NCBI RefSeq assembly: GCF_964204645.1
Contig: NC_134027.1
Span: 14,354,485 to 14,418,484, forward strand
Reading direction: 5' to 3'
Source of the DNA: Tubulanus polymorphus
Lineage: Eukaryota > Animalia > Nemertea
DNA: 64,000 nt
In this document: in pieces, positions 1-64,000 of the stretch
Position numbering within the stretch: position 1 is the stretch's first letter
How the letters are laid out: the number at the start of each line of letters is the position of its first letter
Made by a program: the position numbers and the translations under genes
The notes under the pieces: generated by a model
Told to the model about the DNA's origin: nothing
Databases searched by the model: none
The model's input: only the letters and a program-made list of their open reading frames with translations

Positions 1-190
1 GGAAGGAGGTAAAGTATATAAACATATTCCATACATCTATACACATGAAAATAATGATGGCTTATATTATGTAATACCTTGTAATATAGCTTTGATATTT
101 GATCCTATTTTCAAAATTTATAAAACTAAACTAATAGAAATCGATAATAATAAAAGTGGTGTTGTTGATAATTTAAGTAATGTAATTGAT

Positions 191-286
191 AATAATGTAA
201 TACCTTCTACATCTAATAATGTAATACCTTCTACATCTAATAATGCAATACCTTCTACATCTAATAATGTAATACCTTCTACATCA
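191..286 (+). repeat. 24-bp coding tandem repeat, 4 copies (NNVIPSTS)
   Basis: AATAATGTAATACCTTCTACATCT repeated 4 times; about 6 copies in the copy B ortholog (~39950-40100). Confidence 0.95.
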
Positions 287-762
287 AATAATGAAATAAT
301 ATTAAATATTAGTGAAAATAGAAATTATTGTGATTATTGTAAAGGTGAATTTTCAAACGCTCCATCAAATTGGTATAAACATATGAATACAAAGGTACAT
401 ATTACTAATGTTATAGAACGTGTTGGTTTAAGAGAATTTATAGAACACCCATTTAGATATGTTACGAAGTTTGTTTCAAATAAAAAAGTAAATGGTAAAG
501 AATTATATGAAGATTTATTATTAGCAACACCTAATAAAGATGAATTAGATTTAACCGATGCTAATAAAATATTAGGATCAAACATTGTAAATGAAATATT
601 AGAAGCAAATACTAATAAAGATGATAATGAAAATATAGTTACAGATAAGCATATTGATAATAAAGATTCTATGAAACATAAAGTAGAATATAATTATAAA
701 TTTGATTGGATGAATAAGCATGACAATGAAACAACTATTGATGATGCGGTAAAAAGGATGAA

Positions 763-2922
763 CAGGGAAGTGTGATGAGATGGAATACGGACGCTATTGT
801 GCAGCTCTTGTCGAATGTGCGTTGTAATTGCCCTAAAGCCGATAACGGTTCGTCGGCGAGCGCTTTGTTACGTAACGCGCCGATAAGCGATAACCAGCGA
901 GATCGGGAATCTCCGTAATAATTCAGTTGTTTCCGAATATCGGTTTTTCATCCCTTTAATAAACTTATATAAAAATTCCTCTGTAAACTGGTTAAACTCA
1001 ACACCTGATTTCCCCTCATCAATTTTAGTCGATCAACTTGTATTCACAATTGTCTTAAATTTAAGTGCCCCCTAGTTTGTCTCTTAACTGCTTCTCTTTA
1101 ATCTGTTTTAGCGTGTAACTGTTTCTACGTTAATTTTCCTTTAGTTAGTATCATCTCTGATTTCTTGAATTAGTCTCTTTGTCTCTGGATTGTATATATC
1201 TCTCATAATTTCTGTAGTATTCATTATTTCTGAAGATGACTATTAGGACATAGACGAAACGTTGAATAAACTACTAACATTTTTAATTGGACTTTTTCGT
1301 TATCATTGTGGGATTCTCTCTACATCGCTTCAGACGGATATAGTGTTTTATCAATCGTGATATCGGTTCTTTCCGCTGTATTAAAATGGCAACGGTTGTC
1401 AACGAAATTATAAATGATGACGATTTTGACGATCTATTCTTTGATAGTGACGAATTGGTTCAGATCGATACGGAAATATTACGGGAATCCTCTGGATCAG
1501 GATCAACTAATTCGGCCGATTCTAGTGAGTGTTATTCCTTTTGAATCAATGAAATATCGGAATAGTTTCCACCTAATTGCAGGCACTTTATTCTTTCCTT
1601 TTCTTTTTCATATAGGTACTACTCAGGCTCAGCTGACCAGAGACTGCGATCTGAACACGAGAAAACACACATACAGGTATTTTTTACATTTATTTTTATA
1701 ATCAATACAATCCTTTTAGGTTATAAAATAATAAACGAATACAGAAAATAATATATAAACATAATATAAAAAATCCAGATAAGTACATGTAAAAATAATA
1801 ATAATTATTATTATTTTCGCAGGAACACTATATATTTGGAAAAGGCTATGACTGAAGTGATTAACCATCGAGTATTTAAATTCAGTTCAAATGGAATGGC
1901 AGCAGTACATTATGGAAAATCGATCGATAAAATTTTGACTACAAATACGTCGCCGTCCAGACTTGGAATTAACCAGTGGTTTACATGTCCATTGTTTTAA
2001 TTTGATAGTCACAGGGACAGTTTTTTTAACATTTTTGTTCTTACGCCATTTTTGTAATTTGACACGACACATATTACAGATATATATCGGGTACTGTTCA
2101 GTATCATCATCAAAATCAATGTTGAACAACTCCTTCACATGGCTTTTGAAATTATTTTTATCGATAGGACGACGATCCGGAGGTTTCGCATTTTTTCCAC
2201 ACAATCGACAAAGATCCATGACTAAAAACAAGAAAAGGTTAATCAAATGAGATTGCTGATGCTATTTAGGCAACTTGGTTTATATGGGGGACAATAATTT
2301 GTAGGCCAAATGTAAGCGTTATTAATAAGTAACATTATTATGTAGTAAATACACATTTTAAAGATCATACTTCGTGTATATGTTTGTGTCGTAACATAGC
2401 AACATGACGTCAGAAACGAAAGCTGCGCGAGTCTGGGCCGAAATATTTGACATCTTCAAGGCCCAAATAACGCTAAACCCGGAATCGGAACGAACTGGCA
2501 AAAACATATGTTTAACACATAAAAACAGACTTTAATCACAATATAAATACTTAATGTTCCGATACCGGGTTTCGGAGATATAGAAGAATAAAAATACATA
2601 CCTTTTTGGACAAATTTTACGAGAAATTGTTGAATTTCAACCGATTTTCTAAAGAAAAATATGTGTATACACAGCCACTTCCACGTTGTTCAATGAACTG
2701 CAGTGCGCATGCGTAGTATCGATCGCAGAACATTGGGCTAAAACTATTGCGGGTTGTTCTGCGACCGAATCAAAGTTGATGTTGACTGGTGTTCAGCTGG
2801 TAACACACACTCGATAAGCGTAGCTTACTGCTGTTGCGGTAACCTTTGATGTACGGGCTGAATTGAATAGCCTACATCCGGCAATTAAAAGCGTCCGTAT
2901 TCCATCTCATCACACTTCCCTG
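763..2922. mobile_element. Non-autonomous TIR DNA transposon with 33-bp TIRs and 7-bp TSD (P-element-like ends)
   Basis: CAGGGAAGTGTGATGAGATGGAATACGGACGCT at 763-795 and its perfect reverse complement at 2890-2922. GGATGAA is duplicated at 756-762 and 2923-2929. Superfamily is inferred only from the CA..TG ends and 7-bp TSD. Confidence 0.9.
1887..2219 (-). CDS. Short zinc-binding ORF resembling the RAG1 N-terminal (CND)/Chapaev/ZAD-type finger
   Basis: MDLCRLCGK...ELFNIDFDDDTEQYPIYICNMC has a CxxC-~38aa-CxxC pattern with an F.ID...D....P...C..C signature. No catalytic domain follows. Confidence 0.55.
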   Translation of the reverse strand: MDLCRLCGKNAKPPDRRPIDKNNFKSHVKELFNIDFDDDTEQYPIYICNMCRVKLQKWRKNKNVKKTVPVTIKLKQWTCKPLVNSKSGRRRICSQNFIDRFSIMYCCHSI

Positions 2923-3405
2923 GGATGAAGAATAAGTATAACAATAATGAAGAATTTGAAGAAGAAAATTCGGTAGAGAATTTGAGAAAATTGTTAGGGT
3001 ATGATAGTGAAAGTGATTAAGATATTAATTATATTTAACTCAAATAATAATATTGGTTGAAAATTGTATAAAATAATAGTAAATAAAAAAGGGGTTTTTA
3101 AGTATTTAAGGTATTTAAGGTATCTAATACATATCTAATACATATTATTTGAAAATACCTTAAATTATATTTCTTTTTTAAATTTATATTGAAACCTCAG
3201 TAATAATTTTGAACCTTTATTTTATTATTCTTTAATTTATTCATATATTAGTTGAAAAAATAAAAATAAATTGTTTGAAAATTGTATAAATAATATTTAT
3301 TTTAAAAAGGGGGTTTTAAGTATTTAAGGTATCTAATAGGGTATCTAATACATAGTAGGTATTAGGGTATCTAATAGGGTATCTAATACATAGGTATATA
3401 AATAG

Positions 3406-4017
3406 TTATTTTATAAATTTATATTTATATGGAAATTGTAATCTCAGCAATAATTTTGAACCTTTATTATTCTTTAACTTATTCATATATTCATCCTGTA
3501 ATTCAGTAGGTATAATTTGATTTTCTTCCAATGATTGTTGCATAGATTTTCTATCTTTTTTATAAAATAAAACTAGAAATCTTATATTCTCCCTAAAGTC
3601 TTTAACAATTGAATTATATTTTTGATTTAAAACCCATGTTGTTATCCCGAAATGTCTCCCAGAGAAAGCTAGATAACATAACTCACTTTCTCTAACTTTT
3701 GAATCATGTAGATTAGCACAATCATCTATAATGAATAATGTATTTGATCCTTTATAAGTATCAATTGCTATTTTAATACAATTATCTAAATTTTCTTTTA
3801 CTGCTTTAGGATCTAATATAATAAACTTTTTTATCTTAACTATATCTCTATTATATGTTTTATTCATTTCATAAGTAGGACAAAATAATATTATATTATC
3901 AAAATGATTCTTATAAATAGTTTCTAACAAGTTTAATATGAAATGTGTTTTACCACAATTGGTTACCCCAGTTATTAACATATTATGTGGTTCAAATATA
4001 AATAAATCTTTATTCAT
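3406..4017 (-). CDS. A32-like (FtsK/HerA) genome-packaging ATPase, copy A
   Basis: Walker A GVTNCGKT, Walker B LFIIDD, GRH motif and LNQKY..I....REN; intact 203-aa frame. Confidence 0.9.
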   Translation of the reverse strand: MNKDLFIFEPHNMLITGVTNCGKTHFILNLLETIYKNHFDNIILFCPTYEMNKTYNRDIVKIKKFIILDPKAVKENLDNCIKIAIDTYKGSNTLFIIDDCANLHDSKVRESELCYLAFSGRHFGITTWVLNQKYNSIVKDFRENIRFLVLFYKKDRKSMQQSLEENQIIPTELQDEYMNKLKNNKGSKLLLRLQFPYKYKFIK

Positions 4018-5101
4018 TTATTCTTTTAATTTTACTAGATAAAATCCATTCATTAAATTTATCATCGTACTCTTTATATTTCACCAAAGAATACTTTTTT
4101 CCTTTAAGAGTTTTTGTTTTCAATAATTTTTCTATTTTGTATTCTATTTCATCTGGATTTGGTACAAGTGATAATTCTTGTTCATAAAAATAACCTAATA
4201 TTTCTTCATCTTTTATATCTTCTAATTTATAAACAAAAGGTTTAGTTAATATTATCTTTTTAATCTTGAATGTTTCTTCTGTAAAATTTCGGGTATAACC
4301 TTTATAAAATGTTTTTCTATATTAAGATATTCTTACGTGTTGTCCAATTTTAAATTTAGGCTCTCCAAAATCATGTGTAACAAACGCTCCATATAAATTA
4401 TTCCAGACTATTTCTGAATTATCTTCTTTTCTAGCTTGTATAGGTTTCATATTTATAGAACTATGTTTAGAATTATTATAACCTTTCAACAAATCATCTA
4501 ATATATCAATATATTTATATGTTTCATTAGCAGTAAAATATTTCCACATTCTAGTTTTCAATGTTTTATTACATCTTTCTATAATAGATGCTTTTTTATC
4601 TGAGTGTGTTGAAAAATAATCTACATCGTTATCAGATAATAGTTTTTTAAAATGTTTGTTATAGAATTCCTTACCTTCATCAAATTGTATCTTATCTGGA
4701 ATAGCTTCTTTAAATATTGATTTAAAAGCATTTGTTACTTCTATACCAGTTTTATTTTTGATTGGAATTGACCATGCGTATCTACTGAATATGTCTATAA
4801 CATTTAATATCCAGAAATATCCTTTGTTGTATTCTTCTAAGTTCTTCATGTCAATTAAATCTGCTTGCCATTGTTGATCGATATATGAAACCATAACTTT
4901 TCTTGTTAAATAAGTTTTATCCATTTTCTTGTGGATTTGATATGTGGGTTGATTTTGTAACCATGATTTTAATTCACTATATTTTATATCACCATTTTCT
5001 TTATCGGATTTATTTTTATTCCATAATTCTGAAACGATAGAATATGATACTTCACTTTCTGGGTTATAATATAACTCTCTTAAATATTGTTCTTTTTTCA
5101 T
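4010..5101 (-). pseudogene. Polinton rve (c-)integrase with C-terminal chromodomain, frameshifted at ~4322, copy A
   Basis: WQADLID...IDIFSRYAW...QFDEGKEF...IERCNKTLK (DDE intact). The downstream frame gives GYTRNFTEETF...YKIEKLLKTKTLKGKKYSLVKYKEYDDKFNEWI (chromo-like). Confidence 0.9.
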
Positions 5102-5107
5102 CTTATT

Positions 5108-5467
5108 TTAATCCATTAATAATAATTTAGATTTAGTTTCAATGTTTTTATGATTTGACTTATTTTCTGGTATAATAGCTTTATCATCGGAATCATTATT
5201 GTTATTAAATTTTGATTTATATATTACACCGGATAATATAATAATTGTGATTAACCCAATTGTAATATATAAGTAATTATTTCTTCCACTATTAGAAGAA
5301 TAAGATGGATTGTTATTTGAATCAATGTCAGATAAAGTCTGTGATTCATTTATATAAGTTAATTTCTTTTTCTTAGCTCTTTTTAATTCTGCAGATCTTT
5401 TACCTAATTCTCTTGCCCATTTAATTTGTTTCTCGGATCTAGGCTTTTTCTTAACACCATCACTCAT
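5108..5467 (-). CDS. Polinton small basic protein with one transmembrane helix, copy A
   Basis: Basic N-terminus and YLYITIGLITIIILSGVIY; conserved ortholog at 34915-35283. Confidence 0.75.
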   Translation of the reverse strand: MSDGVKKKPRSEKQIKWARELGKRSAELKRAKKKKLTYINESQTLSDIDSNNNPSYSSNSGRNNYLYITIGLITIIILSGVIYKSKFNNNNDSDDKAIIPENKSNHKNIETKSKLLLMD

Positions 5468-5476
5468 TTATTTTAG

Positions 5477-6067
5477 TTAATTTTGTTCTGGTTCATTTTC
5501 TGTTTCACCGTTTGGGTGTCGTGCGGCACCATCTGTTTCGTTCTTACCTGATTTATATTCAATAGGCTTGATATTCGAAAATGTTATGACACCAGTAGAA
5601 ATTAATGTCATAACCGATCCTAATTGAAATGAAGCATATCCAACCCATTTTTGTAATTCAGTCATAACTAAGTAGTCATTTTTCAAATCACTATATAATT
5701 TATTTTCATCATCAATTGGTATTAACCGGTTACATAACTTAGTATAACATTTGACAATACCATCTGAAATAGAATCATTTATTCTAGCTAATCTAGCTTC
5801 TTCATAAATCTTAAAATATTTTATTACTTTATCGGGTTTCATAGCATCTAATTCTTGAAAAGTAATAGTCTTAGTTAAAAATTGTTTACACTTTCCGCTA
5901 GCAATCAATAGTTCAAGATGGTGCTTACAATATAAGTAGTATTCATAATCAATATTGTTATTAACTTGAATAGAACTAGAAACAACTGGATCCTTATTAT
6001 CATTTATACCCAAATCATCTAATGTTTTTTCAATATCAATACTATTCTTACTCGATTTCTCTGACAT
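5477..6067 (-). CDS. Polinton uncharacterised protein with C-terminal hydrophobic segment, copy A
   Basis: Intact 196-aa ORF starting at TAAATG; ortholog at 34320-34922. Confidence 0.75.
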   Translation of the reverse strand: MSEKSSKNSIDIEKTLDDLGINDNKDPVVSSSIQVNNNIDYEYYLYCKHHLELLIASGKCKQFLTKTITFQELDAMKPDKVIKYFKIYEEARLARINDSISDGIVKCYTKLCNRLIPIDDENKLYSDLKNDYLVMTELQKWVGYASFQLGSVMTLISTGVITFSNIKPIEYKSGKNETDGAARHPNGETENEPEQN

Positions 6068-7194
6068 TTATATTAGAGAAATTTAATAAGAAAAATATTA
6101 TAAGTATTATAAAATGATACTAGATAGTTAAAGTTAAAGAATTCTAGTATTGACTACTGATACTAGCTATTTGAATTTAAAGAATTTCTATTTTAATCTA
6201 TTCAAAATATAAAGTATTCTCTTTTTGAAAAGAAAATATTAAAAATAAAATAGAATTCGCTGGTTAGTTGAAGTTATGTTTTTAAATACTTTTTTTTAAA
6301 ATTAGGATTTAATATCTCACTACTATTGTCTATCTATTAGGAGCAGTAATTATAACTGTCCAGATAAGTCATTTCGGATTCTCGATAATAAATCCTAAAA
6401 CTGAAAATAAATTCAAAGAAACGACTGGTGGAAATACTATTTCATAAACACATATATTTTATTCTACAATCATTATCGATTTCCACATTCCAAGCCACTC
6501 GGCTGAGGAGCGGTAAGGTATGCGTGGAATGCAGGAATCAATAAAGTACAATACAACATCCGTCACTGTGTGTCATTAACAACAGCTTAATGACGCAATT
6601 GAAATTCCGACAAACGTAATGCATTGGAAGCCTATACAGTATGGCTAAACTGCTACAGTCTTATGAGTTGAAATATCCATAATTTCTGATTCCACATCCA
6701 TCCATCTTCACTTTCTTTATTCAATGGTCTTCATTTTGTTATCTAAAAGATAAATATCTAACGTAGAATAAAACTAACTTGAAGTTGTAGTTGTAAAATA
6801 TTAATTACAACACTTAAACATGGCCATTTGTGGCGCATCTTACCAGGGTAAGTTTTACATGTTTAACGTTTCCCAACGCCTTAATAACAACAAAAACAGT
6901 ACTTACATTTATAACTGTAAACTCCTAAAATTGTGTTTATAGAGAGAATATCCTATACGTTCCTATGCTTATGTGCTGCGCGCTTATAACTGCCAGTTAT
7001 TCACTAGCTAAACACTGTCTGAGCAACATATGTTCCTTTGTGATGTAATTGATTAATCCTTTTCAACTGAAATAGCACATTCGATCAATATTCAAATGAG
7101 ATACACCCCATTCAACTGAATATAACGTGCGACAGATGCAAAGAGCTAATACAATTACATATAAGCAGTTTGACATAGATGGTTTTCTAAGCGC

Positions 7195-7848
7195 TTAAGC
7201 TTCAACACATTTTTCATTATGTGTTGAATTCCATAATTCAACAAATGTCTTTGCTTTATCCAGTTGATCTAACTATAACTGTAAATCTAGTTTATTAGAT
7301 TTAATTATGTTTTCCTTCTTTTCTAAAGGTCTTAGATTCTTCCAATTCCAAATAAGTTTTTTATTGTATTCATCATTCATGTCAAATTTAGAAATCGGCA
7401 ACACGTGATCAATATGAAAGTATTCGCCATAATTATCTATATTCATTTTATCATCGAATTGATATATCATCCATTATATGAAAAATTCATCTGAACAACC
7501 CAATAAATTAGATAGTGTTTCTGAATGTGTTTCTTTGTTGAATAATTGTGTTAATCTAGATCTTAAACATTGTTTCAATCTAAAATTAAGATCTGTTTGA
7601 TATCTTCCTCTCATATATTCTGCCATATAATCATTGTAAGCTTCTCTATTATCTTCTCGATATTGTTTGGTATATAGTTTAGTACAAGTTTTACAGCAAT
7701 ATTGAAAACCATCTTTGCTAATCTTACGCTTACTTAATTCTGTTAAAGCTAATTTATCTAATTCACATTTAGAACACTTCTTGTAGTATATATTTATAAC
7801 GCCAGTGTTATTTGTAATATTTATAGTTTGTGGTTGTTCTGATTCCAT
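7195..7848 (-). pseudogene. NCLDV-type HNH (homing) endonuclease with in-frame stops, copy A
   Basis: KKCSKC...CCKTC zinc ribbon, LGCS and HIDHVLPISKF...WNWKNLRPLEKKENIIKSNK; in-frame stops at 7474 and 7273. Confidence 0.8.
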
Positions 7849-8818
7849 TTATTATACATATTTTTTTACTAAATTGATTTTAGAAGTTCAATGATTTAAA
7901 TATGAATTATTTCAATCACACTTTACTATCACTTTTAATGTCTAACTCATACAAATATAGATATTGAAATATGTTTAAAATATATCTATATATCTATTCT
8001 ATAAGAGCTCACACTTAACTAACACTTTTATATTGAATAATCTATCAATTTATATGTTATTCATATATATTTTATTCATGTATATGAATATTTTAAGAGT
8101 AATAGGGGTAATAGGTAACTAATAACCCTTTCAGTGCGGTGTATAAAGTAATAATGAACTTTGCTAGTACACCGCATTATGGTGTATTGATGTTATTAGT
8201 AATAAGTTTTTATCTCCATTCAAACACCTGTCAAACAAATACTCTCACAAACAGAATAATTTCTAGTTCATTTTCTATCAAACTACTGAGGTTGTTAATG
8301 TAAAATTACTATCAATTTAGATGTAAGAAAAATGGTTGACAACTTCTGAAAAAAGTTCACATACCTTTACACATAAAGTCATTAAAACAATTCGCAGGTC
8401 GAAAATAAATTTTTCGATCACTAAACTTCACCATGTGCATACTTTCTAATGTTGATTTATTCAGACATGTAAAACTGTTCAGTCCCTGTGGGTCTGCCTG
8501 AAAATATAAAAGGTAAATAATTTTTCATCATCATTTCATCTGCATAATTTTTTAGCAGGTGCCAAAAGCAACTATCTGAAGATACTACTTTACGCTAGTA
8601 ATGAATAAAGCGACCATTGCCTTACTCCGGTAAATAGTTAAACATAGGTTAGGTACATATCAATATTTTATCTCTGGTACTGACTGAATTAAATGGTTGA
8701 TTTGGACGAGACAATACAGGCAGTAGAAATGAAAAAAATGATTGATGAAGAAGCAATTGATTAGAGATTTTATAATCGTTTTTGTCAAAAATGATAACAC
8801 ATCCATAATACCTTGTAA

Positions 8819-9862
8819 TTATCCATCTGTGACTGAATGCTTTACAGTCACAACTTTTTCATCTTCAAACATTGTATATAATTGCAATGGATAATAGTCT
8901 GCCAAACAGTCCACAGAGATGCACAAATATCTATCACTATCACTATCAACCAACGGTGTAACCTTGTGAACCCCATAAGCTCTGAGATGTTCAATATGTT
9001 TCTCAGTTACAACAAAATATGGCATATCATCATTCTTTACTATCAGTTCTTGAATTTCGCCTAACTTGATACCATTTCCATGAAAGAAGAACACCTGCAT
9101 ATTTCGCAGGTATATTGTTCCATTAAACTGCAGAGAATCAACGACTAAAAGTCTGTCACTTGACCTAAACTGCAATTTTACAATCTCTTCAATGCTGTCG
9201 TCAAAAAAGCATTGTTACCTACCCCACTATATGAAACAGAATGTGGGAATAACCTTCCTGATGAATAGAATGCCTGAAGTAGTTGATGCTTTTCTGCTAA
9301 AGTTTTAAAGATGTTCTTAAAGTTTTGTGACCTTCTAACAACCTATTTAAAATAGGAATGCTTCGACTCAAACCGGAGTGTCCATAATCTGACTAGTGGG
9401 CCTAGCATTAGTGTAACGTGGGGAAAATGGGTTACAAAGTGATGTTTAGGCTTTAACCGTTCATTGGGAAAAGAAGTCATTCTAAAATACATGTAATCAG
9501 TGATAGCTGTGTTCATTATATCAATCATGCCATGGGTTATTACTGTACTACAAATTATTTCAACAATTTCCTTCAACAAGATAAAAAGCTTCCAAACATT
9601 ATCATCACTGTCTCTGATACTGTCTTTTAGTATTACGGGGAGTAACCTCACTAGGTTCCAATTTTGGACTGCAGAGCCTGATATTTTAAACTTATTCTTT
9701 TTAGTGTAAGTCACACATGGAGGATCTGAAGAATCTTGCCCTTCGCATCTAAAATTCTGAATCTTGTGTATGACACATTCTACTGTAAACCACTTCTTTT
9801 TTACAAAATATTCTAAGAACAATTTGACGTCATTAACAATTATTCCTTCGAATAAATCATGT
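8819..9862 (-). pseudogene. Animal EnSpm/CACTA-type transposase C-terminal fragment
   Basis: HDLFEG...LKPKHHFVTHFP...GPLVRLWTLRFESKHSYFK*...NFKNIFKTLAEKHQ. Element ends were not found. Confidence 0.7.
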
Positions 9863-11541
9863 CTATTTCATATCACTATGAGATTTTGTACTTTGGTTCA
9901 AGCTCGACTTTTTTGCAATCTTTCTAGGCCCTATAATGTTCGAAATTAATCAAATTTTGATGCGTAAGTCAAACTACTGGAACTTTCTGGACAGTTTTAG
10001 ACCAATATCTTCCCAAATTTGACCGATTTGTAGCAAAAATTCAACGTCCATAGTGAAATGAAATAAAAAAAGTGACGGTATAAGTCTATAAGGAAATGAT
10101 GAATTCACCACAGTAAGAAACCCAAATTATGGATGCATTATCAATCATATAGGCCTAATAGTACCGTACTAGGCCTTGTAGCCTAGGTAGGTGATATTTT
10201 GCCTATGCGCATCACTCCTGTTAATGCTATTTTGCCAACAACTCGTTCTGATTTGCTTACACCACACTTGTGCACTTGTCTTAGGTGCGCGACTAAAGAA
10301 TACATGGGAAGTAGGTCTATGGAGAACAGAGTAAATAGAGCGCATAGAGGATTCGAACCCGGGCCAGCTCGTAACTACATACACTGCACTCACCTTACCC
10401 TAACCCCACCCCCTTGCTGTAGAAACCTAACTCTATCCTCCTCCACGCCCCCTCAGGCACAAGACCCTAAACCTGATTGAGGCCCCAAACTAGATATCGG
10501 CAAAATAGCATTCACCACATCGGCAAAATATCACCTTCCTTTTGTAGTAAATTGGTCGCCACTACAACTCTACAGGCTACTTAATCGTACAAATATAGCT
10601 CTTACCTGGCTACTAAGGTAAGGTCTATTTCAACCTGACCTGAGAGCATTCAGGGTGGCCTAGCTCAGTCAGTTTTGGTAGTACATACCTGATATAGGTC
10701 TTATTAGGACCAGAGAGGACCGGCAGTCAACCTAAAACATCGATTATCAACTCAGTTTTCACTTTTTCGGAGGATTGTTAAAATATCCTCGTTGAAACGC
10801 GATGTGAATGTCAATTTCAGACGAATCACGCCGCCATTTTTCCTAGACTACGTCATTTAACGCATGCGCTGTGATGAGCTGGGCGGGCCATTTTTTTTAA
10901 AGAGGGGTGGTTGATAAAGGACAGTTCAACGAATCACAGTGTTGCAAGGTGGTTGCGGGCGCCATCTTCTCGCATAATTTATGCAATCAGCTGTGTTGTT
11001 GTTTACCAACACACAATGTATACAAAAGCCGAATGGCGTATAATAAACCTTTTCGCGGACCATCTGAAGAGAGAAGATCGAAGAGGCCGAATGATACCAT
11101 CGAAGACATCGAGGCCAGAATCAAATGCGCATTGAAGGATAAAATTTCAATTGCCTCGATCAAGCGTAACTTAAAAGCGCTTAAGTTTGGTGAGTCAAAA
11201 GAGCTGTCAAATCCATCTCCGTTGTTGCATATTCAATTAGCCACGCGCTGCATGTGAGGTCAAAGGCCTTAACACTACCAATCCTAAACCAAAAATTAAA
11301 ACGAAGTCATAATATGGCCTAATTGTATACATCTATTCTTTATTCAGGCCTATGAAAAACAATACAAACAAGGTTTCAGCAAAAAATACTTTAAATCTGA
11401 ATACACCGGATAAAATACAGATATTATACATTTTCATTACATATACACACAGATGCAGAAAGAGAATACATTGGCCTAGAAAAAGCCACTACAAGACACA
11501 GGCATGTCCATCACAAGAAGGCACTGGATTCATTCGACCAG

Positions 11542-11679
11542 GGGCCGGTTGCATAGTCATGGTTTAGACTTAAGACCAGTCTAAGACCAACTTAGTTCTA
11601 TAGCTATTCTAACAACTTAAGACCAGTCTTAAGATTTAAGACCACTTTTGGACTTAAGTCACGACTGTGCAACTGGCCC
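11542..11679. mobile_element. PIF/Harbinger-type MITE, 138 bp
   Basis: TIRs GGGCCGGTTGCATAGTC / GACTGTGCAACTGGCCC, 3-bp TSD CAG (11539-41 and 11680-82), internal TTAAGACC repeats. Confidence 0.85.
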
Positions 11680-12365
11680 CAGGAGATAATTCGAAGGGAA
11701 ATACATGCAATGGTCAAAGAAAAAGTATTCATAACAATTGATGGGTAACTTTTATGTAATGTTAAAGACCCGTACACAAGATTTTTTAAGGGGTTCTACC
11801 TTCTTTGGAAAAAAGGCACCCTCATCAGAAAGCCTTTTGGATTTTTATATCGCTCCGACCGTTGCAAAATCTTAACGGAAAAAAATTAAAGATCACATAA
11901 TTTAACAAAAATCCATCTGTTTATGGATGAAACATTAACAATGTGCCCTTTTCTACGTTTGTGATTGATAGGGACAACTCTACACGCACCCTTTCTAGTT
12001 AGGGGTTGAAAATTTTCCGACTTGCACCAAAAGGGGTTTCAGACCTACCCTAATGGTGGTATTCAAAACTAAATGTCCAACGTGCCTAGTGAAAATTTAA
12101 GTCCCAAATGGGCAATTGATTGTCATTATTACAAGTTTTTCTAAGGTTGAGTTCTATGTAAAACTTCGTAACATTATCAATTTCATAATTATAATAAATT
12201 GAACATGTATCTATGTATTTATCATATACAGTATATATGATCGTGCCAGAAGAAAACTCAGTAAATCTTGAGTAGGACTGGAGTATGGCGCTGGACGCGG
12301 AGAATTGGATTGAAGTGGGTGAAAAAAAGTGGAAAAAGGTAATTAGACTTCTGCACCGTACCCAG

Positions 12366-12921
12366 AGGTAACAGGTAAAAATCCCCCCCCCCCCCCCAGT
12401 AAATATCCCCCCTAGGTAAAAATACCCCCATATTTGGTTTCACTAAAATTTTTCTACACTTTCAACAGCTCTTATGTTTAAATAAAAAAATAGATTAAAA
12501 ATTGTATTGCACTTTATTGCTTTATTTAACTCTAGTATAGTAATTCCTTCCATTTAATGCACAATACAACCGGTTACCAAACGTTTAATAAAGAATAATA
12601 ACTGTAGAGACAAGATACTTATTCTAGGGGTACGAGTCAGTTGATTGAATTCGGTCATTTAAACTAAATTGGCTAATTAGGAGTGGTCACTGTTGAAAAT
12701 GAATAATTATTACTTAAGAATTACCTAGTCAAGGAGCCAACCCGTTTTGATTAACAAGCTACGTGCATAAATATGACATTATGTGACTTAGCATATACGA
12801 CATTCAAGCTACACGCATCAAAAATGACACTACCATAATTTTGAAATTTTCTATAAAAACTATGGTTTAAAGTAAAAATAAAATATCTAATCTGGATTTT
12901 TACCAGGGGTGATTTTTACCT
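12366..12921. repeat. MITE-like element with subterminal GGTAAAAATCCCC repeats; right end probably cut by the Gypsy LTR
   Basis: GGTAAAAATCCC-like motifs at 12373-12430 and inverted GATTTTTACC motifs at 12894-12920. Confidence 0.5.
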
Positions 12922-13331
12922 TGTGGGATATCTAAAGCTCGTGGGACAATTCCTGCTGTTTAGTAATTATAGAATAATTAAAAGCTTTCTGTTCAAACCC
13001 GGAATTAGATAAGATAAATTTCTAGAATAAATGCACGGTACTCTCGGGGAAAAACGGAGAGGGAGAGCAACATTGGCGGCATCGACCGGAGCAGAGGCAG
13101 CGCACCAACCGGGGGTAAGGGTGATATGATATTGTCAGTTGTCATTTGTTTAAGTTTCATGCAATAGAACCCTTGCATCATTTTATCAACCTGAGTTTAG
13201 TCGTTGGTTAAGTTTGGTCTCTGGTTTCTATATCGCCGTGCAGGACAGGAGGGGAAGTGCATACGTCACGAACAAGAACAGCGGCGCTCTCCCACAGCAA
13301 TTTCGGGCTTCCCCCTCCCGGTCGCACGACA
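12922..13331 (+). repeat. Putative 5' LTR (left boundary uncertain)
   Basis: Ends ...CACGACA 4 nt before the PBS. TGT at 12922 abuts a truncated MITE end. No second LTR copy is in the window to confirm it. Confidence 0.5.
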
Positions 13332-13335
13332 GATT

Positions 13336-13353
13336 TGGTGCCGAAACCCGGGA
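13336..13353 (+). promoter_or_regulatory. Primer-binding site complementary to tRNA-Phe
   Basis: TGGTGCCGAAACCCGGGA is the reverse complement of the 3' 18 nt of animal tRNA-Phe. Confidence 0.9.
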
Positions 13354-14103
13354 CCAAATTTTTTCGTGTGTATACGGTCGTAATCTTGTAAAGTATTTGA
13401 TTTCGGGATGTACTTCATCCAGGTAGCTATTTGAAAAACTCAGTAGTTGTGTTAATTAATTAGCTTTTCGTTTTAAGAATATTAGGAATATTTTTGTCAA
13501 AGGAAAAGTATCGTGTTTAAGAGTGGTAACTGAAGTACTTGTATTAGTTGACATTTTATTTTTTTTTCACAGTTACTTAGGCTTGCTTTAGCGTTTCCGG
13601 TGGGATTCATCGCGTGGTTTGTTGAATCTGACAGTAACAGTGTCGTATGTACTGGGGTATTCAGTAAAGAGATATTGATAAGCATATTAGTTATCTGCGC
13701 TGTTATTTAAGTTGTACGAGGTCGTTTAAGCGTTAGTATAGAGTATAATGGATTATGAAGTTTTATATGTATGTGCTTGGAATAAAAACCATATTTTCAA
13801 AGTAGTGATAACAGTTTATTGCGATGATATAATGGTATCAATTATGAGGTTATAAAGGGTAAAATGTTCGGTATTTCAGTGGATTAACGATAAAGGATAT
13901 TTTTTTTTTCTTCACAAAATGAAATGAAGTATGGTAGGAAACGATTTTAGTATAGTTGTAGTTGTAGTATGATTAGCATTTTGTTTCAGGTTATTTTAGT
14001 CAGTAAGTTGAATTAAGAAAAAATTACGGGTTATAATTTTGACTAATATAGTGGTAGATTATTACGTACGTATAGGACACTTAGAAGTAGGACATTGAAT
14101 ATA

Positions 14104-14415
14104 ATGGATCCTGAGGAAGAAATTGCAGACACTAGTCAAAGGGTGGAACCCACAGAGAAGGATCTTCTCTTTTTAATTGCGCAAAGGTTAGGAAACTCCA
14201 CTAGTCTCGGTGATATTCTAGCTATTTCGAAGTTTTCAGGAAGACGGAACGGAGTAGATTTCTCTACGTGGATTCGGACGTATGAGAACACTGCCGACGC
14301 TAGAGGTTGGTCAGACGAGCAAAAGAAACCGTTTATTTTTCAGTATCTGGAAGGGCCTGCTCGTCGGTTCTTTGATGATTTATTAATTTCTCAAGGTACG
14401 AAATTTCCCAGATAG
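14104..14415 (+). pseudogene. gag: Gypsy gag remnant (internally deleted)
   Basis: ISKFSG...DFSTWIRTYENTADARGWSDEQK...YLEGPARRFF capsid-like N-terminal motif; most of gag is missing before the protease. Confidence 0.75.
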
Positions 14416-14524
14416 TTGAGTCAAAAATGACCCACAGGAAGTTCAAACTGCTGTAGAAAACTGTCAATCACTGATATGTCATGAAACAGGCTCTAACTCA
14501 TATGTACCGCCGATTCTTGCTTCA

Positions 14525-16974
14525 GTGGCCAATCGGGTCTCAGGATCGCATCAGGGAAATTCGATTTCAGTTCTCGTAGATACAGGTGCAGAAATAAGTG
14601 TCATAAATGAAGATTACCTAGATAAAACACCGACGATAACCGAAGGTCCAATTGAAAAAGGTCAATTTCAAGAGGCAAGATCTGTAGACGGAAAATTATT
14701 TAGTTTAAAGGGTATTGTTTAGGTCAATTTTTTTCTAGGGGATTGTGATGTTCACCATTCGATGTATGTAGTGCCTGGAATTGATAGCCATGTGATCTTT
14801 GCTTTAGTGGAAAATAATCAAAAAGAAGATGCATTATTTGAGCCTTCGTGTCAGTTCAAAAACGAAGGAGTAATAGGTACAAGTGTAATGGTCTCAGTGT
14901 CGTCCGTCGGCATTCCAGCTATTCTAGGGAATTTTTCGTCCAAGATGGTAGCAATTCATGAGAATACTTGTTTAGGTCACCTATGGCTGAAACATTGGAA
15001 GCCTGAAGCACCGTCGTACCGGCAGAGAAAGGAATATCATCAAATCAGACCACCTGAAGGTTTGTCATCGACAGTTTGTGGCCTTTCAACTCTAAACAAT
15101 GCTTCATTTGAAACACCACAGATAAGGGAAACTGAAAACGGAGAACGGTTGCAAAGCACACATAATAATGAATCATCTGGTAAGGACCATATGAACAATT
15201 CAAAACTTGAATCTTTTAATTCAAAAATACCTTCTTATCTAGACGCCAATAGTCGTCAAGAACTGTTACATTTGTCGGAAACCCATTCTGAGGTTTTTGC
15301 TACTTCAATTGACGAGTTAGGAGTTACTGATCTAGTAAAGCACGGCATTGACACAGGAGATTCTAAACCTGTGAGGAAGAGGCCCTATAGGACTTCCCCT
15401 AATTTGAGAGGGGTGAATGATGATGAAATAGAAAAAATGATGAAACTAGGGGTGGTGAAACACTCGAACAGTCCGTGGTCAAGTCCCGTTGTATTGGTTC
15501 AAAAACCTTCAGTCAACGGGGAAATAAGATGGAGATTCTGTGTCGACTACAGTGGGTTGAATGCGGTAACTCGGATGGATGCACATCCATTGCCCAGAAT
15601 TGATGACATGCTCGATGAATTAGGGCAAAGTGGAGCCACGGTATTCAGCACGCTGGATATGCTGAGTGGGTACTGGCAAATACCCTTGGATGAAAACAGT
15701 GCTGAAAAAAACTGCTTGTGATGCCATTTGGGCTAACTAATGCCCCTGCAACATATCAAAGATTGATGTTTTCTTTATTGCGGGATTTTATTGGAAAATT
15801 TTTAGTCTATATTGATGATGTGATTATTTATTCTGCATCTTTAAGGAACATCTTCAACACCTCGGCCTGGTTTTTCAACCTGTTGCTGCGGCTAACTTAA
15901 AACTTAACTTTGGAAATGTATTTTTTGTCTTAAACAGGTTTTATTTTTAGGTCACGTCATCTCTGAAGATGGAGTGAAAACTAATCCACAAAAAATCGTG
16001 GTTGTAAGAGATTGGCCTGTCCCCAAGTCTGTACGGGATGTTCGTGCGTTTTTAGGGCTGTGTAACTATTATCGAAGATTTGTCAAAGAGTTTAGCTTGG
16101 TGGCGAGTCCGCTTACGAACTTGTTGAAAAAGAATGTGAAGTTTCTCTGGAATGCCGAGTGTCAATCCGCATTCGAGAGGCTTAAAGAAATTTTAATAAA
16201 TGCTCCAGTTTTAGGCTTTTCCCAATTCCAGGGAGAAGCATTTACTCTGTATACGGATGCAAGTAATGAAGGATTGGGTGCAGTTTTAGCTCAGGTACAA
16301 GATGGATTGGAAAGGGTAATTGCTTATGCTGGAAAGGGACTGAATAGAGCACAGAAAAATTATTCTACCACGGATAAAGAGTTGCTTGCGGTAGTTTTTG
16401 GCATCAAACATTATCTGCCTTATTTACGTAGGCGCCATTTCAAGGTTGTTACCGATCATAGTTGCTTACAATACTTAAGGACCATGTCTAACCCCTCCGG
16501 GAGACTGGCACGTTACTTACTTTTTCTTCAGGAATTTGATTTTTCTATTGTACACCGTCCTGGGAAGTTGCATGAAAATGCTGATTCGCTGTCCCGAAGG
16601 CGTTATGGTGAGCCACATGTAGATGTTTTGCAACAGGAAGGGAACATGAAAATTGAACAGTCGAAAGACGATGATATCAAAATTATTATAGCATTTTTGC
16701 GAGACGGTAATCTACCGAAAGATGAAAAGGTAGCCAGAAAAATAGTTCATGCAGCAGATTTTTACTTTGTAGATGAAGATGGGTTGTTATTTCATGTTGA
16801 TAAGGGGAATAGAAAAACAGATGGTAACCGGCTACGCCAGTTAGTTATTCCTATACAGATGCGATTCGAAATTTTGACAGCGGCTCATGATGACCCCTTG
16901 GCTGGACATCTAGGTATCAAGCGTACGTATAATCTGATACGAGAAAGGTATTATTGGCCTGGTTTATACAAAGA
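14525..16974 (+). pseudogene. pol: Gypsy pol 5' part: protease, RT, RNase H and start of integrase Zn-binding domain (frameshifted)
   Basis: LVDTGAEISVI; [43 protein letters not shown]; YTDAS...ELLAVVF...TDH; HDDPLAGHLG...YYWP. Confidence 0.95.
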
Positions 16975-17149
16975 CTAGCAAAATACCCGTCGTGAATAAT
17001 TGGTTTATCGTTATTCCTAAACACTAAAACTGACGGAAATTGAACATTTTGCCTACACTTGTATATAGAAATCTCCATTATAGTCGCTAATGAGATTCTT
17101 AAGAAATAATAGAATTGATAAGTGATAACATTAATTAATTATATACATA

Positions 17150-20100
17150 TTACAGCACTTCGGGATAAACCACATTTATAGTTTTTCTATCATTGGATGC
17201 CGTATGAAAGAACAAATGGGAGGAAGCACCAACTCTGGAAAAGGCTACGTACAACTGTCCGTGCGAGAAACATGGGGATTCTAGACTTATTCCAGTGTAC
17301 TTTAATGTTTGGCCCTGCGCCTTATTGATAGTCATGCCAAATGACAAAGAAATAGGGAATTGTAGCCTCCTGAATTGAAATGCATAGTCACTCGGTATAA
17401 GAGGTATTCTAGGTATGAGAACAGTATCTCCCGAAAACTCTCCAACGCTTATCGTTGCCTCAATTATGAATTTGTGAAGCTTTTTCACAATCAACCTCGT
17501 TCCATTACATAATCGAGGAGCATCGAGGTTTTTCAATAAGATGATGGGTGTCCCAATTTTAAGTTTTATTATATGAGGTGGCATTCCTGGTGGATGAAGT
17601 GAATTCAGGAATTCTGCCGGGAACTGAACCGTTTGGTCGATGTCACGAATAGTGTCAATAGATTTAAATGTATGAGTATCTCCTGGAATTCTATCAAGCA
17701 GAAACTGATTAATGTCACGTACAGCATCATTCCGAGGTGCGAGTATAGCACGTTCAGCTAGCCAGTTCGGTTTCTGGTAGTTCACAGGTAAGTCAGGAAA
17801 AACGTTATTGATCAATTGCTGAGGTTATAAAACGGCCGTACCAACTGATGGGGGTATTGTTATGTGTTGGTTAGAATCCAGAGGTAATTTTCCATCACCA
17901 ATCTTAAGTAAATTTTGAGAGAATGTAGCTGCATCCTGATCCCCTGATAGGTGAACACGCATATTGGTTTTTAAAGTAATTACTTCCACATATTGCCATA
18001 GGACCGAAGCTTTAAGTGACGCATTCACTTGATCTGCTCTTGTTCCACGGCGATCAATAGGCAATGTTTGCCTGAAGTCTCCAGCAAATAGAACTGTTAT
18101 ACCGCCCATTATTTCGGGGGATTGGCGCAAGTCGCGCAATGTTCTGTCCACAGCCTCGAATCCATTTTTATGAGACATAGTACATTCGTCCCAAACTATT
18201 AGGGATGTTTCTCTTAAGAGTGATGCTACACCAGAACCATTGGCAATGCTGCATGTTGGATAATCATCAGTTGCAAGGTTAAGCGGTAATTTAAATGTTG
18301 AATGTGCTGTCCTACCGCCTTTTAATAGAGTAGCAGTTATACCGGACGAAGCTACAGCTAGGGCAATTTTGCCACTGAGGCGTAGTTTTGCAAGTATAAG
18401 ATTAAGTAAGAATGTTTTGCCAGTGCCGCCTGGTGCATCCAGAAAAACCATACCACCAGATTGATGTTGTAATTCTAAGATTCTTCGATAACAGGCTAAT
18501 TGGTCAGGTGTCAAATTCTTAGATCGATCATTGACAATTTGTTCCAATTCTAACTCATCATAGCTGGTTTCCTGTAATAATTCTTTACACACAACAACAT
18601 CAGCAACTGTTTTTGGTAGACCATAATACTCCAAACTTTTGCCGCTTGGGAATGATAGTGATTTTGTCGCAATGTCCACTAAAGCCATGTTGTAAATTCT
18701 ATCTGAGTATGTCACTTCAACATGAACATTTTGTTTTTGGCATCTGTGTAAATAATCTTCTGACATGGCATTTTTGTGCTTATGCCACAATGAACGTAGA
18801 TCCGATAGTTCACACATATATAATAATAATGCAGAGAGATGTCGCACTTTCCGAGGCGATTCGCAGAGGATTGCTTCTTCAATTGTGGAATCCCATTGTT
18901 TATCATCTTCGAGTAAACCCAGTTCATTACATGTATGGAGAAGGAGTCTAAGATAGCACTCCGCATTGCGAGGGTTAATAGTGTAGACCCTACCGAGTGC
19001 AGCAGCAGCCTTAACTCCATTTACATCAGGAACAGGAATTCCTTTTACCCATTTTTCCAGTTTTTGTTTTTTCCGTCCCAAGTATAGTATTTAGGCACTT
19101 CATAGTAGATAAGAGTTCTAGCAAATTCATCCACTTGACATAGAGAAAAGAATGCTGTAAGTGTTGATTTTGGTGGACTTGCCGCTTTAATAGGGGCAGT
19201 TTCATTGGTGAAGTATACCCTCTGACCATTTTCTAAATGTACTTGCAGATGGTTTACTGGTGGGAATCTCTCATGTAATACGCTTCGTTGATGTTTATAT
19301 AGCGTCCCAATTGATATTTTCTAATCTCATTAATTGGCACTCCATCCTTCTGAACCTCGAAAACGGCCATGTCTGATCCCTTGCAAATATATTTGCAAAC
19401 GTATTTAATACTTTTTATCGAGGTGCATATTTCGACGTTGATATGAGCATTGAATGTCCGACACAGAAACTTATTATGGGGTACAACCCATCTATTATCT
19501 ATTGTTATTTCATTGCCCTGGATAGTGACTTGTGTCGAATTTCCTCCATGATCAGTTGACCTACGTATATACAAAGGGTATCCATCGTTGCCAGTTCGTG
19601 TTTCATGCATAAGTGGTTTTGGGTAATTTTTTGAACAACATCCGTTATGCATGCACGGAGAGTTCGAATTGATGAAACCACATGGAACATGAATAATATT
19701 TTTTGGTTATTATATCTAATAGTTCAGGGTCTTCCTGCCCAGGTAACTCTGCCGACACAAAACTGTCTATATCTACTGGTTGAATTCTGTTAATAAGCCA
19801 ACACAATATATGTGCATGAGGAAGGCCGCGTTTTTGCCATTCGACTGTATAGATGTAAGCACGGACATCACCGAATATTTTACGGTTTGTGATGAGGTCC
19901 ATAAGAGATTTCAGTTTAAGTTTGAAGACTCTAGCAATGATATCGTGGCGATCACTTGGAACCTGACCGGGCATCAGTTCCTGTTGGATCTCTGCCCATT
20001 TAGGGTTACAGGTAAAAGTTATAAATAAGTCAGGGTGACCATATGCCCTAACATAGCACATGGCATCTTGTGACCTCTCGTGCATATATCTTGGGCCACC

Positions 20101-20447
20101 TACAAACGATGATGGAAGAATAATCGCTTGGTCAATATTTTTAGCATTTGGATCTGTACTTAGTGCATCTTTCAAATGTATATACTGCTCGGCACGTAGC
20201 TCCTTTTGATGGTAGTGAAGGTAATTAAGTCTTTTGTTTCAGTTTTTGCGTACATATCTACCCAAAACTGTTGAGACAATGATTTGCAGCGTAATAAAAT
20301 GTTAAATGTATTGGCCCTTTGCATCATTCTGTAAGCATAGAACTCCAGAGCAGTAATTTTTTTATCATTTATGGATTCCCCAGTGACAGGGTTAAACCGC
20401 GGCACATGGAAATGGTATCCATCATCTCCATGGGGGAAGAGCAGAGG
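17150..20447 (-). pseudogene. Helitron RepHel, 3' part (HUH Rep and Pif1-like helicase), frameshifted
   Basis: PDLFITFTCNPKW, VEWQKRGLPHAHIL, YVCKYICKGSD, DAPGGTGKT, WDE, GDFRQTLP, TINKAQGQT, HGQLYVAFSRV. Confidence 0.95.
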
Positions 20448-20494
20448 TGTGTGGAGACCACGAATTGATATTGTATTATACCTATAGAATACCT

Positions 20495-23400
20495 GGGTCA
20501 TTCTCCGCTAAATGTGAAAACTTGTAGTTAGTACTTCACAATATTTTTGTTTCAGAGTTTCATGAACAAATACTATTTTTTGTAATTTAAGATAAAACTC
20601 TCCCACTAACATTGCTCAGCAGTGCTGAATGACCTTTAACTGACCTCTATGACGTCACTATAACAGATGGCGTCACGACCCTATTCATCTCCGTCACGGT
20701 TATCCATAATTGAATAAATATTGCCTATAATCCATTCCTCGAGAACTATCCATATAATAAGATTACTTCATTAGAGTAATTTAAGAACACAATATTTCAG
20801 ATGTAATCCAAATATTATATCGATTTTCATAAGTGGAGTATTTTGGGGCCAAAGTTAAGGAGTATGGTAATTTATAGTAAGCAACCGTTTTAAGCATATT
20901 GTAGAGTTATTTTCACATGTCTATTAACAAAAAATTAAATCATGCCATTGTCACTGAAATACGTTTATTTCATTCTATTTTGTCATGCAATTTCTGTTTA
21001 CATAAGTATTTCCATTACTTGAGAAAATCTATTTTTGTTCATCGTAACGGAGATGAATTTACGTGACGGAGATGAACATTCCAAGATCTCTCTGTGACGG
21101 AGATGAAAAAAGTGAGAATCAGACGAAATTAAGTGTTAAAAACGAGAAATATATTCGTTAAAGGTTTTGTTAACATTAAAAATTCTAAACTTTAAACATT
21201 CTCTAACGGAACTGACAATAAAAGAATAACACGATCTACCGTATTAAATGCAAATTCTCAGACAATTCTATGACACAATATTCTATACTAATTCAGCTTT
21301 ATCACAAATCTTAACCCAGATTTCTTTGTCGACCTCAACGTGTCTACTTGTGACATGTTTAGGTTCATTTATCAAGCTTATTAAATCATCGTAATCATAC
21401 CAAATAACATCGTCCCTAAGAGGCCAAAAATATCGGTTAGGACCAATTTTTGACATAGACTTTACTTCTACGCAGTCATCGTCAACATCTTGAATTATTC
21501 CAGGATAAAGGGTTCCATCGTATCGGACTACACACCACTTCCCGATAACGTTCTCGTCAGCAAAACCGGAATTATACATGAAGACGGATCGGTCTCGTCA
21601 GAGATGGAAGACCCACTTTCATCCACAGTGGATCCATTGTCAACAGCACAATTTTCAGTAGCTTGCAAGCCTGATCCTGTCGATCCTGAAAGATATTCGA
21701 AAAATTTAACCCTATCAGGATTTTCTCTACTAGTATAGAAATGGCCCTTCAAAGTTGATACCTTGTTTATCACCCAAACGTCATTTCTAAACATGACATG
21801 GGCGGACAAATCTTTTGTTTATGAGTACATTGTATTTTAAAAATAAAAAAGTGGAAATAAACTCGTGTTTCCATATTTTCCAAGGATACGTGGGCGGTGT
21901 TTTTTCTTTTCAAATACAAAAAGTATTCCTTGTATAATACTTATACTGAGACAAGCACCATGGGAGTTTTTCTTTTCAGAGACAAGATCCATAGAAGGTC
22001 AAGTGGACAAGACATAAGAACACAACTTACTGAAGATCTCTTCTACTCAAAAATTTTGACATGCTCCAGTACATCATAGAAAAATGAAAATGTTCAATAA
22101 ATACAGTACTATGACACAATTTACTTATACAAATTATCGCTAAAAACGACATGCATGAAAAAGACGACTGTACAACGCGTAATCACGCGCGCGTGAGGTT
22201 TTATTTTAAAAAGAAAGAGACGACCGTAAGCAATCTCATGCGGGTTTCGTACTTTATTATTTTCTTTCTATTTTGGCTATCGGGGGTGACGCGGGCGGCT
22301 TCGCGATTTGATGAGAAACAAGGTATCAACCAAATGCACACATACGTTTTATAGGCTTAGGAATGGAGTGTAATTATTGTTTGTGTATCATAAAATACTG
22401 AATCCAATACTTTTTGTGTACAGAATAGATAAAAATAAATGTTTGGTGTTTTGTGCCTCCACTGGATGTTGCATTGAACACTGAGAGAAAATGAGAGCTG
22501 AACGAATGCAAGCAAGATTGGGAGTCTGGTAATTTCTGTCTTTGAGACCGTATTGGCGACGATAACGTTTATTGCCTTTAAATATCAGTGTTGAGTACAA
22601 TGTACCATTATTTTCCGTCACACAGCATCATAATTTCAACCCTTGGCTCGAAAGAATTGTTCATTCTTAAATAAATTAGATCAAATATGGCTTTAAAATA
22701 ACTAGCCTACCTTGCGATGGTGTACTTTTCACTGGAACAAGGATGAGAAGCGAAGCCCGAAACATGAGCATTTCACCGGATTACTGCCCTGACAGAAACA
22801 GCTGACTTCTCTATGAAATAGTGTACCCGGTTCGTCACCAAATACTAACTAAAAAGAAACAATTGGAATTTACACTCCACTCGCAGCGCTTACATAATTC
22901 ACCCGTACGGTCTATGCAATTGAGTATCTGGAATTAAGGCTAAACAAAAATGATACCTTGTTTCTCCGCAGCGGCCGGGCCATTTTTGTTAAAATATAAT
23001 GAAATTAGTAATCAGATAATTTCTATAGCGGCCGGGTCTGTTATGGTAAAATTGATCATAATTTAAAAAAAATTAATGTACAGGGTAGATAGGCGGCCGG
23101 CCGGGTCAATTTTTAAGCTAAGCAGAACGGAGAAACAGGGTATCAATTTTTTAGCCTAATTACCATATTTCGAATGCATTTCAGCTAGGACACAAGAAAT
23201 GTGTCATTGATTACCTGATGAATTTTCATCGTGCCTTTAATAGTTGATAAGTTTTCTGGTATCATTGGATCAATTTTGTTGATATCATCTTGACTGACGA
23301 AGTACATCTTTACACCCTGGCCAGACGATAATGTTTCGTACAACGACTTTGCATCTGGAATATCTTTTCCATGTACAATAAGACCGTCTGCTGTTCTTGT

Positions 23401-26063
23401 TAATGTACCCCAGACCCCATCTGCCGCTCCTTTCCCGTGCCCGGCCTCCAGGAAATTCCAGCTAACGTTTTCAAAGCCATGGGTACGGGGAATGGCTGAA
23501 GCAAGGTAGAAATTATTTTTACTTCTATATTGTGTTGTTGGTCCGTCCGTGACAAAGTGCAATGATTTGATTCGTGGGTCAGTCTGTTTCAATTCTTTCA
23601 ATACTGGTTTTAAGTGAGCCCATATGGCTGCCGGGTCATGGCGCGTAGACTCGGATACGCTACAGAATGCCTGGGTGCGTAGTCGAGTGTATACTATCCC
23701 TGTGTGGAGGGTGGCCTGCTTGTGCGAGCCGCCAAAATGTACACTTTGTATTTCGGTACCATATTTACAAGCGTAATTCTCAGAAAAGTCTACATGTATG
23801 ACAGCTTCCTCTTCGGATATAATTTGTTTTAACTTTCTGAGCGATTGATATTGGTGAGATATGTTGAACAGATGGGTTGAAAATCGCGGCTTTAACTCCG
23901 TTTCATACCTAGAATGAAAATCATACAGCTCTTCCACTTTGTCCGCTTTGGTGGTGACTTTCTTATTATTTTCATTGGTCTTCGTTACCCATTGTTCATA
24001 TGAAACCTTCTTCATTAGATCGAATTTACGATGGTCTAATGTAGGCAAGCGTTTGCCGACGCACTTTAGACAAGTGCCATACATGCATTCCTTTTGATTC
24101 TCGTCACAAACGAGTTGGTCAACGTGGTTTGTGGGCATGTTTGAGGGCAACGCTCCTTCTGCATCCAAGCTCTTGACCATTAAATCGATATTTGAGTGTC
24201 TTTTGCAGGCACAGGTTTCCCTCTCCCGTTGAGTGGGAATGACCACCCAAAACGGGCGCATCTTGCAAAATGCCGAGTAACTAAGAGTTTGGCCAGGATT
24301 TTCATACAGACATTTTTTATGTAGTATATAAATATGTTCAGACAGAACTCGTTTCTGCTTTCGGATCTTTCTTCTGGTGATGTAGTCTTTCTTACCCGGC
24401 ATCATCCTACTCACATCATCTCGTTCATAGAAATTTCTAATACGGGACCACATGTTTCCATTGGCCCGACTTTGCCTGACACTTTTACACTTTCTGGATT
24501 GGTTAATTGCGGTGGATTCTTTCAACAGTTTTTTCAGTTTATATTTCTTTATCAAACCATCGCTCGTTATTCTTTTAAACATGGCTCTGTCACTTTGTTT
24601 TCGGCTACTCTTATATTTTTCCCGAATTTCATGAACTATCGAAGTCTGGAAGAGTAGTTGCCGTTGACATGTTTTATCACCCTTTCGGATCTTTTTAAAA
24701 AGCTGTCTAGATTTTCCACGTGGGGTACCAGTTTGATCTTTCGCTTCGTTAGATTTAACGCGTAGTCTTGACCATCGCTTTTTATACCGGTCTTTCTGCT
24801 TTTTGGCTGCAGTTAATTTTGCATCTAAATCGGCAATCGTTCTATAGGCCTTTGCCCTATCTCTCCTAATTTTTCTCCTCCCGCGCACGGCTTGTACAGG
24901 CTCATTCGGTGTTGTTGGGGGTGTGAGGGGCTGACTTTCACGTCTTATTTTTTCATTATTCTTTAATTTCCGCCAGTGCCGGCGCGTGCGACGGATTTCT
25001 CGTTTTGAACGTTCGGCGATAGGCACATACGCCTCACGTTTTCTCTTTGATTCCTTTTCGAGGTATGCAGGATCGCTGTTCTTTTTCTTTTCTCTGTAGC
25101 GTTTTGCCCTTTCAGCATTGGTAAGAACCATGTTTCTGAGAAGATAAACAGTTGAAATATATCAGTAATAGTTTGACATTATTTTTACATGTTATCTCTT
25201 ATCAAAATAAATTAAATCATCCATGAAACCAAGCCGTTTCGTTTTTTTTTCATCTCCGTCACAAAACCTTTCATCTCCGTCACAAATACTAGACTACTGA
25301 AATGTGACGGAGATGAAAGGGATAACGTTTATTCAATATTGACACAATTATTGATCGTCGTCACGGGTGAACAATTAGAACAATGTGACCGCGTTTCTTT
25401 GCTATTCATCGTGTGCCGGTGACTTTCTCTACTGTCGATCACGTCTTTTCATATTACTACGTTCGGAGATGATGATGAATTAACATACGCGCCCGTCTCC
25501 AATGAAATATCATGATATATTGCTGTTATTCTTACCTTCAACGTCTAACCGTGGTCAGTATTTTTGAAAATGGCGCCGTATGGTACGTTCCACATGACCT
25601 TGTCGATTTTTTTGTTTTTCTTGCTTGCTTAGGGTCGCCTAAGATCCAGCGTGACGGAGATGAACGAAAATGAGGGACAGGTTTTTTTAAGGATTTTTTT
25701 TTCTAAAAAACGGCTCAAATCCTTTGGTAATGGGTAATGACTTTTCTCATTGTTTTTCTAAATCATTTATCTTAGGATGTAACCATAAAATATGAACTTC
25801 AAATATGTTGGTGTTTTTTAAATGAAGTTAATAAACTGGATCGGGTTCGTTGGGGACACGCTAAAATGGATGCCCATGGTTTTTTTAAATTGAGAAATAA
25901 ATTTTTATTTATAAATGAATGTCATAAAAAGTACATAAATTAAAAGCATATATCTAAATGATCATTCACAGCTGAAAAAAAAAATTAAAAATCCATTCAC
26001 AATTTTTATTCTAACGTTTAATGTCCAGGGACACGTGTTTTCACATTTAGCGGAGAATGACCC
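20495..26063 (-). mobile_element. Sola2-type DNA transposon, full-length
   Basis: Perfect 27-bp TIRs GGGTCATTCTCCGCTAAATGTGAAAAC, 4-bp TSD ACCT (20491-94 and 26064-67), GRG..CYC ends, and ~8 subterminal CATCTCCGTCAC motifs. Confidence 0.85.
21283..25131 (-). CDS. Sola2-type transposase (main exon 25131-~23215; further exons near 22730-22850 and 21283-~21730)
   Basis: 648-aa open frame with CAC.RH, HVDFSENY, FVTDGPTTQYRS and EAGHGKGAADG; C-terminal WCVVRYDGTLYPGII (Tudor/SH3-like). Exon limits are approximate. Confidence 0.8.
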
Positions 26064-26814
26064 ACCTATAGACCTACGTATTATAATCCAAGTCTTTACA
26101 GCACTTCGATGACCGCATTGTACTTGTCACGTGATTTCAGTAACAGCGGAAGCTTTTTCCCTTGCCTCGTTCATTTTACGTGCAAGTCGCGGGAGGAGCT
26201 GCTTGGTAAATTTTGTTATCCCGGAATCATAACGTGTCGTAAGTTTTACCTTTAATTTATCATTATTCTGTGGTCTTCACATTCCGTTAATACGCATTTC
26301 CAGTAAGATATACAGCTAATTTCAGTTGTTGAATATCATTAGTTATTGAATATTTTTGTCATTTTTGCCGGGTTAAGTAATATACTTTTGCCGGCTAATT
26401 CCGTCGTATTTGTATGCGTTCTGGATAAAATACGTTTCCAGCGGTGTGTACAAATCGTTCGTTCATACTAAACATTTTCAATTGAATGTCCATATTCTGG
26501 CCAGTGATATGTCACTCGGTCGTTATTTAGTCATATTTATCAGCTAGCCTACCACTGATATCGGTTTCGGAGAACTTCCATTTCCGGTTAAGTTTTTTCG
26601 TAGGCCATTTCGGAGCACTTTAGCTCCAACTTATTAGTGTATTTGGTATTTACAGAAACCGTGAAGTGAATAATTGCGAATATTGTCGTCTGGTCGTCTC
26701 CAGTCGTGGAGAACTGAATCGAAATCCGCAATAAAAGTGTATTGAAACTGAAATAAATATATTTGTACCAAGAAAGAACTTGTCACTCGCGTCATCGGGA
26801 TATCAGCCGTTACA

Positions 26815-27697
26815 AGAGGGTATTGGAGGGCGTGATACGATCTGTGAGTCTCTGAAACAGACTTGAGCTTGCAATCTCTCTGTTCCAAAATGATGTCTCT
26901 TTTGGATGCAGCATTACCACTCAAGATGACTCCAACCTCCGGTGTTGTCGGTGCATTAAAGCGACGTGCGTGTTCCCCATCTGGTTTACGATCAGCATGT
27001 ATTAATATTTTACAATCAGGAGATGTGAATTTTTCAATAGCAGCTTTAAAAGAGTTGATATAAGTATTGCAGGTATGTAACATATCCTGTAAATTACGTA
27101 TTAGATTTATGCGCAAGTTAGGCTGCATGGAATGTCGAAGGTCACTCTGACTATCCATATTACTAACAAAGTAAATTTGCAGAAATTTCGGTGTTTCGTT
27201 GTTCCTTGGATACAATGAGCCAGCCAGATGATATACCTGCCCTTGGACCTTTAAGGTCGGCATAAATCCACTTTCACTAACGCGCGTACCTCCAATGATG
27301 TCATCTGAAACGTTGAATTGTATTTTCGAATATTGTTCAGATAGTGAGCGGAGAAGTTGGATTGTCTATTCAACAGAGTTCGAGGTAGCATCGGTGGATC
27401 AGGTTCATCTTGTAACTTAACTTTTCCAAGGGAGCAACACATTGAAGGATATTCATGTGGCCACTTTAATGCTTTACAATACTGGCATGGTGTAGCCATA
27501 CGTCCAATGTCACATTGAGGAATCTGATACTCTATGGAGGGGTCATATTTAATTGCAGCCAAGTGAAGGTTCTTGGCAGTCCATTTGATCTGAGGAGCAC
27601 TTAGTGAAGAATCCTGCAGAGTACTGGTATTCCGTTTCTGCCTGGCAACTCTGCATCTCTTTGTTGTTTTGCTGAGGCTGGACTTTTTTGGAGGCAT
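26815..27697 (-). pseudogene. Helitron RepHel, 5' part (zinc finger and N-terminal domain)
   Basis: CQYCKALKW...MCCSLGKV, NIRKYNS.FQMTS, KVQGQVYH, HARRFNAPT and HRSYHALQYP; joins LLFPHG at 20447 once the insert is removed. Confidence 0.9.
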
Positions 27698-29282
27698 TGT
27701 GTACACTAAAAACCTGAGATAATATGGAAAATAACTAAAATAAGTCATGTGTTTAAAAACTAAATCATGTTTCTATTCAAAGACTTTATAGAAACCAATT
27801 ACATAAAACACTGTGACAACTCCAATAGACATTCTGAACAAAGCATACATGTGATAGGCCTATACATTCTATGCATCGTCTATCATGATATACATTCTAT
27901 GCATCGTCTATCATGTTAGCAGCTTGTTGTTCTGTGACCATTTCTGGGCTAGGGTCCGGCATAGTTTCATTCTCCCTCGCTCCAGTATCTTGGGTCAGAT
28001 CAATCTTGGAAAGCTCCATATCGTCGGTGCTTGACATTTCAAATCTTTTTGCAAAGAGCAAAAAACCTTCATTTGTTAACGGGCTGGCAAAATGTTTTAT
28101 TTAACGTGGACGCCTCCTCAGTCCGATGCACAAAGATATGTATGTAAGCTTAAACTTACAGAACAATAAAGGGACTATTTGAATTTCTATTGGATAAAAC
28201 ATAGTTGCCACTTATCGGATAAAAATCCGGAAATTATTGCAAGTCAGAAAAAACCAATCTAATGAGAAATTTTAGGTCAAAGACAGTGAAAAAAAATCCG
28301 GAATTCCGGAAAAGTGGCAACTCAGAAAAAGGATCTTGTTCATGAAACTGGTGATAATGACACATTACCTTTGTGCTGATTGTTGTTCAGGATTTTGTGA
28401 ATACAGGTATACAGTACTTTCTAATCCCTGCGACAAACCTGAAATGAGAAAAAAGTGTTGGATAAATGTTTCTGGTGGTATAAATCACACGGTCGTTTCT
28501 ACAGAATGAGAATTTGTTGAGAACACAGTAGGCCCCTATGCCTGCTCAATCATACCAAGAACAACAAACCCGTATAGCCTACATAACACACTTATACGGA
28601 TGAATAAACTGCCTAAGGCTACACACTTACACAGAACAATAAGTATAATTTGAATTGGATTTATTGCATGGATGGATTAACTATTGTCTGTAAGTGTCCC
28701 TCAAGTTGTTCTAATTTCAATAAAACTGGTTTATGGGCTTACAAAAGGTTTTGGATGCTTCGTCACACTTTGAAAGTGCGACTTTTTTGAAAACGAAAGT
28801 GACTTAATTTCACTTCATGAATCCACCTTCCCTTTCGCTTTTTTGAATAGAATAGAAGTTGATTTAAAAGCATAGGGCTAGGCTACCCATACAACAACAA
28901 ATAGGCCCACGGAACAATTGGAATCGAAATTCAACTCCATTGAATGCTATAACTATTGGAAATGTATAATAATACGGGAAAAATACTCACTTAAAAAAAA
29001 ACACTGGACTGATGAACGTCGACTGCCAGCTGTAGGTACGAATTTCACATCCTCCCTCTGCAGGGACTCGAACCTGATGGCATCGCTACACTCAGCCACG
29101 GCACGAACCCCTGACATAAACGACCGTATGCGCAGATACATGTGCAGCTTTCCGAACGAAAACTGGCGGCACCAATCAGATTGCTCGTTGTATAATCACT
29201 TTGGCAATCAATTCCAATATGGATTCCGTTTCTGAGTAAATTCGAACTGCAAATATTTGAAGAAATCTGTCGTAGTTTCGGT

Positions 29283-30149
29283 TTGGAAAGTTTATCGAGT
29301 CATCAGATGTGGTGTTTGATAACTTTTTCACGCGATAGAAATGACGTTTTTGTATCAACGAAGACAGGGTCCGGCAAATCTCTATCTTATCAAGCCTTGC
29401 CACTCTTCGACTCTTTATTGAAGAAAAAACAACTATCGACCCGGCCTTCACCGTCGACAATAGTAATAATTGCATCTCCGTTAATCAGTATAATGGAAGA
29501 ACAGTGTAAATATCTAAAAAGTCTTGGGTTTTCTGCATCTTATATCGGACATGCAGAAGAAGAGAACCGGAAAATATTGCTCGGTGAATACCAGTTCGTG
29601 TTCTGTTGTCCGGAGACACTATTGGCAAAGAGTTGTTGTAGGAACATGGTTTCATCGGCGTTGTATTTAGAACGATTAATTGCTACGTATCGTTGTAGAT
29701 GAGGCACACACTGTCCTTGGACGGTAAGAAAATGTCACTCAGTCTTTTCTCTGTTGTTGTCTCTCTTAAACGAAGTCCGAAAATGTTCTTTTTTATTAGA
29801 ATTAGGCCTATTTATTTTCTTCTATATTTTGGCTCTCCAATATTTTCAGGGGCGATTCTAGTAAAACCGAAGCCTTCCGTGCATGGTTCAACCACATCGG
29901 TGAGCTACGGAGTCTTTCTCCAGGTAAGCTGAAGTAGTAGATTTTTATTGTCTATTCCTCGTTGCATTCTGTTAGGTTCTTTGACTTCGATTTAAATTTT
30001 TCAATACAGGTGTTCCGGTCATTGCCCTTACTGCAACCACCAGTAATAGAACTCGGCGACTGATAAGGAGAAATCTCTGTATCAATTCGAACGCTATTGA
30101 AATTGTTGATTCTCCGGACCGGGAAAACGTTAAACTTTCAGTTTTAAAG
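29283..30149 (+). pseudogene. RecQ-like SF2 helicase, intron-containing, truncated
   Basis: DVFVSTKTGSGKSLSYQ, SPLISIMEEQ and VVDEAH (frameshifted), then exons EAFRAWFNHIGELRS and VPVIALTAT...DSPDREN bounded by GT..AG introns. Confidence 0.85.
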
Positions 30150-30839
30150 GTAATTGACTTGATGTTTAAAATTGTTGCAGAGAATGAAAAATTTTAACAA
30201 AATAAGTTCTTACTGAAGTCTCTCAATCGATCACTTTGAAAATTTGGTGGTATTTGTAATATTTAATATGTTATGATAACTTTCTTTTACAGAGATCCTG
30301 CAAGGACCCGAACTCTGTTGTGTTTGGTTGGCTGGTGGATTGGATTCATGACCTTCAACATAATTGATCATATACTCATTTATAACGGACGGCAACTGAA
30401 TAAAAAAGTGGACCATTTAATAACGAAATACATAAAAAACTATACCGAATGTAGACGTGAACTGTTAAAATAAAATAAAAAATCAAACATCAAACCATAT
30501 ATATGCGATGAAGATGATATTTTGGACAATTGTGGAGTTTGGACATTTGATCAAGCCAATTATTGCTTACAATGCATTTCAGACATTTTCGACGAGTTAT
30601 AATACGTGGATTTTTATGTAAAGATTTTGTAATTTCGAATGCTCAAATAAATTATTTTGTTCTTTTTACATTATTGTTATAAACCTTATGTATTTAAGAA
30701 AGCCTGTTCAGCATTTCAATCATTATCATGTTTGTACGTCGTTTGGATCTAGGTTCCCCACGACTAACCCAATTGGATTGTTCATTCAACCTCACGAAGG
30801 GACCACGGCCTTTGACGTGTTGCCCGCACACACTGTAAG

Positions 30840-30912
30840 CAGCCAACAGGACTCAAACCCGCTTGATCATGAATGCAACGACATCACACCTTTTATCCCA
30901 CTGAGCTACCGA
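30840..30912 (-). repeat. tRNA-derived SINE head (degenerate)
   Basis: Minus strand has GGTAGCTCAGTGG (A box) and GGTTTGAGTCC (B box); no complete cloverleaf. Confidence 0.5.
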
Positions 30913-31528
30913 TTGAGATAAAGAAAATGAAATAAAGATGAAGAATTAAAATATGTTTAAAATATATCATCCACTTATATTACCGGCTTAAAGAAAGGAC
31001 AATATTATAAGACAAGCACGAACCAGAACTTGTTGCTGGGTCAATACGACAAGTTAACAAAGCATTCTCATAGTACACTATATACAGTGGAACATTGTTT
31101 CAACGAATTTCTAGGCACCAGAAAATGTGTCTTACCCATGATTAGTCGAAACATATTTCGTATTTAAGACAACATTTTAGGGTTGTAATAAATCATTATA
31201 TCTCTTGAGAAAGTTCTTTTAACGATTTTCTACTGAAGTAATAAGTGATTCAATGACAACAAATATACACACATTGCACATGAATAATACACATTCATTT
31301 AACCCTCTCCTATCGCAAATATAGTTTGTTTAATTCAAGTCATTAGTAATAGGGGTAATGGGCTTTCAGATCAAAGGTCGAACGGTCGAGCTCATTAAAA
31401 AACAAAACATTAAAAGTAATTTAAAACTATAATATATTTTCATAACCGTGTGTATTTTATATTATAACTAAATATTTATTCTAAGATATCAATAATTTAA
31501 AAAGCATATTGTATTAAATCAATTGGTC

Positions 31529-31942
31529 GCTCCACTTCGCTACCGCTCCGCTCCGCGACCAATTGATTTATCTACAATACACAAATTCATATAATCAAAT
31601 ATATTCAAATAATAATAATTATTCTATTGTTCAACTGAAATACACACGGTTATGAAAATATATTATAGTTTTAAATTACTTTTAATATTTGTTATTAATG
31701 AGCTCGACCATTCAACCTTTAACCCGAAAGCCCATTGCCCCTATTACTCTTAAAATATTCATATACATGAATAACATATAAATCATTGAACTTCTAAAAT
31801 CAATTTTAATAAAAAATTTAGTATTAAAATGGAAGCAAATAAGTACTACTGTCCAACATGTAATATCAATATAGATAAATCCCAAAAAGCAAGACACAAT
31901 AAAACTAAAACACATTTAGAGAATAAATTGAAACTAGAATAT
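31529..31942 (+). repeat. Left TIR of copy B (414 bp)
   Basis: Near-identical reverse complement of 50975-51388; includes the polB upstream region and first 38 codons. Confidence 0.93.
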
Positions 31943-32032
31943 TTACAGTTATATTCAGAACAGTTAACAAAGGCAAAGAAATTTATTGAATTATGGAATA
32001 ATGATCCAAATAATGAACAATACGTTGAGTAA
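31829..32032 (+). CDS. Chimeric 67-aa ORF: pPolB N-terminal zinc finger fused to the HNH C-terminal tail
   Basis: Residues 1-38 match the start of the 51088 ORF; the rest (LQLYSEQLTKAKKFIELWNNDPNNEQYVE) duplicates 33906-33995. Confidence 0.6.
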   Translation: MEANKYYCPTCNINIDKSQKARHNKTKTHLENKLKLEYLQLYSEQLTKAKKFIELWNNDPNNEQYVE

Positions 32033-32874
32033 TTTGATATCAAGGATCCGATGTTTATACTAGAACATGATTCTATTTGAACCTATATACATTCTATGTA
32101 AAGAGCTATGGAATAAATCTATAAATTCACAGCTGTTACAGCCGTTACTATGACGCCGAGACATTATGACTCATAATATTACAAACGTGTAGAGAAAATT
32201 CTAGAAAGGTGTGCTGGAACTCTGAATAGAGATGACACGTCATAATCAGAAACGTGTAGAATATTCTAGAAAAGGTGCGCCGGAACCAGATGACGTGGCA
32301 TAATCAACGACGTGTCATTCTAGAAATCGGCCCGGAAATGAACAGACGCTGTAATATTGTGCTCAGGATATTCTATCTATCGAAACGAAATTAGGAGTTT
32401 ATAGTTTACAATTATAAATCTAAATGTAAGTACTGTTTGTTGTAGTTATTAGGGCTATTAAATATGAAACCTTTAGATATATTTAAGTGTATTTAGTATA
32501 TCTTTTAGATGGCTAGAGTTGCCGCTAATATCTTTTAGATTAATAAAACGCCATACGCATCAAGAAGTGATAGAGAAACTCAAGATACTCTTTCTGACTG
32601 AGGAATCAACAGCAATGGATATCGAACCAATAGAAATTAGTACAAGAAACACAAGAATCGCCAAAAGATCGACGAAGAAACTATATAAGAATTTCAAAAA
32701 CATTAAGACTCCAATGATTAAGTTTAACATTTGTTGATGTTGTTAAATATTTACCGGCAATTGAAAAAATGTTTGTAATTATAAATTGTATTTATAGAAA
32801 TCAAATGATGTATTGGAAGAAACGGCCGAACAACTTGTATAATGTATTGTGTAAATCTGTTTGGTGAATTTTTA

Positions 32875-33225
32875 TGTTCGGTCGTTTCTATTCATTATGT
32901 AAATATAATTATGATTAGCGCATGCGCATTGATCAAAAGCGCGCACGAATGCGCGGTTTGCTCAGTGGTATGATTTAGATATTTCATGTCGGTTGTTTCT
33001 ATTTACGTAATGAATATATAATTAGGATTAACGCATGCGCATTAAGCAAAAGCGCGCATGAATGCGCGGTTTGCCTAATGCGAACACGTTTAGATATATC
33101 ATGTCGGTTGTTTCTATTTACATAATTATATATTCATTATGTAAATATAATTATGATTAACGCATGCGCATTCATCAAAAGCACGCATGAATACGCGGTT
33201 TGCTCAGTGGTATGATTTAGATATC
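32875..33225. repeat. Three ~115-bp tandem repeats with CGCATGCGCA cores
   Basis: Unit (ATGTCGGTTGTTTCTATT...GATTAACGCATGCGCATT...AAAAGCGCGCATGAATGCGCGGTTTGC...TTTAGATAT) repeated 3 times. Confidence 0.85.
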
Positions 33226-33341
33226 AAGGAATCGAAACAACTTATCAAAAGCAGCGAGGAATGAAAAAGGATGACGTTGGTCGAAGAAATGGAAGAGGAT
33301 TCTAAAATATTAACCGATTTAGTAAAAAATACGTATAATAA

Positions 33342-33995
33342 ATGGAACCAGAACAACCACAAATTATCAATATTACAAATAACACTGGTGTTATAAATAT
33401 ATATTACAAGAAGTGTTCTAAGTGTGAATTAGATAAATTAGCTTTAACAGAATTTAGTAAGCGTAAGATTAGCAAAGATGGTTTTCAATATTGCTGTAAA
33501 ACTTGCACTAAACTATATACTAAACAATATCGAGAAGATAATATAGAACATTATAATTATTTTATGGCAGAATATATGAGAGAAAGATATCAAACAGATC
33601 TTAATTTTAGATTGAAACAATGCTTAAGATCTAGATTAACACAATTATTCAACAAAGAAACACATTCAGAAACACTATCTAATTTATTGGGTTGTTCAGA
33701 TGAATTTCTCAAATCATGGATTATATTTCAATTCGATGATAAAATGAATATAGATAATTATGGGGATTATTACCATATTGATCATACGTTACCGATTTCT
33801 AAATTTAACATGAATGATGAATACAATAAAAAACTTATTTGGAATTGGAAGAATTTAAGACCTTTAGAAAAGAAGGAAAACATAATTAAATCTAATAAAC
33901 TAGATTGACAGTTATATTTAGAACAGTTAACAAAGGCAAAGAAATTTATTGATCAATGGAACAATGATCCAAATAATGAACAATACGTTGAGTAA
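33342..33995 (+). pseudogene. NCLDV-type HNH endonuclease, copy B (premature TGA at 33906-08)
   Basis: KKCSKC/CCKTC and HIDHTLPISKF...NLRPLEKKENIIKSNK; the frame continues past the TGA to ...NEQYVE*. Confidence 0.8.
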
Positions 33996-34319
33996 TTTGA
34001 TATCAAGGATCCGAAATGACTTATCTAGACAGTTATAATTACTGCTCCTAATAGATAAACAAAAGTAGTGAGATATCAAATAGATTTTAAATAAAAAGTA
34101 TTTAAAAAACAATAACTTCAACAAGCTTGTGAATTCTATTATATTTTTAATATTTTCTTTTCAAAAAAATACTTTATATCACAAATAAAAAATACTAAAA
34201 AAACAATAACTAATACTAAAATTCTTTACCTTTAACTAAGCTAGTATTAATCTAAAGAGATACTGGTATCATTTGAAGAATACTTATAATATTTTTTTTG
34301 CTTTTTTTCTCTAATATAA

Positions 34320-34922
34320 ATGTCAAAGAAATCTAATAAGAATAGTATTGATATTAAAAAAACATTAGATTATTTAGGTATTAGTGATAATAAAGATACA
34401 GTTGTTTCTAATTCTATTCAAGTTAATAACAATATAGATTAAGAATACTATTTATATTGTAAGCATCATCTAGAACTATTGATTGCCGGTGGAAAAACTA
34501 ATGAGTTTTTAAATAGAATCATTACTTTTCAAGAAATAGACTCTATGAAACCAGATAAAGTAATAAAATATTTTAAGATTTATGAAGAAGCTCGATTAGC
34601 TAGAATAAATGATTCTATTTCAGATGGTATTGTCAAATGTTATTCTAAGTTATGTAACCAGTTAATACCAATTGATGATGAAAATAAATTATATAGTGAT
34701 TTAAAAAATGACTACTTAGTTATAACTGAATTACAAAAATGGGTTGGTTATGCTTCATTCCAATTAGGATCGGTTATGACATTAATTTCTACTGGCGTCA
34801 TAACATTTTCGAACATCAAGCCTATGGAATATAAATCAGGCAAGAACGAAACAGATGTACTACAACCAAACGTCGAAACAGAAAATGAATCAGAACAAAA
34901 ATTAACTAAAATAAATGAGTGA
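34320..34922 (+). pseudogene. Ortholog of 5477-6067 with one in-frame stop near 34440
   Basis: TAAATG start at 34320 is in frame with ORF 34479-34922. Confidence 0.75.
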
Positions 34923-35283
34923 TGGAGTTAAGAAAAAGGCTAGATCCGAGAAACAAATTAAATGGGCAAGAGAATTAGGTAAAAGATCTTCAGAATTAAA
35001 AAAAGCTGAGAAAAAGAAATTAACTGATATAAATGAATCACAGACTTTATCTGATATTAATTCAAATAATAATCCATCTAATTCTTCTAATAGTGGAAGA
35101 AATAATTACTTATATATTACAATTGGGTTAATCACAATTATTATATTATCCGGCGTAATATATAAATCAAAATTCAAATCTGATGATAAAGATGATTCCA
35201 ATAACAATAAACCTATCATTCCAGAAAATAAGTCAAATCCTAAAACCATTGGAAATAACCCAAGATTATTATTAATGGATTAA
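34915..35283 (+). CDS. Small basic single-TM protein, copy B
   Basis: Ortholog of 5108-5467. Confidence 0.75.
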   Translation: MSDGVKKKARSEKQIKWARELGKRSSELKKAEKKKLTDINESQTLSDINSNNNPSNSSNSGRNNYLYITIGLITIIILSGVIYKSKFKSDDKDDSNNNKPIIPENKSNPKTIGNNPRLLLMD

Positions 35284-35289
35284 AAGAAG

Positions 35290-38138
35290 ATGAAAAAAGA
35301 ACAATATTTAAGAGATTTATATTATAACCCAGAAAGTGAAGTATCATATTCTAACGTTGCAGAATTATGGAATAAAATTAAATCTGATAATAGTGATGGT
35401 GCCGTACGGCACCCACATGGTGGTATAAAATATAGTGAATTAAAATCATGGTTACAAAATCAACCAACATATCAAATCCACAAGAAAATGGATAAAACTT
35501 ATTTAACAAGAAAAGTTATGGTTTCATATATTGATCAACAATGGCAAGCAGATTTAATTGACATGAAGAACTTAGAGGAATACAACAAAGGATATTTCTG
35601 GATATTAAATGTTATAGACATATTCAGTAGATACGCATGGTCAATTCCAATCAAAAATAAAACTGGAATAGAAGTAACAAATGCTTTTAAATCTATATTT
35701 AAATATATCGATGTGTTAGATGATTTAGTGAAAGGTTATAATAATTCTAAACATAGTTCTATAAATATGAAACCTATACAAGCTAGAAAAGAAGATAATT
35801 CGGAAATAGTTTGGAATAATTTATATGGGGCGTTTGTTACACACGATTTCGGTGAACCTAAATTTAAAATAGGACAACACGTAAGAATATCTAAATATCG
35901 AAAAACATTTTAAAAGGTTATACCCCAAATTTTACTGAAGAAATATTCAAGATTAAAAAGATAATATTAACTAAACCTTTTGTTTATAAATTAGAAGATC
36001 TAAAAGATGAACAAATATTAGGTTATTTCTATGAACAAGAATTATCACTTGTACCAAATCCAGATGAAATAGAATACAAAATAGAACCAGAAAGAAACTT
36101 TCCATGATGGGTTTCTGTGTAATTGTTTCTGTTTCATTCACCCAACTCGCTGTCAACAAGGTATATTTCTAAAAGGAAATATACTGCGACAGGTGGTTTT
36201 GCAAAGTCATTAAAAATCAAGATCCTATTGTATCTAAGGATACAATTATTCCGATTTTGGAGAGAGAGAAGTCATAAAGAATGAATAAATTAATGAAGAT
36301 TACAAAATCGGAAGTAACAAACGAACAGTTTAAAAGAGGAAGCACCCGTCGCGATAAAATGAAGATTTAAATATTACAAAATCATTATGAAAAACGAAAT
36401 GAAAAGAGACAAATGCTACCGTTGATAGTATTCACGTACAAATTGTAGAATGAGAATAGAAAATTTAATTGAATACAAGTTCCGAGAAGAGCAAAGAGAT
36501 TTAGACAATCAATTCGGCGGCTTGAAATAAAGAAACTGCTTAAAAAATGAATAAACTCGAATGCAAGATCTTTGCTTTCGAATAATTTGTTAATTACAAG
36601 GGTAGACCTAAGGTTCATATAAATCTATATTTTTGAATTTTGAAATCAGGGGATCTAAAAATAGTATTCATCATTACGGGACGTCGATTCAGAAATTAAT
36701 TTTTCAGGGAAGAGCCGATCAGCCTTCCAGAAAGGGAATGCGCATCATCCGTGAGTGTCGCAAAAAATTATCTCATTGCTAATTAAAGTTGAAAAATAAC
36801 ATGTACGTTGTTTTCTGAATACTAAAAGATTCTTGATTTTATTTGTGTTCTGTCTACTTAATTGCGGAAATCCGATGTATTTGCAGTACTGGGAACAATA
36901 AAGTATTGAATAAAGTAACAATTAAGTATATTTGATGAGTATCAATAAAGTATATTTGAACTTGAATTTGAGCCCACTAGGTGGTGGTATTGGAAGACAC
37001 CAGGTGGTTCGATCAACTTAATATGCTCCAGCGCCGTGGCGCTGTCGCAAAAAGGCGATTCTCGATATAAATAGTAATGGGTTTTCCCCGCGGGATACCC
37101 GCTTTGGGAAAGGCACCTGAATCGATGCTACGAGTTCGAATCCCAAAATGTAGACGTAATTTATTATTCTTTGAAATAAATTCTTAGAATTTCTATTTAT
37201 GATAGGATGTGCAGGTTTTGATTTAGTAATGATGTTAATAAAAGTTAACCTCTTAAGGTATTGTTTTCTATCTATTATTTGTGACGGATTAGTTTCGATG
37301 CTCCTCACAACCCGCCCCACCACGTGTCACTTATTCACGGACACGCGGATTGTATCATTTGTAATAGGCCTACCACATGAAAGAGTCAATGGCCTACCGT
37401 AGAATAGTAGGGCCTACCGATCACGCTATGTGCGATGAAAGTAGTGTTTGAATAAAACAAATTTTTAATGAAATAAACATTATTTATCATAATTAATCAA
37501 TAGATCAGGTGCCGCATAAATAATTGTTTGTTTCGTGAAATTCATACAAAACTTTGCGACTTCGTCATGTCTTGTGACCCTGAAAATACTAGAAGAATCA
37601 TCGGTAAGCTTATAAAACGGCGAGGTCAACATAGTAACAACAACTTCGGGGATTGAAAAAAAAAACTCGAAAGAATTATTTCTTATACTGATGAGTTATA
37701 CTGATGGGGAGTAGCGACCGTCATTGACACCGGTTATTTATCCATTCACTATCAAATGTGACGAGCCCAATAAATGATTGCGCATAGATTCGGCCTCTCA
37801 GCATTTAGCACAGCAGTTCCGAGAAGTGTTAAGACCGATCAGCGCGCGCGCTATCTAAAACCGGTGCTAGTACGATCAATATCTACAGGTATATACGTGT
37901 TCAGTATTACACAGCGAGTACCAGTATGTTGATCGAGCGTCGTCGTAGCAACGCGCTAGACAGCGGCTGGAACTAGCGAGTAACGTTAATTATCTTTTAA
38001 CCAAATTAGAGGACTTATAACCATCGGAATCAAATATAAACCAAGCTGCACCATCTACATCAAGTAGAGAATACCTGTGTGAAATTACAGAATTGTCGGT
38101 CCACCCAAACAGCTTAAATCGTGTCATAAACAAACATC

Positions 38139-38186
<48 letters not shown>

Positions 38187-38353
38187 TGACGACGATGCCA
38201 TAGATGGGTTCGTCTGACGACGAAACCCATCAAAAAGTATTGAAAACAAAAACTCTTAAAGGAAAAAAGTATTCTTTGGTGAAATATAAAGGATATGATG
38301 ATAAATTTAATGAATGGATTTTATCTAGTAAAATTAAAAGAATAAATGAATAA
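35290..38353 (+). pseudogene. rve integrase-chromodomain, copy B: catalytic core deleted, frameshifted and interrupted by a HINE
   Basis: Joins FKSIFK directly to YIDVLD, losing the QFDEGKEF and IERCN motifs present in copy A. The chromodomain is split at 36086/38232. Confidence 0.88.
36087..38231 (-). mobile_element. Non-autonomous Helentron-associated (DINE-1/HINE-like) element
   Basis: On the minus strand it is inserted in a T-run and shows a 5' hairpin GATGGGTTTCGTC..GACGAACCCATC, a (GTCT)n microsatellite (38142-38186), and a 3' subterminal IR GAAACCCATC followed by a short stem-loop; no TSD. Confidence 0.8.
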
Positions 38354-38957
38354 AGATTTATTTATATTTGAACCGCATAATATGTTAGTTACTGGAGTAA
38401 CCAATTGTGGTAAAACACATTTCATATTAGACTTGTTAGAAACTATTTATAAGAATCATTTTGATAATATAATATTATTCTGTCCTACTTATGAAATGAA
38501 TAAAACATATAATAGAGATATAGTTAAGATAAAAAAGTTTATTATATTAGATCCTAAAACAGTAAAAGAAAATTTAGATAATTGTATAAAAATAGCAATT
38601 GATACTTATAAAGGATCAAATACATTATTCATTGTAGATGATTGCGCAAATTTACATGATTCAAAAGTTAGAGAAAGTGAGTTATGTTATTTAGCTTTCT
38701 CTGGGAGACATTTTGGGATAACAACATGGGTTTTAAATCAAAAATATAATTCAATTGTTAAAGACTTTAGGGAGAATATAAGATTTCTAGTTTTATTTTA
38801 TAACAAAGATAAAAAATCTATGCAACAATCATTGGAAGAAAATCAAATTATACCTACTGAATTACATGATGAATATATGAATAAATTAAAGAATAATAAA
38901 GGTTCAAAATTATTACTGAGACTACAATTTCCCTATGAATATAAATTTATAAAATAA
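38346..38957 (+). CDS. A32-like packaging ATPase, copy B
   Basis: GVTNCGKT, LFIVDD and GRH motifs; intact. Confidence 0.9.
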   Translation: MNKDLFIFEPHNMLVTGVTNCGKTHFILDLLETIYKNHFDNIILFCPTYEMNKTYNRDIVKIKKFIILDPKTVKENLDNCIKIAIDTYKGSNTLFIVDDCANLHDSKVRESELCYLAFSGRHFGITTWVLNQKYNSIVKDFRENIRFLVLFYNKDKKSMQQSLEENQIIPTELHDEYMNKLKNNKGSKLLLRLQFPYEYKFIK

Positions 38958-38974
38958 CTATTTGTGTACCTATG

Positions 38975-39290
38975 TATTAGATACCCTATTAGATACCCTA
39001 ATACCTGATACCCCATTAGATACCCTAATACCTGATACCCTAATACCTGATACCCTATTAGATACCCTAATAAATATTATTTATACAATTTTCAACCAAT
39101 TTATTTTTATTTTTTCAACTAATATATGAATAAGTTTGAAAATAATAAAGGTTATTTATTATTACTGAGGTTTCAATTTCCATATGAATATCAGTTTAGA
39201 AAATAAGATATTTTATGTATTAGATTGTATTAGATATGTATTAAATACGTATTAGATACGTATTAGATACGTATTAGATACCTTAATACT
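38975..39290. repeat. Short GATACCCTAATACCT / TATTAGATAC repeats plus a duplicated ATPase 3' end in the convergent intergenic region
   Basis: Directly visible; the equivalent array is at ~3100-3400 in copy A. Confidence 0.75.
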
Positions 39291-39340
39291 TAAAACCCCC
39301 TTTTTTATTTACTATAATTTTATAAAATTTTCAACGTTTA

Positions 39341-40291
39341 TTACTTTTTGAGTGTTAGATAATCACTTTCTGAATCACTTTCATCATCACTCTCCAATTC
39401 ACTATCAAACCCTAACAATTTTCTCAATTTCTCTACCGAATCTTCTTCTAATTCTTCATTATTTTTATACTTATTCTTCGTCTTTTTTACCGCATCATCA
39501 ATAGTTGTTTCAATGTTTTGCTTACTCATCCTTTCTATCACATCATCAATAGTTTCTTCTTTATGTTTCATAGAATCTTTATTATCAATATGCTTATCTG
39601 TAACTTTATTTTCATTATCATCTTTATTAGTGTTTGTTCCTAATATTTCATTTACAGTGTTTGATCCTAATATTTCATTAGCATCGGTTAAATCTAATTC
39701 ATCTTTATTAGGTGTTGCTAATAATAAATCTTCATATATATTTTCACCATTTACTTTTTTATTTGAAACAAATTTTGTAACATATCTAAATGGGTGTTCT
39801 ATAAATTCTCTTAAACCAACACGTTCTATAACATTAGTAATATGTGAATTTGTATTCATATGTTTATTCCAATTTGATGGAGCGTTTGAAAATTCACCTT
39901 TACAATAATCACAATAATTTCTATTTTTACTAACATTTAATATTATTGCATTATTATATGTAGAAGGTATTACATTATTAGATGTAGAAGGTATTATATT
40001 ATTAGATGTAGTAGGTATTACATTATTAGATGTAGTAGGTATTACATTATTAGATGTAGAAGGTATTACATTATTAGATGTAGAAGGTATTACATTATTA
40101 TCAATTACATTACTTAAATTATCAACAACTTCACTTTTATTATTATCGATTTCTATTAGTTTAGTTTTATAAATTTTGAAAATAGGATCAAATATCAAAG
40201 CTATATTACAAGGTTATACATAATATAAACCATCATTATTTTCATGTGTATCGATGTATGGAATATGTTTATATACTTTACCTCCTTCCAT
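39341..40291 (-). pseudogene. Repeat/zinc-finger protein with acidic tail, copy B (stop at codon 26)
   Basis: TAAATG start at 40291 (MEGGKVYKH...). TAA replaces the ATA codon seen in copy A; in frame with 39341-40198. Confidence 0.8.
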
Positions 40292-40323
40292 TTATTATAT
40301 AGATTTTTATTAAAGTAAAAATT

Positions 40324-41571
40324 TTAATACATAACACTATTTAATTGAGAATTTACAATATTTAATTGCGCGTCAGATATAATATAAATGTGCATTTTAA
40401 AATTTTTGATTCCTTTATTTTTTGTCATGAATAATTGTATTCCATCTTTAGTGTTCTGTAGTTTTTTTCCAGAACCATGTAATGAATTATCCTCTGTTGT
40501 TCTAAAATCTAACCATAATGCATATTTATTACCGGTATAATAATCAATTTGATTAATGTTACAATTTTCAGATGATTTTACCTTTTCATTCATAAAATGT
40601 TTTCTAATTTCTGGCCATTGATCTATCATTCTCATTCCTTGACAAAATATTCTATTTGCTATTCCTTCGATAGTTATTTCTACTTTTGTTATTTCAGGAT
40701 TATAATAATTATCAACATTTATTGCGCCATTAGTATATGTTGCAATTGTAAAAAATATTAATATACCTTTAATAGATCTTCTTGGGAAGTTAATATTCTC
40801 ATTAATTATTTCATCATTTGCATTAATAGTTACAGTTTTAAATTGATCAATATAATCATATAATAATGAAAATCCTTGATTGTATTGAGTTTGAATTATA
40901 CTTGAAATATTTTCATCAGTTACTGTATCATATTCTAAACATATATTCGATAATTTATAACCCATATCTTTAACAACGCCAGATAATACAATTTCATTTA
41001 CAGGAGCAAATGTTATCTCAAATATAATATTTTCTTGAATTACATATTTATATAAAGGTGCATTATTATTTATCAATTCAAAGTCTAATGGAATTTTATA
41101 TTTGCTTCCATAAATCTTTTTTATCAAATTATCTGTGGCACGAGTTACTATTGCGTCATTAGCTCCCGATCTTAATTTATTATGGTTTTCCGATTGAATA
41201 CCCTGAAATATCATATTATTTCTATTTTCTTTAGTTAACCATAAATCTTTATAATGCATAAATAAATTATAATCATCTAATGAGAAAACTGTTTCTGGAC
41301 AAATCTTTATAGTTAATTTTTTAATCAAATACCTTCCAACATTATCAACAACATAATTATTATTATTACCGATTTCTTTTATATCGGCTGATAAATAAAT
41401 ACTATTTGGAACGTAAAAAGTATTTTGTGTTAATCGAGGAATTCTAACATATAAAGTTTCATCAGGATTAATATTAGAAGGGTTATGAGTAATTATATGA
41501 TGTGATCTTTCTGCTTTAATAGCATTAGATATTCTAGAAATCTTAGAAGGACTTATATAACTCCCACTCAT
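40324..41571 (-). CDS. Putative double-jelly-roll major capsid protein
   Basis: Intact 415-aa beta-rich ORF (LYVRIP, IYLSADI, IKKLTIKI, YKIPLDF, IIFEITFAP, LSNICLEYD, ITKVEITIEG, LWLDFR) of the expected size in a pPolB/ATPase element. The fold is inferred. Confidence 0.7.
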   Translation of the reverse strand: MSGSYISPSKISRISNAIKAERSHHIITHNPSNINPDETLYVRIPRLTQNTFYVPNSIYLSADIKEIGNNNNYVVDNVGRYLIKKLTIKICPETVFSLDDYNLFMHYKDLWLTKENRNNMIFQGIQSENHNKLRSGANDAIVTRATDNLIKKIYGSKYKIPLDFELINNNAPLYKYVIQENIIFEITFAPVNEIVLSGVVKDMGYKLSNICLEYDTVTDENISSIIQTQYNQGFSLLYDYIDQFKTVTINANDEIINENINFPRRSIKGILIFFTIATYTNGAINVDNYYNPEITKVEITIEGIANRIFCQGMRMIDQWPEIRKHFMNEKVKSSENCNINQIDYYTGNKYALWLDFRTTEDNSLHGSGKKLQNTKDGIQLFMTKNKGIKNFKMHIYIISDAQLNIVNSQLNSVMY

Positions 41572-43077
41572 TTATTTAACAAAAAAATTAATTATTAATT
41601 TTTTATTATTTTTTTCTTGATATCTTTTTGATATCATATTCACTAACCCAAAAATAATAGCACTTACAACTGTAATTAAAAATAAAATAATATGTTCAGC
41701 AGCAAAGTTAATAATGTTTCCTGCAGATTTCAATATAAAACCAACATTTGATGCAATAATTCCAGGTAAAGCTGCAGCAGATTTTTTAGATAGTTCCCAT
41801 AAATATTTTGCTAATTTCTTTAAACCATCTTTAACTTTATCTTGTATAGAATTATTATCATTCGGGGGTTTATCTGGTTTATTGGGAGTAGGAGTAGATT
41901 TCAAAGCATTTGATATAGCTAAACCTATTGTTGTAAATAACATAGTTACAGCTGTTAGAATTGAAAGAATTGTTATTCCTTCAAACTTAAATAATAATTT
42001 TATTCTATCTTTCAATGATATTTTAGAATCTGGTTTTATTAGATATCTTTTAAAAACATCTTTTAATCTATTAATATTATAATCATATGATTTTAATAAT
42101 AATTTAATTTCTTCTTTTTGTAATTCTATGTTATATTCTAAATCATCTTCTTCTTTTTCTAAACGTAATTCTTTTTGCCTATATTCTATTTCATCAAGTA
42201 ATTGATTATCTAAATCAGACTTTAATTGTTCTATTTCTTTATTTTTATCAGTTAATTCTTTTTCTAAAGTTCTAATTTTAAAATCTCTTATACTTTTATC
42301 ATGCGCAATTTTATCAGATGCAAGTCTTATACTAATAATTTCTCTAATTGCTGTATCAGAAAATATATCTAAATCTTCTAATTCTTGATCTGTTGCGTCA
42401 AGTAATCCATTCGGTAAAAGTTTTTCAATTGGAACTTTATTTGATTTAGGTTTACTAGTTTTGGAAGTTTTATTCTGTTCAGAACTTGTTTCTGGTTCTA
42501 AATTATTATCGATTGTTTCAAATAATTTATTGATTCTTTGTTTAAATACTCTTTCATTTTTAATAATTTCTTCTTGTGTTACATCTTCTATTTCATTACT
42601 ATTTCTTATTATTTTAATTCTAGATAGTAATGAGTCAGACTTAAGCAAAGTTGATTCTGCTTATATTTTTTTTTGTTTTTTATAAGAGATATCAATATAA
42701 TAATCATCTTTCAAACGATAATAATATTCACCATCTAAAAACTTTAATTCTTGTACTAAAAGTCTAGCGCCTCTATCATTTATATTATATCCAGATTCTT
42801 TAAATACATGTTGAAATTCATACATAAATTCATAATTTTCTAAACCTGGGTCTAAATTTTCAGTAGGTATTCTCGATCTAATTCTTCTATCATTTTCTTC
42901 TGTTGATGGGACTTTAGAACCACTATCTGCTAAATTAGAATTATATGCTGATTCATCATCATTATCAATATTAGTTTCATTAAGATTAGCACCTGCATCA
43001 TTATAATCATCATCAATATATCCTTCATTATTATTTCCCATGTCATCCAATGGAATATCTTCTCCACCTTCTGCCAT
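41572..43077 (-). pseudogene. ~500-aa protein with acidic N-terminus, coiled coil and C-terminal hydrophobic/amphipathic helices (one in-frame TAA at 42661-63)
   Basis: ORFs 42661-43077 and 41572-42648 are in the same frame, 12 nt apart; two or three TM-like segments. Confidence 0.7.
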
Positions 43078-43093
43078 TTACATAATAAAAAAA

Positions 43094-44391
43094 TTAAAAT
43101 TTGAAATATAATATTCCTCCTATAACAATTCCTATACAGGTTATAGCTAATTTAGTATTTTCATGGGATTTATTATCATCATTTAGTTTAATTATTTCAT
43201 GTTGAATAATATCAGTTTTAATATTTTCTGATGTATTATAATCCGGTTTAGAATCATTATGCAATTTAATATTTTTAGTTTTAGTTTCTGTTGATTGAAT
43301 GTGTTTTTTATTTTTTTCACCTTCCATTAATTTTGGAGCAGTAATTATCTTTTTATTTATATCATTCAATCCAAATGAATTATTTATTGTTGCAGTTTTA
43401 ATTAGATTATTATAACCAATTATATTTCCCATCTTCAATACTAAATCATTAGAAATAATTAATAGATTAGGGCCTATACAATAATTTAATCTAATATGTG
43501 ATTTATCTAAATAATTTTGATATCTTACAATGTTTTCTGGAATCGATCTATTTTTATCATTATGTATAGAATCTTCAAATAAAACTTTAAATTGTTTCTG
43601 CGCATCGAATGAAGTGTTATCATTTCCAATTATTGGGGATCTTGTTTCAACTTGCGCACCTAAAATACATATCAAATAAGTTCTAATTGATTGATTTATT
43701 CTTTGTATACCTGATTTTGTAAAACCTTCACCATTTTCTAAAATGAAATTAACCCAACCATTATTATTATCAATTTTATAATTATGATAAGCTGAAATTC
43801 TATGCATATAATCAATTCTTTTTATTTCAAACTCTTCACCTACACCTTGCAATTTACCATGCGCTCTGAAATCGGAATTAATATTTATATTAAATTCATT
43901 ACATATTTTATAAAACTTAGATAGATTAATATTATTATCCAATTGTTTAAAATATTTAGACCCGGGTAAAGGACATTCTAATTCATTTAATATTATTCTG
44001 ATTTGAAAATATGTGTGAAATCTGAATATTGTGTGAATAATTTTTAATCAGAATACTTCAAATTTTTATCTAAGTTATTCAAATGATCATTCCAACTAAT
44101 TCCACATCCTGTTGTTGCACAATAAACAGCAAAATCTAATTGGTTCTGCCAATATTTCATATTAGATTTTACTTTATATATATGGTATTCATCTCGAGTA
44201 AAAGTAACTTCATATGTATTAAATATATTTTCCATTTTAGAAATAAAAAACTGTGATTCAGTAACATAAATTTCTAAATTAGTTAATGAATTCAAAACTA
44301 CATTTCTATATGTAATATTTTTCTTAAAATCTATTGCAGGAATATTATATTTAATTGATTTATTATATTGGAAAGCTTTTGGAAACCCCAT
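43094..44391 (-). pseudogene. ~430-aa uncharacterised protein with C-terminal TM anchor (frameshift near 44044)
   Basis: YWQNQLDFAVYCATTGCGIS followed by a shifted frame IFRFHTYFQIRIILNELECPLPG that runs into ORF 43094-43942; ends LAITCIGIVIGGILYF. Confidence 0.7.
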
Positions 44392-44407
44392 TTATATAAT
44401 TAAAAAA

Positions 44408-44842
44408 TTAATAATCAACTAATTCTTTTAATAATTTATCTTGTTCTTCAACTGTTATTTGGCCATTTAAACTTATTATATAATCTAGTGTGTTCTTTAA
44501 TTTATTAATTTCTTTTATATTAGTTTTAATTTTTTCTTTATTACTTTTTATATTTAATTTTGAACTTATACCAGTTAAAACACTTGAACTTAATCCTAAC
44601 ACACCAATTGATATAGCTAAAGGTGTTAATGGACTGAATATTGCTAGAAATGTTATTACAGAACTAATTGTAACCGAACCACTTATAATCAAATAATATA
44701 TAATTTTACTTTTTAAATATTTTTTCTTTTTAAGTTTTAAGTCACTTTCAAATTCTAATATTTGTTTTTCTAAATATATTTTTAATTTAGTTTTATTTAT
44801 ATCATGGGGAATAATATCAATATTATCAACTTTATCTTCCAT
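44408..44842 (-). CDS. Two-TM hairpin protein flanked by helical segments
   Basis: IIYYLIISGSVTISSVITFLAIF / LAISIGVLGLSSSVLTGIS; intact, with a TAAATG start. Confidence 0.7.
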   Translation of the reverse strand: MEDKVDNIDIIPHDINKTKLKIYLEKQILEFESDLKLKKKKYLKSKIIYYLIISGSVTISSVITFLAIFSPLTPLAISIGVLGLSSSVLTGISSKLNIKSNKEKIKTNIKEINKLKNTLDYIISLNGQITVEEQDKLLKELVDY

Positions 44843-44862
44843 TTATTTAGAAAAAAAAATTA

Positions 44863-45285
44863 CTAATTAGTAAATTTATATGCTACAAATATAACAATAA
44901 CTGTTCCGCCTAAAATCCATATTATTTCATATTTCTGTTGTTCTTTACTTGGGGTATAATAATCTGATAATTTAGGTTTGTATAGATGTAATTTTTCTTT
45001 ATTTGTTACTGCGTTATATAAACTCATTGCATCATCAACTGATTGAAAATCTCTATGTGAAATCTTCTGATCATATAATTCTTTATTGATGTAATCCATA
45101 TAGTTTTGTCTCTTTTCTCTATATTCTTCTGCAGCTTTATTGTATTTCTCTAACGCTAAGTTATGTCTTCTTTGTTCTCCTAATGAACTATTTTTATCAA
45201 TATGTTTAATTAAATATCCGCCACCAGTAAATGCTAAAGCGTTAACAATTGCCGATCCTATAATAGTTATAATTGCAGAAGCCAT
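44863..45285 (-). CDS. Small membrane protein with N-terminal hydrophobic helix and C-terminal TM
   Basis: MASAIITIIGSAIVNALAFTGGGYL...IIWILGGTVIVIFVAY. Confidence 0.7.
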   Translation of the reverse strand: MASAIITIIGSAIVNALAFTGGGYLIKHIDKNSSLGEQRRHNLALEKYNKAAEEYREKRQNYMDYINKELYDQKISHRDFQSVDDAMSLYNAVTNKEKLHLYKPKLSDYYTPSKEQQKYEIIWILGGTVIVIFVAYKFTN

Positions 45286-45309
45286 TTATTTAGCAAAAAA
45301 ATTATGCAT

Positions 45310-45531
45310 TTATATGGGAGGAATATATTTTTGTTTTTCTAAATAATCAATAGTTAAATTAGATAAAGTAACTGTTAATGTTAATTTTAAAATATCATTT
45401 ATATAAAATCTATCAACATTAACACTTCCCATTTTGAATACTTTTTTTAATACCATTGAATAACCAACAGTTCCAACTGATAGTAATGCTCCATTATATA
45501 ATCCAGTTATTATCCACTTATTATCACTCAT
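45310..45531 (-). CDS. 73-aa hydrophobic protein
   Basis: Intact ORF carrying the conserved T-run/TAAATG start element. Confidence 0.65.
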   Translation of the reverse strand: MSDNKWIITGLYNGALLSVGTVGYSMVLKKVFKMGSVNVDRFYINDILKLTLTVTLSNLTIDYLEKQKYIPPI

Positions 45532-45635
45532 TTATTTATCAAAAAAATTACTATCATCAAAATATTTAGTTATCTTAGTGATGATTAATTCAACATTTAT
45601 TTCATTACTAGTTTCAGATGTATATATTTCAATTA

Positions 45636-45887
45636 TTATTCTTTAATATCATCGATGATAAAATCTACATCTAATTCATAAAATCTTAAAGATTCTCTAA
45701 TTAAATTAGTAATCTTTTCTACATTTAAAGTTTCTTTATCTATTGTTGTTTCATACTCAAATGTTGTTTCATTTGAAAATGTAATATTTTTGATGTGTGT
45801 AATTACATCATTAACGTTAAATTTCATTTCTTTCTCACGTTTAAAATCAAATCCAAAACATATACTACGCCCAACAGTTATATTCAT
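45636..45887 (-). CDS. Small uncharacterised protein (possibly shortened by a stop)
   Basis: T-run/TAAATG start; coding-like sequence continues toward ~45550. Confidence 0.55.
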   Translation of the reverse strand: MNITVGRSICFGFDFKREKEMKFNVNDVITHIKNITFSNETTFEYETTIDKETLNVEKITNLIRESLRFYELDVDFIIDDIKE

Positions 45888-45903
45888 TTATATAATGAAA
45901 AAA

Positions 45904-46659
45904 TTACTCTCTACATCTTATAACTAATTCATAAATTACAGGAAAGTTATTCAAATCAATTAAATAACCATTATGATTTCTTACTTCTAACTTAAAATTG
46001 TTAAATTGAGGAATGCATGGTTTGAAATCACATTCAGCTAAATTATAATTTATTTGAGTTCCAAATTGTTTAACATTTTTCAGCGGTAAAATATTTAATA
46101 TACTAGAATTACAAATTGTATCTTTAGTTGCTTCGAAAATTTTTTTAGGCTCGATTAAATTGCAATAAATATAAAAGTGTGTAAAAGGTATTATATTTGT
46201 ATAAGTATCAATATTTGAATAATGTCTATCCGAAAGAATTCCAAACAGTTTAGCTAAAGGTTTTCTTACTAGAAATCTATGTTGTTCATTAGTTAACTTT
46301 ATTCTTATTTTATTCGAACTATCACTTTTGATGAATTTAATTTCAAATCGAGCAGCTGAGCCCATTTTTAAACGAGCTCTTTTATTAATTTCTTGCGCTA
46401 ATGTTTCTAAATTATATAATCATGGTTTTTAGATAAAGATGAAACCATTTATTCAAATTTCTATCATAAATTTTAAAAGCTAAATGATCAAGACTTTTAT
46501 TCGATATATTATGAAAAGAATTACATAAACTTATATTAACTAATTTTAAATCAACACAATTCTTAAATTCTCTATCTAATTGAACTAGTAAATTATGTGA
46601 TTTATAATTTGTATGTCTTCTAGAATCTACAAATATTCTGTATTCTTTTAATTTACCAT
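45904..46659 (-). pseudogene. Putative minor capsid (penton-like single jelly roll), frameshifted
   Basis: N-terminal YRIFVDSR...LLVQLDREFKN and C-terminal FYIYCNLIEP...ILNILP...FNNFKLEVRNHNGYLIDL...YELVIR match the Polinton minor-capsid pattern. Confidence 0.7.
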
Positions 46660-46676
46660 TTATTTTACATATTTTC

Positions 46677-47030
46677 TCATTCGAAATCTATTTCATGGTG
46701 CCCTTTTTCATTCTTACCTTTGTATACGAAATAGAAATCTCCAGAACATAATTCTTCTAAATCTTCACTTGATAATCTATGAAATCTATCAGGTAAATAT
46801 GTTCTGAATTTAAATGTATTTCCTTTTAATCCTTCATATTCTAAGTGTATAACTAATTTATCTCCATAGTTATTAGTAACTGTAACAATATTTGTAATTA
46901 GATATTTCTTATGAATTGTTAATTCTGTTAACTTTTTGAATTTATAATCTACAGATTTTACATTTGTTATATCTATAATTCTATCTAGAAATAATTTGTT
47001 GTTCTCACTGTGCGCTTGTTTACTCTCCAT
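46677..47030 (-). CDS. 117-aa beta-rich protein next to pPolB (possible OB-fold ssDNA-binding protein)
   Basis: FKKLTEL...YLI...TNNYGDKLVIHLE...YLPDRF...FVYKG; intact. Function is inferred. Confidence 0.55.
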   Translation of the reverse strand: MESKQAHSENNKLFLDRIIDITNVKSVDYKFKKLTELTIHKKYLITNIVTVTNNYGDKLVIHLEYEGLKGNTFKFRTYLPDRFHRLSSEDLEELCSGDFYFVYKGKNEKGHHEIDFE

Positions 47031-47062
47031 TTTAATAACATATTTTTAATAAAAAAATTTGA

Positions 47063-50000
47063 TTAACACGTTAGAATTCTTTTCATTATCTCGTTCTCTT
47101 TTGTTTCTTCTCTTTTAAATTTTAAGTATTCATCTAAATTGCAACCATAAGCAACTGTATGAATTCCATCATCTAAAATATATCTTTTATCATCAAATGG
47201 GTTTAGACTTATCTTTTCAATTTCTTCAATAAACATTTCATGATCTTCAGATCTTAAACATCTCATCTTATGTTTTCTAACTTCTTCATTGAATATACAA
47301 TTGATGTAATCTTTGAAATGAATATTCTTTTCTACTACACTTTTGGTTATTCCTTTTAACTTTTTAGCTTCATGTTCTTTAGTTTTATATGAATACATTT
47401 TAGATCTAATACCGATGAACTCTATCATTTCTTCACCACCTAATTCATCTTTGAATTTATCTTTTTTATTATCATTGCTAAACAATTCATGATCTTTAGG
47501 ATAGTTACTAAAATCAAAATGATGTTTTAATGTTTTTAAATCATCAGTTATGTTATCAGTTTTTATCTTTAATATGTAACTGTCGGTATCACAATATAAT
47601 ATTTCTATATGTTTTTCTCCAAAAAGTGGTTGTAATATATTATAATAGAATTCATACATTAGTAATTTTGATAATTCTAAAACTGAAGCGCCAACATAGA
47701 TTGGTTTATTAAATTTCATTGATGTTCTTCTCATCTTAACTGCGGCTAAATTTTCATCAAATATTCTGTTACCAATGAACTTAGGATATGTTTGTAAATG
47801 TCTAATTCTTTTACCATTACTAACTAACTCAATATCATTTCTATTTCTAATATTTTCACAAGTCTTACCATAGAATGCATTATTCATTAACTTGAAGAAA
47901 TCTTTCTCGAAATCAGTTTTAGCTTTAGTTCTCTGTTTGGTGTTAAAATCTATATATTTTTCTAACCACTTAGATTGACTGAATGAAATATATCTATGTA
48001 CTTTTTTTAGAATCATTCCTTGTTTTAGATAAAACTTTAACATTCTATAATGTACTACATAATTATATTTATCTTTCTGAGTTACCATTAACTTTTCTGT
48101 ATGAATATGATTTTCGGGTTTAATTCTTTTTTGGTAATTTGATAATTCTTCATGAGTTACAGTTTTATGTTCGGGACAATAAGCTAGATTTCTAGATTTA
48201 AATTTAATATGTTCAGGATATTCTAAGTCTACAACAAAGAAGTAACCAGTATCTGAATCATCTGCAATATCTAGAATTCTTTTCTTCCAATCAAATTTAT
48301 CATTATTTTCATTCGGTAAAACTTCAGTTAATTCAAATACTCCATAAGGTTGTGGTTCCATCATTGCCCAACCATACAAATTATTTGCATCTATATATAA
48401 TAACTTATATCAAGGATTATCATTTACATTGAAATATCTATCACCTAATACACCTGAAACTCCTCCTCTTATAGATTTTTCAAATAATAATAATTGATCT
48501 ATATTTGTTAACAAATCCATTTTTATATCTGTAAATTTTAATCCACAATCCCATGTTAAACCTGGTGATGAATAACAATGACAAGGATCAATGTTAAAAT
48601 ATTTTAGGTTTACATCTCTAAACCTTTCGAATATATCGGTTAATAATAATACATCTGATTTTAAATATAAATCTACTAATTGCCCATGATTTTCTATTTT
48701 GAAATGATTCCAAATATTCAATGTTCTATTATATACTTCATCTTTAACATATTCATTTTTTAATTCATCATAAAATTGTTCTTTCAATAATTCAGTTATG
48801 TTAAAATCATTATGATTTTTATAGAAAGAATATGGAATTGCTCCTTTATATCTCATTAATTGGAAATCATCATTATTTGGATAGTGTTGTTTTAATATCT
48901 TTAATTCATCATCAACTAATGATTTTGATAAGTTATCTAATGAACTATTTAAAAATCTATATGAATCTATAAATCTTAGACACCCAAGTTGGAATGATAT
49001 ATAATTCTCAGATGTTTTAGCTAACATTCTAAATTTATAAGTTGGTATTTTATCTTTTGATCTATTTGAATTTAATATTTCTATTTCATTATTGATTTCT
49101 TCTATTTTATGGCATAACTGTTTGATGAATAAATGTGCATCATATCCTGATAGATTATGAAATATAACTGGTACAAAATTAATTTTCTTAGCTTGTAAGT
49201 TACAATTCTCATGTGCAGCGCCTCTAAACTTTCCGTTCAAATGATCATGGTCTCTTACGTTTTTATCTTTATAATTAAATATCTTTTCACAATAATAACA
49301 TTTATCTGCAAACGCAAATTCTTCTTTATCTTCTTCTGTCATTATAATTTCTATATTTGTATTCAATAATTTACTTAATCTTATTTCATATTCAATTAAT
49401 AAGTCACAAAAATGATTGATAACATTTTCATTTCTGTAAAGATAATATTCACTTTCAATTAGTTCTGGATAATCAGATTTTATATATAACCCGAAAGCAG
49501 CAGCTGATTGATGAATCTATTTAATTGTATTTGTTTTTGGTGGTTCATCTGAAAAATCATTTTCATTAGAATTTAATTTCTTTCTTTTATAATATATTTC
49601 TTTTCTATCTTGATCAGTTAATTCTTTATTTAATGATTCAAAATCTCCATATATTACAAATGGTACTTTATTTTTGTAATCATATTTTTTGAATTCTAAT
49701 ATTTTATCCTTTTCATTTGGTAAAACTAATTTACAATAATCATGATTTTCACATAATTGTTTATGATTTAATAATGTACTTTCATTACTGAATCTATGTA
49801 AACATTTTCTACAAAGATATATTTTATGGTGATCATTTTCTGATTTGAAAAATAAATCGATTTGTTTAATCCACATATAATGATTCTCATAATATAATAT
49901 ATCTATAATATCATTTGAATCATAATCTTTTGATAGATATAAAGGTTCTAATGTATAATGTTTTATATTGTTACCTTTTGTATTTGGTAATTTGATTAAA

Positions 50001-51088
50001 TCAAATACATTTATTCTTAAATTATTATCTCTTTCTATTTTTGGGATGTTTTTAATTCTAACAGGATACTTATCTATCTTATAATTATTTTCAAATGGTT
50101 TATAATGAGTTAATCTACAAATATTATAAGTTGCAGGATGTAAACAACTTATTATAGTCCATAGTAAACATTTATCATCAAAATTTTGTACATTTATTAC
50201 AGCATTAGTTTTAAATGGTAGTTTAATATAACTTGTTCCATTTATACTATCATCTTTATAATATGATAAATTATTTTCATCAATTGGTTTTGATTTAGTT
50301 AACTTATTATATTTTGTGTTATAAACATGTAAAGTCATAAATATTATTTCATCAAATATTAAACCAGATCCTTCAAAATATTTCTCTTCTATTTTAGTTT
50401 TTACTTCATTATAACATTTATCTAACTTATCATCTATATGTTGTTTTGAAATAATATGTTGTGAATGAGAATTTATATTATATATTGGTTTATCTTCAGA
50501 TTTTATAAACTTTACTTTAGAAGATATACTTATTTTAGGATATTCAAAATCTGTAATTATTTTTATTATTTCTTTCATATTTTCTAAATGTTTTTTATTT
50601 TCTTCTAATGTTTTTCCTTTATGAAATTTAAACTCGATAGCTGCTGGACCAATATCACTTTTAAATGCTTCGGTTATCTCTATATCTTTTTTATTATCTA
50701 ATGAATTAATATAATTTCTTACATCTTCCATGTATGGTCTTTTATTGTTTAATTCATTTTTTATGCTTTTAATTGTCTTCTGTTTCTTATCGTTATCATT
50801 ATCAAAATAATCTTCACCTAAAATATCATTATTCTTATTTCTAATATGACTTATAGATTTTAAATGTTCTTTATAATATCTTTTATCACTGAATGATTGA
50901 TTACATGTATCACATTTATATGTTTCTTTTTCATTCTTTAATTCTTCTAATTTAGTTTCTAATATATCATCTTTATATTCTAGTTTCAATTTATTCTCTA
51001 AATGTGTTTTAGTTTTATTGTGTCTTGCTTTTTGGGATTTATCTATATTGATATTACATGTTGGAGAGTAGTACTTATTTGCTTCCAT
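47063..51088 (-). pseudogene. Protein-primed family B DNA polymerase (~1340 codons) with N-terminal Zn fingers, OTU-like protease and inserted endonuclease-VII domain; two in-frame stops
   Basis: Three ORFs lie in one frame, separated by TAG (49517-19) and TGA (48410-12). Motifs: EGSG, NFDDKCLLW...NHY, YGDFES, CYYC..VRDHDHLNGKFRGAAHENCN, FHNLSGYD, YLKSDV, YIDANNLYG, KLMNNAFYGK, YCDTDS. Confidence 0.95.
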
Positions 51089-51388
51089 TTTAATACTAAA
51101 TTTTTTATTAAAATTGATTTTAGAAGTTCAATGATTTATATGTTATTCATGTATATGAATATTTTAAGAGTAATAGGGGTAATGGGCTTTCGGGTTAAAG
51201 GTTGAATGGTCGAGTCCATTAATAACAAATATTAAGAGTAATTTAAAACTATAATATATTTTCATAACCGTGTGTATTTCAGTTGAACAATAGAATAATA
51301 ATTATTATTTGAATATATTTGATTATATGAATTTGTGTATTGTAAATAAATCAATTGGTCGCGGAGCGGAGCGGTAGCGAAGTGGAGC
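50975..51388 (-). repeat. Right TIR of copy B (414 bp)
   Basis: Reverse complement of 31529-31942; ends GCGGAGCGGAGCGGTAGCGAAGTGGAGC. Confidence 0.93.
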
Positions 51389-51479
51389 AAAATATAGATG
51401 TTCCAAAAAAATATAGATGTTCCATTGCCAGAAAAACCCAGTATATTAGGGGTTGACTGAAGTAATTATCAAAAAGATC

Positions 51480-54400
51480 ATGGGAGAAATGTTAGTAATA
51501 ATCATACATGCTCATACCATTTGGAATCTAGAAACTAGATTTATAACATATATTTCAAGTCTCGTGCAGAGTCTGTGCTAAAAACTGTATTCGATTCATC
51601 CAGATATTGTCATGTCCATTTATTATACTGCAGATAGGGAAAATAATCTAACAAAATTCATAAACGGAATATTTGGTAGATGCTGAATTAGCCTTTTTTT
51701 GTAACAAAACTAGAGCAGTATAGTAAATGTCCTTGACGGAACTAGTAATTACTTGAAAGATTGATAATCCGTCAGCGATCAGTCACCGCCTCATAAACCT
51801 AAGATTTTAAAATGTCACCAAAGAAATATTCATGACTCTATGAAGACCTTCAGGACGATGGATGATACTCGACAACTTTTGGCAGTCACCATTTTTCATT
51901 GAAAGCTGTGCTGAATAAGCTCGTTCATTTGTCAGGACATCTCCACCAAATACAATTTTCCCGAGACATGACGGTGTACCTGCATTCAGCAGTGGTACAT
52001 ACTCACTCTGAATGTGCTGAAGGATACGTATGATTCCTGCTGTTTCATTTTCCGATTCTTCCATTAAATCCACTAATAAATACTCTGATTTCGATTTGCT
52101 CTGATTTATGTATGGATGAGGGATACATTCAGGCAGCAAACTAGCATAAGGTATCAAACACTTTACGTAACAGACGAGCACTTTCGCAACGTGGAAAGAC
52201 ATACAATCAATAAGTTTATTACAATCTTCATCAGTGGGTAAGAAATGAATTTCTTGAAAGTCAGCGATGTCAGCCTTTGGTTTTGTGTCGTCAAGCGTTT
52301 CAGCTGCTAAAAACCTTTTCTTGACACAAACATTTAAAAACCAATGAATACTTTTCCTTTGAAGCTCCGAGGTCATATAGGTAGGCGATATAGTTAAGTC
52401 CAAGTTATCTCCAAAAACATCAAATGGAGTTGTTTCTATCGTACAATCCAAGCTCTTCAAATACTTACACGTAGCAGGAATCGATGCAACAGCAAACACT
52501 GGTGAACTACATGTAGTAGAATTACTTATAGGCATTCCATTTTTCATTAGAACATTGAAAGATTTGTTTTGTAAAGTTGTTTACTCATTATAACACGTAA
52601 AATACATCGGTCGATGCTTACTTTGGACGGGAAAACATTGGTTTGATTTTTTCATAGACACATGACTATAAACGGAACGACAATGGTTGAACGAAGAGGC
52701 AACTTTGACCACAGCTTTTGATTCACATTCTTTCTCATGTAATGTGACCTGATGACTTGGAAACTGTGTTTCAGTCCTCATAGGATCAGAACATATTTTG
52801 CTATGCCCTTCCTTCGTTACCGGATATTTCTCATAGTGTTTGACTATTTGATTTCTAGACTCCAGCACTTGCTTATCGCTAGCATAAAATCTTTTTTCTG
52901 TGTATAATGCATCGCCTGAATTTCTCTTTTTTTGTTGGGAATAGAACAATTCGATACACTGAGCCCCATGTGATTACACATTGTTATAACCTAAAAATAA
53001 ATTTCAATCATGTAGTCTACATCTGAATAAAAATCAAATGTTTTCGGTCAACTGCCAGTCCTTTCTGGTTCTAATAAGACTTCTATCAGGTATGTACCAC
53101 CAAAACTGATTGAGCTAGGCCACCTGATGTGCTCTCAAGCCAAGTTGAAATAGACATTAGTGTGGCAGGGGATTGTGCCGTGGCTGAGTGTAGCGATGCC
53201 TTCAGGTTCGAATCCTTGCCAAGGGAGGATGAAATATGAATGTAAGTGGAAATCTAATTGAACATAATCAGGCAAATTTTAAAAAACATTGAAACACTTT
53301 TCTACCGGTTAGCGTCTTACCTTATCTGACGTACCACCATCATCAAGAGCTAAACCAACAATATGCTGCATGACTGACAACATGCGATTACGACTGAACA
53401 GCATGATCGAGCCAGCCATTGCCATTTGCTGCTCCTTCTGGTAAGAAGTTGTGGTCCCATAGACTACGGTTCTTAAAACGTCAACAAACATCTTCGTCCG
53501 TTCTTGCCATTCATCTATGATAATATCTGGCTTGAAGTTCAGTAGACTAGTCACATCAGATGACCGTAAAACTGACGGTGGATCCATCGCGCACAGTGAA
53601 ATTATCTCCTGGTTCAAATGATGTAACATTAATTCGAATATCTCCGTTTTGTACATATTTACAATGGAAGCAACCACCACATGCCTTGGCTTTCCAGCAA
53701 CTAAGTTCATCAAAAATGCCCTCAGCTTTTTTTCGGAAGCCACGAAACGTCTAGTCTGCGATGGGTATGCAACAGTAACAGTGACCTAGATTCACAAAGA
53801 AAAGAAAAGAGAAAAAGACCAGTTGTAGAAACTTACTTGAAATTACTAGAACTACAATGAATTCCATGCTAGACTAAGCTCAGAACCTTGTAGCAGGCCT
53901 AACATATAAACAAGAAAATACAAACATTCCAGGACCAATGATCATACCTTTGTATTTTTCTTCTTGCAATACTCTTCATCTAACGCTAGTTTCTTCTTGG
54001 CTCTGGATGTAGAGGCACGCTGTAAAAGTAAATTTATATTTAGAATAGACAGCAGTAAACTTTATGAAGGCGATGGATCATTATCGACGATTAATAATAC
54101 TACAGCGGCATAATGATAGTCTACTTAAGTGAATTGTGTATTTTGTACCAAAGATTTAAATGCTACATACCGGTAATGCAAACGTAATGGTTCGTTTGCA
54201 CTTTTTAGACGAACGCTGCGCTGGTGATAGTATCTTCGAGTTAATTTTTGACAGGGGTGTCGAAATCTTCTGCACTTTTTCACGAGGTACAGGTGTCTGC
54301 CCACTGGGGATGCGACAACGTTTCACCGGTTTGGTATTCTCAGAGTCCGACTCAATTGGCAGTTCAAATTCATTAGTCTCGGCCACATCTAAAGATTCAG

Positions 54401-54672
54401 TGTTGACTGACAGTGACAATAATGTCAATACGTCATCCTGATGCGCATGTAATAGGCTCACAATATCTTGCTGCACATCTTTCAATTTGTTCGCAGCATT
54501 GGAAAATTTCGATAAACATTCACGACACAAGATTACTCGTTTTCGGTTATTGGTTTCCAAAAACGACATGTACAGCGATAATAACGCCCGGTTGGAAAGT
54601 GACTGAATCTATTCTCACGCGCGACCGAGAGTCATCAACAGACTTTTTGCACAGATCACAAATCTTTGACAT
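51480..54672 (-). pseudogene. AcademH-type (DUF6589-like) transposase, multi-exon and degraded
   Basis: N-terminal CDLC...CREC finger, helical exon 53309-53743, and core FGDNLDL..SIHWF..FGGDVLTNER..PEGLH. Confidence 0.75.
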
Positions 54673-54732
54673 TGTAACACGTACGCATCAGTAATTAAGA
54701 ACATCCAGCATCTGAACGGGATGAACGTACGT

Positions 54733-55941
54733 CAGGGCTGCCAACCTTTCAAAATTCCATTTAGGGATGAATGGCAGATTAATTAGGAATATTGAAGGTT
54801 TCAATAGGAATATATCGAAACCGAAGAAATTGTGACTTTTCCAAGTAGGAATATTTTGCTTTCAATTAGGAATACCTTTCACGTGTAATATATGAAAGCT
54901 GGATATGAAAATATGGAATTATTAGCAAAATAAAAAATCAGCAAATTCTACAGAATGTATTTTTTCTTTATTATTTTATGAAAGATAAAAATCAACAGTG
55001 TTTATCAAAAATATACAATAGACTAAAAAATAAGAACATAAAACTTGCATAAATTGTCAAACGAATTACATAACACTATACAGCTGTCATGCGAATATAT
55101 CCATTTCCAGCATCAATTCCACGATACTGTCCAAGAGAGACTCCACGTACAGAACTGAAAGATACAAACAGTAAAAAGTCTCTAAATCTACATGCTACTC
55201 GGTGGTGCTGCCATCTGCCAAATATGCGAACTAAAAGTTTACTTTGAGATGCACTGCTCGAAAGCATCTTAAATTATCTTTTTAAATCAAACTAACACAA
55301 GAGTGACAACATTAAGGTTCAAACTAGCAAAGCAATTGCTTACCGAAACATTTCAAAGAGTCCATACGTTGAAATCTAACCCGGATCTTCGAATGCTAAT
55401 CGCGCTGCGAAAACGAGCTAATTACCGCAGTAAACCGATTCTTCTCCGAAACGATGCGGAGCAATTTGACAATAACAATCACATTTTGCCACATGTCATA
55501 ATATTTTCACAAAAATGATTGAAAACAACGTATTTTAAAACGAATGAACTTTATTTTTATTCTTGAAACAAATTAAAAAGCTGCTCTCCTACTACGAAAT
55601 AATCGTACGCCATGCGTAGATAAAATCAATAACACAGCTACTCTCATACACACACACGCACGCACGCGCGCGCTAGTAAGCGCTGTTTATCGCCTGACCC
55701 ACGTACACAGTATATAGCCACGCACTCATCCACCACGGGCGTGCATATAAATTCCCCACCTATTCAATTCTGTTCTACCAAATCATCATATTGTGTTACA
55801 ACGCGCTGTCTGGCGGGTGGAAAATCGGACATCGCCGAAAAAGAAAAAAAAGTCGGAATTTTGTATACCCGATCGTATCGTCGGAATTTCTTCACGCAAA
55901 TCGGGAGGATTCCGAATAATTCGGGAGGGTTGGCAGCCCTG
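54733..55941. mobile_element. Non-autonomous hAT-type element, 1.2 kb
   Basis: 14-bp perfect TIR CAGGGCTGCCAACC; GTACGT flanks both sides (54727-32 and 55942-47), shorter than the usual 8-bp hAT TSD. Confidence 0.8.
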
Positions 55942-56607
55942 GTACGTGTATCGAGCAAAGCACACGAGAACGAACAAACAAACCATGCTTCGACAACCCG
56001 GAAATCATATAAATGGGAAAACCCGGGCGGAAGTATGGACCAAATGAAACATGATTTCTGATAGGCTGACAATGACATCACGGCAAAGCTGCGCATGTAT
56101 CTGCGCACACGGTAGTTTATGGCAGGGTTTCGTGCCGTGGCAATCTCGATGCCATCAGGTTCGAATCCCTGCAGAGGGAGGATGGAATTTCATGAATTTG
56201 CTGAATCACGCTGAATGCATAGCGGCTTCGAATCCCAGCATGAGGATGACAAATGACTGGTTTTTAATAATGAAATATTCAGTTGTTAAGTAGCACAACA
56301 CCACTATTAACCAAAAGCACTATTAAATAATGGCATATTTAAAAGAAAGATCTGAATATGGGCATCACCGTTTTTTAATGAGGTGGCAGCACTGTATGGA
56401 CTGAGCATTTGATCTTTAGTCAAAATTTTATTTATTTTAACTTCACAATTTTGTAAATAAGGTTGTTTTCAGCAAAAAACAAACGTGCCTATTTGAAACA
56501 CAAAACAATTCTGAGCATACTGAAACAGTAATCATTTGCCAGAGTACCATAGGTTAGTCGCCTATAAGTAACAAAAAATCACGGTTTTCACTTATATGTA
56601 TGTAAGA

Positions 56608-57934
56608 TGTCGAAAACTGGATACGTTCGTGTGAACATTGTGGAACTAGGAAAAATCCCCCTCATCCTGTTCGAGCCCCGTTGTTGCCAATTCCACAGAG
56701 TCACCCGTGGGATATGGTAGCTATGGATATATTAGGTCCATTACCAGTTACAGATAAAGGTAATAAGTATATTCTTGTTCTTGTTGATATGATGACCAAG
56801 TGGCCGGAAGCTTTTGCACTTCCCAACCAAGAAGCAGTAACCATTGCTCGTAAAATATACGAAGAGATATTGTCGCGACACGGTCCGCCTAGAGTGTTCC
56901 TCTCGGATAGAGGTCAAATCTTTCTTTCAAAACTTATGTCGGAGTTGTGTAGATTATTTAATACTACATGTACATAAGGTCAAGAACGAGTGGGTATAGG
57001 CCTCAAACAAATGGTATGGTAGAGAGATTCAATGGTTCACTGGTTGCTTCTTTGTCTCACTACGTTAATGAAAGGCATAGTGATTGGGATCTTTTTATTC
57101 CCAGTGTGCTTTACGCTTATAGAGTCTCTAATGCGACTGAAACAACACAATTTAGTCCATTCTTTTTAATGTATGGCCGAGAACCAGGCCTGCCGATGGA
57201 TATGGCACTATTGCAGCCAAATTTTAAATACCATGATGTGGAACATTTCATTGCAGATGTCATTTCAGGAATGACAGAAGCACAGGAATTGGCTTTAAAA
57301 CGTATACAAAAGGCTCAAAAGAAAATGAAAAGTCAATATGACAAAAAAGGCCTTCGATCCTCCGTTTAATATAGGTGATCGGGTGTGGATATTCACACCA
57401 GGAAAGGTTAAGAAACTCTCAACAAAATTACTACATCGCTGGACAGGTCCCTGGACAGTAAAGAAGAAAATTGGACCAAACACATATATGGTTAGTGACA
57501 GAAATAATACACTCAAGTCTAATCCAGTGCATGCCGCTAGAATGAAGTGGTATATTGGACCGGATCTTCGACCACCGGACCCAGGTATTGTGGTATAGAA
57601 TTTTCAGGATGATCAACTGGACCAACTCTCGCAGAAAGTGGGTCCCCCCAGTGGGCCTACTCAATATGTTATTAATGAAAGTATGAATAATCGAGGAACG
57701 GACACAGGAAACAGAAAAGTAGAAATCAAAGATAACGAAATATCGGAACAAATTTATTATGTAGAGAAAATTTTAAGGCATCGGAAGTCGAAAGGAAAGT
57801 TTCAATATCGCATAAAATGGTTAGATTTTCCTTCAGCGGAGAACATATGGGAGAAAAGTGAAAACCTTTCAGCGGCTATTCTACGAGAATATTGGGACAG
57901 AAAACCAAATAAACGTAAGAAACGAAAACATTAA
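56608..57934 (+). pseudogene. pol: Gypsy pol 3' part: integrase core, GPY/F module and chromodomain (frameshifted)
   Basis: (D)VENWIRSCEHC, VAMDILGP, LSDRG, YRPQTNGMVERFN, RWTGPW, YYVEKILRHR...YRIKWLDF...NIWE. Confidence 0.93.
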
Positions 57935-57962
57935 TGTTAAATCGGTTGTCTCTTTTCAGAAA

Positions 57963-60575
57963 ATGTTGACGATATGTGTGGCATATTTGATATTTATGAC
58001 AGAGGTTTTGGGGAAGCAACAGACAGTATTACGCCCGAGTTATGGGATCGCATTTCATCGTATTGGAGGTATTCAAGATGGAAAATCATTTTGGACACAT
58101 ACATTTGCTACACCCTTCATTAATTTACCTCAAGTTCCACCTATCACGGCATCGTGTGCTGACAAAGATTATGTTATTTGCAAACCTATTAAGGCAATGA
58201 TAAGTAAATTACAACGTATGAGAAAGTCATCACTTCAACATATTTCAGATAGGTTATAGGTGAAGTAAGACGGATGATTCCACTAACTATTAACTTACAG
58301 TCGGATAGAATTAGGCATAAGAGGGCAGCGCTAGGATTTTTAGGTAGTATTTTTTCTCCATTGTTCGGTTTAGCGACAGAATCAGAAGTTGCGGTTATTG
58401 GGGAACATATTAAAGCTATAGAAAAACAAGAACAATTGTCATCTGTTTTTATGACGAAATTAGCTGGTAAATTATCATCTTTTATTAATGCTACTGATTT
58501 TAGGATTAACAACGCATTTACAGCGTTACAAAGTAACCATGAACTCATTCAACAATTGGAGTCGCAAGTTCGTTTTCTTAAAACGAAAAGTGCAACCACA
58601 AATGACATGATAATTGCGGTCATTTATCTGATGCAGCATGTTGCTTCATATATAGAAACTACAAATAAGGATAACTGATTAGGTGCAAGGGGCAGAACGC
58701 CTTACACAAGGTTATTTACCTCGTGCCTTAATACCGCCTACTATGATAGCTAAGACTATAACTCAAATTTCGCAAGAAGTAGAACGAAAGTATTCGAATT
58801 TTAAGTTGGCACATCACGACGTTGCTTTTTATTATCAGTTCAGAGATATAAGGTTTGCGAGGTCAGAACGATTCATATATATATATAACTGTCAAGTTTC
58901 CTTTAGCGTCGTCAGATAACTATTTTGATCTCTACCGATTGGTAGTTTTTCCGCTTCCTATGAATGCGACAACCGTAAATACAACTATCATCACTAATGT
59001 AATGCCGTATTTTGGTGTAACTAGGAACAGTAATTTTTATACAACATTTGATGACACCTTGTATGCTTCTTGTGTAGGTCAAGATGTAAAAACTTGTCGA
59101 TCTATGACGGTATTGCGTCCTAACGCACAAACTAGTTGTGAAAGTGCATTATTTTTTGACAAACCAATTTTAGTACATAAATACTGTCAGTTTAGATTTG
59201 AAACTGGGGGACTGTTTGAGGGTGCGGTAGATCTTGGAAATGATAGATTCCTTGCAAGTGGAAGTGATACACAATGGACGATGATTTGTCCACCAAATCA
59301 ACCGCGAGCGCTGCCAGGATGTTTATTTTGTATAATTCGTCTCTCATGTGGGTGTATTCTAAAAAGCACAACGTTTTTGATACCAACAAGAATTGGTTCA
59401 TGTCATGTATCGGGAGAGATTACAATGTCGCATCCAGTAAACTTACCGGTGTTGCATTCTTTATTTTCGAAAAAGGACCTTAGATCGGTTACAGGGGGGA
59501 GTCATTATAATAAATCACCGAATGTTCCTTTACCAAGCTTAGGATTGGCTGAGGCTAAATGGAAAGATGTTGCTATGGTCGATCATAAATTTTCGGTAGA
59601 TTTAAAAAAATGGCAGGGAGTCTTGTAAAGGATAAATTAATCTTTAAATCAAAAGCAGACGCTTTAAAGTCGTTGCCTTCAATTGAAGATTACACTCCAA
59701 TAGGACTTGTTATTAATATTTTAGCAAGCTGTACGATAGCTATTTCTACTTTGTCTATGATTATCTCTATATTTGTTTGCTACAAATCAGGGGGTTTAGG
59801 TTTAGTTATGGGTGCATATGTTCCGTCAGTTAGGGCATATAATTTGTACGAGTCGTTTGATATTAATGAGTTAGCAAATCATATTAATTTTACTGAAATT
59901 GTTAATATTAAGAGTGAACACCCGATTAATTTTCGGGTAGATGTGTTTTTATTTTTAGTCATCGTTGTTGGGGTTTTACTTATTCTATTTAGACCAATTT
60001 TGATAGCGTGCTTGCGTCGACTTCGTCACTGTCTACCTGCTTGTTGCTGCTGCTCTGTACTCGACGAAGCCCCAGCCCGTTTGAAACTACGCTTAGAAAA
60101 CGGGGCTGGAAAGGTTGATTTGGAATTAATGAAACTTTTGGCTTGTTCGAATCGATGTGAAGTTAATGTTGCTCCGCCGACAGAAGTGCAATTGTCAAAT
60201 TTCTGCGGGAGTTCTGAATTAAATTTGCAGTGGCAAAATAAATCATTCAATTGTACTAATGGTACTAATTACATTTTTCCTTTGGATGTTACGATACCAT
60301 TGTCAACAAATTTGTCTAAATTGAAACAGATTCTGAATGGCAAAAATAAAATTTCCTTGGTTTTGGCATTTAGAAAATATGAAAAAGTTTTGGCAAAACC
60401 AAGTCATGCTGTTGTCGCTTCATTTACTAATGAAATCGATAATGATGGCATTAACGAAATAGTTACGTCAAATCAATTACAAACTTCGACGGAATATGAA
60501 ATCCCGTTAATAAATCAACTGGCTCCTAGGTTACAAAGTTTACCCCGAAAATCTTTGTATCCAAGTTTGACGTAA
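57963..60575 (+). pseudogene. env: Envelope glycoprotein (class I, F-like) with long C-terminal extension; stops and frameshifts
   Basis: Splice-acceptor-like TCTCTTTTCAG just before ATG 57963, signal peptide, furin site RHKR then fusion peptide AALGFLGSIFSPLFGLAT, heptad repeat, Cys-rich ectodomain and TM helices. Confidence 0.85.
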
Positions 60576-62428
60576 ATAATCGTTAAAGGTGAAGGATATT
60601 AAATGGTTAAATTTTGGAAAAATAAAGATACAATTTACGGTTGTATACTAGAGAAAATGGTACTAAGTGAGTTGCAGAGTAAGGTATCGGGTGTCAAAAT
60701 AATGTGGTTATGGTGTTAATTGCAATTATTGGTGATGAGTAGCCTAATTGAGGATAAGGTATATAAACAATTTCTCGGTTATAATGCAAATATAAATAAA
60801 TTAATCATAATTCAAACGGTTTGGCAAGAATGAAATTTATGAGGTGCACGTTTAATCTCCATTCGTTGAATCATGCAATAAAACCGATGAAGTGATTTGC
60901 ACACATCGATAGGTGGCAGAATTATGAATTGTCATTTTGTTTTTTCAACTTAATACAAATACATATATGATATATGTCATAATACACTATTGTATGAAAT
61001 TGATATAAAACAAGGGAATATATAAAATAGATAATTTAACGTTTTGTAGTTAATTATAAATGTTGTTAATCCCTTAGAGAAAGAGAATGAAATAGTTTTT
61101 GGTAATCCCTTTAAAAAAAAATATTTAAAAAAAATATGTATAATTTTTTGTTTATCCCTTCAGGAATAAATAAGGAAAAATAATTTTGTTAATCCCTTAA
61201 GGAAAAAGAAAGGAAAAATAATTTTGTTAATCCCTTAAGGAAAGAAAGGAAAATAATACTGTAATGAAAAAAAGGTACAATTATGGAAATATGATTGTGA
61301 TTCCGTAGGTTATAGCAAATTGCTTGCTTAGATAAAATAAGCATATAATTATTTGATATGACACGTAAGACACAGATAATAATGTGACATATAACTTGTT
61401 GTATACATGTTTTAGATTTTATTTTCCACATGATACTTCGCTATGTTTGTAACAGATCAAGAGGATAAGCATATAGTGAAAAAGTTCTGAAGAAACTATC
61501 GTAGAAGTGAAGTCAAGGATTTGATGGCTGGGACAACTTCAACAATAAACGATGACGGATTGGATGTTGAACGTGAATCGATGATTGAGAATAATATTTG
61601 TGTTTAAACGATTTGTTACATGTATATCTTAACACATGAATAGCTATATAAGAAAAGGCAATGATAATAAATATTCTATTGACTATGAAAGCAGGTTAGA
61701 ATCAGTAAACTTTACAATAATCAAATATTGAGATTAATTTCTTAAGTCTTTAATCTGGTTGGATTAAAACTGAATCATAACGTTAATGATTGAATTGTGG
61801 AATCATTACGGGAAGTTGTATAATGATACATTTACTTATAAACGTATACAAAAGGAATAGAGGGGGTCTGCGTGTCCTCCCCAGAAAATTTCGTGCAAGC
61901 AGGCGTGTTCTGGTGCAATCTGAGGCCGATAGATAGACTGGTTCCCGTTTATAGGTAGACTGGTTCCCGTTTACTTTGTCTTTGCATGTATTGATTTTAT
62001 TTTGCTAATTTAGCAAATGCAGACCATGAGCTGACGTTCGTCGACGTTTGAAAATTAAAAAAGGGGGTTCATTTTAACTACCGAATCCCCCCTAGCGACG
62101 CCCATGATTACTGATACACACACAGGCCCAGTTTTATAGACTGTGGTATTAACTTTAACCCGGGGGCTAACTCAATTAAGAAAAAAATTAATGTTAGAAA
62201 TGAAAAGCGTCCAAAAGAAAGAGTCCACAGTTCATCAAATCAATGCATGGTCTGATTTTCAATAACTGACCAATTCACCTAACATTGTCGGATAGAAATC
62301 CAAATGTTGCATTTTGTAGTAAACCGTTAAACCGTTTTTTACTTATTTAGTTTTTCTAAATAAAGATCTTCATCACATCAGCATATACATAGTTGTTGCC
62401 ATTTACTTTTGAGGATAAGCTTGTAGTC

Positions 62429-62468
62429 AATTACACAGAAACCCATCATGGAAAGTTTCTTTATGGTT
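62429..62468 (+). repeat. 3' end of a second HINE copy
   Basis: AATTACACAGAAACCCATCATGGAAAGTTTCTTTATGGTT is nearly identical to the reverse complement of 36085-36124. Confidence 0.75.
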
Positions 62469-62469
62469 A

Positions 62470-63232
62470 GAACAATATTAAGATGACAGGTTGGGCCAAT
62501 TCAATTATATATCTACTGTTAAATCAATTCTATCAAATTTAGGGTACTCAAATGTTTGGCGCAATTTGGGTCATCATTTAAATAGTATTATTTCGGGTAT
62601 TAGAAAGCTTCTGACAGCTATCTTTGTGGATCTCTGGCAAAAGGACACAAGATCAAGTGAGCATTCCAGTTAAAATTTCTATAAAGCAGTTAAAGCTAGT
62701 TTTTAGTAAAGAAAAATATGTGTTAGTGTTAAAAGATTTAGCCTCAGAAATGCTGTTGCTAAATTACGGACGTCTACTCACAGCTTACTAATTGAAAAAG
62801 GTAGACACGGTGGTATTGAAAAGGAAAAAACGTTTTTGCGATACCTGTAATGTGTTGGACGATGAATGTCACTTTTTTCCATTGAAAAAGGGACGCTAAT
62901 CTGAGAAAGGAATTGAATATATCTATCTTGGACGTTAATAGTTTAATCTCCACTTTCGACAACCTTAATTCTACAACCAGTATTGTTCAGCTAGCCAAAT
63001 TTATTAAATACGGTTTGCCATTGTCCTAATATTTCTTCGATTAATGTTTTTTTTATATTTTCAATTATGTTTTTCTTCATATGTAATTAGAGTCAATTAT
63101 GCCTCATTTTATTGCTTGTTCATCTCCTATTATGTATATGCTTGATTTTACCGAAACTGTATCAGTTGCAAACAATGTTTTTTTTCAATGTTTATGCTGA
63201 ATAAAGATTGATTGATGATTGATTGATTGATT
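62470..63232 (+). mobile_element. 5'-truncated LINE (CR1/L2-group) 3' end
   Basis: Degraded ORF2 tail RNAVAKLRTSTHSLLIEKGRH...FCDTCNVLDDECHFF, then AATAAA and a (GATT)n tail. Confidence 0.75.
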
Positions 63233-63246
63233 TAGATCTGGGTTTG

Positions 63247-63830
63247 TGTCAGGAATTATATCCTACTTGAATTCTGTTTGCATGACCTATATACTGAAAG
63301 AAACCATCAGTACAGACTCAATAAATCAGTACACTCAATAGTCATCATACTGAACACACGTCTTCCTTTTTCCTCTCTTCGCCCTAAATGTTCCTGGTTC
63401 CATACATTTTCGTGCCGTGACTAGGATGGCAACAAATACAGACAAAAGGATCGCAAATACAATCAAAAGGTTCGGGAAGTCATGAACAGCCTATCAAGGA
63501 CTATTCAACAAAGCTGTTTTCGGGGCTGAAGCAGTACTCGTAAAGCCCACAATTTCCGAAGACAACCTCGACGACTTAGAAAACCAGATCGGAATAATTT
63601 CAACCAAATTGCGACATATACAACAACTAGACAATGGAATAATCGAAAATGATCTGGAACGGACAATCATCGAAGCTGACTACAATGCGGATATCATTAG
63701 CAAAAACTCGAAGCTCAAAAAATTCCTCGAATGGAAACGAATTGAATATTCTCCAGGCGCTGGTACTTCAGTATCCAACGTAATTCAAACTTGCACTCAA
63801 CGAACATCCAAAACTCTGAATCTACCAAAT
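63247..63830 (+). mobile_element. BEL/Pao-like LTR element 5' fragment (short LTR, tRNA-His-like PBS, gag start)
   Basis: TGT..CA followed by TCGTGCCGTGACTAGGAT (63410-27, degenerate His PBS) overlapping an ATG; helical gag-like frame ending LNLP. Confidence 0.5.
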
Positions 63831-64000
63831 AGTCAGGTCTGTCGGGGTGGCATTCGAGGAACCGCATCAAACAAGGAACCGCTAGAGGGTGTCATTTTCA
63901 ACCTTCACGGCGGCGGCCGCTCTAGGTGCGCTGCGCTACGCTGTCACTTCCTGGTTCCGCTGCGGAATTTAAACATTTTACTAAAAGATCCACAGACCAC

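What the first reader, a model, noticed from the sequence alone, without database searches (positions are those of the whole stretch)
31345..51388. Candidate virophage-like Polinton virus dependent on a cytoplasmic pox-like helper
Seen together: extreme AT richness, no evident introns, 16-25-bp intergenic spacers holding TAAATG elements, fold-back termini, an NCLDV-style HNH nuclease, many membrane proteins, and no RNA polymerase or adenain. Known: virophages share promoter motifs with their giant-virus hosts, TAAATG is the poxvirus post-replicative initiator, and Polinton-like viruses associated with entomopoxviruses have been reported. Inference: this endogenous element is transcribed by a helper NCLDV's machinery and could act as an inducible antiviral provirophage in an animal. 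The two decayed copies complement each other for the shared genes, which helps consensus reconstruction.
Basis: partly seen in the sequence, partly recalled or inferred. Interest (0 to 1): 0.85.

Follow-up and report, generated by a model that had tools for sequence, protein, structure and literature searches.

The report
Animal Polinton lineage with poxvirus-type promoters
A decayed, multi-copy virus-like element in this animal genome belongs to a lineage whose genes nearly all start at the signal poxviruses use for their late genes, so it likely borrows the transcription machinery of an unknown pox-like virus; any antiviral benefit to the host is untested.

Summary
Window 31345-51399 is a decayed copy of a multi-copy Polinton-type element: pPolB, rve integrase, A32 ATPase, double-jelly-roll capsid; no adenain or RNA polymerase found. 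TAAATG overlaps 13 of 16 start codons. It is not an AT artefact: 60 of 67 starts in 16 clade relatives carry it (9 of 11 at 35-44% GC), against 1 of 50 in equally AT-rich relatives outside the clade and 42 of 1319 internal ATGs. A fixed upstream core (A at -18, 80%; T at -12, 91%) matches the vaccinia late promoter within one base. Coding strands also avoid TTTTTNT (11 seen, 35.5 expected; outgroup 24 against 27.2). Best reading: the lineage is transcribed by a poxvirus-type cytoplasmic RNA polymerase supplied in trans (about 0.6). No helper virus, RNA data or antiviral effect was found. Missing adenain, membrane genes and lack of introns are shared with motif-free relatives, so they are not evidence for a helper.

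The parts
31345..31942 (.). Left terminal inverted repeat; 31345-31748 is an imperfect palindrome of about 200-bp stem; includes the duplicated pPolB promoter and first 38 codons
   Evidence: 1823 DNA reads have unrelated flanks before 31345 (agreement 0.33), marking it as the family terminus
32870..33224 (.). Three GC-richer non-coding repeats of about 113-129 bp spacing, function unknown
33342..33908 (+). HNH/endonuclease VII-like gene, clade-specific, ends at a premature stop; TAAATG start
34320..34922 (+). Conserved family F1 gene, broken by an early stop; TAAATG start
34915..35283 (+). Small single-TM protein gene; TAAATG start
35290..38347 (+). rve integrase with chromodomain, broken (internal deletion, frame break, insertion); the only gene without the motif
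36085..38231 (.). Foreign insertion of 37% GC inside the integrase, with a nested 0.9-kb piece
38346..38957 (+). A32-like packaging ATPase, open ORF; TAAATG start
   Evidence: (Pox_A32 E 4e-12)
39341..40291 (-). Clade-specific F27 gene with a C2H2-like zinc finger and 24-bp repeats, frame-broken; TAAATG start
40324..41571 (-). Double-jelly-roll major capsid protein, open ORF of 415 aa; TAAATG start
41572..43077 (-). Family F2 coiled-coil/TM virion-module gene, frame-broken; TAAATG start
43094..44391 (-). Family F4 conserved virion-module gene, frame-broken; TAAATG start
44408..45887 (-). Four small genes (F56 two-TM, F5 two-TM, F7, F55), each with a TAAATG start; spacers 20, 24 and 104 bp
45904..46659 (-). 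Family F9, probable minor capsid protein (inferred from size, position and conservation), frame-broken; TAAATG start
46677..47030 (-). Small F54 gene of unknown function; TAAAATG start
47063..51088 (-). Protein-primed DNA polymerase B with zinc finger and endonuclease VII-like insert; one frame with two premature stops; TAAAATG start
50975..51399 (.). Right terminal inverted repeat, cut off at the hairpin apex
1..8115 (-). Second decayed copy, inverted, covering HNH to part of F27; 4 of 5 checked starts have TAAATG

Best explanation
This is a decayed, integrated copy of an adenain-less animal Polinton lineage whose genes start at a poxvirus-late-type signal (A/T core, fixed spacer, TAAATG over the start codon), which is likely read by the RNA polymerase of a co-infecting pox-like cytoplasmic virus, as virophage promoters are read by giant viruses. 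Shown: element anatomy, many insertion sites, clade-wide conservation of the two-part signal, its absence from AT-matched relatives, and coding-strand avoidance of TTTTTNT. Inferred: the signal is a promoter; transcription starts at the AAA of TAAATG and gives 5' poly(A) leaders; the enzyme comes from a helper, because no polymerase gene was found in the element; the lineage cycles between helper-driven cytoplasmic replication and integrase-driven germline insertion. Not claimed: protection of the host.
For: TAAATG at 13 of 16 window starts and 60 of 67 starts in 16 clade loci, against 42 of 1319 internal ATGs and 1 of 50 starts in 14 AT-rich non-clade loci. After dropping near-duplicate loci: 50 of 55 against 1 of 40. 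It persists at 35-44% GC (9 of 11 starts; 0 of 193 internal ATGs). The clade has SH-aLRT 99 in a quick tree of 69 capsids. It is present at 14 of 15 divergent genes, so it is not stop-start coupling. Among 70 starts, A at -18 is 80% and T at -12 is 91%; vaccinia late promoters have TAAAT(G) over the start codon and a conserved T about 10 nt upstream (PMC11980589, passages). A matrix trained without the window ranks true starts in the top 11 of 799 element ATGs. TTTTT[ACG]T in ORFs: 11 seen against 35.5 expected, below expectation in 13 of 13 clade loci; outgroup 24 against 27.2; conditional p 0.005. Insect-type Mavericks L115-L117 and L119: 0 of 37. Promoter sharing with helpers is established for PgVV, Sputnik and mavirus, and PLVs occur in entomopoxvirus occlusion bodies (PMC11296320).
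Against: No helper was found: none of 27 viral loci hit by the promoter pattern used TAAATG at most starts. The HNH and dNK homologues carry no poxvirus names. No transcript ends were available. TTTTTNT is not enriched after stops (23 of 88 against 27 antisense), and in vaccinia it acts on early, not late, genes (recalled). The A-rich part lies 13-15 nt upstream of TAAAT, closer than the 15-19 nt given for vaccinia intermediate promoters. The AATAAA test does not separate clade from outgroup (observed/expected 0.97 and 0.98). The integrase gene lacks the motif (rank 520 of 799), and the high copy number shows nuclear germline spread that a cytoplasmic helper does not explain by itself. TAAA-type initiators also occur in yeast virus-like elements, and TAAAT in ranavirus promoters. 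Clade loci are related, so the counts are not independent events.
Confidence: 0.6

Rival explanations
1. Host RNA polymerase II transcribes the genes in the nucleus from an unusual initiator with almost no 5' UTR, recruited by an element-encoded factor such as the clade-specific zinc-finger protein F27; the likeness to poxvirus promoters is convergent.
For: F27 is found in 4 clade loci and in 0 of 61 non-clade loci and has a C2H2-like motif. The element is multi-copy and integrated. Unchecked earlier notes describe other Mavericks with their own TBP or TFIIB and a shared box.
Against: No TBP or TFIIB hit in the element or in L003. T at -3 is fixed, whereas AT-rich relatives have A at -3 in 80% of 50 starts. 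The core lies 10-16 nt from the presumed start site, closer than a TATA box (about 25-30). Coding strands hold 4 AATAAA per kb without depletion, though so do the most AT-rich outgroup loci. This reading does not explain the TTTTTNT avoidance or motif use by L114, which has another capsid module.
Confidence: 0.2
2. The genes are read in the cytoplasm by a non-poxvirus enzyme with a TAAA initiator: another nucleocytovirus (egovirus-, asfuvirus- or iridovirus-like) or an RNA-polymerase-encoding linear plasmid like yeast pGKL2.
For: Yeast virus-like elements use a TAAAN initiator with poly(A) leaders (PMC6211774). Egoviruses are unstudied pox relatives linked to polintons, with no promoter data in the preprint's main text. 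L003 carries a deoxynucleoside kinase whose one viral hit, L111, is a 50% GC contig without the motif.
Against: No fixed ATNTGA box appears in the upstream profile (G is at most 20% at any position). The ASFV late initiator is TATA. The T about 10 nt upstream and TTTTTNT avoidance are the poxvirus pattern.
Confidence: 0.13
3. The motif works at the RNA or translation level: an in-frame stop guarding each start codon, stop-start coupling on long transcripts, or an overlapping AATAAA poly(A) signal of the upstream gene.
For: The TAA is in frame with the ATG. 31 of 70 starts read AATAAATG. A few stops abut the next start.
Against: The motif is present at 14 of 15 divergent genes and 7 of 9 genes with no upstream neighbour. 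Most tandem spacers exceed 10 nt. 39 of 70 starts lack AA at -5/-4. TAG or TGA would guard equally well but TAA dominates. This reading does not explain the fixed -18/-12 core.
Confidence: 0.05
4. The motif is a by-product of AT-rich, gene-dense DNA.
For: The element is 23-25% GC and TAAATG also occurs inside genes at the expected rate.
Against: Non-clade loci at 26-30% GC have it at 1 of 17 starts, while clade loci at 35-44% GC have it at 9 of 11.
Confidence: 0.02

Closest known systems
Entomopoxvirus-associated PLVs (AHEV_PLV1/2, CBEV_PLV1, Ca_PLV1; PMC11296320, passages read)
   Same: Small Polinton-type elements of animals proposed to parasitise poxviruses
   Different: All four encode an adenain-type protease, and AHEV_PLV1 and Ca_PLV1 lack a detectable integrase. 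The link rests on co-sequencing, and the main text has 0 hits for 'motif', 'TAAAT', 'upstream' or 'transcription'. Here the link rests on promoter architecture, with no helper seen.
PgVV/Gezel-14T, mavirus/EMALE and Sputnik virophage systems (10.1101/2022.07.28.501842 and 10.1101/2025.10.09.676808, passages read)
   Same: No own RNA polymerase; helper promoter motifs in front of genes; integration into the host genome (mavirus/EMALE)
   Different: Protist hosts, mimivirus-order helpers and AAAATTGA-type or CroV-late motifs. Here an animal host and a poxvirus-late-type motif.
Adenain-less animal Polintons outside Mavpol 1/2 (Polinton-3_NV / N1A_NV-like; aquintovirus-related elements of Octocorallia, Hydrozoa and Bivalvia)
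   Same: Probable home family: pPolB, rve integrase, A32 ATPase, NCLDV-like capsid fold, no protease; a named homologue comes from the bivalve Mactra antiquata
   Different: Most relatives sampled lack the motif (5 of 351 starts in 61 loci). Placement was not tested against reference sequences.
Vaccinia intermediate and late promoters (PMC11980589, PMC12917281, passages read)
   Same: TAAAT(G) over the start codon, conserved T about 10 nt upstream, AT-rich core
   Different: One fused A-then-T core at slightly shorter spacing. TTTTTNT is avoided in genes with late-type promoters.
Yeast cytoplasmic virus-like elements pGKL1/2 (PMC6211774, passages read)
   Same: AT-rich linear pPolB replicons with a TAAAN initiator
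   Different: pGKL elements use a VLE-encoded RNA polymerase and an ATNTGA box, and have no capsid or integrase (the last point recalled).

Membership tests
Polinton/Maverick (broad sense) | Protein-primed PolB | tested here: met
   PF03175 E 1e-7; 29-43% identity to full-length relatives
Polinton/Maverick (broad sense) | rve integrase | tested here: met
   (broken in this copy)
Polinton/Maverick (broad sense) | Double-jelly-roll capsid and A32 ATPase | tested here: met
   AF2 pLDDT 87, PBCV-1 capsid E 7e-18; Pox_A32 E 4e-12
Polinton/Maverick (broad sense) | Terminal inverted repeats beginning AG(T), and a 6-bp target duplication (criterion recalled) | tested here: inconclusive
   Inverted repeats are 98% alike and the terminus starts AGT; the right end is cut off, so no duplication can be read
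Adintovirus / Mavpol group 1 | Adenain maturation protease | tested here: not met
   4 adenain queries hit L112-L117 but not the window or L001-L083; no Pfam hit
Adintovirus / Mavpol group 1 | Capsid clustering with adintovirus hexons | tested here: inconclusive
   The BFVD adintovirus entry is rank 25 (TM 0.56), below NCLDV-type capsids; no reference tree was built
Aquintovirus-related animal PLVs / Polinton-3_NV-like | Capsid or ATPase phylogeny with the reference sequences | not testable with these tools
   References not held; the assignment is inferred from gene content
Virophage (Lavidaviridae, taxonomic sense) | Virophage-type capsid and maturation protease | tested here: not met
   No protease; no Sputnik-capsid Pfam hit, whereas L113 gives one; mavirus capsid only rank 41
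Virophage lifestyle (works-like) | No own RNA polymerase, and promoters of a helper's type | tested here: met
   sequence-level only
Virophage lifestyle (works-like) | Replication only on helper infection | not testable with these tools
   No helper identified; needs infection or RNA data
Virophage lifestyle (works-like) | Reduces helper yield or protects the host | not testable with these tools
   No data here
Entomopoxvirus-associated PLVs | Adenain protease in all four described elements | tested here: not met
Poxvirus late promoter class | TAAAT(G) over the start codon | tested here: met
   70 of 80 clade starts; +4 is G or A in 68 of 70
Poxvirus late promoter class | Conserved T about 10 nt upstream | tested here: met
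   T at -12 in 91% and at -13 in 72% (9th and 10th base upstream of TAAAT)
Poxvirus late promoter class | Transcription start at AAA with a non-templated 5' poly(A) leader | not testable with these tools
   Needs 5' end RNA data

The most novel reading that the evidence does not exclude
Animal genomes carry a widespread clade of integrated provirophages of poxviruses. They have adopted the full pox transcription code (late promoter plus terminator avoidance), stay silent until an undiscovered invertebrate pox-like virus infects the cell, then parasitise its factory and lower its yield. Unrelated capsid lineages (L114, L077, L053) adopted the same code separately, and some share an integrase lineage.
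Probability: 0.22. Interest if true: 0.93.

Novelty: new variant of a known kind. Interest (0 to 1): 0.76.

Why it matters
Who transcribes animal Polintons, and whether any of them is a virophage, is an open question; the only poxvirus link in the papers I read rests on co-sequencing with entomopoxvirus occlusion bodies. A clade-wide poxvirus-type promoter code makes helper dependence testable with short reporters and 5' end mapping. It gives a sequence screen for sorting Polintons into host-read and helper-read lineages. It also predicts pox-like viruses in hosts where none is catalogued.

Tried and rejected
No whole genome is held, so intact copies and helper remnants in the host could not be searched. 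No RNA holder was listed for the element; this says nothing on expression. Capsid and ATPase scans of viral contigs found no relative. A promoter-pattern scan gave 27 viral loci; the best had 2 of 5 TAAATG starts and none had clade genes. HNH homologues (15) and dNK homologues (38) named no helper; the HNH alignment was too divergent for a locus scan. The AATAAA and splice-site depletion tests were uninformative. TTTTTNT is not enriched at gene ends. A clean split into A-tract and T-tract promoter classes by gene function was only partial (capsid genes: 11 T, 4 A, 3 neither). Trans-splice acceptor rejected: G is 1-2% at -7 to -4. Pol III rejected: 553 TTTT runs remain in clade ORFs. The F27 model was poor (pLDDT 45) and matched only generic helical repeats. 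F54 and F27 had no PDB sequence match under E 0.06. The protein atlas did not answer. Run X1 shows much higher summed contig depth on the element, relative to the flanks, than X2 or X6; contig depth is no copy number, so I draw nothing from it. The capsid tree is the quick version, without bootstrap; 15 of 83 loci were left out as too short. Two primary vaccinia promoter papers were not held, so spacing comes from a review.
Full report
1. What is there. Window 31345-51399 is a Polinton-type element of 23-25% GC in 37-38% GC host DNA that holds Gypsy and Helitron remnants. The host is inferred to be an animal from these neighbours and from a bivalve homologue of the capsid. The element has inverted repeats of 98% identity (31529-31942 and 50975-51388), pPolB, rve integrase, A32 ATPase and a 415-aa capsid that folds as a double jelly roll (pLDDT 87; PBCV-1 capsid E 7e-18). 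This copy is dead: pPolB has two premature stops, the integrase has a deletion, a frame break and a 2.1-kb insertion, and several virion-module genes are frame-broken. A second, inverted copy at 1-8115 covers six genes. Raw DNA reads of run X6 cover the capsid region at about 800-880, against 4-8 in the three lowest flank bins and 12-80 in most others. 1823 reads carry unrelated flanks before 31345. The family therefore has tens to a few hundred insertion sites, and 31345 is the true terminus. The left end is a 400-bp imperfect palindrome (z -24); the right end stops at its apex.

2. The start motif is real. TAA directly precedes ATG at 13 of 16 gene starts; pPolB and F54 have TAAA-ATG and the integrase has neither. 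Internal ATGs have it at 22 of 306.

3. I fetched 83 loci with related capsids (80 of 234 metagenome hits were returned). In a quick tree of 69 rows (15 loci too short), the window groups with L001-L014 at SH-aLRT 99; L037 and L070 were added on partial capsid identity (48%, 57%). In these 16 loci TAAATG is at 60 of 67 starts and 42 of 1319 internal ATGs. In 14 non-clade loci under 40% GC it is at 1 of 50 starts (1 of 17 at 26-30% GC), and in 47 GC-richer loci at 4 of 301. Clade members of 35-44% GC keep it at 9 of 11 starts, with 0 of 193 internal. After dropping near-duplicates the counts are 50 of 55 against 1 of 40. Insect-type Mavericks L115-L117 and L119 have 0 of 37, and L118 has 1 of 9. 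The motif is a lineage trait, not composition. Six further loci (10 of 11 starts) and L114 (7 of 7) also use it.

4. It looks like a two-part promoter. It occurs at 14 of 15 divergent genes and 7 of 9 genes without an upstream neighbour. Across 70 starts the upstream DNA has A at -18 (80%, against 25% at -19) and T at -12 (91%, against 58% at -11 and 30% at -9), counting the A of ATG as +1. Non-start TAAATG sites have T at -12 in 23 of 79, against 44 of 50 starts; this control is partly confounded by coding versus spacer composition. A matrix trained on relatives only puts true starts at ranks 1-11 of 799 element ATGs; the other six rank 15, 25, 26, 50, 57 and 520. A review (PMC11980589, passages) describes vaccinia late promoters as TAAAT(G) over the start codon with a conserved T at the 10th base upstream. 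Here the 9th base is T in 91% and the 10th in 72%. Its intermediate class has an AT-rich stretch 15-19 nt upstream, against 13-15 nt here. The viral polymerase itself reads the TAAA initiator (PMC12917281, passages).

5. A second pox-type trait. Against synonymous shuffles, TTTTT[ACG]T is seen 11 times against 35.5 expected in 13 de-duplicated clade loci, below expectation in all 13. Control patterns give ratios of 0.72, 0.73, 0.91 and 0.84. Eleven AT-rich outgroup loci give 24 against 27.2. Conditional on general T-run avoidance, p is 0.005. TTTTTNT as the poxvirus early termination signal is recalled, not from a call. Against this, the signal is not enriched at gene ends (23 of 88 against 27 antisense), the six other TAAATG loci do not avoid it, and vaccinia late genes ignore it (recalled).

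6. What is not diagnostic. No adenain was found in the window or in any of L001-L083, and families F1, F2, F4, F5 and F7 are common in motif-free relatives. The HNH gene is clade-specific (6 clade loci, 0 of 61 others), but its 15 homologues name no virus. AATAAA is not depleted in either group.

7. Mechanism. Shown: anatomy, spread, conserved two-part signal, terminator avoidance, and no polymerase or TBP/TFIIB hit. Inferred: a pox-type cytoplasmic polymerase supplied by a co-infecting virus starts at the AAA of TAAATG and adds A leaders, which would offset the T at -3. The element would then replicate with pPolB, package, and re-integrate in the germline (0.6). Rivals: host Pol II with an element factor such as F27 (0.2; prompted by unchecked earlier notes on TBP-carrying Mavericks); a non-pox cytoplasmic enzyme (0.13); RNA-level effects (0.05); composition (0.02). 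No helper was found. Antiviral protection has no support here, and helper dependence need not protect: Phaeocystis cultures collapsed with or without PgVV.

8. Relation to known systems. It is a Polinton in the broad sense but fails the adenain criterion for adintoviruses, taxonomic virophages and the entomopoxvirus-associated PLVs. Its capsid fold is nearer NCLDV-type capsids than the adintovirus entry. It probably belongs to the adenain-less animal lineage near aquintoviruses; this was not tested against references. It works like PgVV or mavirus if the inference holds.

9. Novelty. Five searches of the held library listed no paper describing poxvirus-type promoters in a Polinton; 'TAAATG' with 'polinton' gave 3 unrelated papers, seen as listings only. 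The entomopoxvirus-PLV paper has no promoter analysis in its main text; I did not see its supplements. 'Promoter' has 0 hits in the main texts of PMC8502044, PMC11131425 and two 2026 preprints. Of all 15 papers I read search passages only, plus section 7 of 10.64898/2026.06.19.733378; no supplements. Subscription journals are not covered. Earlier scan notes held no TAAATG Polinton.

10. Verdict. Observation confirmed; interpretation partly supported. New variant of a known kind, interest 0.76. The promoter code is solid and testable; the helper and any antiviral role remain to be shown.

Noticed in passing
L114:1-9034: A viral-database contig (38% GC) with pPolB, an adenain-integrase fusion and a distant ATPase (26%) has TAAATG at 7 of 7 ORF starts; its integrase groups with the clade's (SH-aLRT 94). 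A second lineage appears to use the same start signal.
   Followed up: partly
L052, L053, L054, L057, L076, L077: Six distant capsid relatives outside the main clade have TAAATG at 10 of 11 starts but no TTTTTNT avoidance (8 seen, 6.7 expected); they were grouped after seeing the motif.
   Followed up: partly
L002, L005, L114-L119 integrases: The clade's integrase is 40-46% identical to those of adenain-bearing Mavericks but only 24-25% to the two non-clade capsid-family integrases that entered the tree (L031, L068), suggesting an integrase swap.
   Followed up: partly
L003:10340-10981: A clade member encodes a deoxynucleoside kinase (Pfam E 2e-31) with a TAAATG start.
   Followed up: partly
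L113:10170-12047: A hybrid contig pairs a Sputnik-type capsid gene with a Polinton-type pPolB about 38% identical to this family's.
   Followed up: no
L031:9970-13599: A non-clade relative carries a 1209-aa SF1-helicase-type protein in place of pPolB.
   Followed up: no
window:51388-51399: The right end stops exactly at the apex of the terminal palindrome; this could be a resolved hairpin end or a chance truncation.
   Followed up: partly
window:38872-39335 and 3052-3491: A-T-rich block between the convergent ATPase and F27 genes holds a duplicated ATPase 3' end, short repeats and small palindromes; L003 and L005 have palindromes at like convergence points.
   Followed up: no
P0044 cluster: Capsid homologues (55% identity) are filed under Bartonella sp. 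assemblies; the contigs given for those records are at most 1.7 kb, probably carried-over eukaryotic or viral DNA.
   Followed up: no
window:14104-20501, 56714-60575: Decayed Gypsy-type (RT, integrase, Baculo_F-like envelope) and Helitron (Rep, PIF1) remnants flank the Polinton copies.
   Followed up: no
window:11538-11683 and 22935-23152: Two very high-copy short interspersed repeats with many different flanks.
   Followed up: no

Follow-up and report, generated by a model that had tools for sequence, protein, structure and literature searches.

In a decayed Polinton/Maverick of the nemertean Tubulanus polymorphus, 13 of 16 gene starts read TAAATG and two read TAAAATG, leaving only the integrase without TAAA(A)TG. 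This start signal is probably an intermediate/late promoter of poxvirus type, which the RNA polymerase of a pox-like helper virus infecting the same cell would read. The element lies in a stretch of 64,000 nucleotides, referred to here as the window, and its start signal occurs in two flavours, one with a T-run and one with an A-run. The sequence-only reading had described the T-run form at seven consecutive genes, to which the signal turned out not to be limited. All seven sites were found on the minus strand between 41569 and 45903, in the form T6-9-N5-7-TAAATG in which they had been written, and an eighth site with a T-run was located on the plus strand:

41569..41587, minus strand: T7-N6-TAAATG, start of the major capsid gene, overlapping the final codons of the preceding gene
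43075..43093, minus strand: T7-N6-TAAATG, start of a ~500 aa multi-transmembrane gene (family F5)
44389..44407, minus strand: T6-N7-TAAATG, start of a ~440 aa gene with a C-terminal hydrophobic segment (F4)
44840..44859, minus strand: T9-N5-TAAATG, start of a 144 aa membrane gene (F53)
45283..45301, minus strand: T7-N6-TAAATG, start of a 140 aa membrane gene (F7)
45529..45547, minus strand: T7-N6-TAAATG, start of a conserved 73 aa gene (F9)
45885..45903, minus strand: T6-N7-TAAATG, start of a function-unassigned gene, 126 aa in the relative L003 and shortened here
34302..34322, plus strand: eighth T-run-TAAATG site, start of a conserved gene (F3)

The distance from the onset of the T-run to TAAATG is 13 nt at six of the seven sites and 14 nt at the other, with a spacer of 5-7 nt at all seven, in agreement with the fixed 13-14 nt spacing that had been proposed. 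Shuffling the region 40300-46400, which is 77-78% AT, gave a mean of 0.071 sites and a maximum of 3 against the seven observed, a number reached in 0 of 1000 shuffles, and the opposite strand of the region has no motif site. For the whole window the shuffled mean was 0.99, and the observed count was reached in 0 of 100 shuffles. At least six Ts at 7-13 nt upstream were found at 8 of 12 TAAATG gene starts versus none of the element's 39 remaining TAAATG (P=8e-7), a figure in which one real start, 46659, is included. The claim that the spacing exceeds chance despite the AT content therefore stands, and the motif is not equally frequent away from starts.

Two details of the sequence-only reading were only partly right. 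The AA noted before each T-run is present; it is actually TAA at all seven sites. At three of them this TAA is the stop of the upstream gene and at a fourth it adds another in-frame stop, so it need not be part of the promoter. The seven genes had been called structural and membrane genes, which applies to one confirmed capsid and four with predicted transmembrane segments, while two have neither of these nor a known function.

The element carrying the motifs is a decayed Polinton/Maverick, with the following parts:

40324..41571, minus strand: major capsid protein, double jelly-roll, 415 aa, intact (model pLDDT 88; Foldseek match to the PBCV-1 capsid, E 3.6e-17)
41572..46659, minus strand: gene block behind the motifs, collinear with the intact relative L003
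47063..51088, minus strand: pPolB gene, interrupted in this copy (Pfam DNA_pol_B_2, above cut-off, and Endonuclease_7)
38346..38957, plus strand: A32-like packaging ATPase (Pfam Pox_A32, E 4e-12)
35290..36086, plus strand: retroviral-type integrase, broken (rve, E 2.4e-4)
31529..31942: inverted repeat arm of 414 bp, 98% to 50975-51388, candidate element end
50975..51388: other arm of the inverted repeat, containing the pPolB start region
1..7874: second, partial element copy, 87-94% identical, with TAAATG kept at 4 of 5 gene starts

This copy is decayed and probably a fossil. Four genes of the block are broken (F5, F4, the 126 aa gene and F11), the first three being three of the seven motif genes. 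The candidate element ends at the inverted repeat are rearranged, one lying inside a 400 bp palindrome. In the second copy the rve match is stronger (E 1.5e-9). The element is highly multi-copy, with 9511 contigs in one sequencing run. The size and position of F11 suggest a candidate minor capsid protein. No Pfam match to an adenovirus-type cysteine protease was found in the ORFs of the window or L003, this missing protease being the one character by which the element apparently belongs to Maverick group 2. RNA polymerase, TBP, TFIIB and VLTF were absent from Pfam scans of the window and the clade loci scanned, where a VLTF3 profile search was also blank; this negative covers Pfam, PDB and profile similarity, with remote folds of function-unassigned ORFs beyond its reach, and PDB and Atlas searches with these ORFs returned no match. 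Capsid relatives were found in none of the viral contigs, prokaryote genomes or phage records searched, a dNK search gave four relatives and no clue to a helper, and homology between the element genes and pox loci was found only for the A32 ATPase. Pfam matches in the window included a zf-AD domain and a weak Baculo_F match, and the best named matches of a flanking transposon were from an echinoderm and bivalves (38-44%), then insects.

The A-run flavour of the start signal was found at seven further genes, and the integrase start lacks the motif in both window copies:

46657..46680, minus strand: A-run TAAATG, start of gene F11
40289..40312, minus strand: A-run TAAATG, start of a zinc-finger gene (F24)
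38325..38348, plus strand: A-run TAAATG, start of the A32 packaging ATPase
34894..34917, plus strand: A-run TAAATG, start of a small membrane gene (F29)
33321..33344, plus strand: A-run TAAATG, start of an HNH-type nuclease gene, so named from its homologue (F20)
51086..51110, minus strand: A-run TAAAATG, start of pPolB
47028..47052, minus strand: A-run TAAAATG, start of a 117 aa gene (F52)

Among Polinton relatives, the signal follows one clade. TAAATG precedes the capsid gene in 14 of 14 rows of this clade (support 100/97) and in 0 of 25 other rows, and in a comparison covering 53 of 78 loci it was present at the capsid starts of 13 of 14 loci with at least 51% identity versus 0 of 39 with 44% or less. 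Across the clade, 48 of 62 homology-supported starts have TAAATG versus 128 of 2674 other ATGs (4.8%), counts which are not independent since the clade loci share ancestry. Distant loci have it at 6 of 247 starts and AT-rich distant loci at 1 of 36, and clade loci of 36-44% GC keep it at 3/3, 3/5 and 3/4 starts. Sister lineages have different start-proximal motifs of their own (ATATA, TAAAA), and VLTF3-like proteins were found in two sister-lineage loci, L017 (E 3.6e-5) and L033 (E 1.3e-16).

The arrangement of these starts is informative about what the signal does. In 6 of 7 head-to-head gene pairs TAAATG is present on both strands, 19-30 nt apart and in four independent layouts, which speaks against taking the motif for a splice, poly(A) or stop-start signal. 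Tight packing alone is no proof of viral transcription, since it is equally seen in distant Mavericks that lack TAAATG (26 head-to-head pairs, many less than 50 nt apart). A splice acceptor was rejected, as AG is absent within 15 nt at all seven window sites and occurs within 12 nt at only 8 of the 54 clade TAAATG starts; stop-start coupling was likewise rejected as a general cause, with four junctions among the 54. Position -3 is T in 79% of clade starts, and +4 is G in 40 of 54. By the Kozak rule T at -3 is a poor eukaryotic start context; this pattern fits a transcript beginning at the AAA. Upstream of the clade starts, neither a TATA box at the polymerase II distance (7/54 vs 8.5%) nor the pox early motif (8/54 vs 10%) was enriched.

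The likeness to vaccinia late promoters, as originally suggested, was supported. These are described as having TAAAT(G) over the start codon with a T-rich core 5-7 nt upstream (PMC5294985), and the 10th nt before TAAAT is described as a conserved T (PMC11980589). All seven window sites have T at this 10th position, as do 41 of 54 clade starts, in which the peak is at the 9th nt (51/54). A chordopoxvirus A14 start reads TAA-T7-N6-TAAATG, and TAAATG was found at 11 of 22 ORFs in a chordopox control and 53 of 108 in entomopox-type loci. At 7-13 nt upstream the T fraction is 0.62 in chordopoxviruses and 0.63 in the clade, each against a background of 0.33. Poxviruses also share with the element head-to-head TAAATG on both strands, short bidirectional spacers, T-rich (late) or A-rich (intermediate) upstream sequence, and the TAAAATG variant of the vaccinia G8R intermediate promoter, whose initiator letters are the same as those of pPolB here. 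A matrix built from entomopox starts separated clade starts from other TAAATG with an AUC of 0.90, as high in 2 of 1000 column shuffles, much of it reflecting plain AT-richness since the shuffled value was 0.80; the chordopox matrix was marginal (50 of 1000 shuffles as high).

However, compared with every sampled poxvirus the clade shows a stricter and shifted pattern, and none matches its T peak exactly. T occupies the 9th nt at only 5 of 11 chordopox starts, which peak at 10-11, and at 27 of 53 entomopox starts, which have no peak; T6-N4-9-TAAATG is found at 22/54 clade, 3/11 chordopox and 5/53 entomopox starts. The element's signal, a predicted promoter, also differs in being carried by a Polinton with no detected polymerase. 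In a motif scan of viral contigs, 13 of 120 among the matches listed were at gene starts; the listed matches were mostly due to chance, and the one useful result among them was the poxvirus control.

A pox-type start signal in an element with no polymerase detected suggests that it likely borrows the transcription machinery of a helper. The helper polymerase would start inside the AAA, slip and add a poly(A) leader, so that the T would never be transcribed. The T-run starts of the capsid and membrane genes would be late-like and the A-run starts of the ATPase, pPolB and nucleases intermediate-like. The element could then multiply and be packaged in the cytoplasmic factory of the helper, and integration would let it survive between infections, as mavirus does with CroV.

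It has also to be considered that host RNA polymerase II reads a lineage-specific initiator in the nucleus, perhaps with an element-encoded factor, the pox likeness being convergent. The element does integrate, as its rve indicates, and its high copy number, the separate motifs of sister lineages and the VLTF3-like proteins of L017 and L033 fit such a reading, as do the 20 of 54 clade starts that read TATAAATG and a T at the 9th nt that matches no sampled poxvirus. We nevertheless find it unlikely, because the invariant positions spell the pox initiator, the scans of the window and of clade loci detected no TBP, TFIIB or VLTF3, and no TATA-box enrichment was seen at the polymerase II distance; a TATA adjoining the ATG cannot serve that gene in canonical geometry. 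There is a rather slim chance that the promoter is viral but belongs outside Poxviridae, to an unsampled relative among the cytoplasmic large DNA viruses that also uses TAAAT. TAAATG over the start codon is a poxvirus hallmark among the promoter papers compared, the ASFV late initiator is TATA (PMC7163114) and the CroV initiator is given as TCTA (PMC8547959), against which stand the shifted T peak and stricter consensus, the TAAAN initiators of yeast cytoplasmic virus-like elements (PMC6211774) and a TAAAT motif described at ranavirus DNA polymerase promoters (PMC5294985).

It is improbable that the signal is a composite acting at the RNA level, with the T-run ending the upstream gene and TAAATG serving only as translation context, poly(A) signal or stop-start junction. 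The T-run directly follows a stop at four of the seven sites, 18 of 54 clade starts have T5NT within 25 nt and AATAAA overlaps 24 of 54. Runs of at least five Ts are found at 15 of 21 starts within 30 nt after a stop versus 3 of 12 head-to-head starts, so the T-run may in part act as a terminator, and it could serve as promoter part and terminator at once. However, T at the 9th nt is kept where no stop is near (12/12 head-to-head starts, 19/21 far from a stop), showing that the spacing tracks the ATG; TAAATG is also kept where nothing ends upstream, stop-start junctions are few, and T at -3 disfavours translation. The AT content of the region would be the one argument for a product of chance, the probability of which is negligible given the shuffles, the empty opposite strand, the 39 non-start TAAATG (46659 included), and a signal that is kept in GC-richer relatives and missing in AT-rich distant ones.

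The helper-dependent reading has a precedent in mavirus and the EMALEs of Cafeteria, which are likewise integrating pPolB/rve/jelly-roll elements; mavirus genes are described as carrying the CroV-type late motif, with EMALE types differing in motif (PMC8547959). They differ in their protist host, CroV helper, TCTA motif and experimentally shown helper dependence, whereas the present element has an animal host, a pox-type motif and a proposed pox-like helper. Polinton-like viruses in entomopoxvirus occlusion bodies, proposed as poxvirus parasites (Barth et al. 2024, PMC11296320), are Polinton-related and thereby make the life cycle considered here plausible. As described, they encode a protease of adenovirus type as well as a mu-like protein but lack rve, which sets our element apart by gene content; the main text of that paper contains no occurrence of 'promoter', 'motif' or 'TAAAT'. 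With Mavericks/Polintons (Polintoviricetes, 'adintoviruses') the element shares pPolB, rve, the A32 ATPase, the double jelly-roll capsid and inverted repeats, but most relatives lack TAAATG and promoters are absent from the Maverick literature searched. Expression has been described for coral polintoviruses, and the description names no helper (PMC11131425). The cytoplasmic linear plasmids of yeast (pGKL) are also pPolB elements with a TAAAN initiator giving poly(A) leaders (PMC6211774), but they encode a pox-like RNA polymerase and a capping enzyme themselves and have no capsid. No report of pox-type promoters in animal Polintons was found in the literature searched, subscription papers and bioRxiv supplements lying outside it.

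It is an open question whether animal Polintons live as autonomous nuclear viruses, as transposons or as parasites of larger viruses. To our knowledge, most of them have no known virion or helper, and a promoter of pox type at nearly all genes of one clade would name the class of helper. As a tentative extension, the whole clade of animal Mavericks may consist of endogenous poxvirus virophages with late-like and intermediate-like pox promoters, the ATATA and TAAAA sister clades being tied to other cytoplasmic large DNA viruses (e.g. asfarvirus-like), so that the start motif might predict the helper, even where this is a virus still undiscovered in these animals. If this is true, the virophage lifestyle, and possibly virophage-type antiviral defence, would reach from protists to animal genomes, and the signal would point to unsampled poxviruses of invertebrates.

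The seven T6-9–N5-7–TAAATG motifs on the minus strand (41569-45903) were all confirmed at their claimed positions when the window was re-read, and the spacing was indeed fixed, with the T-run starting 13-14 nt ahead of TAAATG and a spacer of 5-7 nt at 7/7 sites. The AA that the sequence-only reading placed before each motif is present, but always as TAA, which at four sites is a stop codon of the upstream gene. Its description of the genes as structural and membrane genes was partly borne out: there is one capsid, and transmembrane segments are predicted in 4/7 products. Several genes are broken here. Dinucleotide shuffles of 40300-46400 gave a mean of 0.071 motifs and never reached the seven observed (0/1000), and the opposite strand of this region has 0. 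The motif is tied to starts, as at least six T at 7-13 nt upstream were found at 8/12 TAAATG gene starts vs 0/39 other TAAATG; chance is a negligible explanation.

The motifs lie in a Polinton/Maverick element, and the window contains the following features:

about 31350-51400: decayed Polinton/Maverick
1-7874: second, partial copy of the element
31345-31748: imperfect palindrome of 400 bp (76%) at one element end, its GC-rich central loop 24 nt long
32870-33224: two to three GC-rich direct repeats of ~100 nt each, upstream of the HNH gene
36086-38232: unrelated stretch of about 2.1 kb that splits the integrase gene of the main copy
1887-2261: ORF inserted inside the second copy and carrying a zf-AD domain (E 3e-7), which may point to an arthropod host
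14762-25131, 51807-52547 and 58960-60575: remains of other mobile elements (reverse transcriptase, PIF1 helicase, 648 aa transposon-like ORF, DUF6589, weak Baculo_F-like ORF)

Pfam identified a protein-primed PolB (pPolB) with an endonuclease VII domain, an rve integrase and an A32 packaging ATPase. The 415 aa capsid protein is predicted to fold as a double jelly-roll (pLDDT 88) and matches the PBCV-1 capsid in structure (E 3.6e-17). The element bears a 414 bp inverted repeat, its family is highly multi-copy (9511 contigs in sequencing run X1, organism A), and the gene block behind the motifs has the same order as in the intact relative L003. The palindrome resembles a hairpin terminus or a concatemer junction, which is unusual for a protein-primed element.

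Across the element, 13/16 genes start with TAAATG and two, pPolB and the 117 aa gene F52, with TAAAATG, the initiator letters of the vaccinia G8R scaffold (PMC12917281); the integrase alone has neither. A T-run lies upstream of eight starts, and an A-run upstream of the remaining five TAAATG starts and both TAAAATG starts. Clade-wide, positions 7-13 hold a mean of 5.2 T for the capsid gene (n=13) and 2.2 for the ATPase (n=5), descriptive values rather than an independent test, which parallel the preference of late poxvirus promoters for T and of intermediate ones for A described in PMC11980589.

The signal is real, conserved and clade-defining. We retrieved 78 related loci, and the 53 with a match reaching the capsid N-terminus were used for start counts. 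The capsid starts with TAAATG in 13/14 loci at ≥51% identity and in 0/39 at ≤44% (no ATG was found in three of these). In a phylogeny built from 39 intact capsid proteins, with L014 omitted for its short ORF, the 14 TAAATG rows fell on one side of a 100/97 branch. With near-duplicates removed (L002, L014 and the second copy in the window; L025, L042, L054, L061 and L072), TAAATG was found at 48/62 homology-supported clade starts vs 128/2674 other ATGs; in distant loci it occurred at 6/247 starts, and at 1/36 in AT-rich ones. The tightest upstream letter was T at the 9th nucleotide (51/54 clade starts). Two clade members carry a deoxynucleoside kinase (L003:10343-10981, L010:2898-3377), a gene type frequent among large DNA viruses. 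A 55% identical capsid homologue on short contigs of several Bartonella sp. assemblies (P0044 cluster) is probably animal DNA contamination.

Other Maverick lineages have start motifs of their own. In sister lineages (L015-L017, L029, L030, L033), ATATA lies just ahead of start codons (9/13 and 12/14 starts vs 3-4% background), resembling the ASFV late initiator TATA (PMC7163114), and L017 and L033 encode VLTF3-like proteins. A third lineage (L021, L022, L026, L031, L039) has TAAAA before ATG at 12/18 starts vs 10.5%, and two more groups have weak motifs.

It is very unlikely that the T-run and TAAATG serve only as an RNA-level signal. In six of seven head-to-head clade pairs, representing four independent layouts, both genes begin at a TAAATG, one per strand and 19-30 nt apart, in a spacer where no gene ends; stop-start junctions make up 4/54 clade starts, an AG is nearby in 8/54, and none of the seven motif sites has one. 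By the Kozak rule, T at -3 is a poor translation context; G at +4 (40/54) is expected if this T stays untranscribed. AATAAA is overlapped by 24/54 starts. In favour of an RNA-level role, long T-runs were found just behind a stop in 15/21 cases vs 3/12 head-to-head, so T-runs may also terminate, with precedents in T5NT and ASFV-type poly(T) (PMC3061580, PMC7163114). Distant Mavericks without TAAATG are packed equally tightly, which counts against a poxvirus-type promoter.

The late-promoter-like reading appears to hold: in the sequence tests available, the signal behaves like a poxvirus postreplicative promoter. In 20 kb of a chordopoxvirus control, a locus picked up by a motif scan and recognised by its Pfam Pox_A11-A16 domains, TAAATG was present at 11/22 ORF starts, and the A14 start (TAA-T7-N6-TAAATG) was like the window sites. 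The T fraction was 0.62 vs 0.33 there and 0.63 vs 0.33 in the clade. Five entomopox-type loci (duplicate L204 removed; L200 identical to MSEV RPO132) had TAAATG at 53/108 starts. An entomopox matrix separated clade starts from other TAAATG with an AUC of 0.90 (column-shuffled 0.80, 2/1000 as high), a chordopox matrix with 0.82 (0.67, 50/1000), and the former scored all seven sites at 3.4-4.8 vs -3.0±3.5. However, the clade consensus is stricter than in both groups and neither reproduces its T peak; therefore neither is assigned as helper. Divergent pox-like RNA polymerase subunits occur in public assemblies (protein matches P0246, P0248-P0254, P0258; loci L202, L204, L205).

Host polymerase II or a factor of the element itself could read the signal, which we consider unlikely, and a helper virus other than a poxvirus is quite unlikely. 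Pfam searches of window and L003 frames detected neither an RNA polymerase nor TBP, TFIIB or a late factor, and pox-locus and PDB searches at profile level were likewise negative, although a factor of remote fold may escape such searches; a profile from two sister elements matched no VLTF3-like factor, and neither a TATA box nor the pox early motif was enriched upstream of starts. Some polintoviruses encode VLTF3 (PMC11131425).

Promoter sharing with a helper is established for mavirus and EMALEs (PMC8547959), and entomopoxvirus occlusion bodies contain Polinton-like viruses, in a report whose main text has no promoter analysis (PMC11296320). The word "promoter" does not occur in PMC8502044, PMC11131425 or two 2026 preprints, and searches of openly accessible papers and preprint main texts turned up no account of an animal Polinton with pox-type promoters (further background: PMC5294985, PMC3741161, PMC7728225, PMC11161782).

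Judged from sequence, the signal is probably read as a promoter by the RNA polymerase of a pox-like helper, and pox relatives outside current sampling are candidate helpers. This polymerase would initiate within AAA, where slippage would add a poly(A) leader, as in vaccinia and yeast virus-like elements (PMC6211774). Inside the helper's factory, the element's pPolB would copy its DNA and its capsid and ATPase would package it; between infections the element would integrate.
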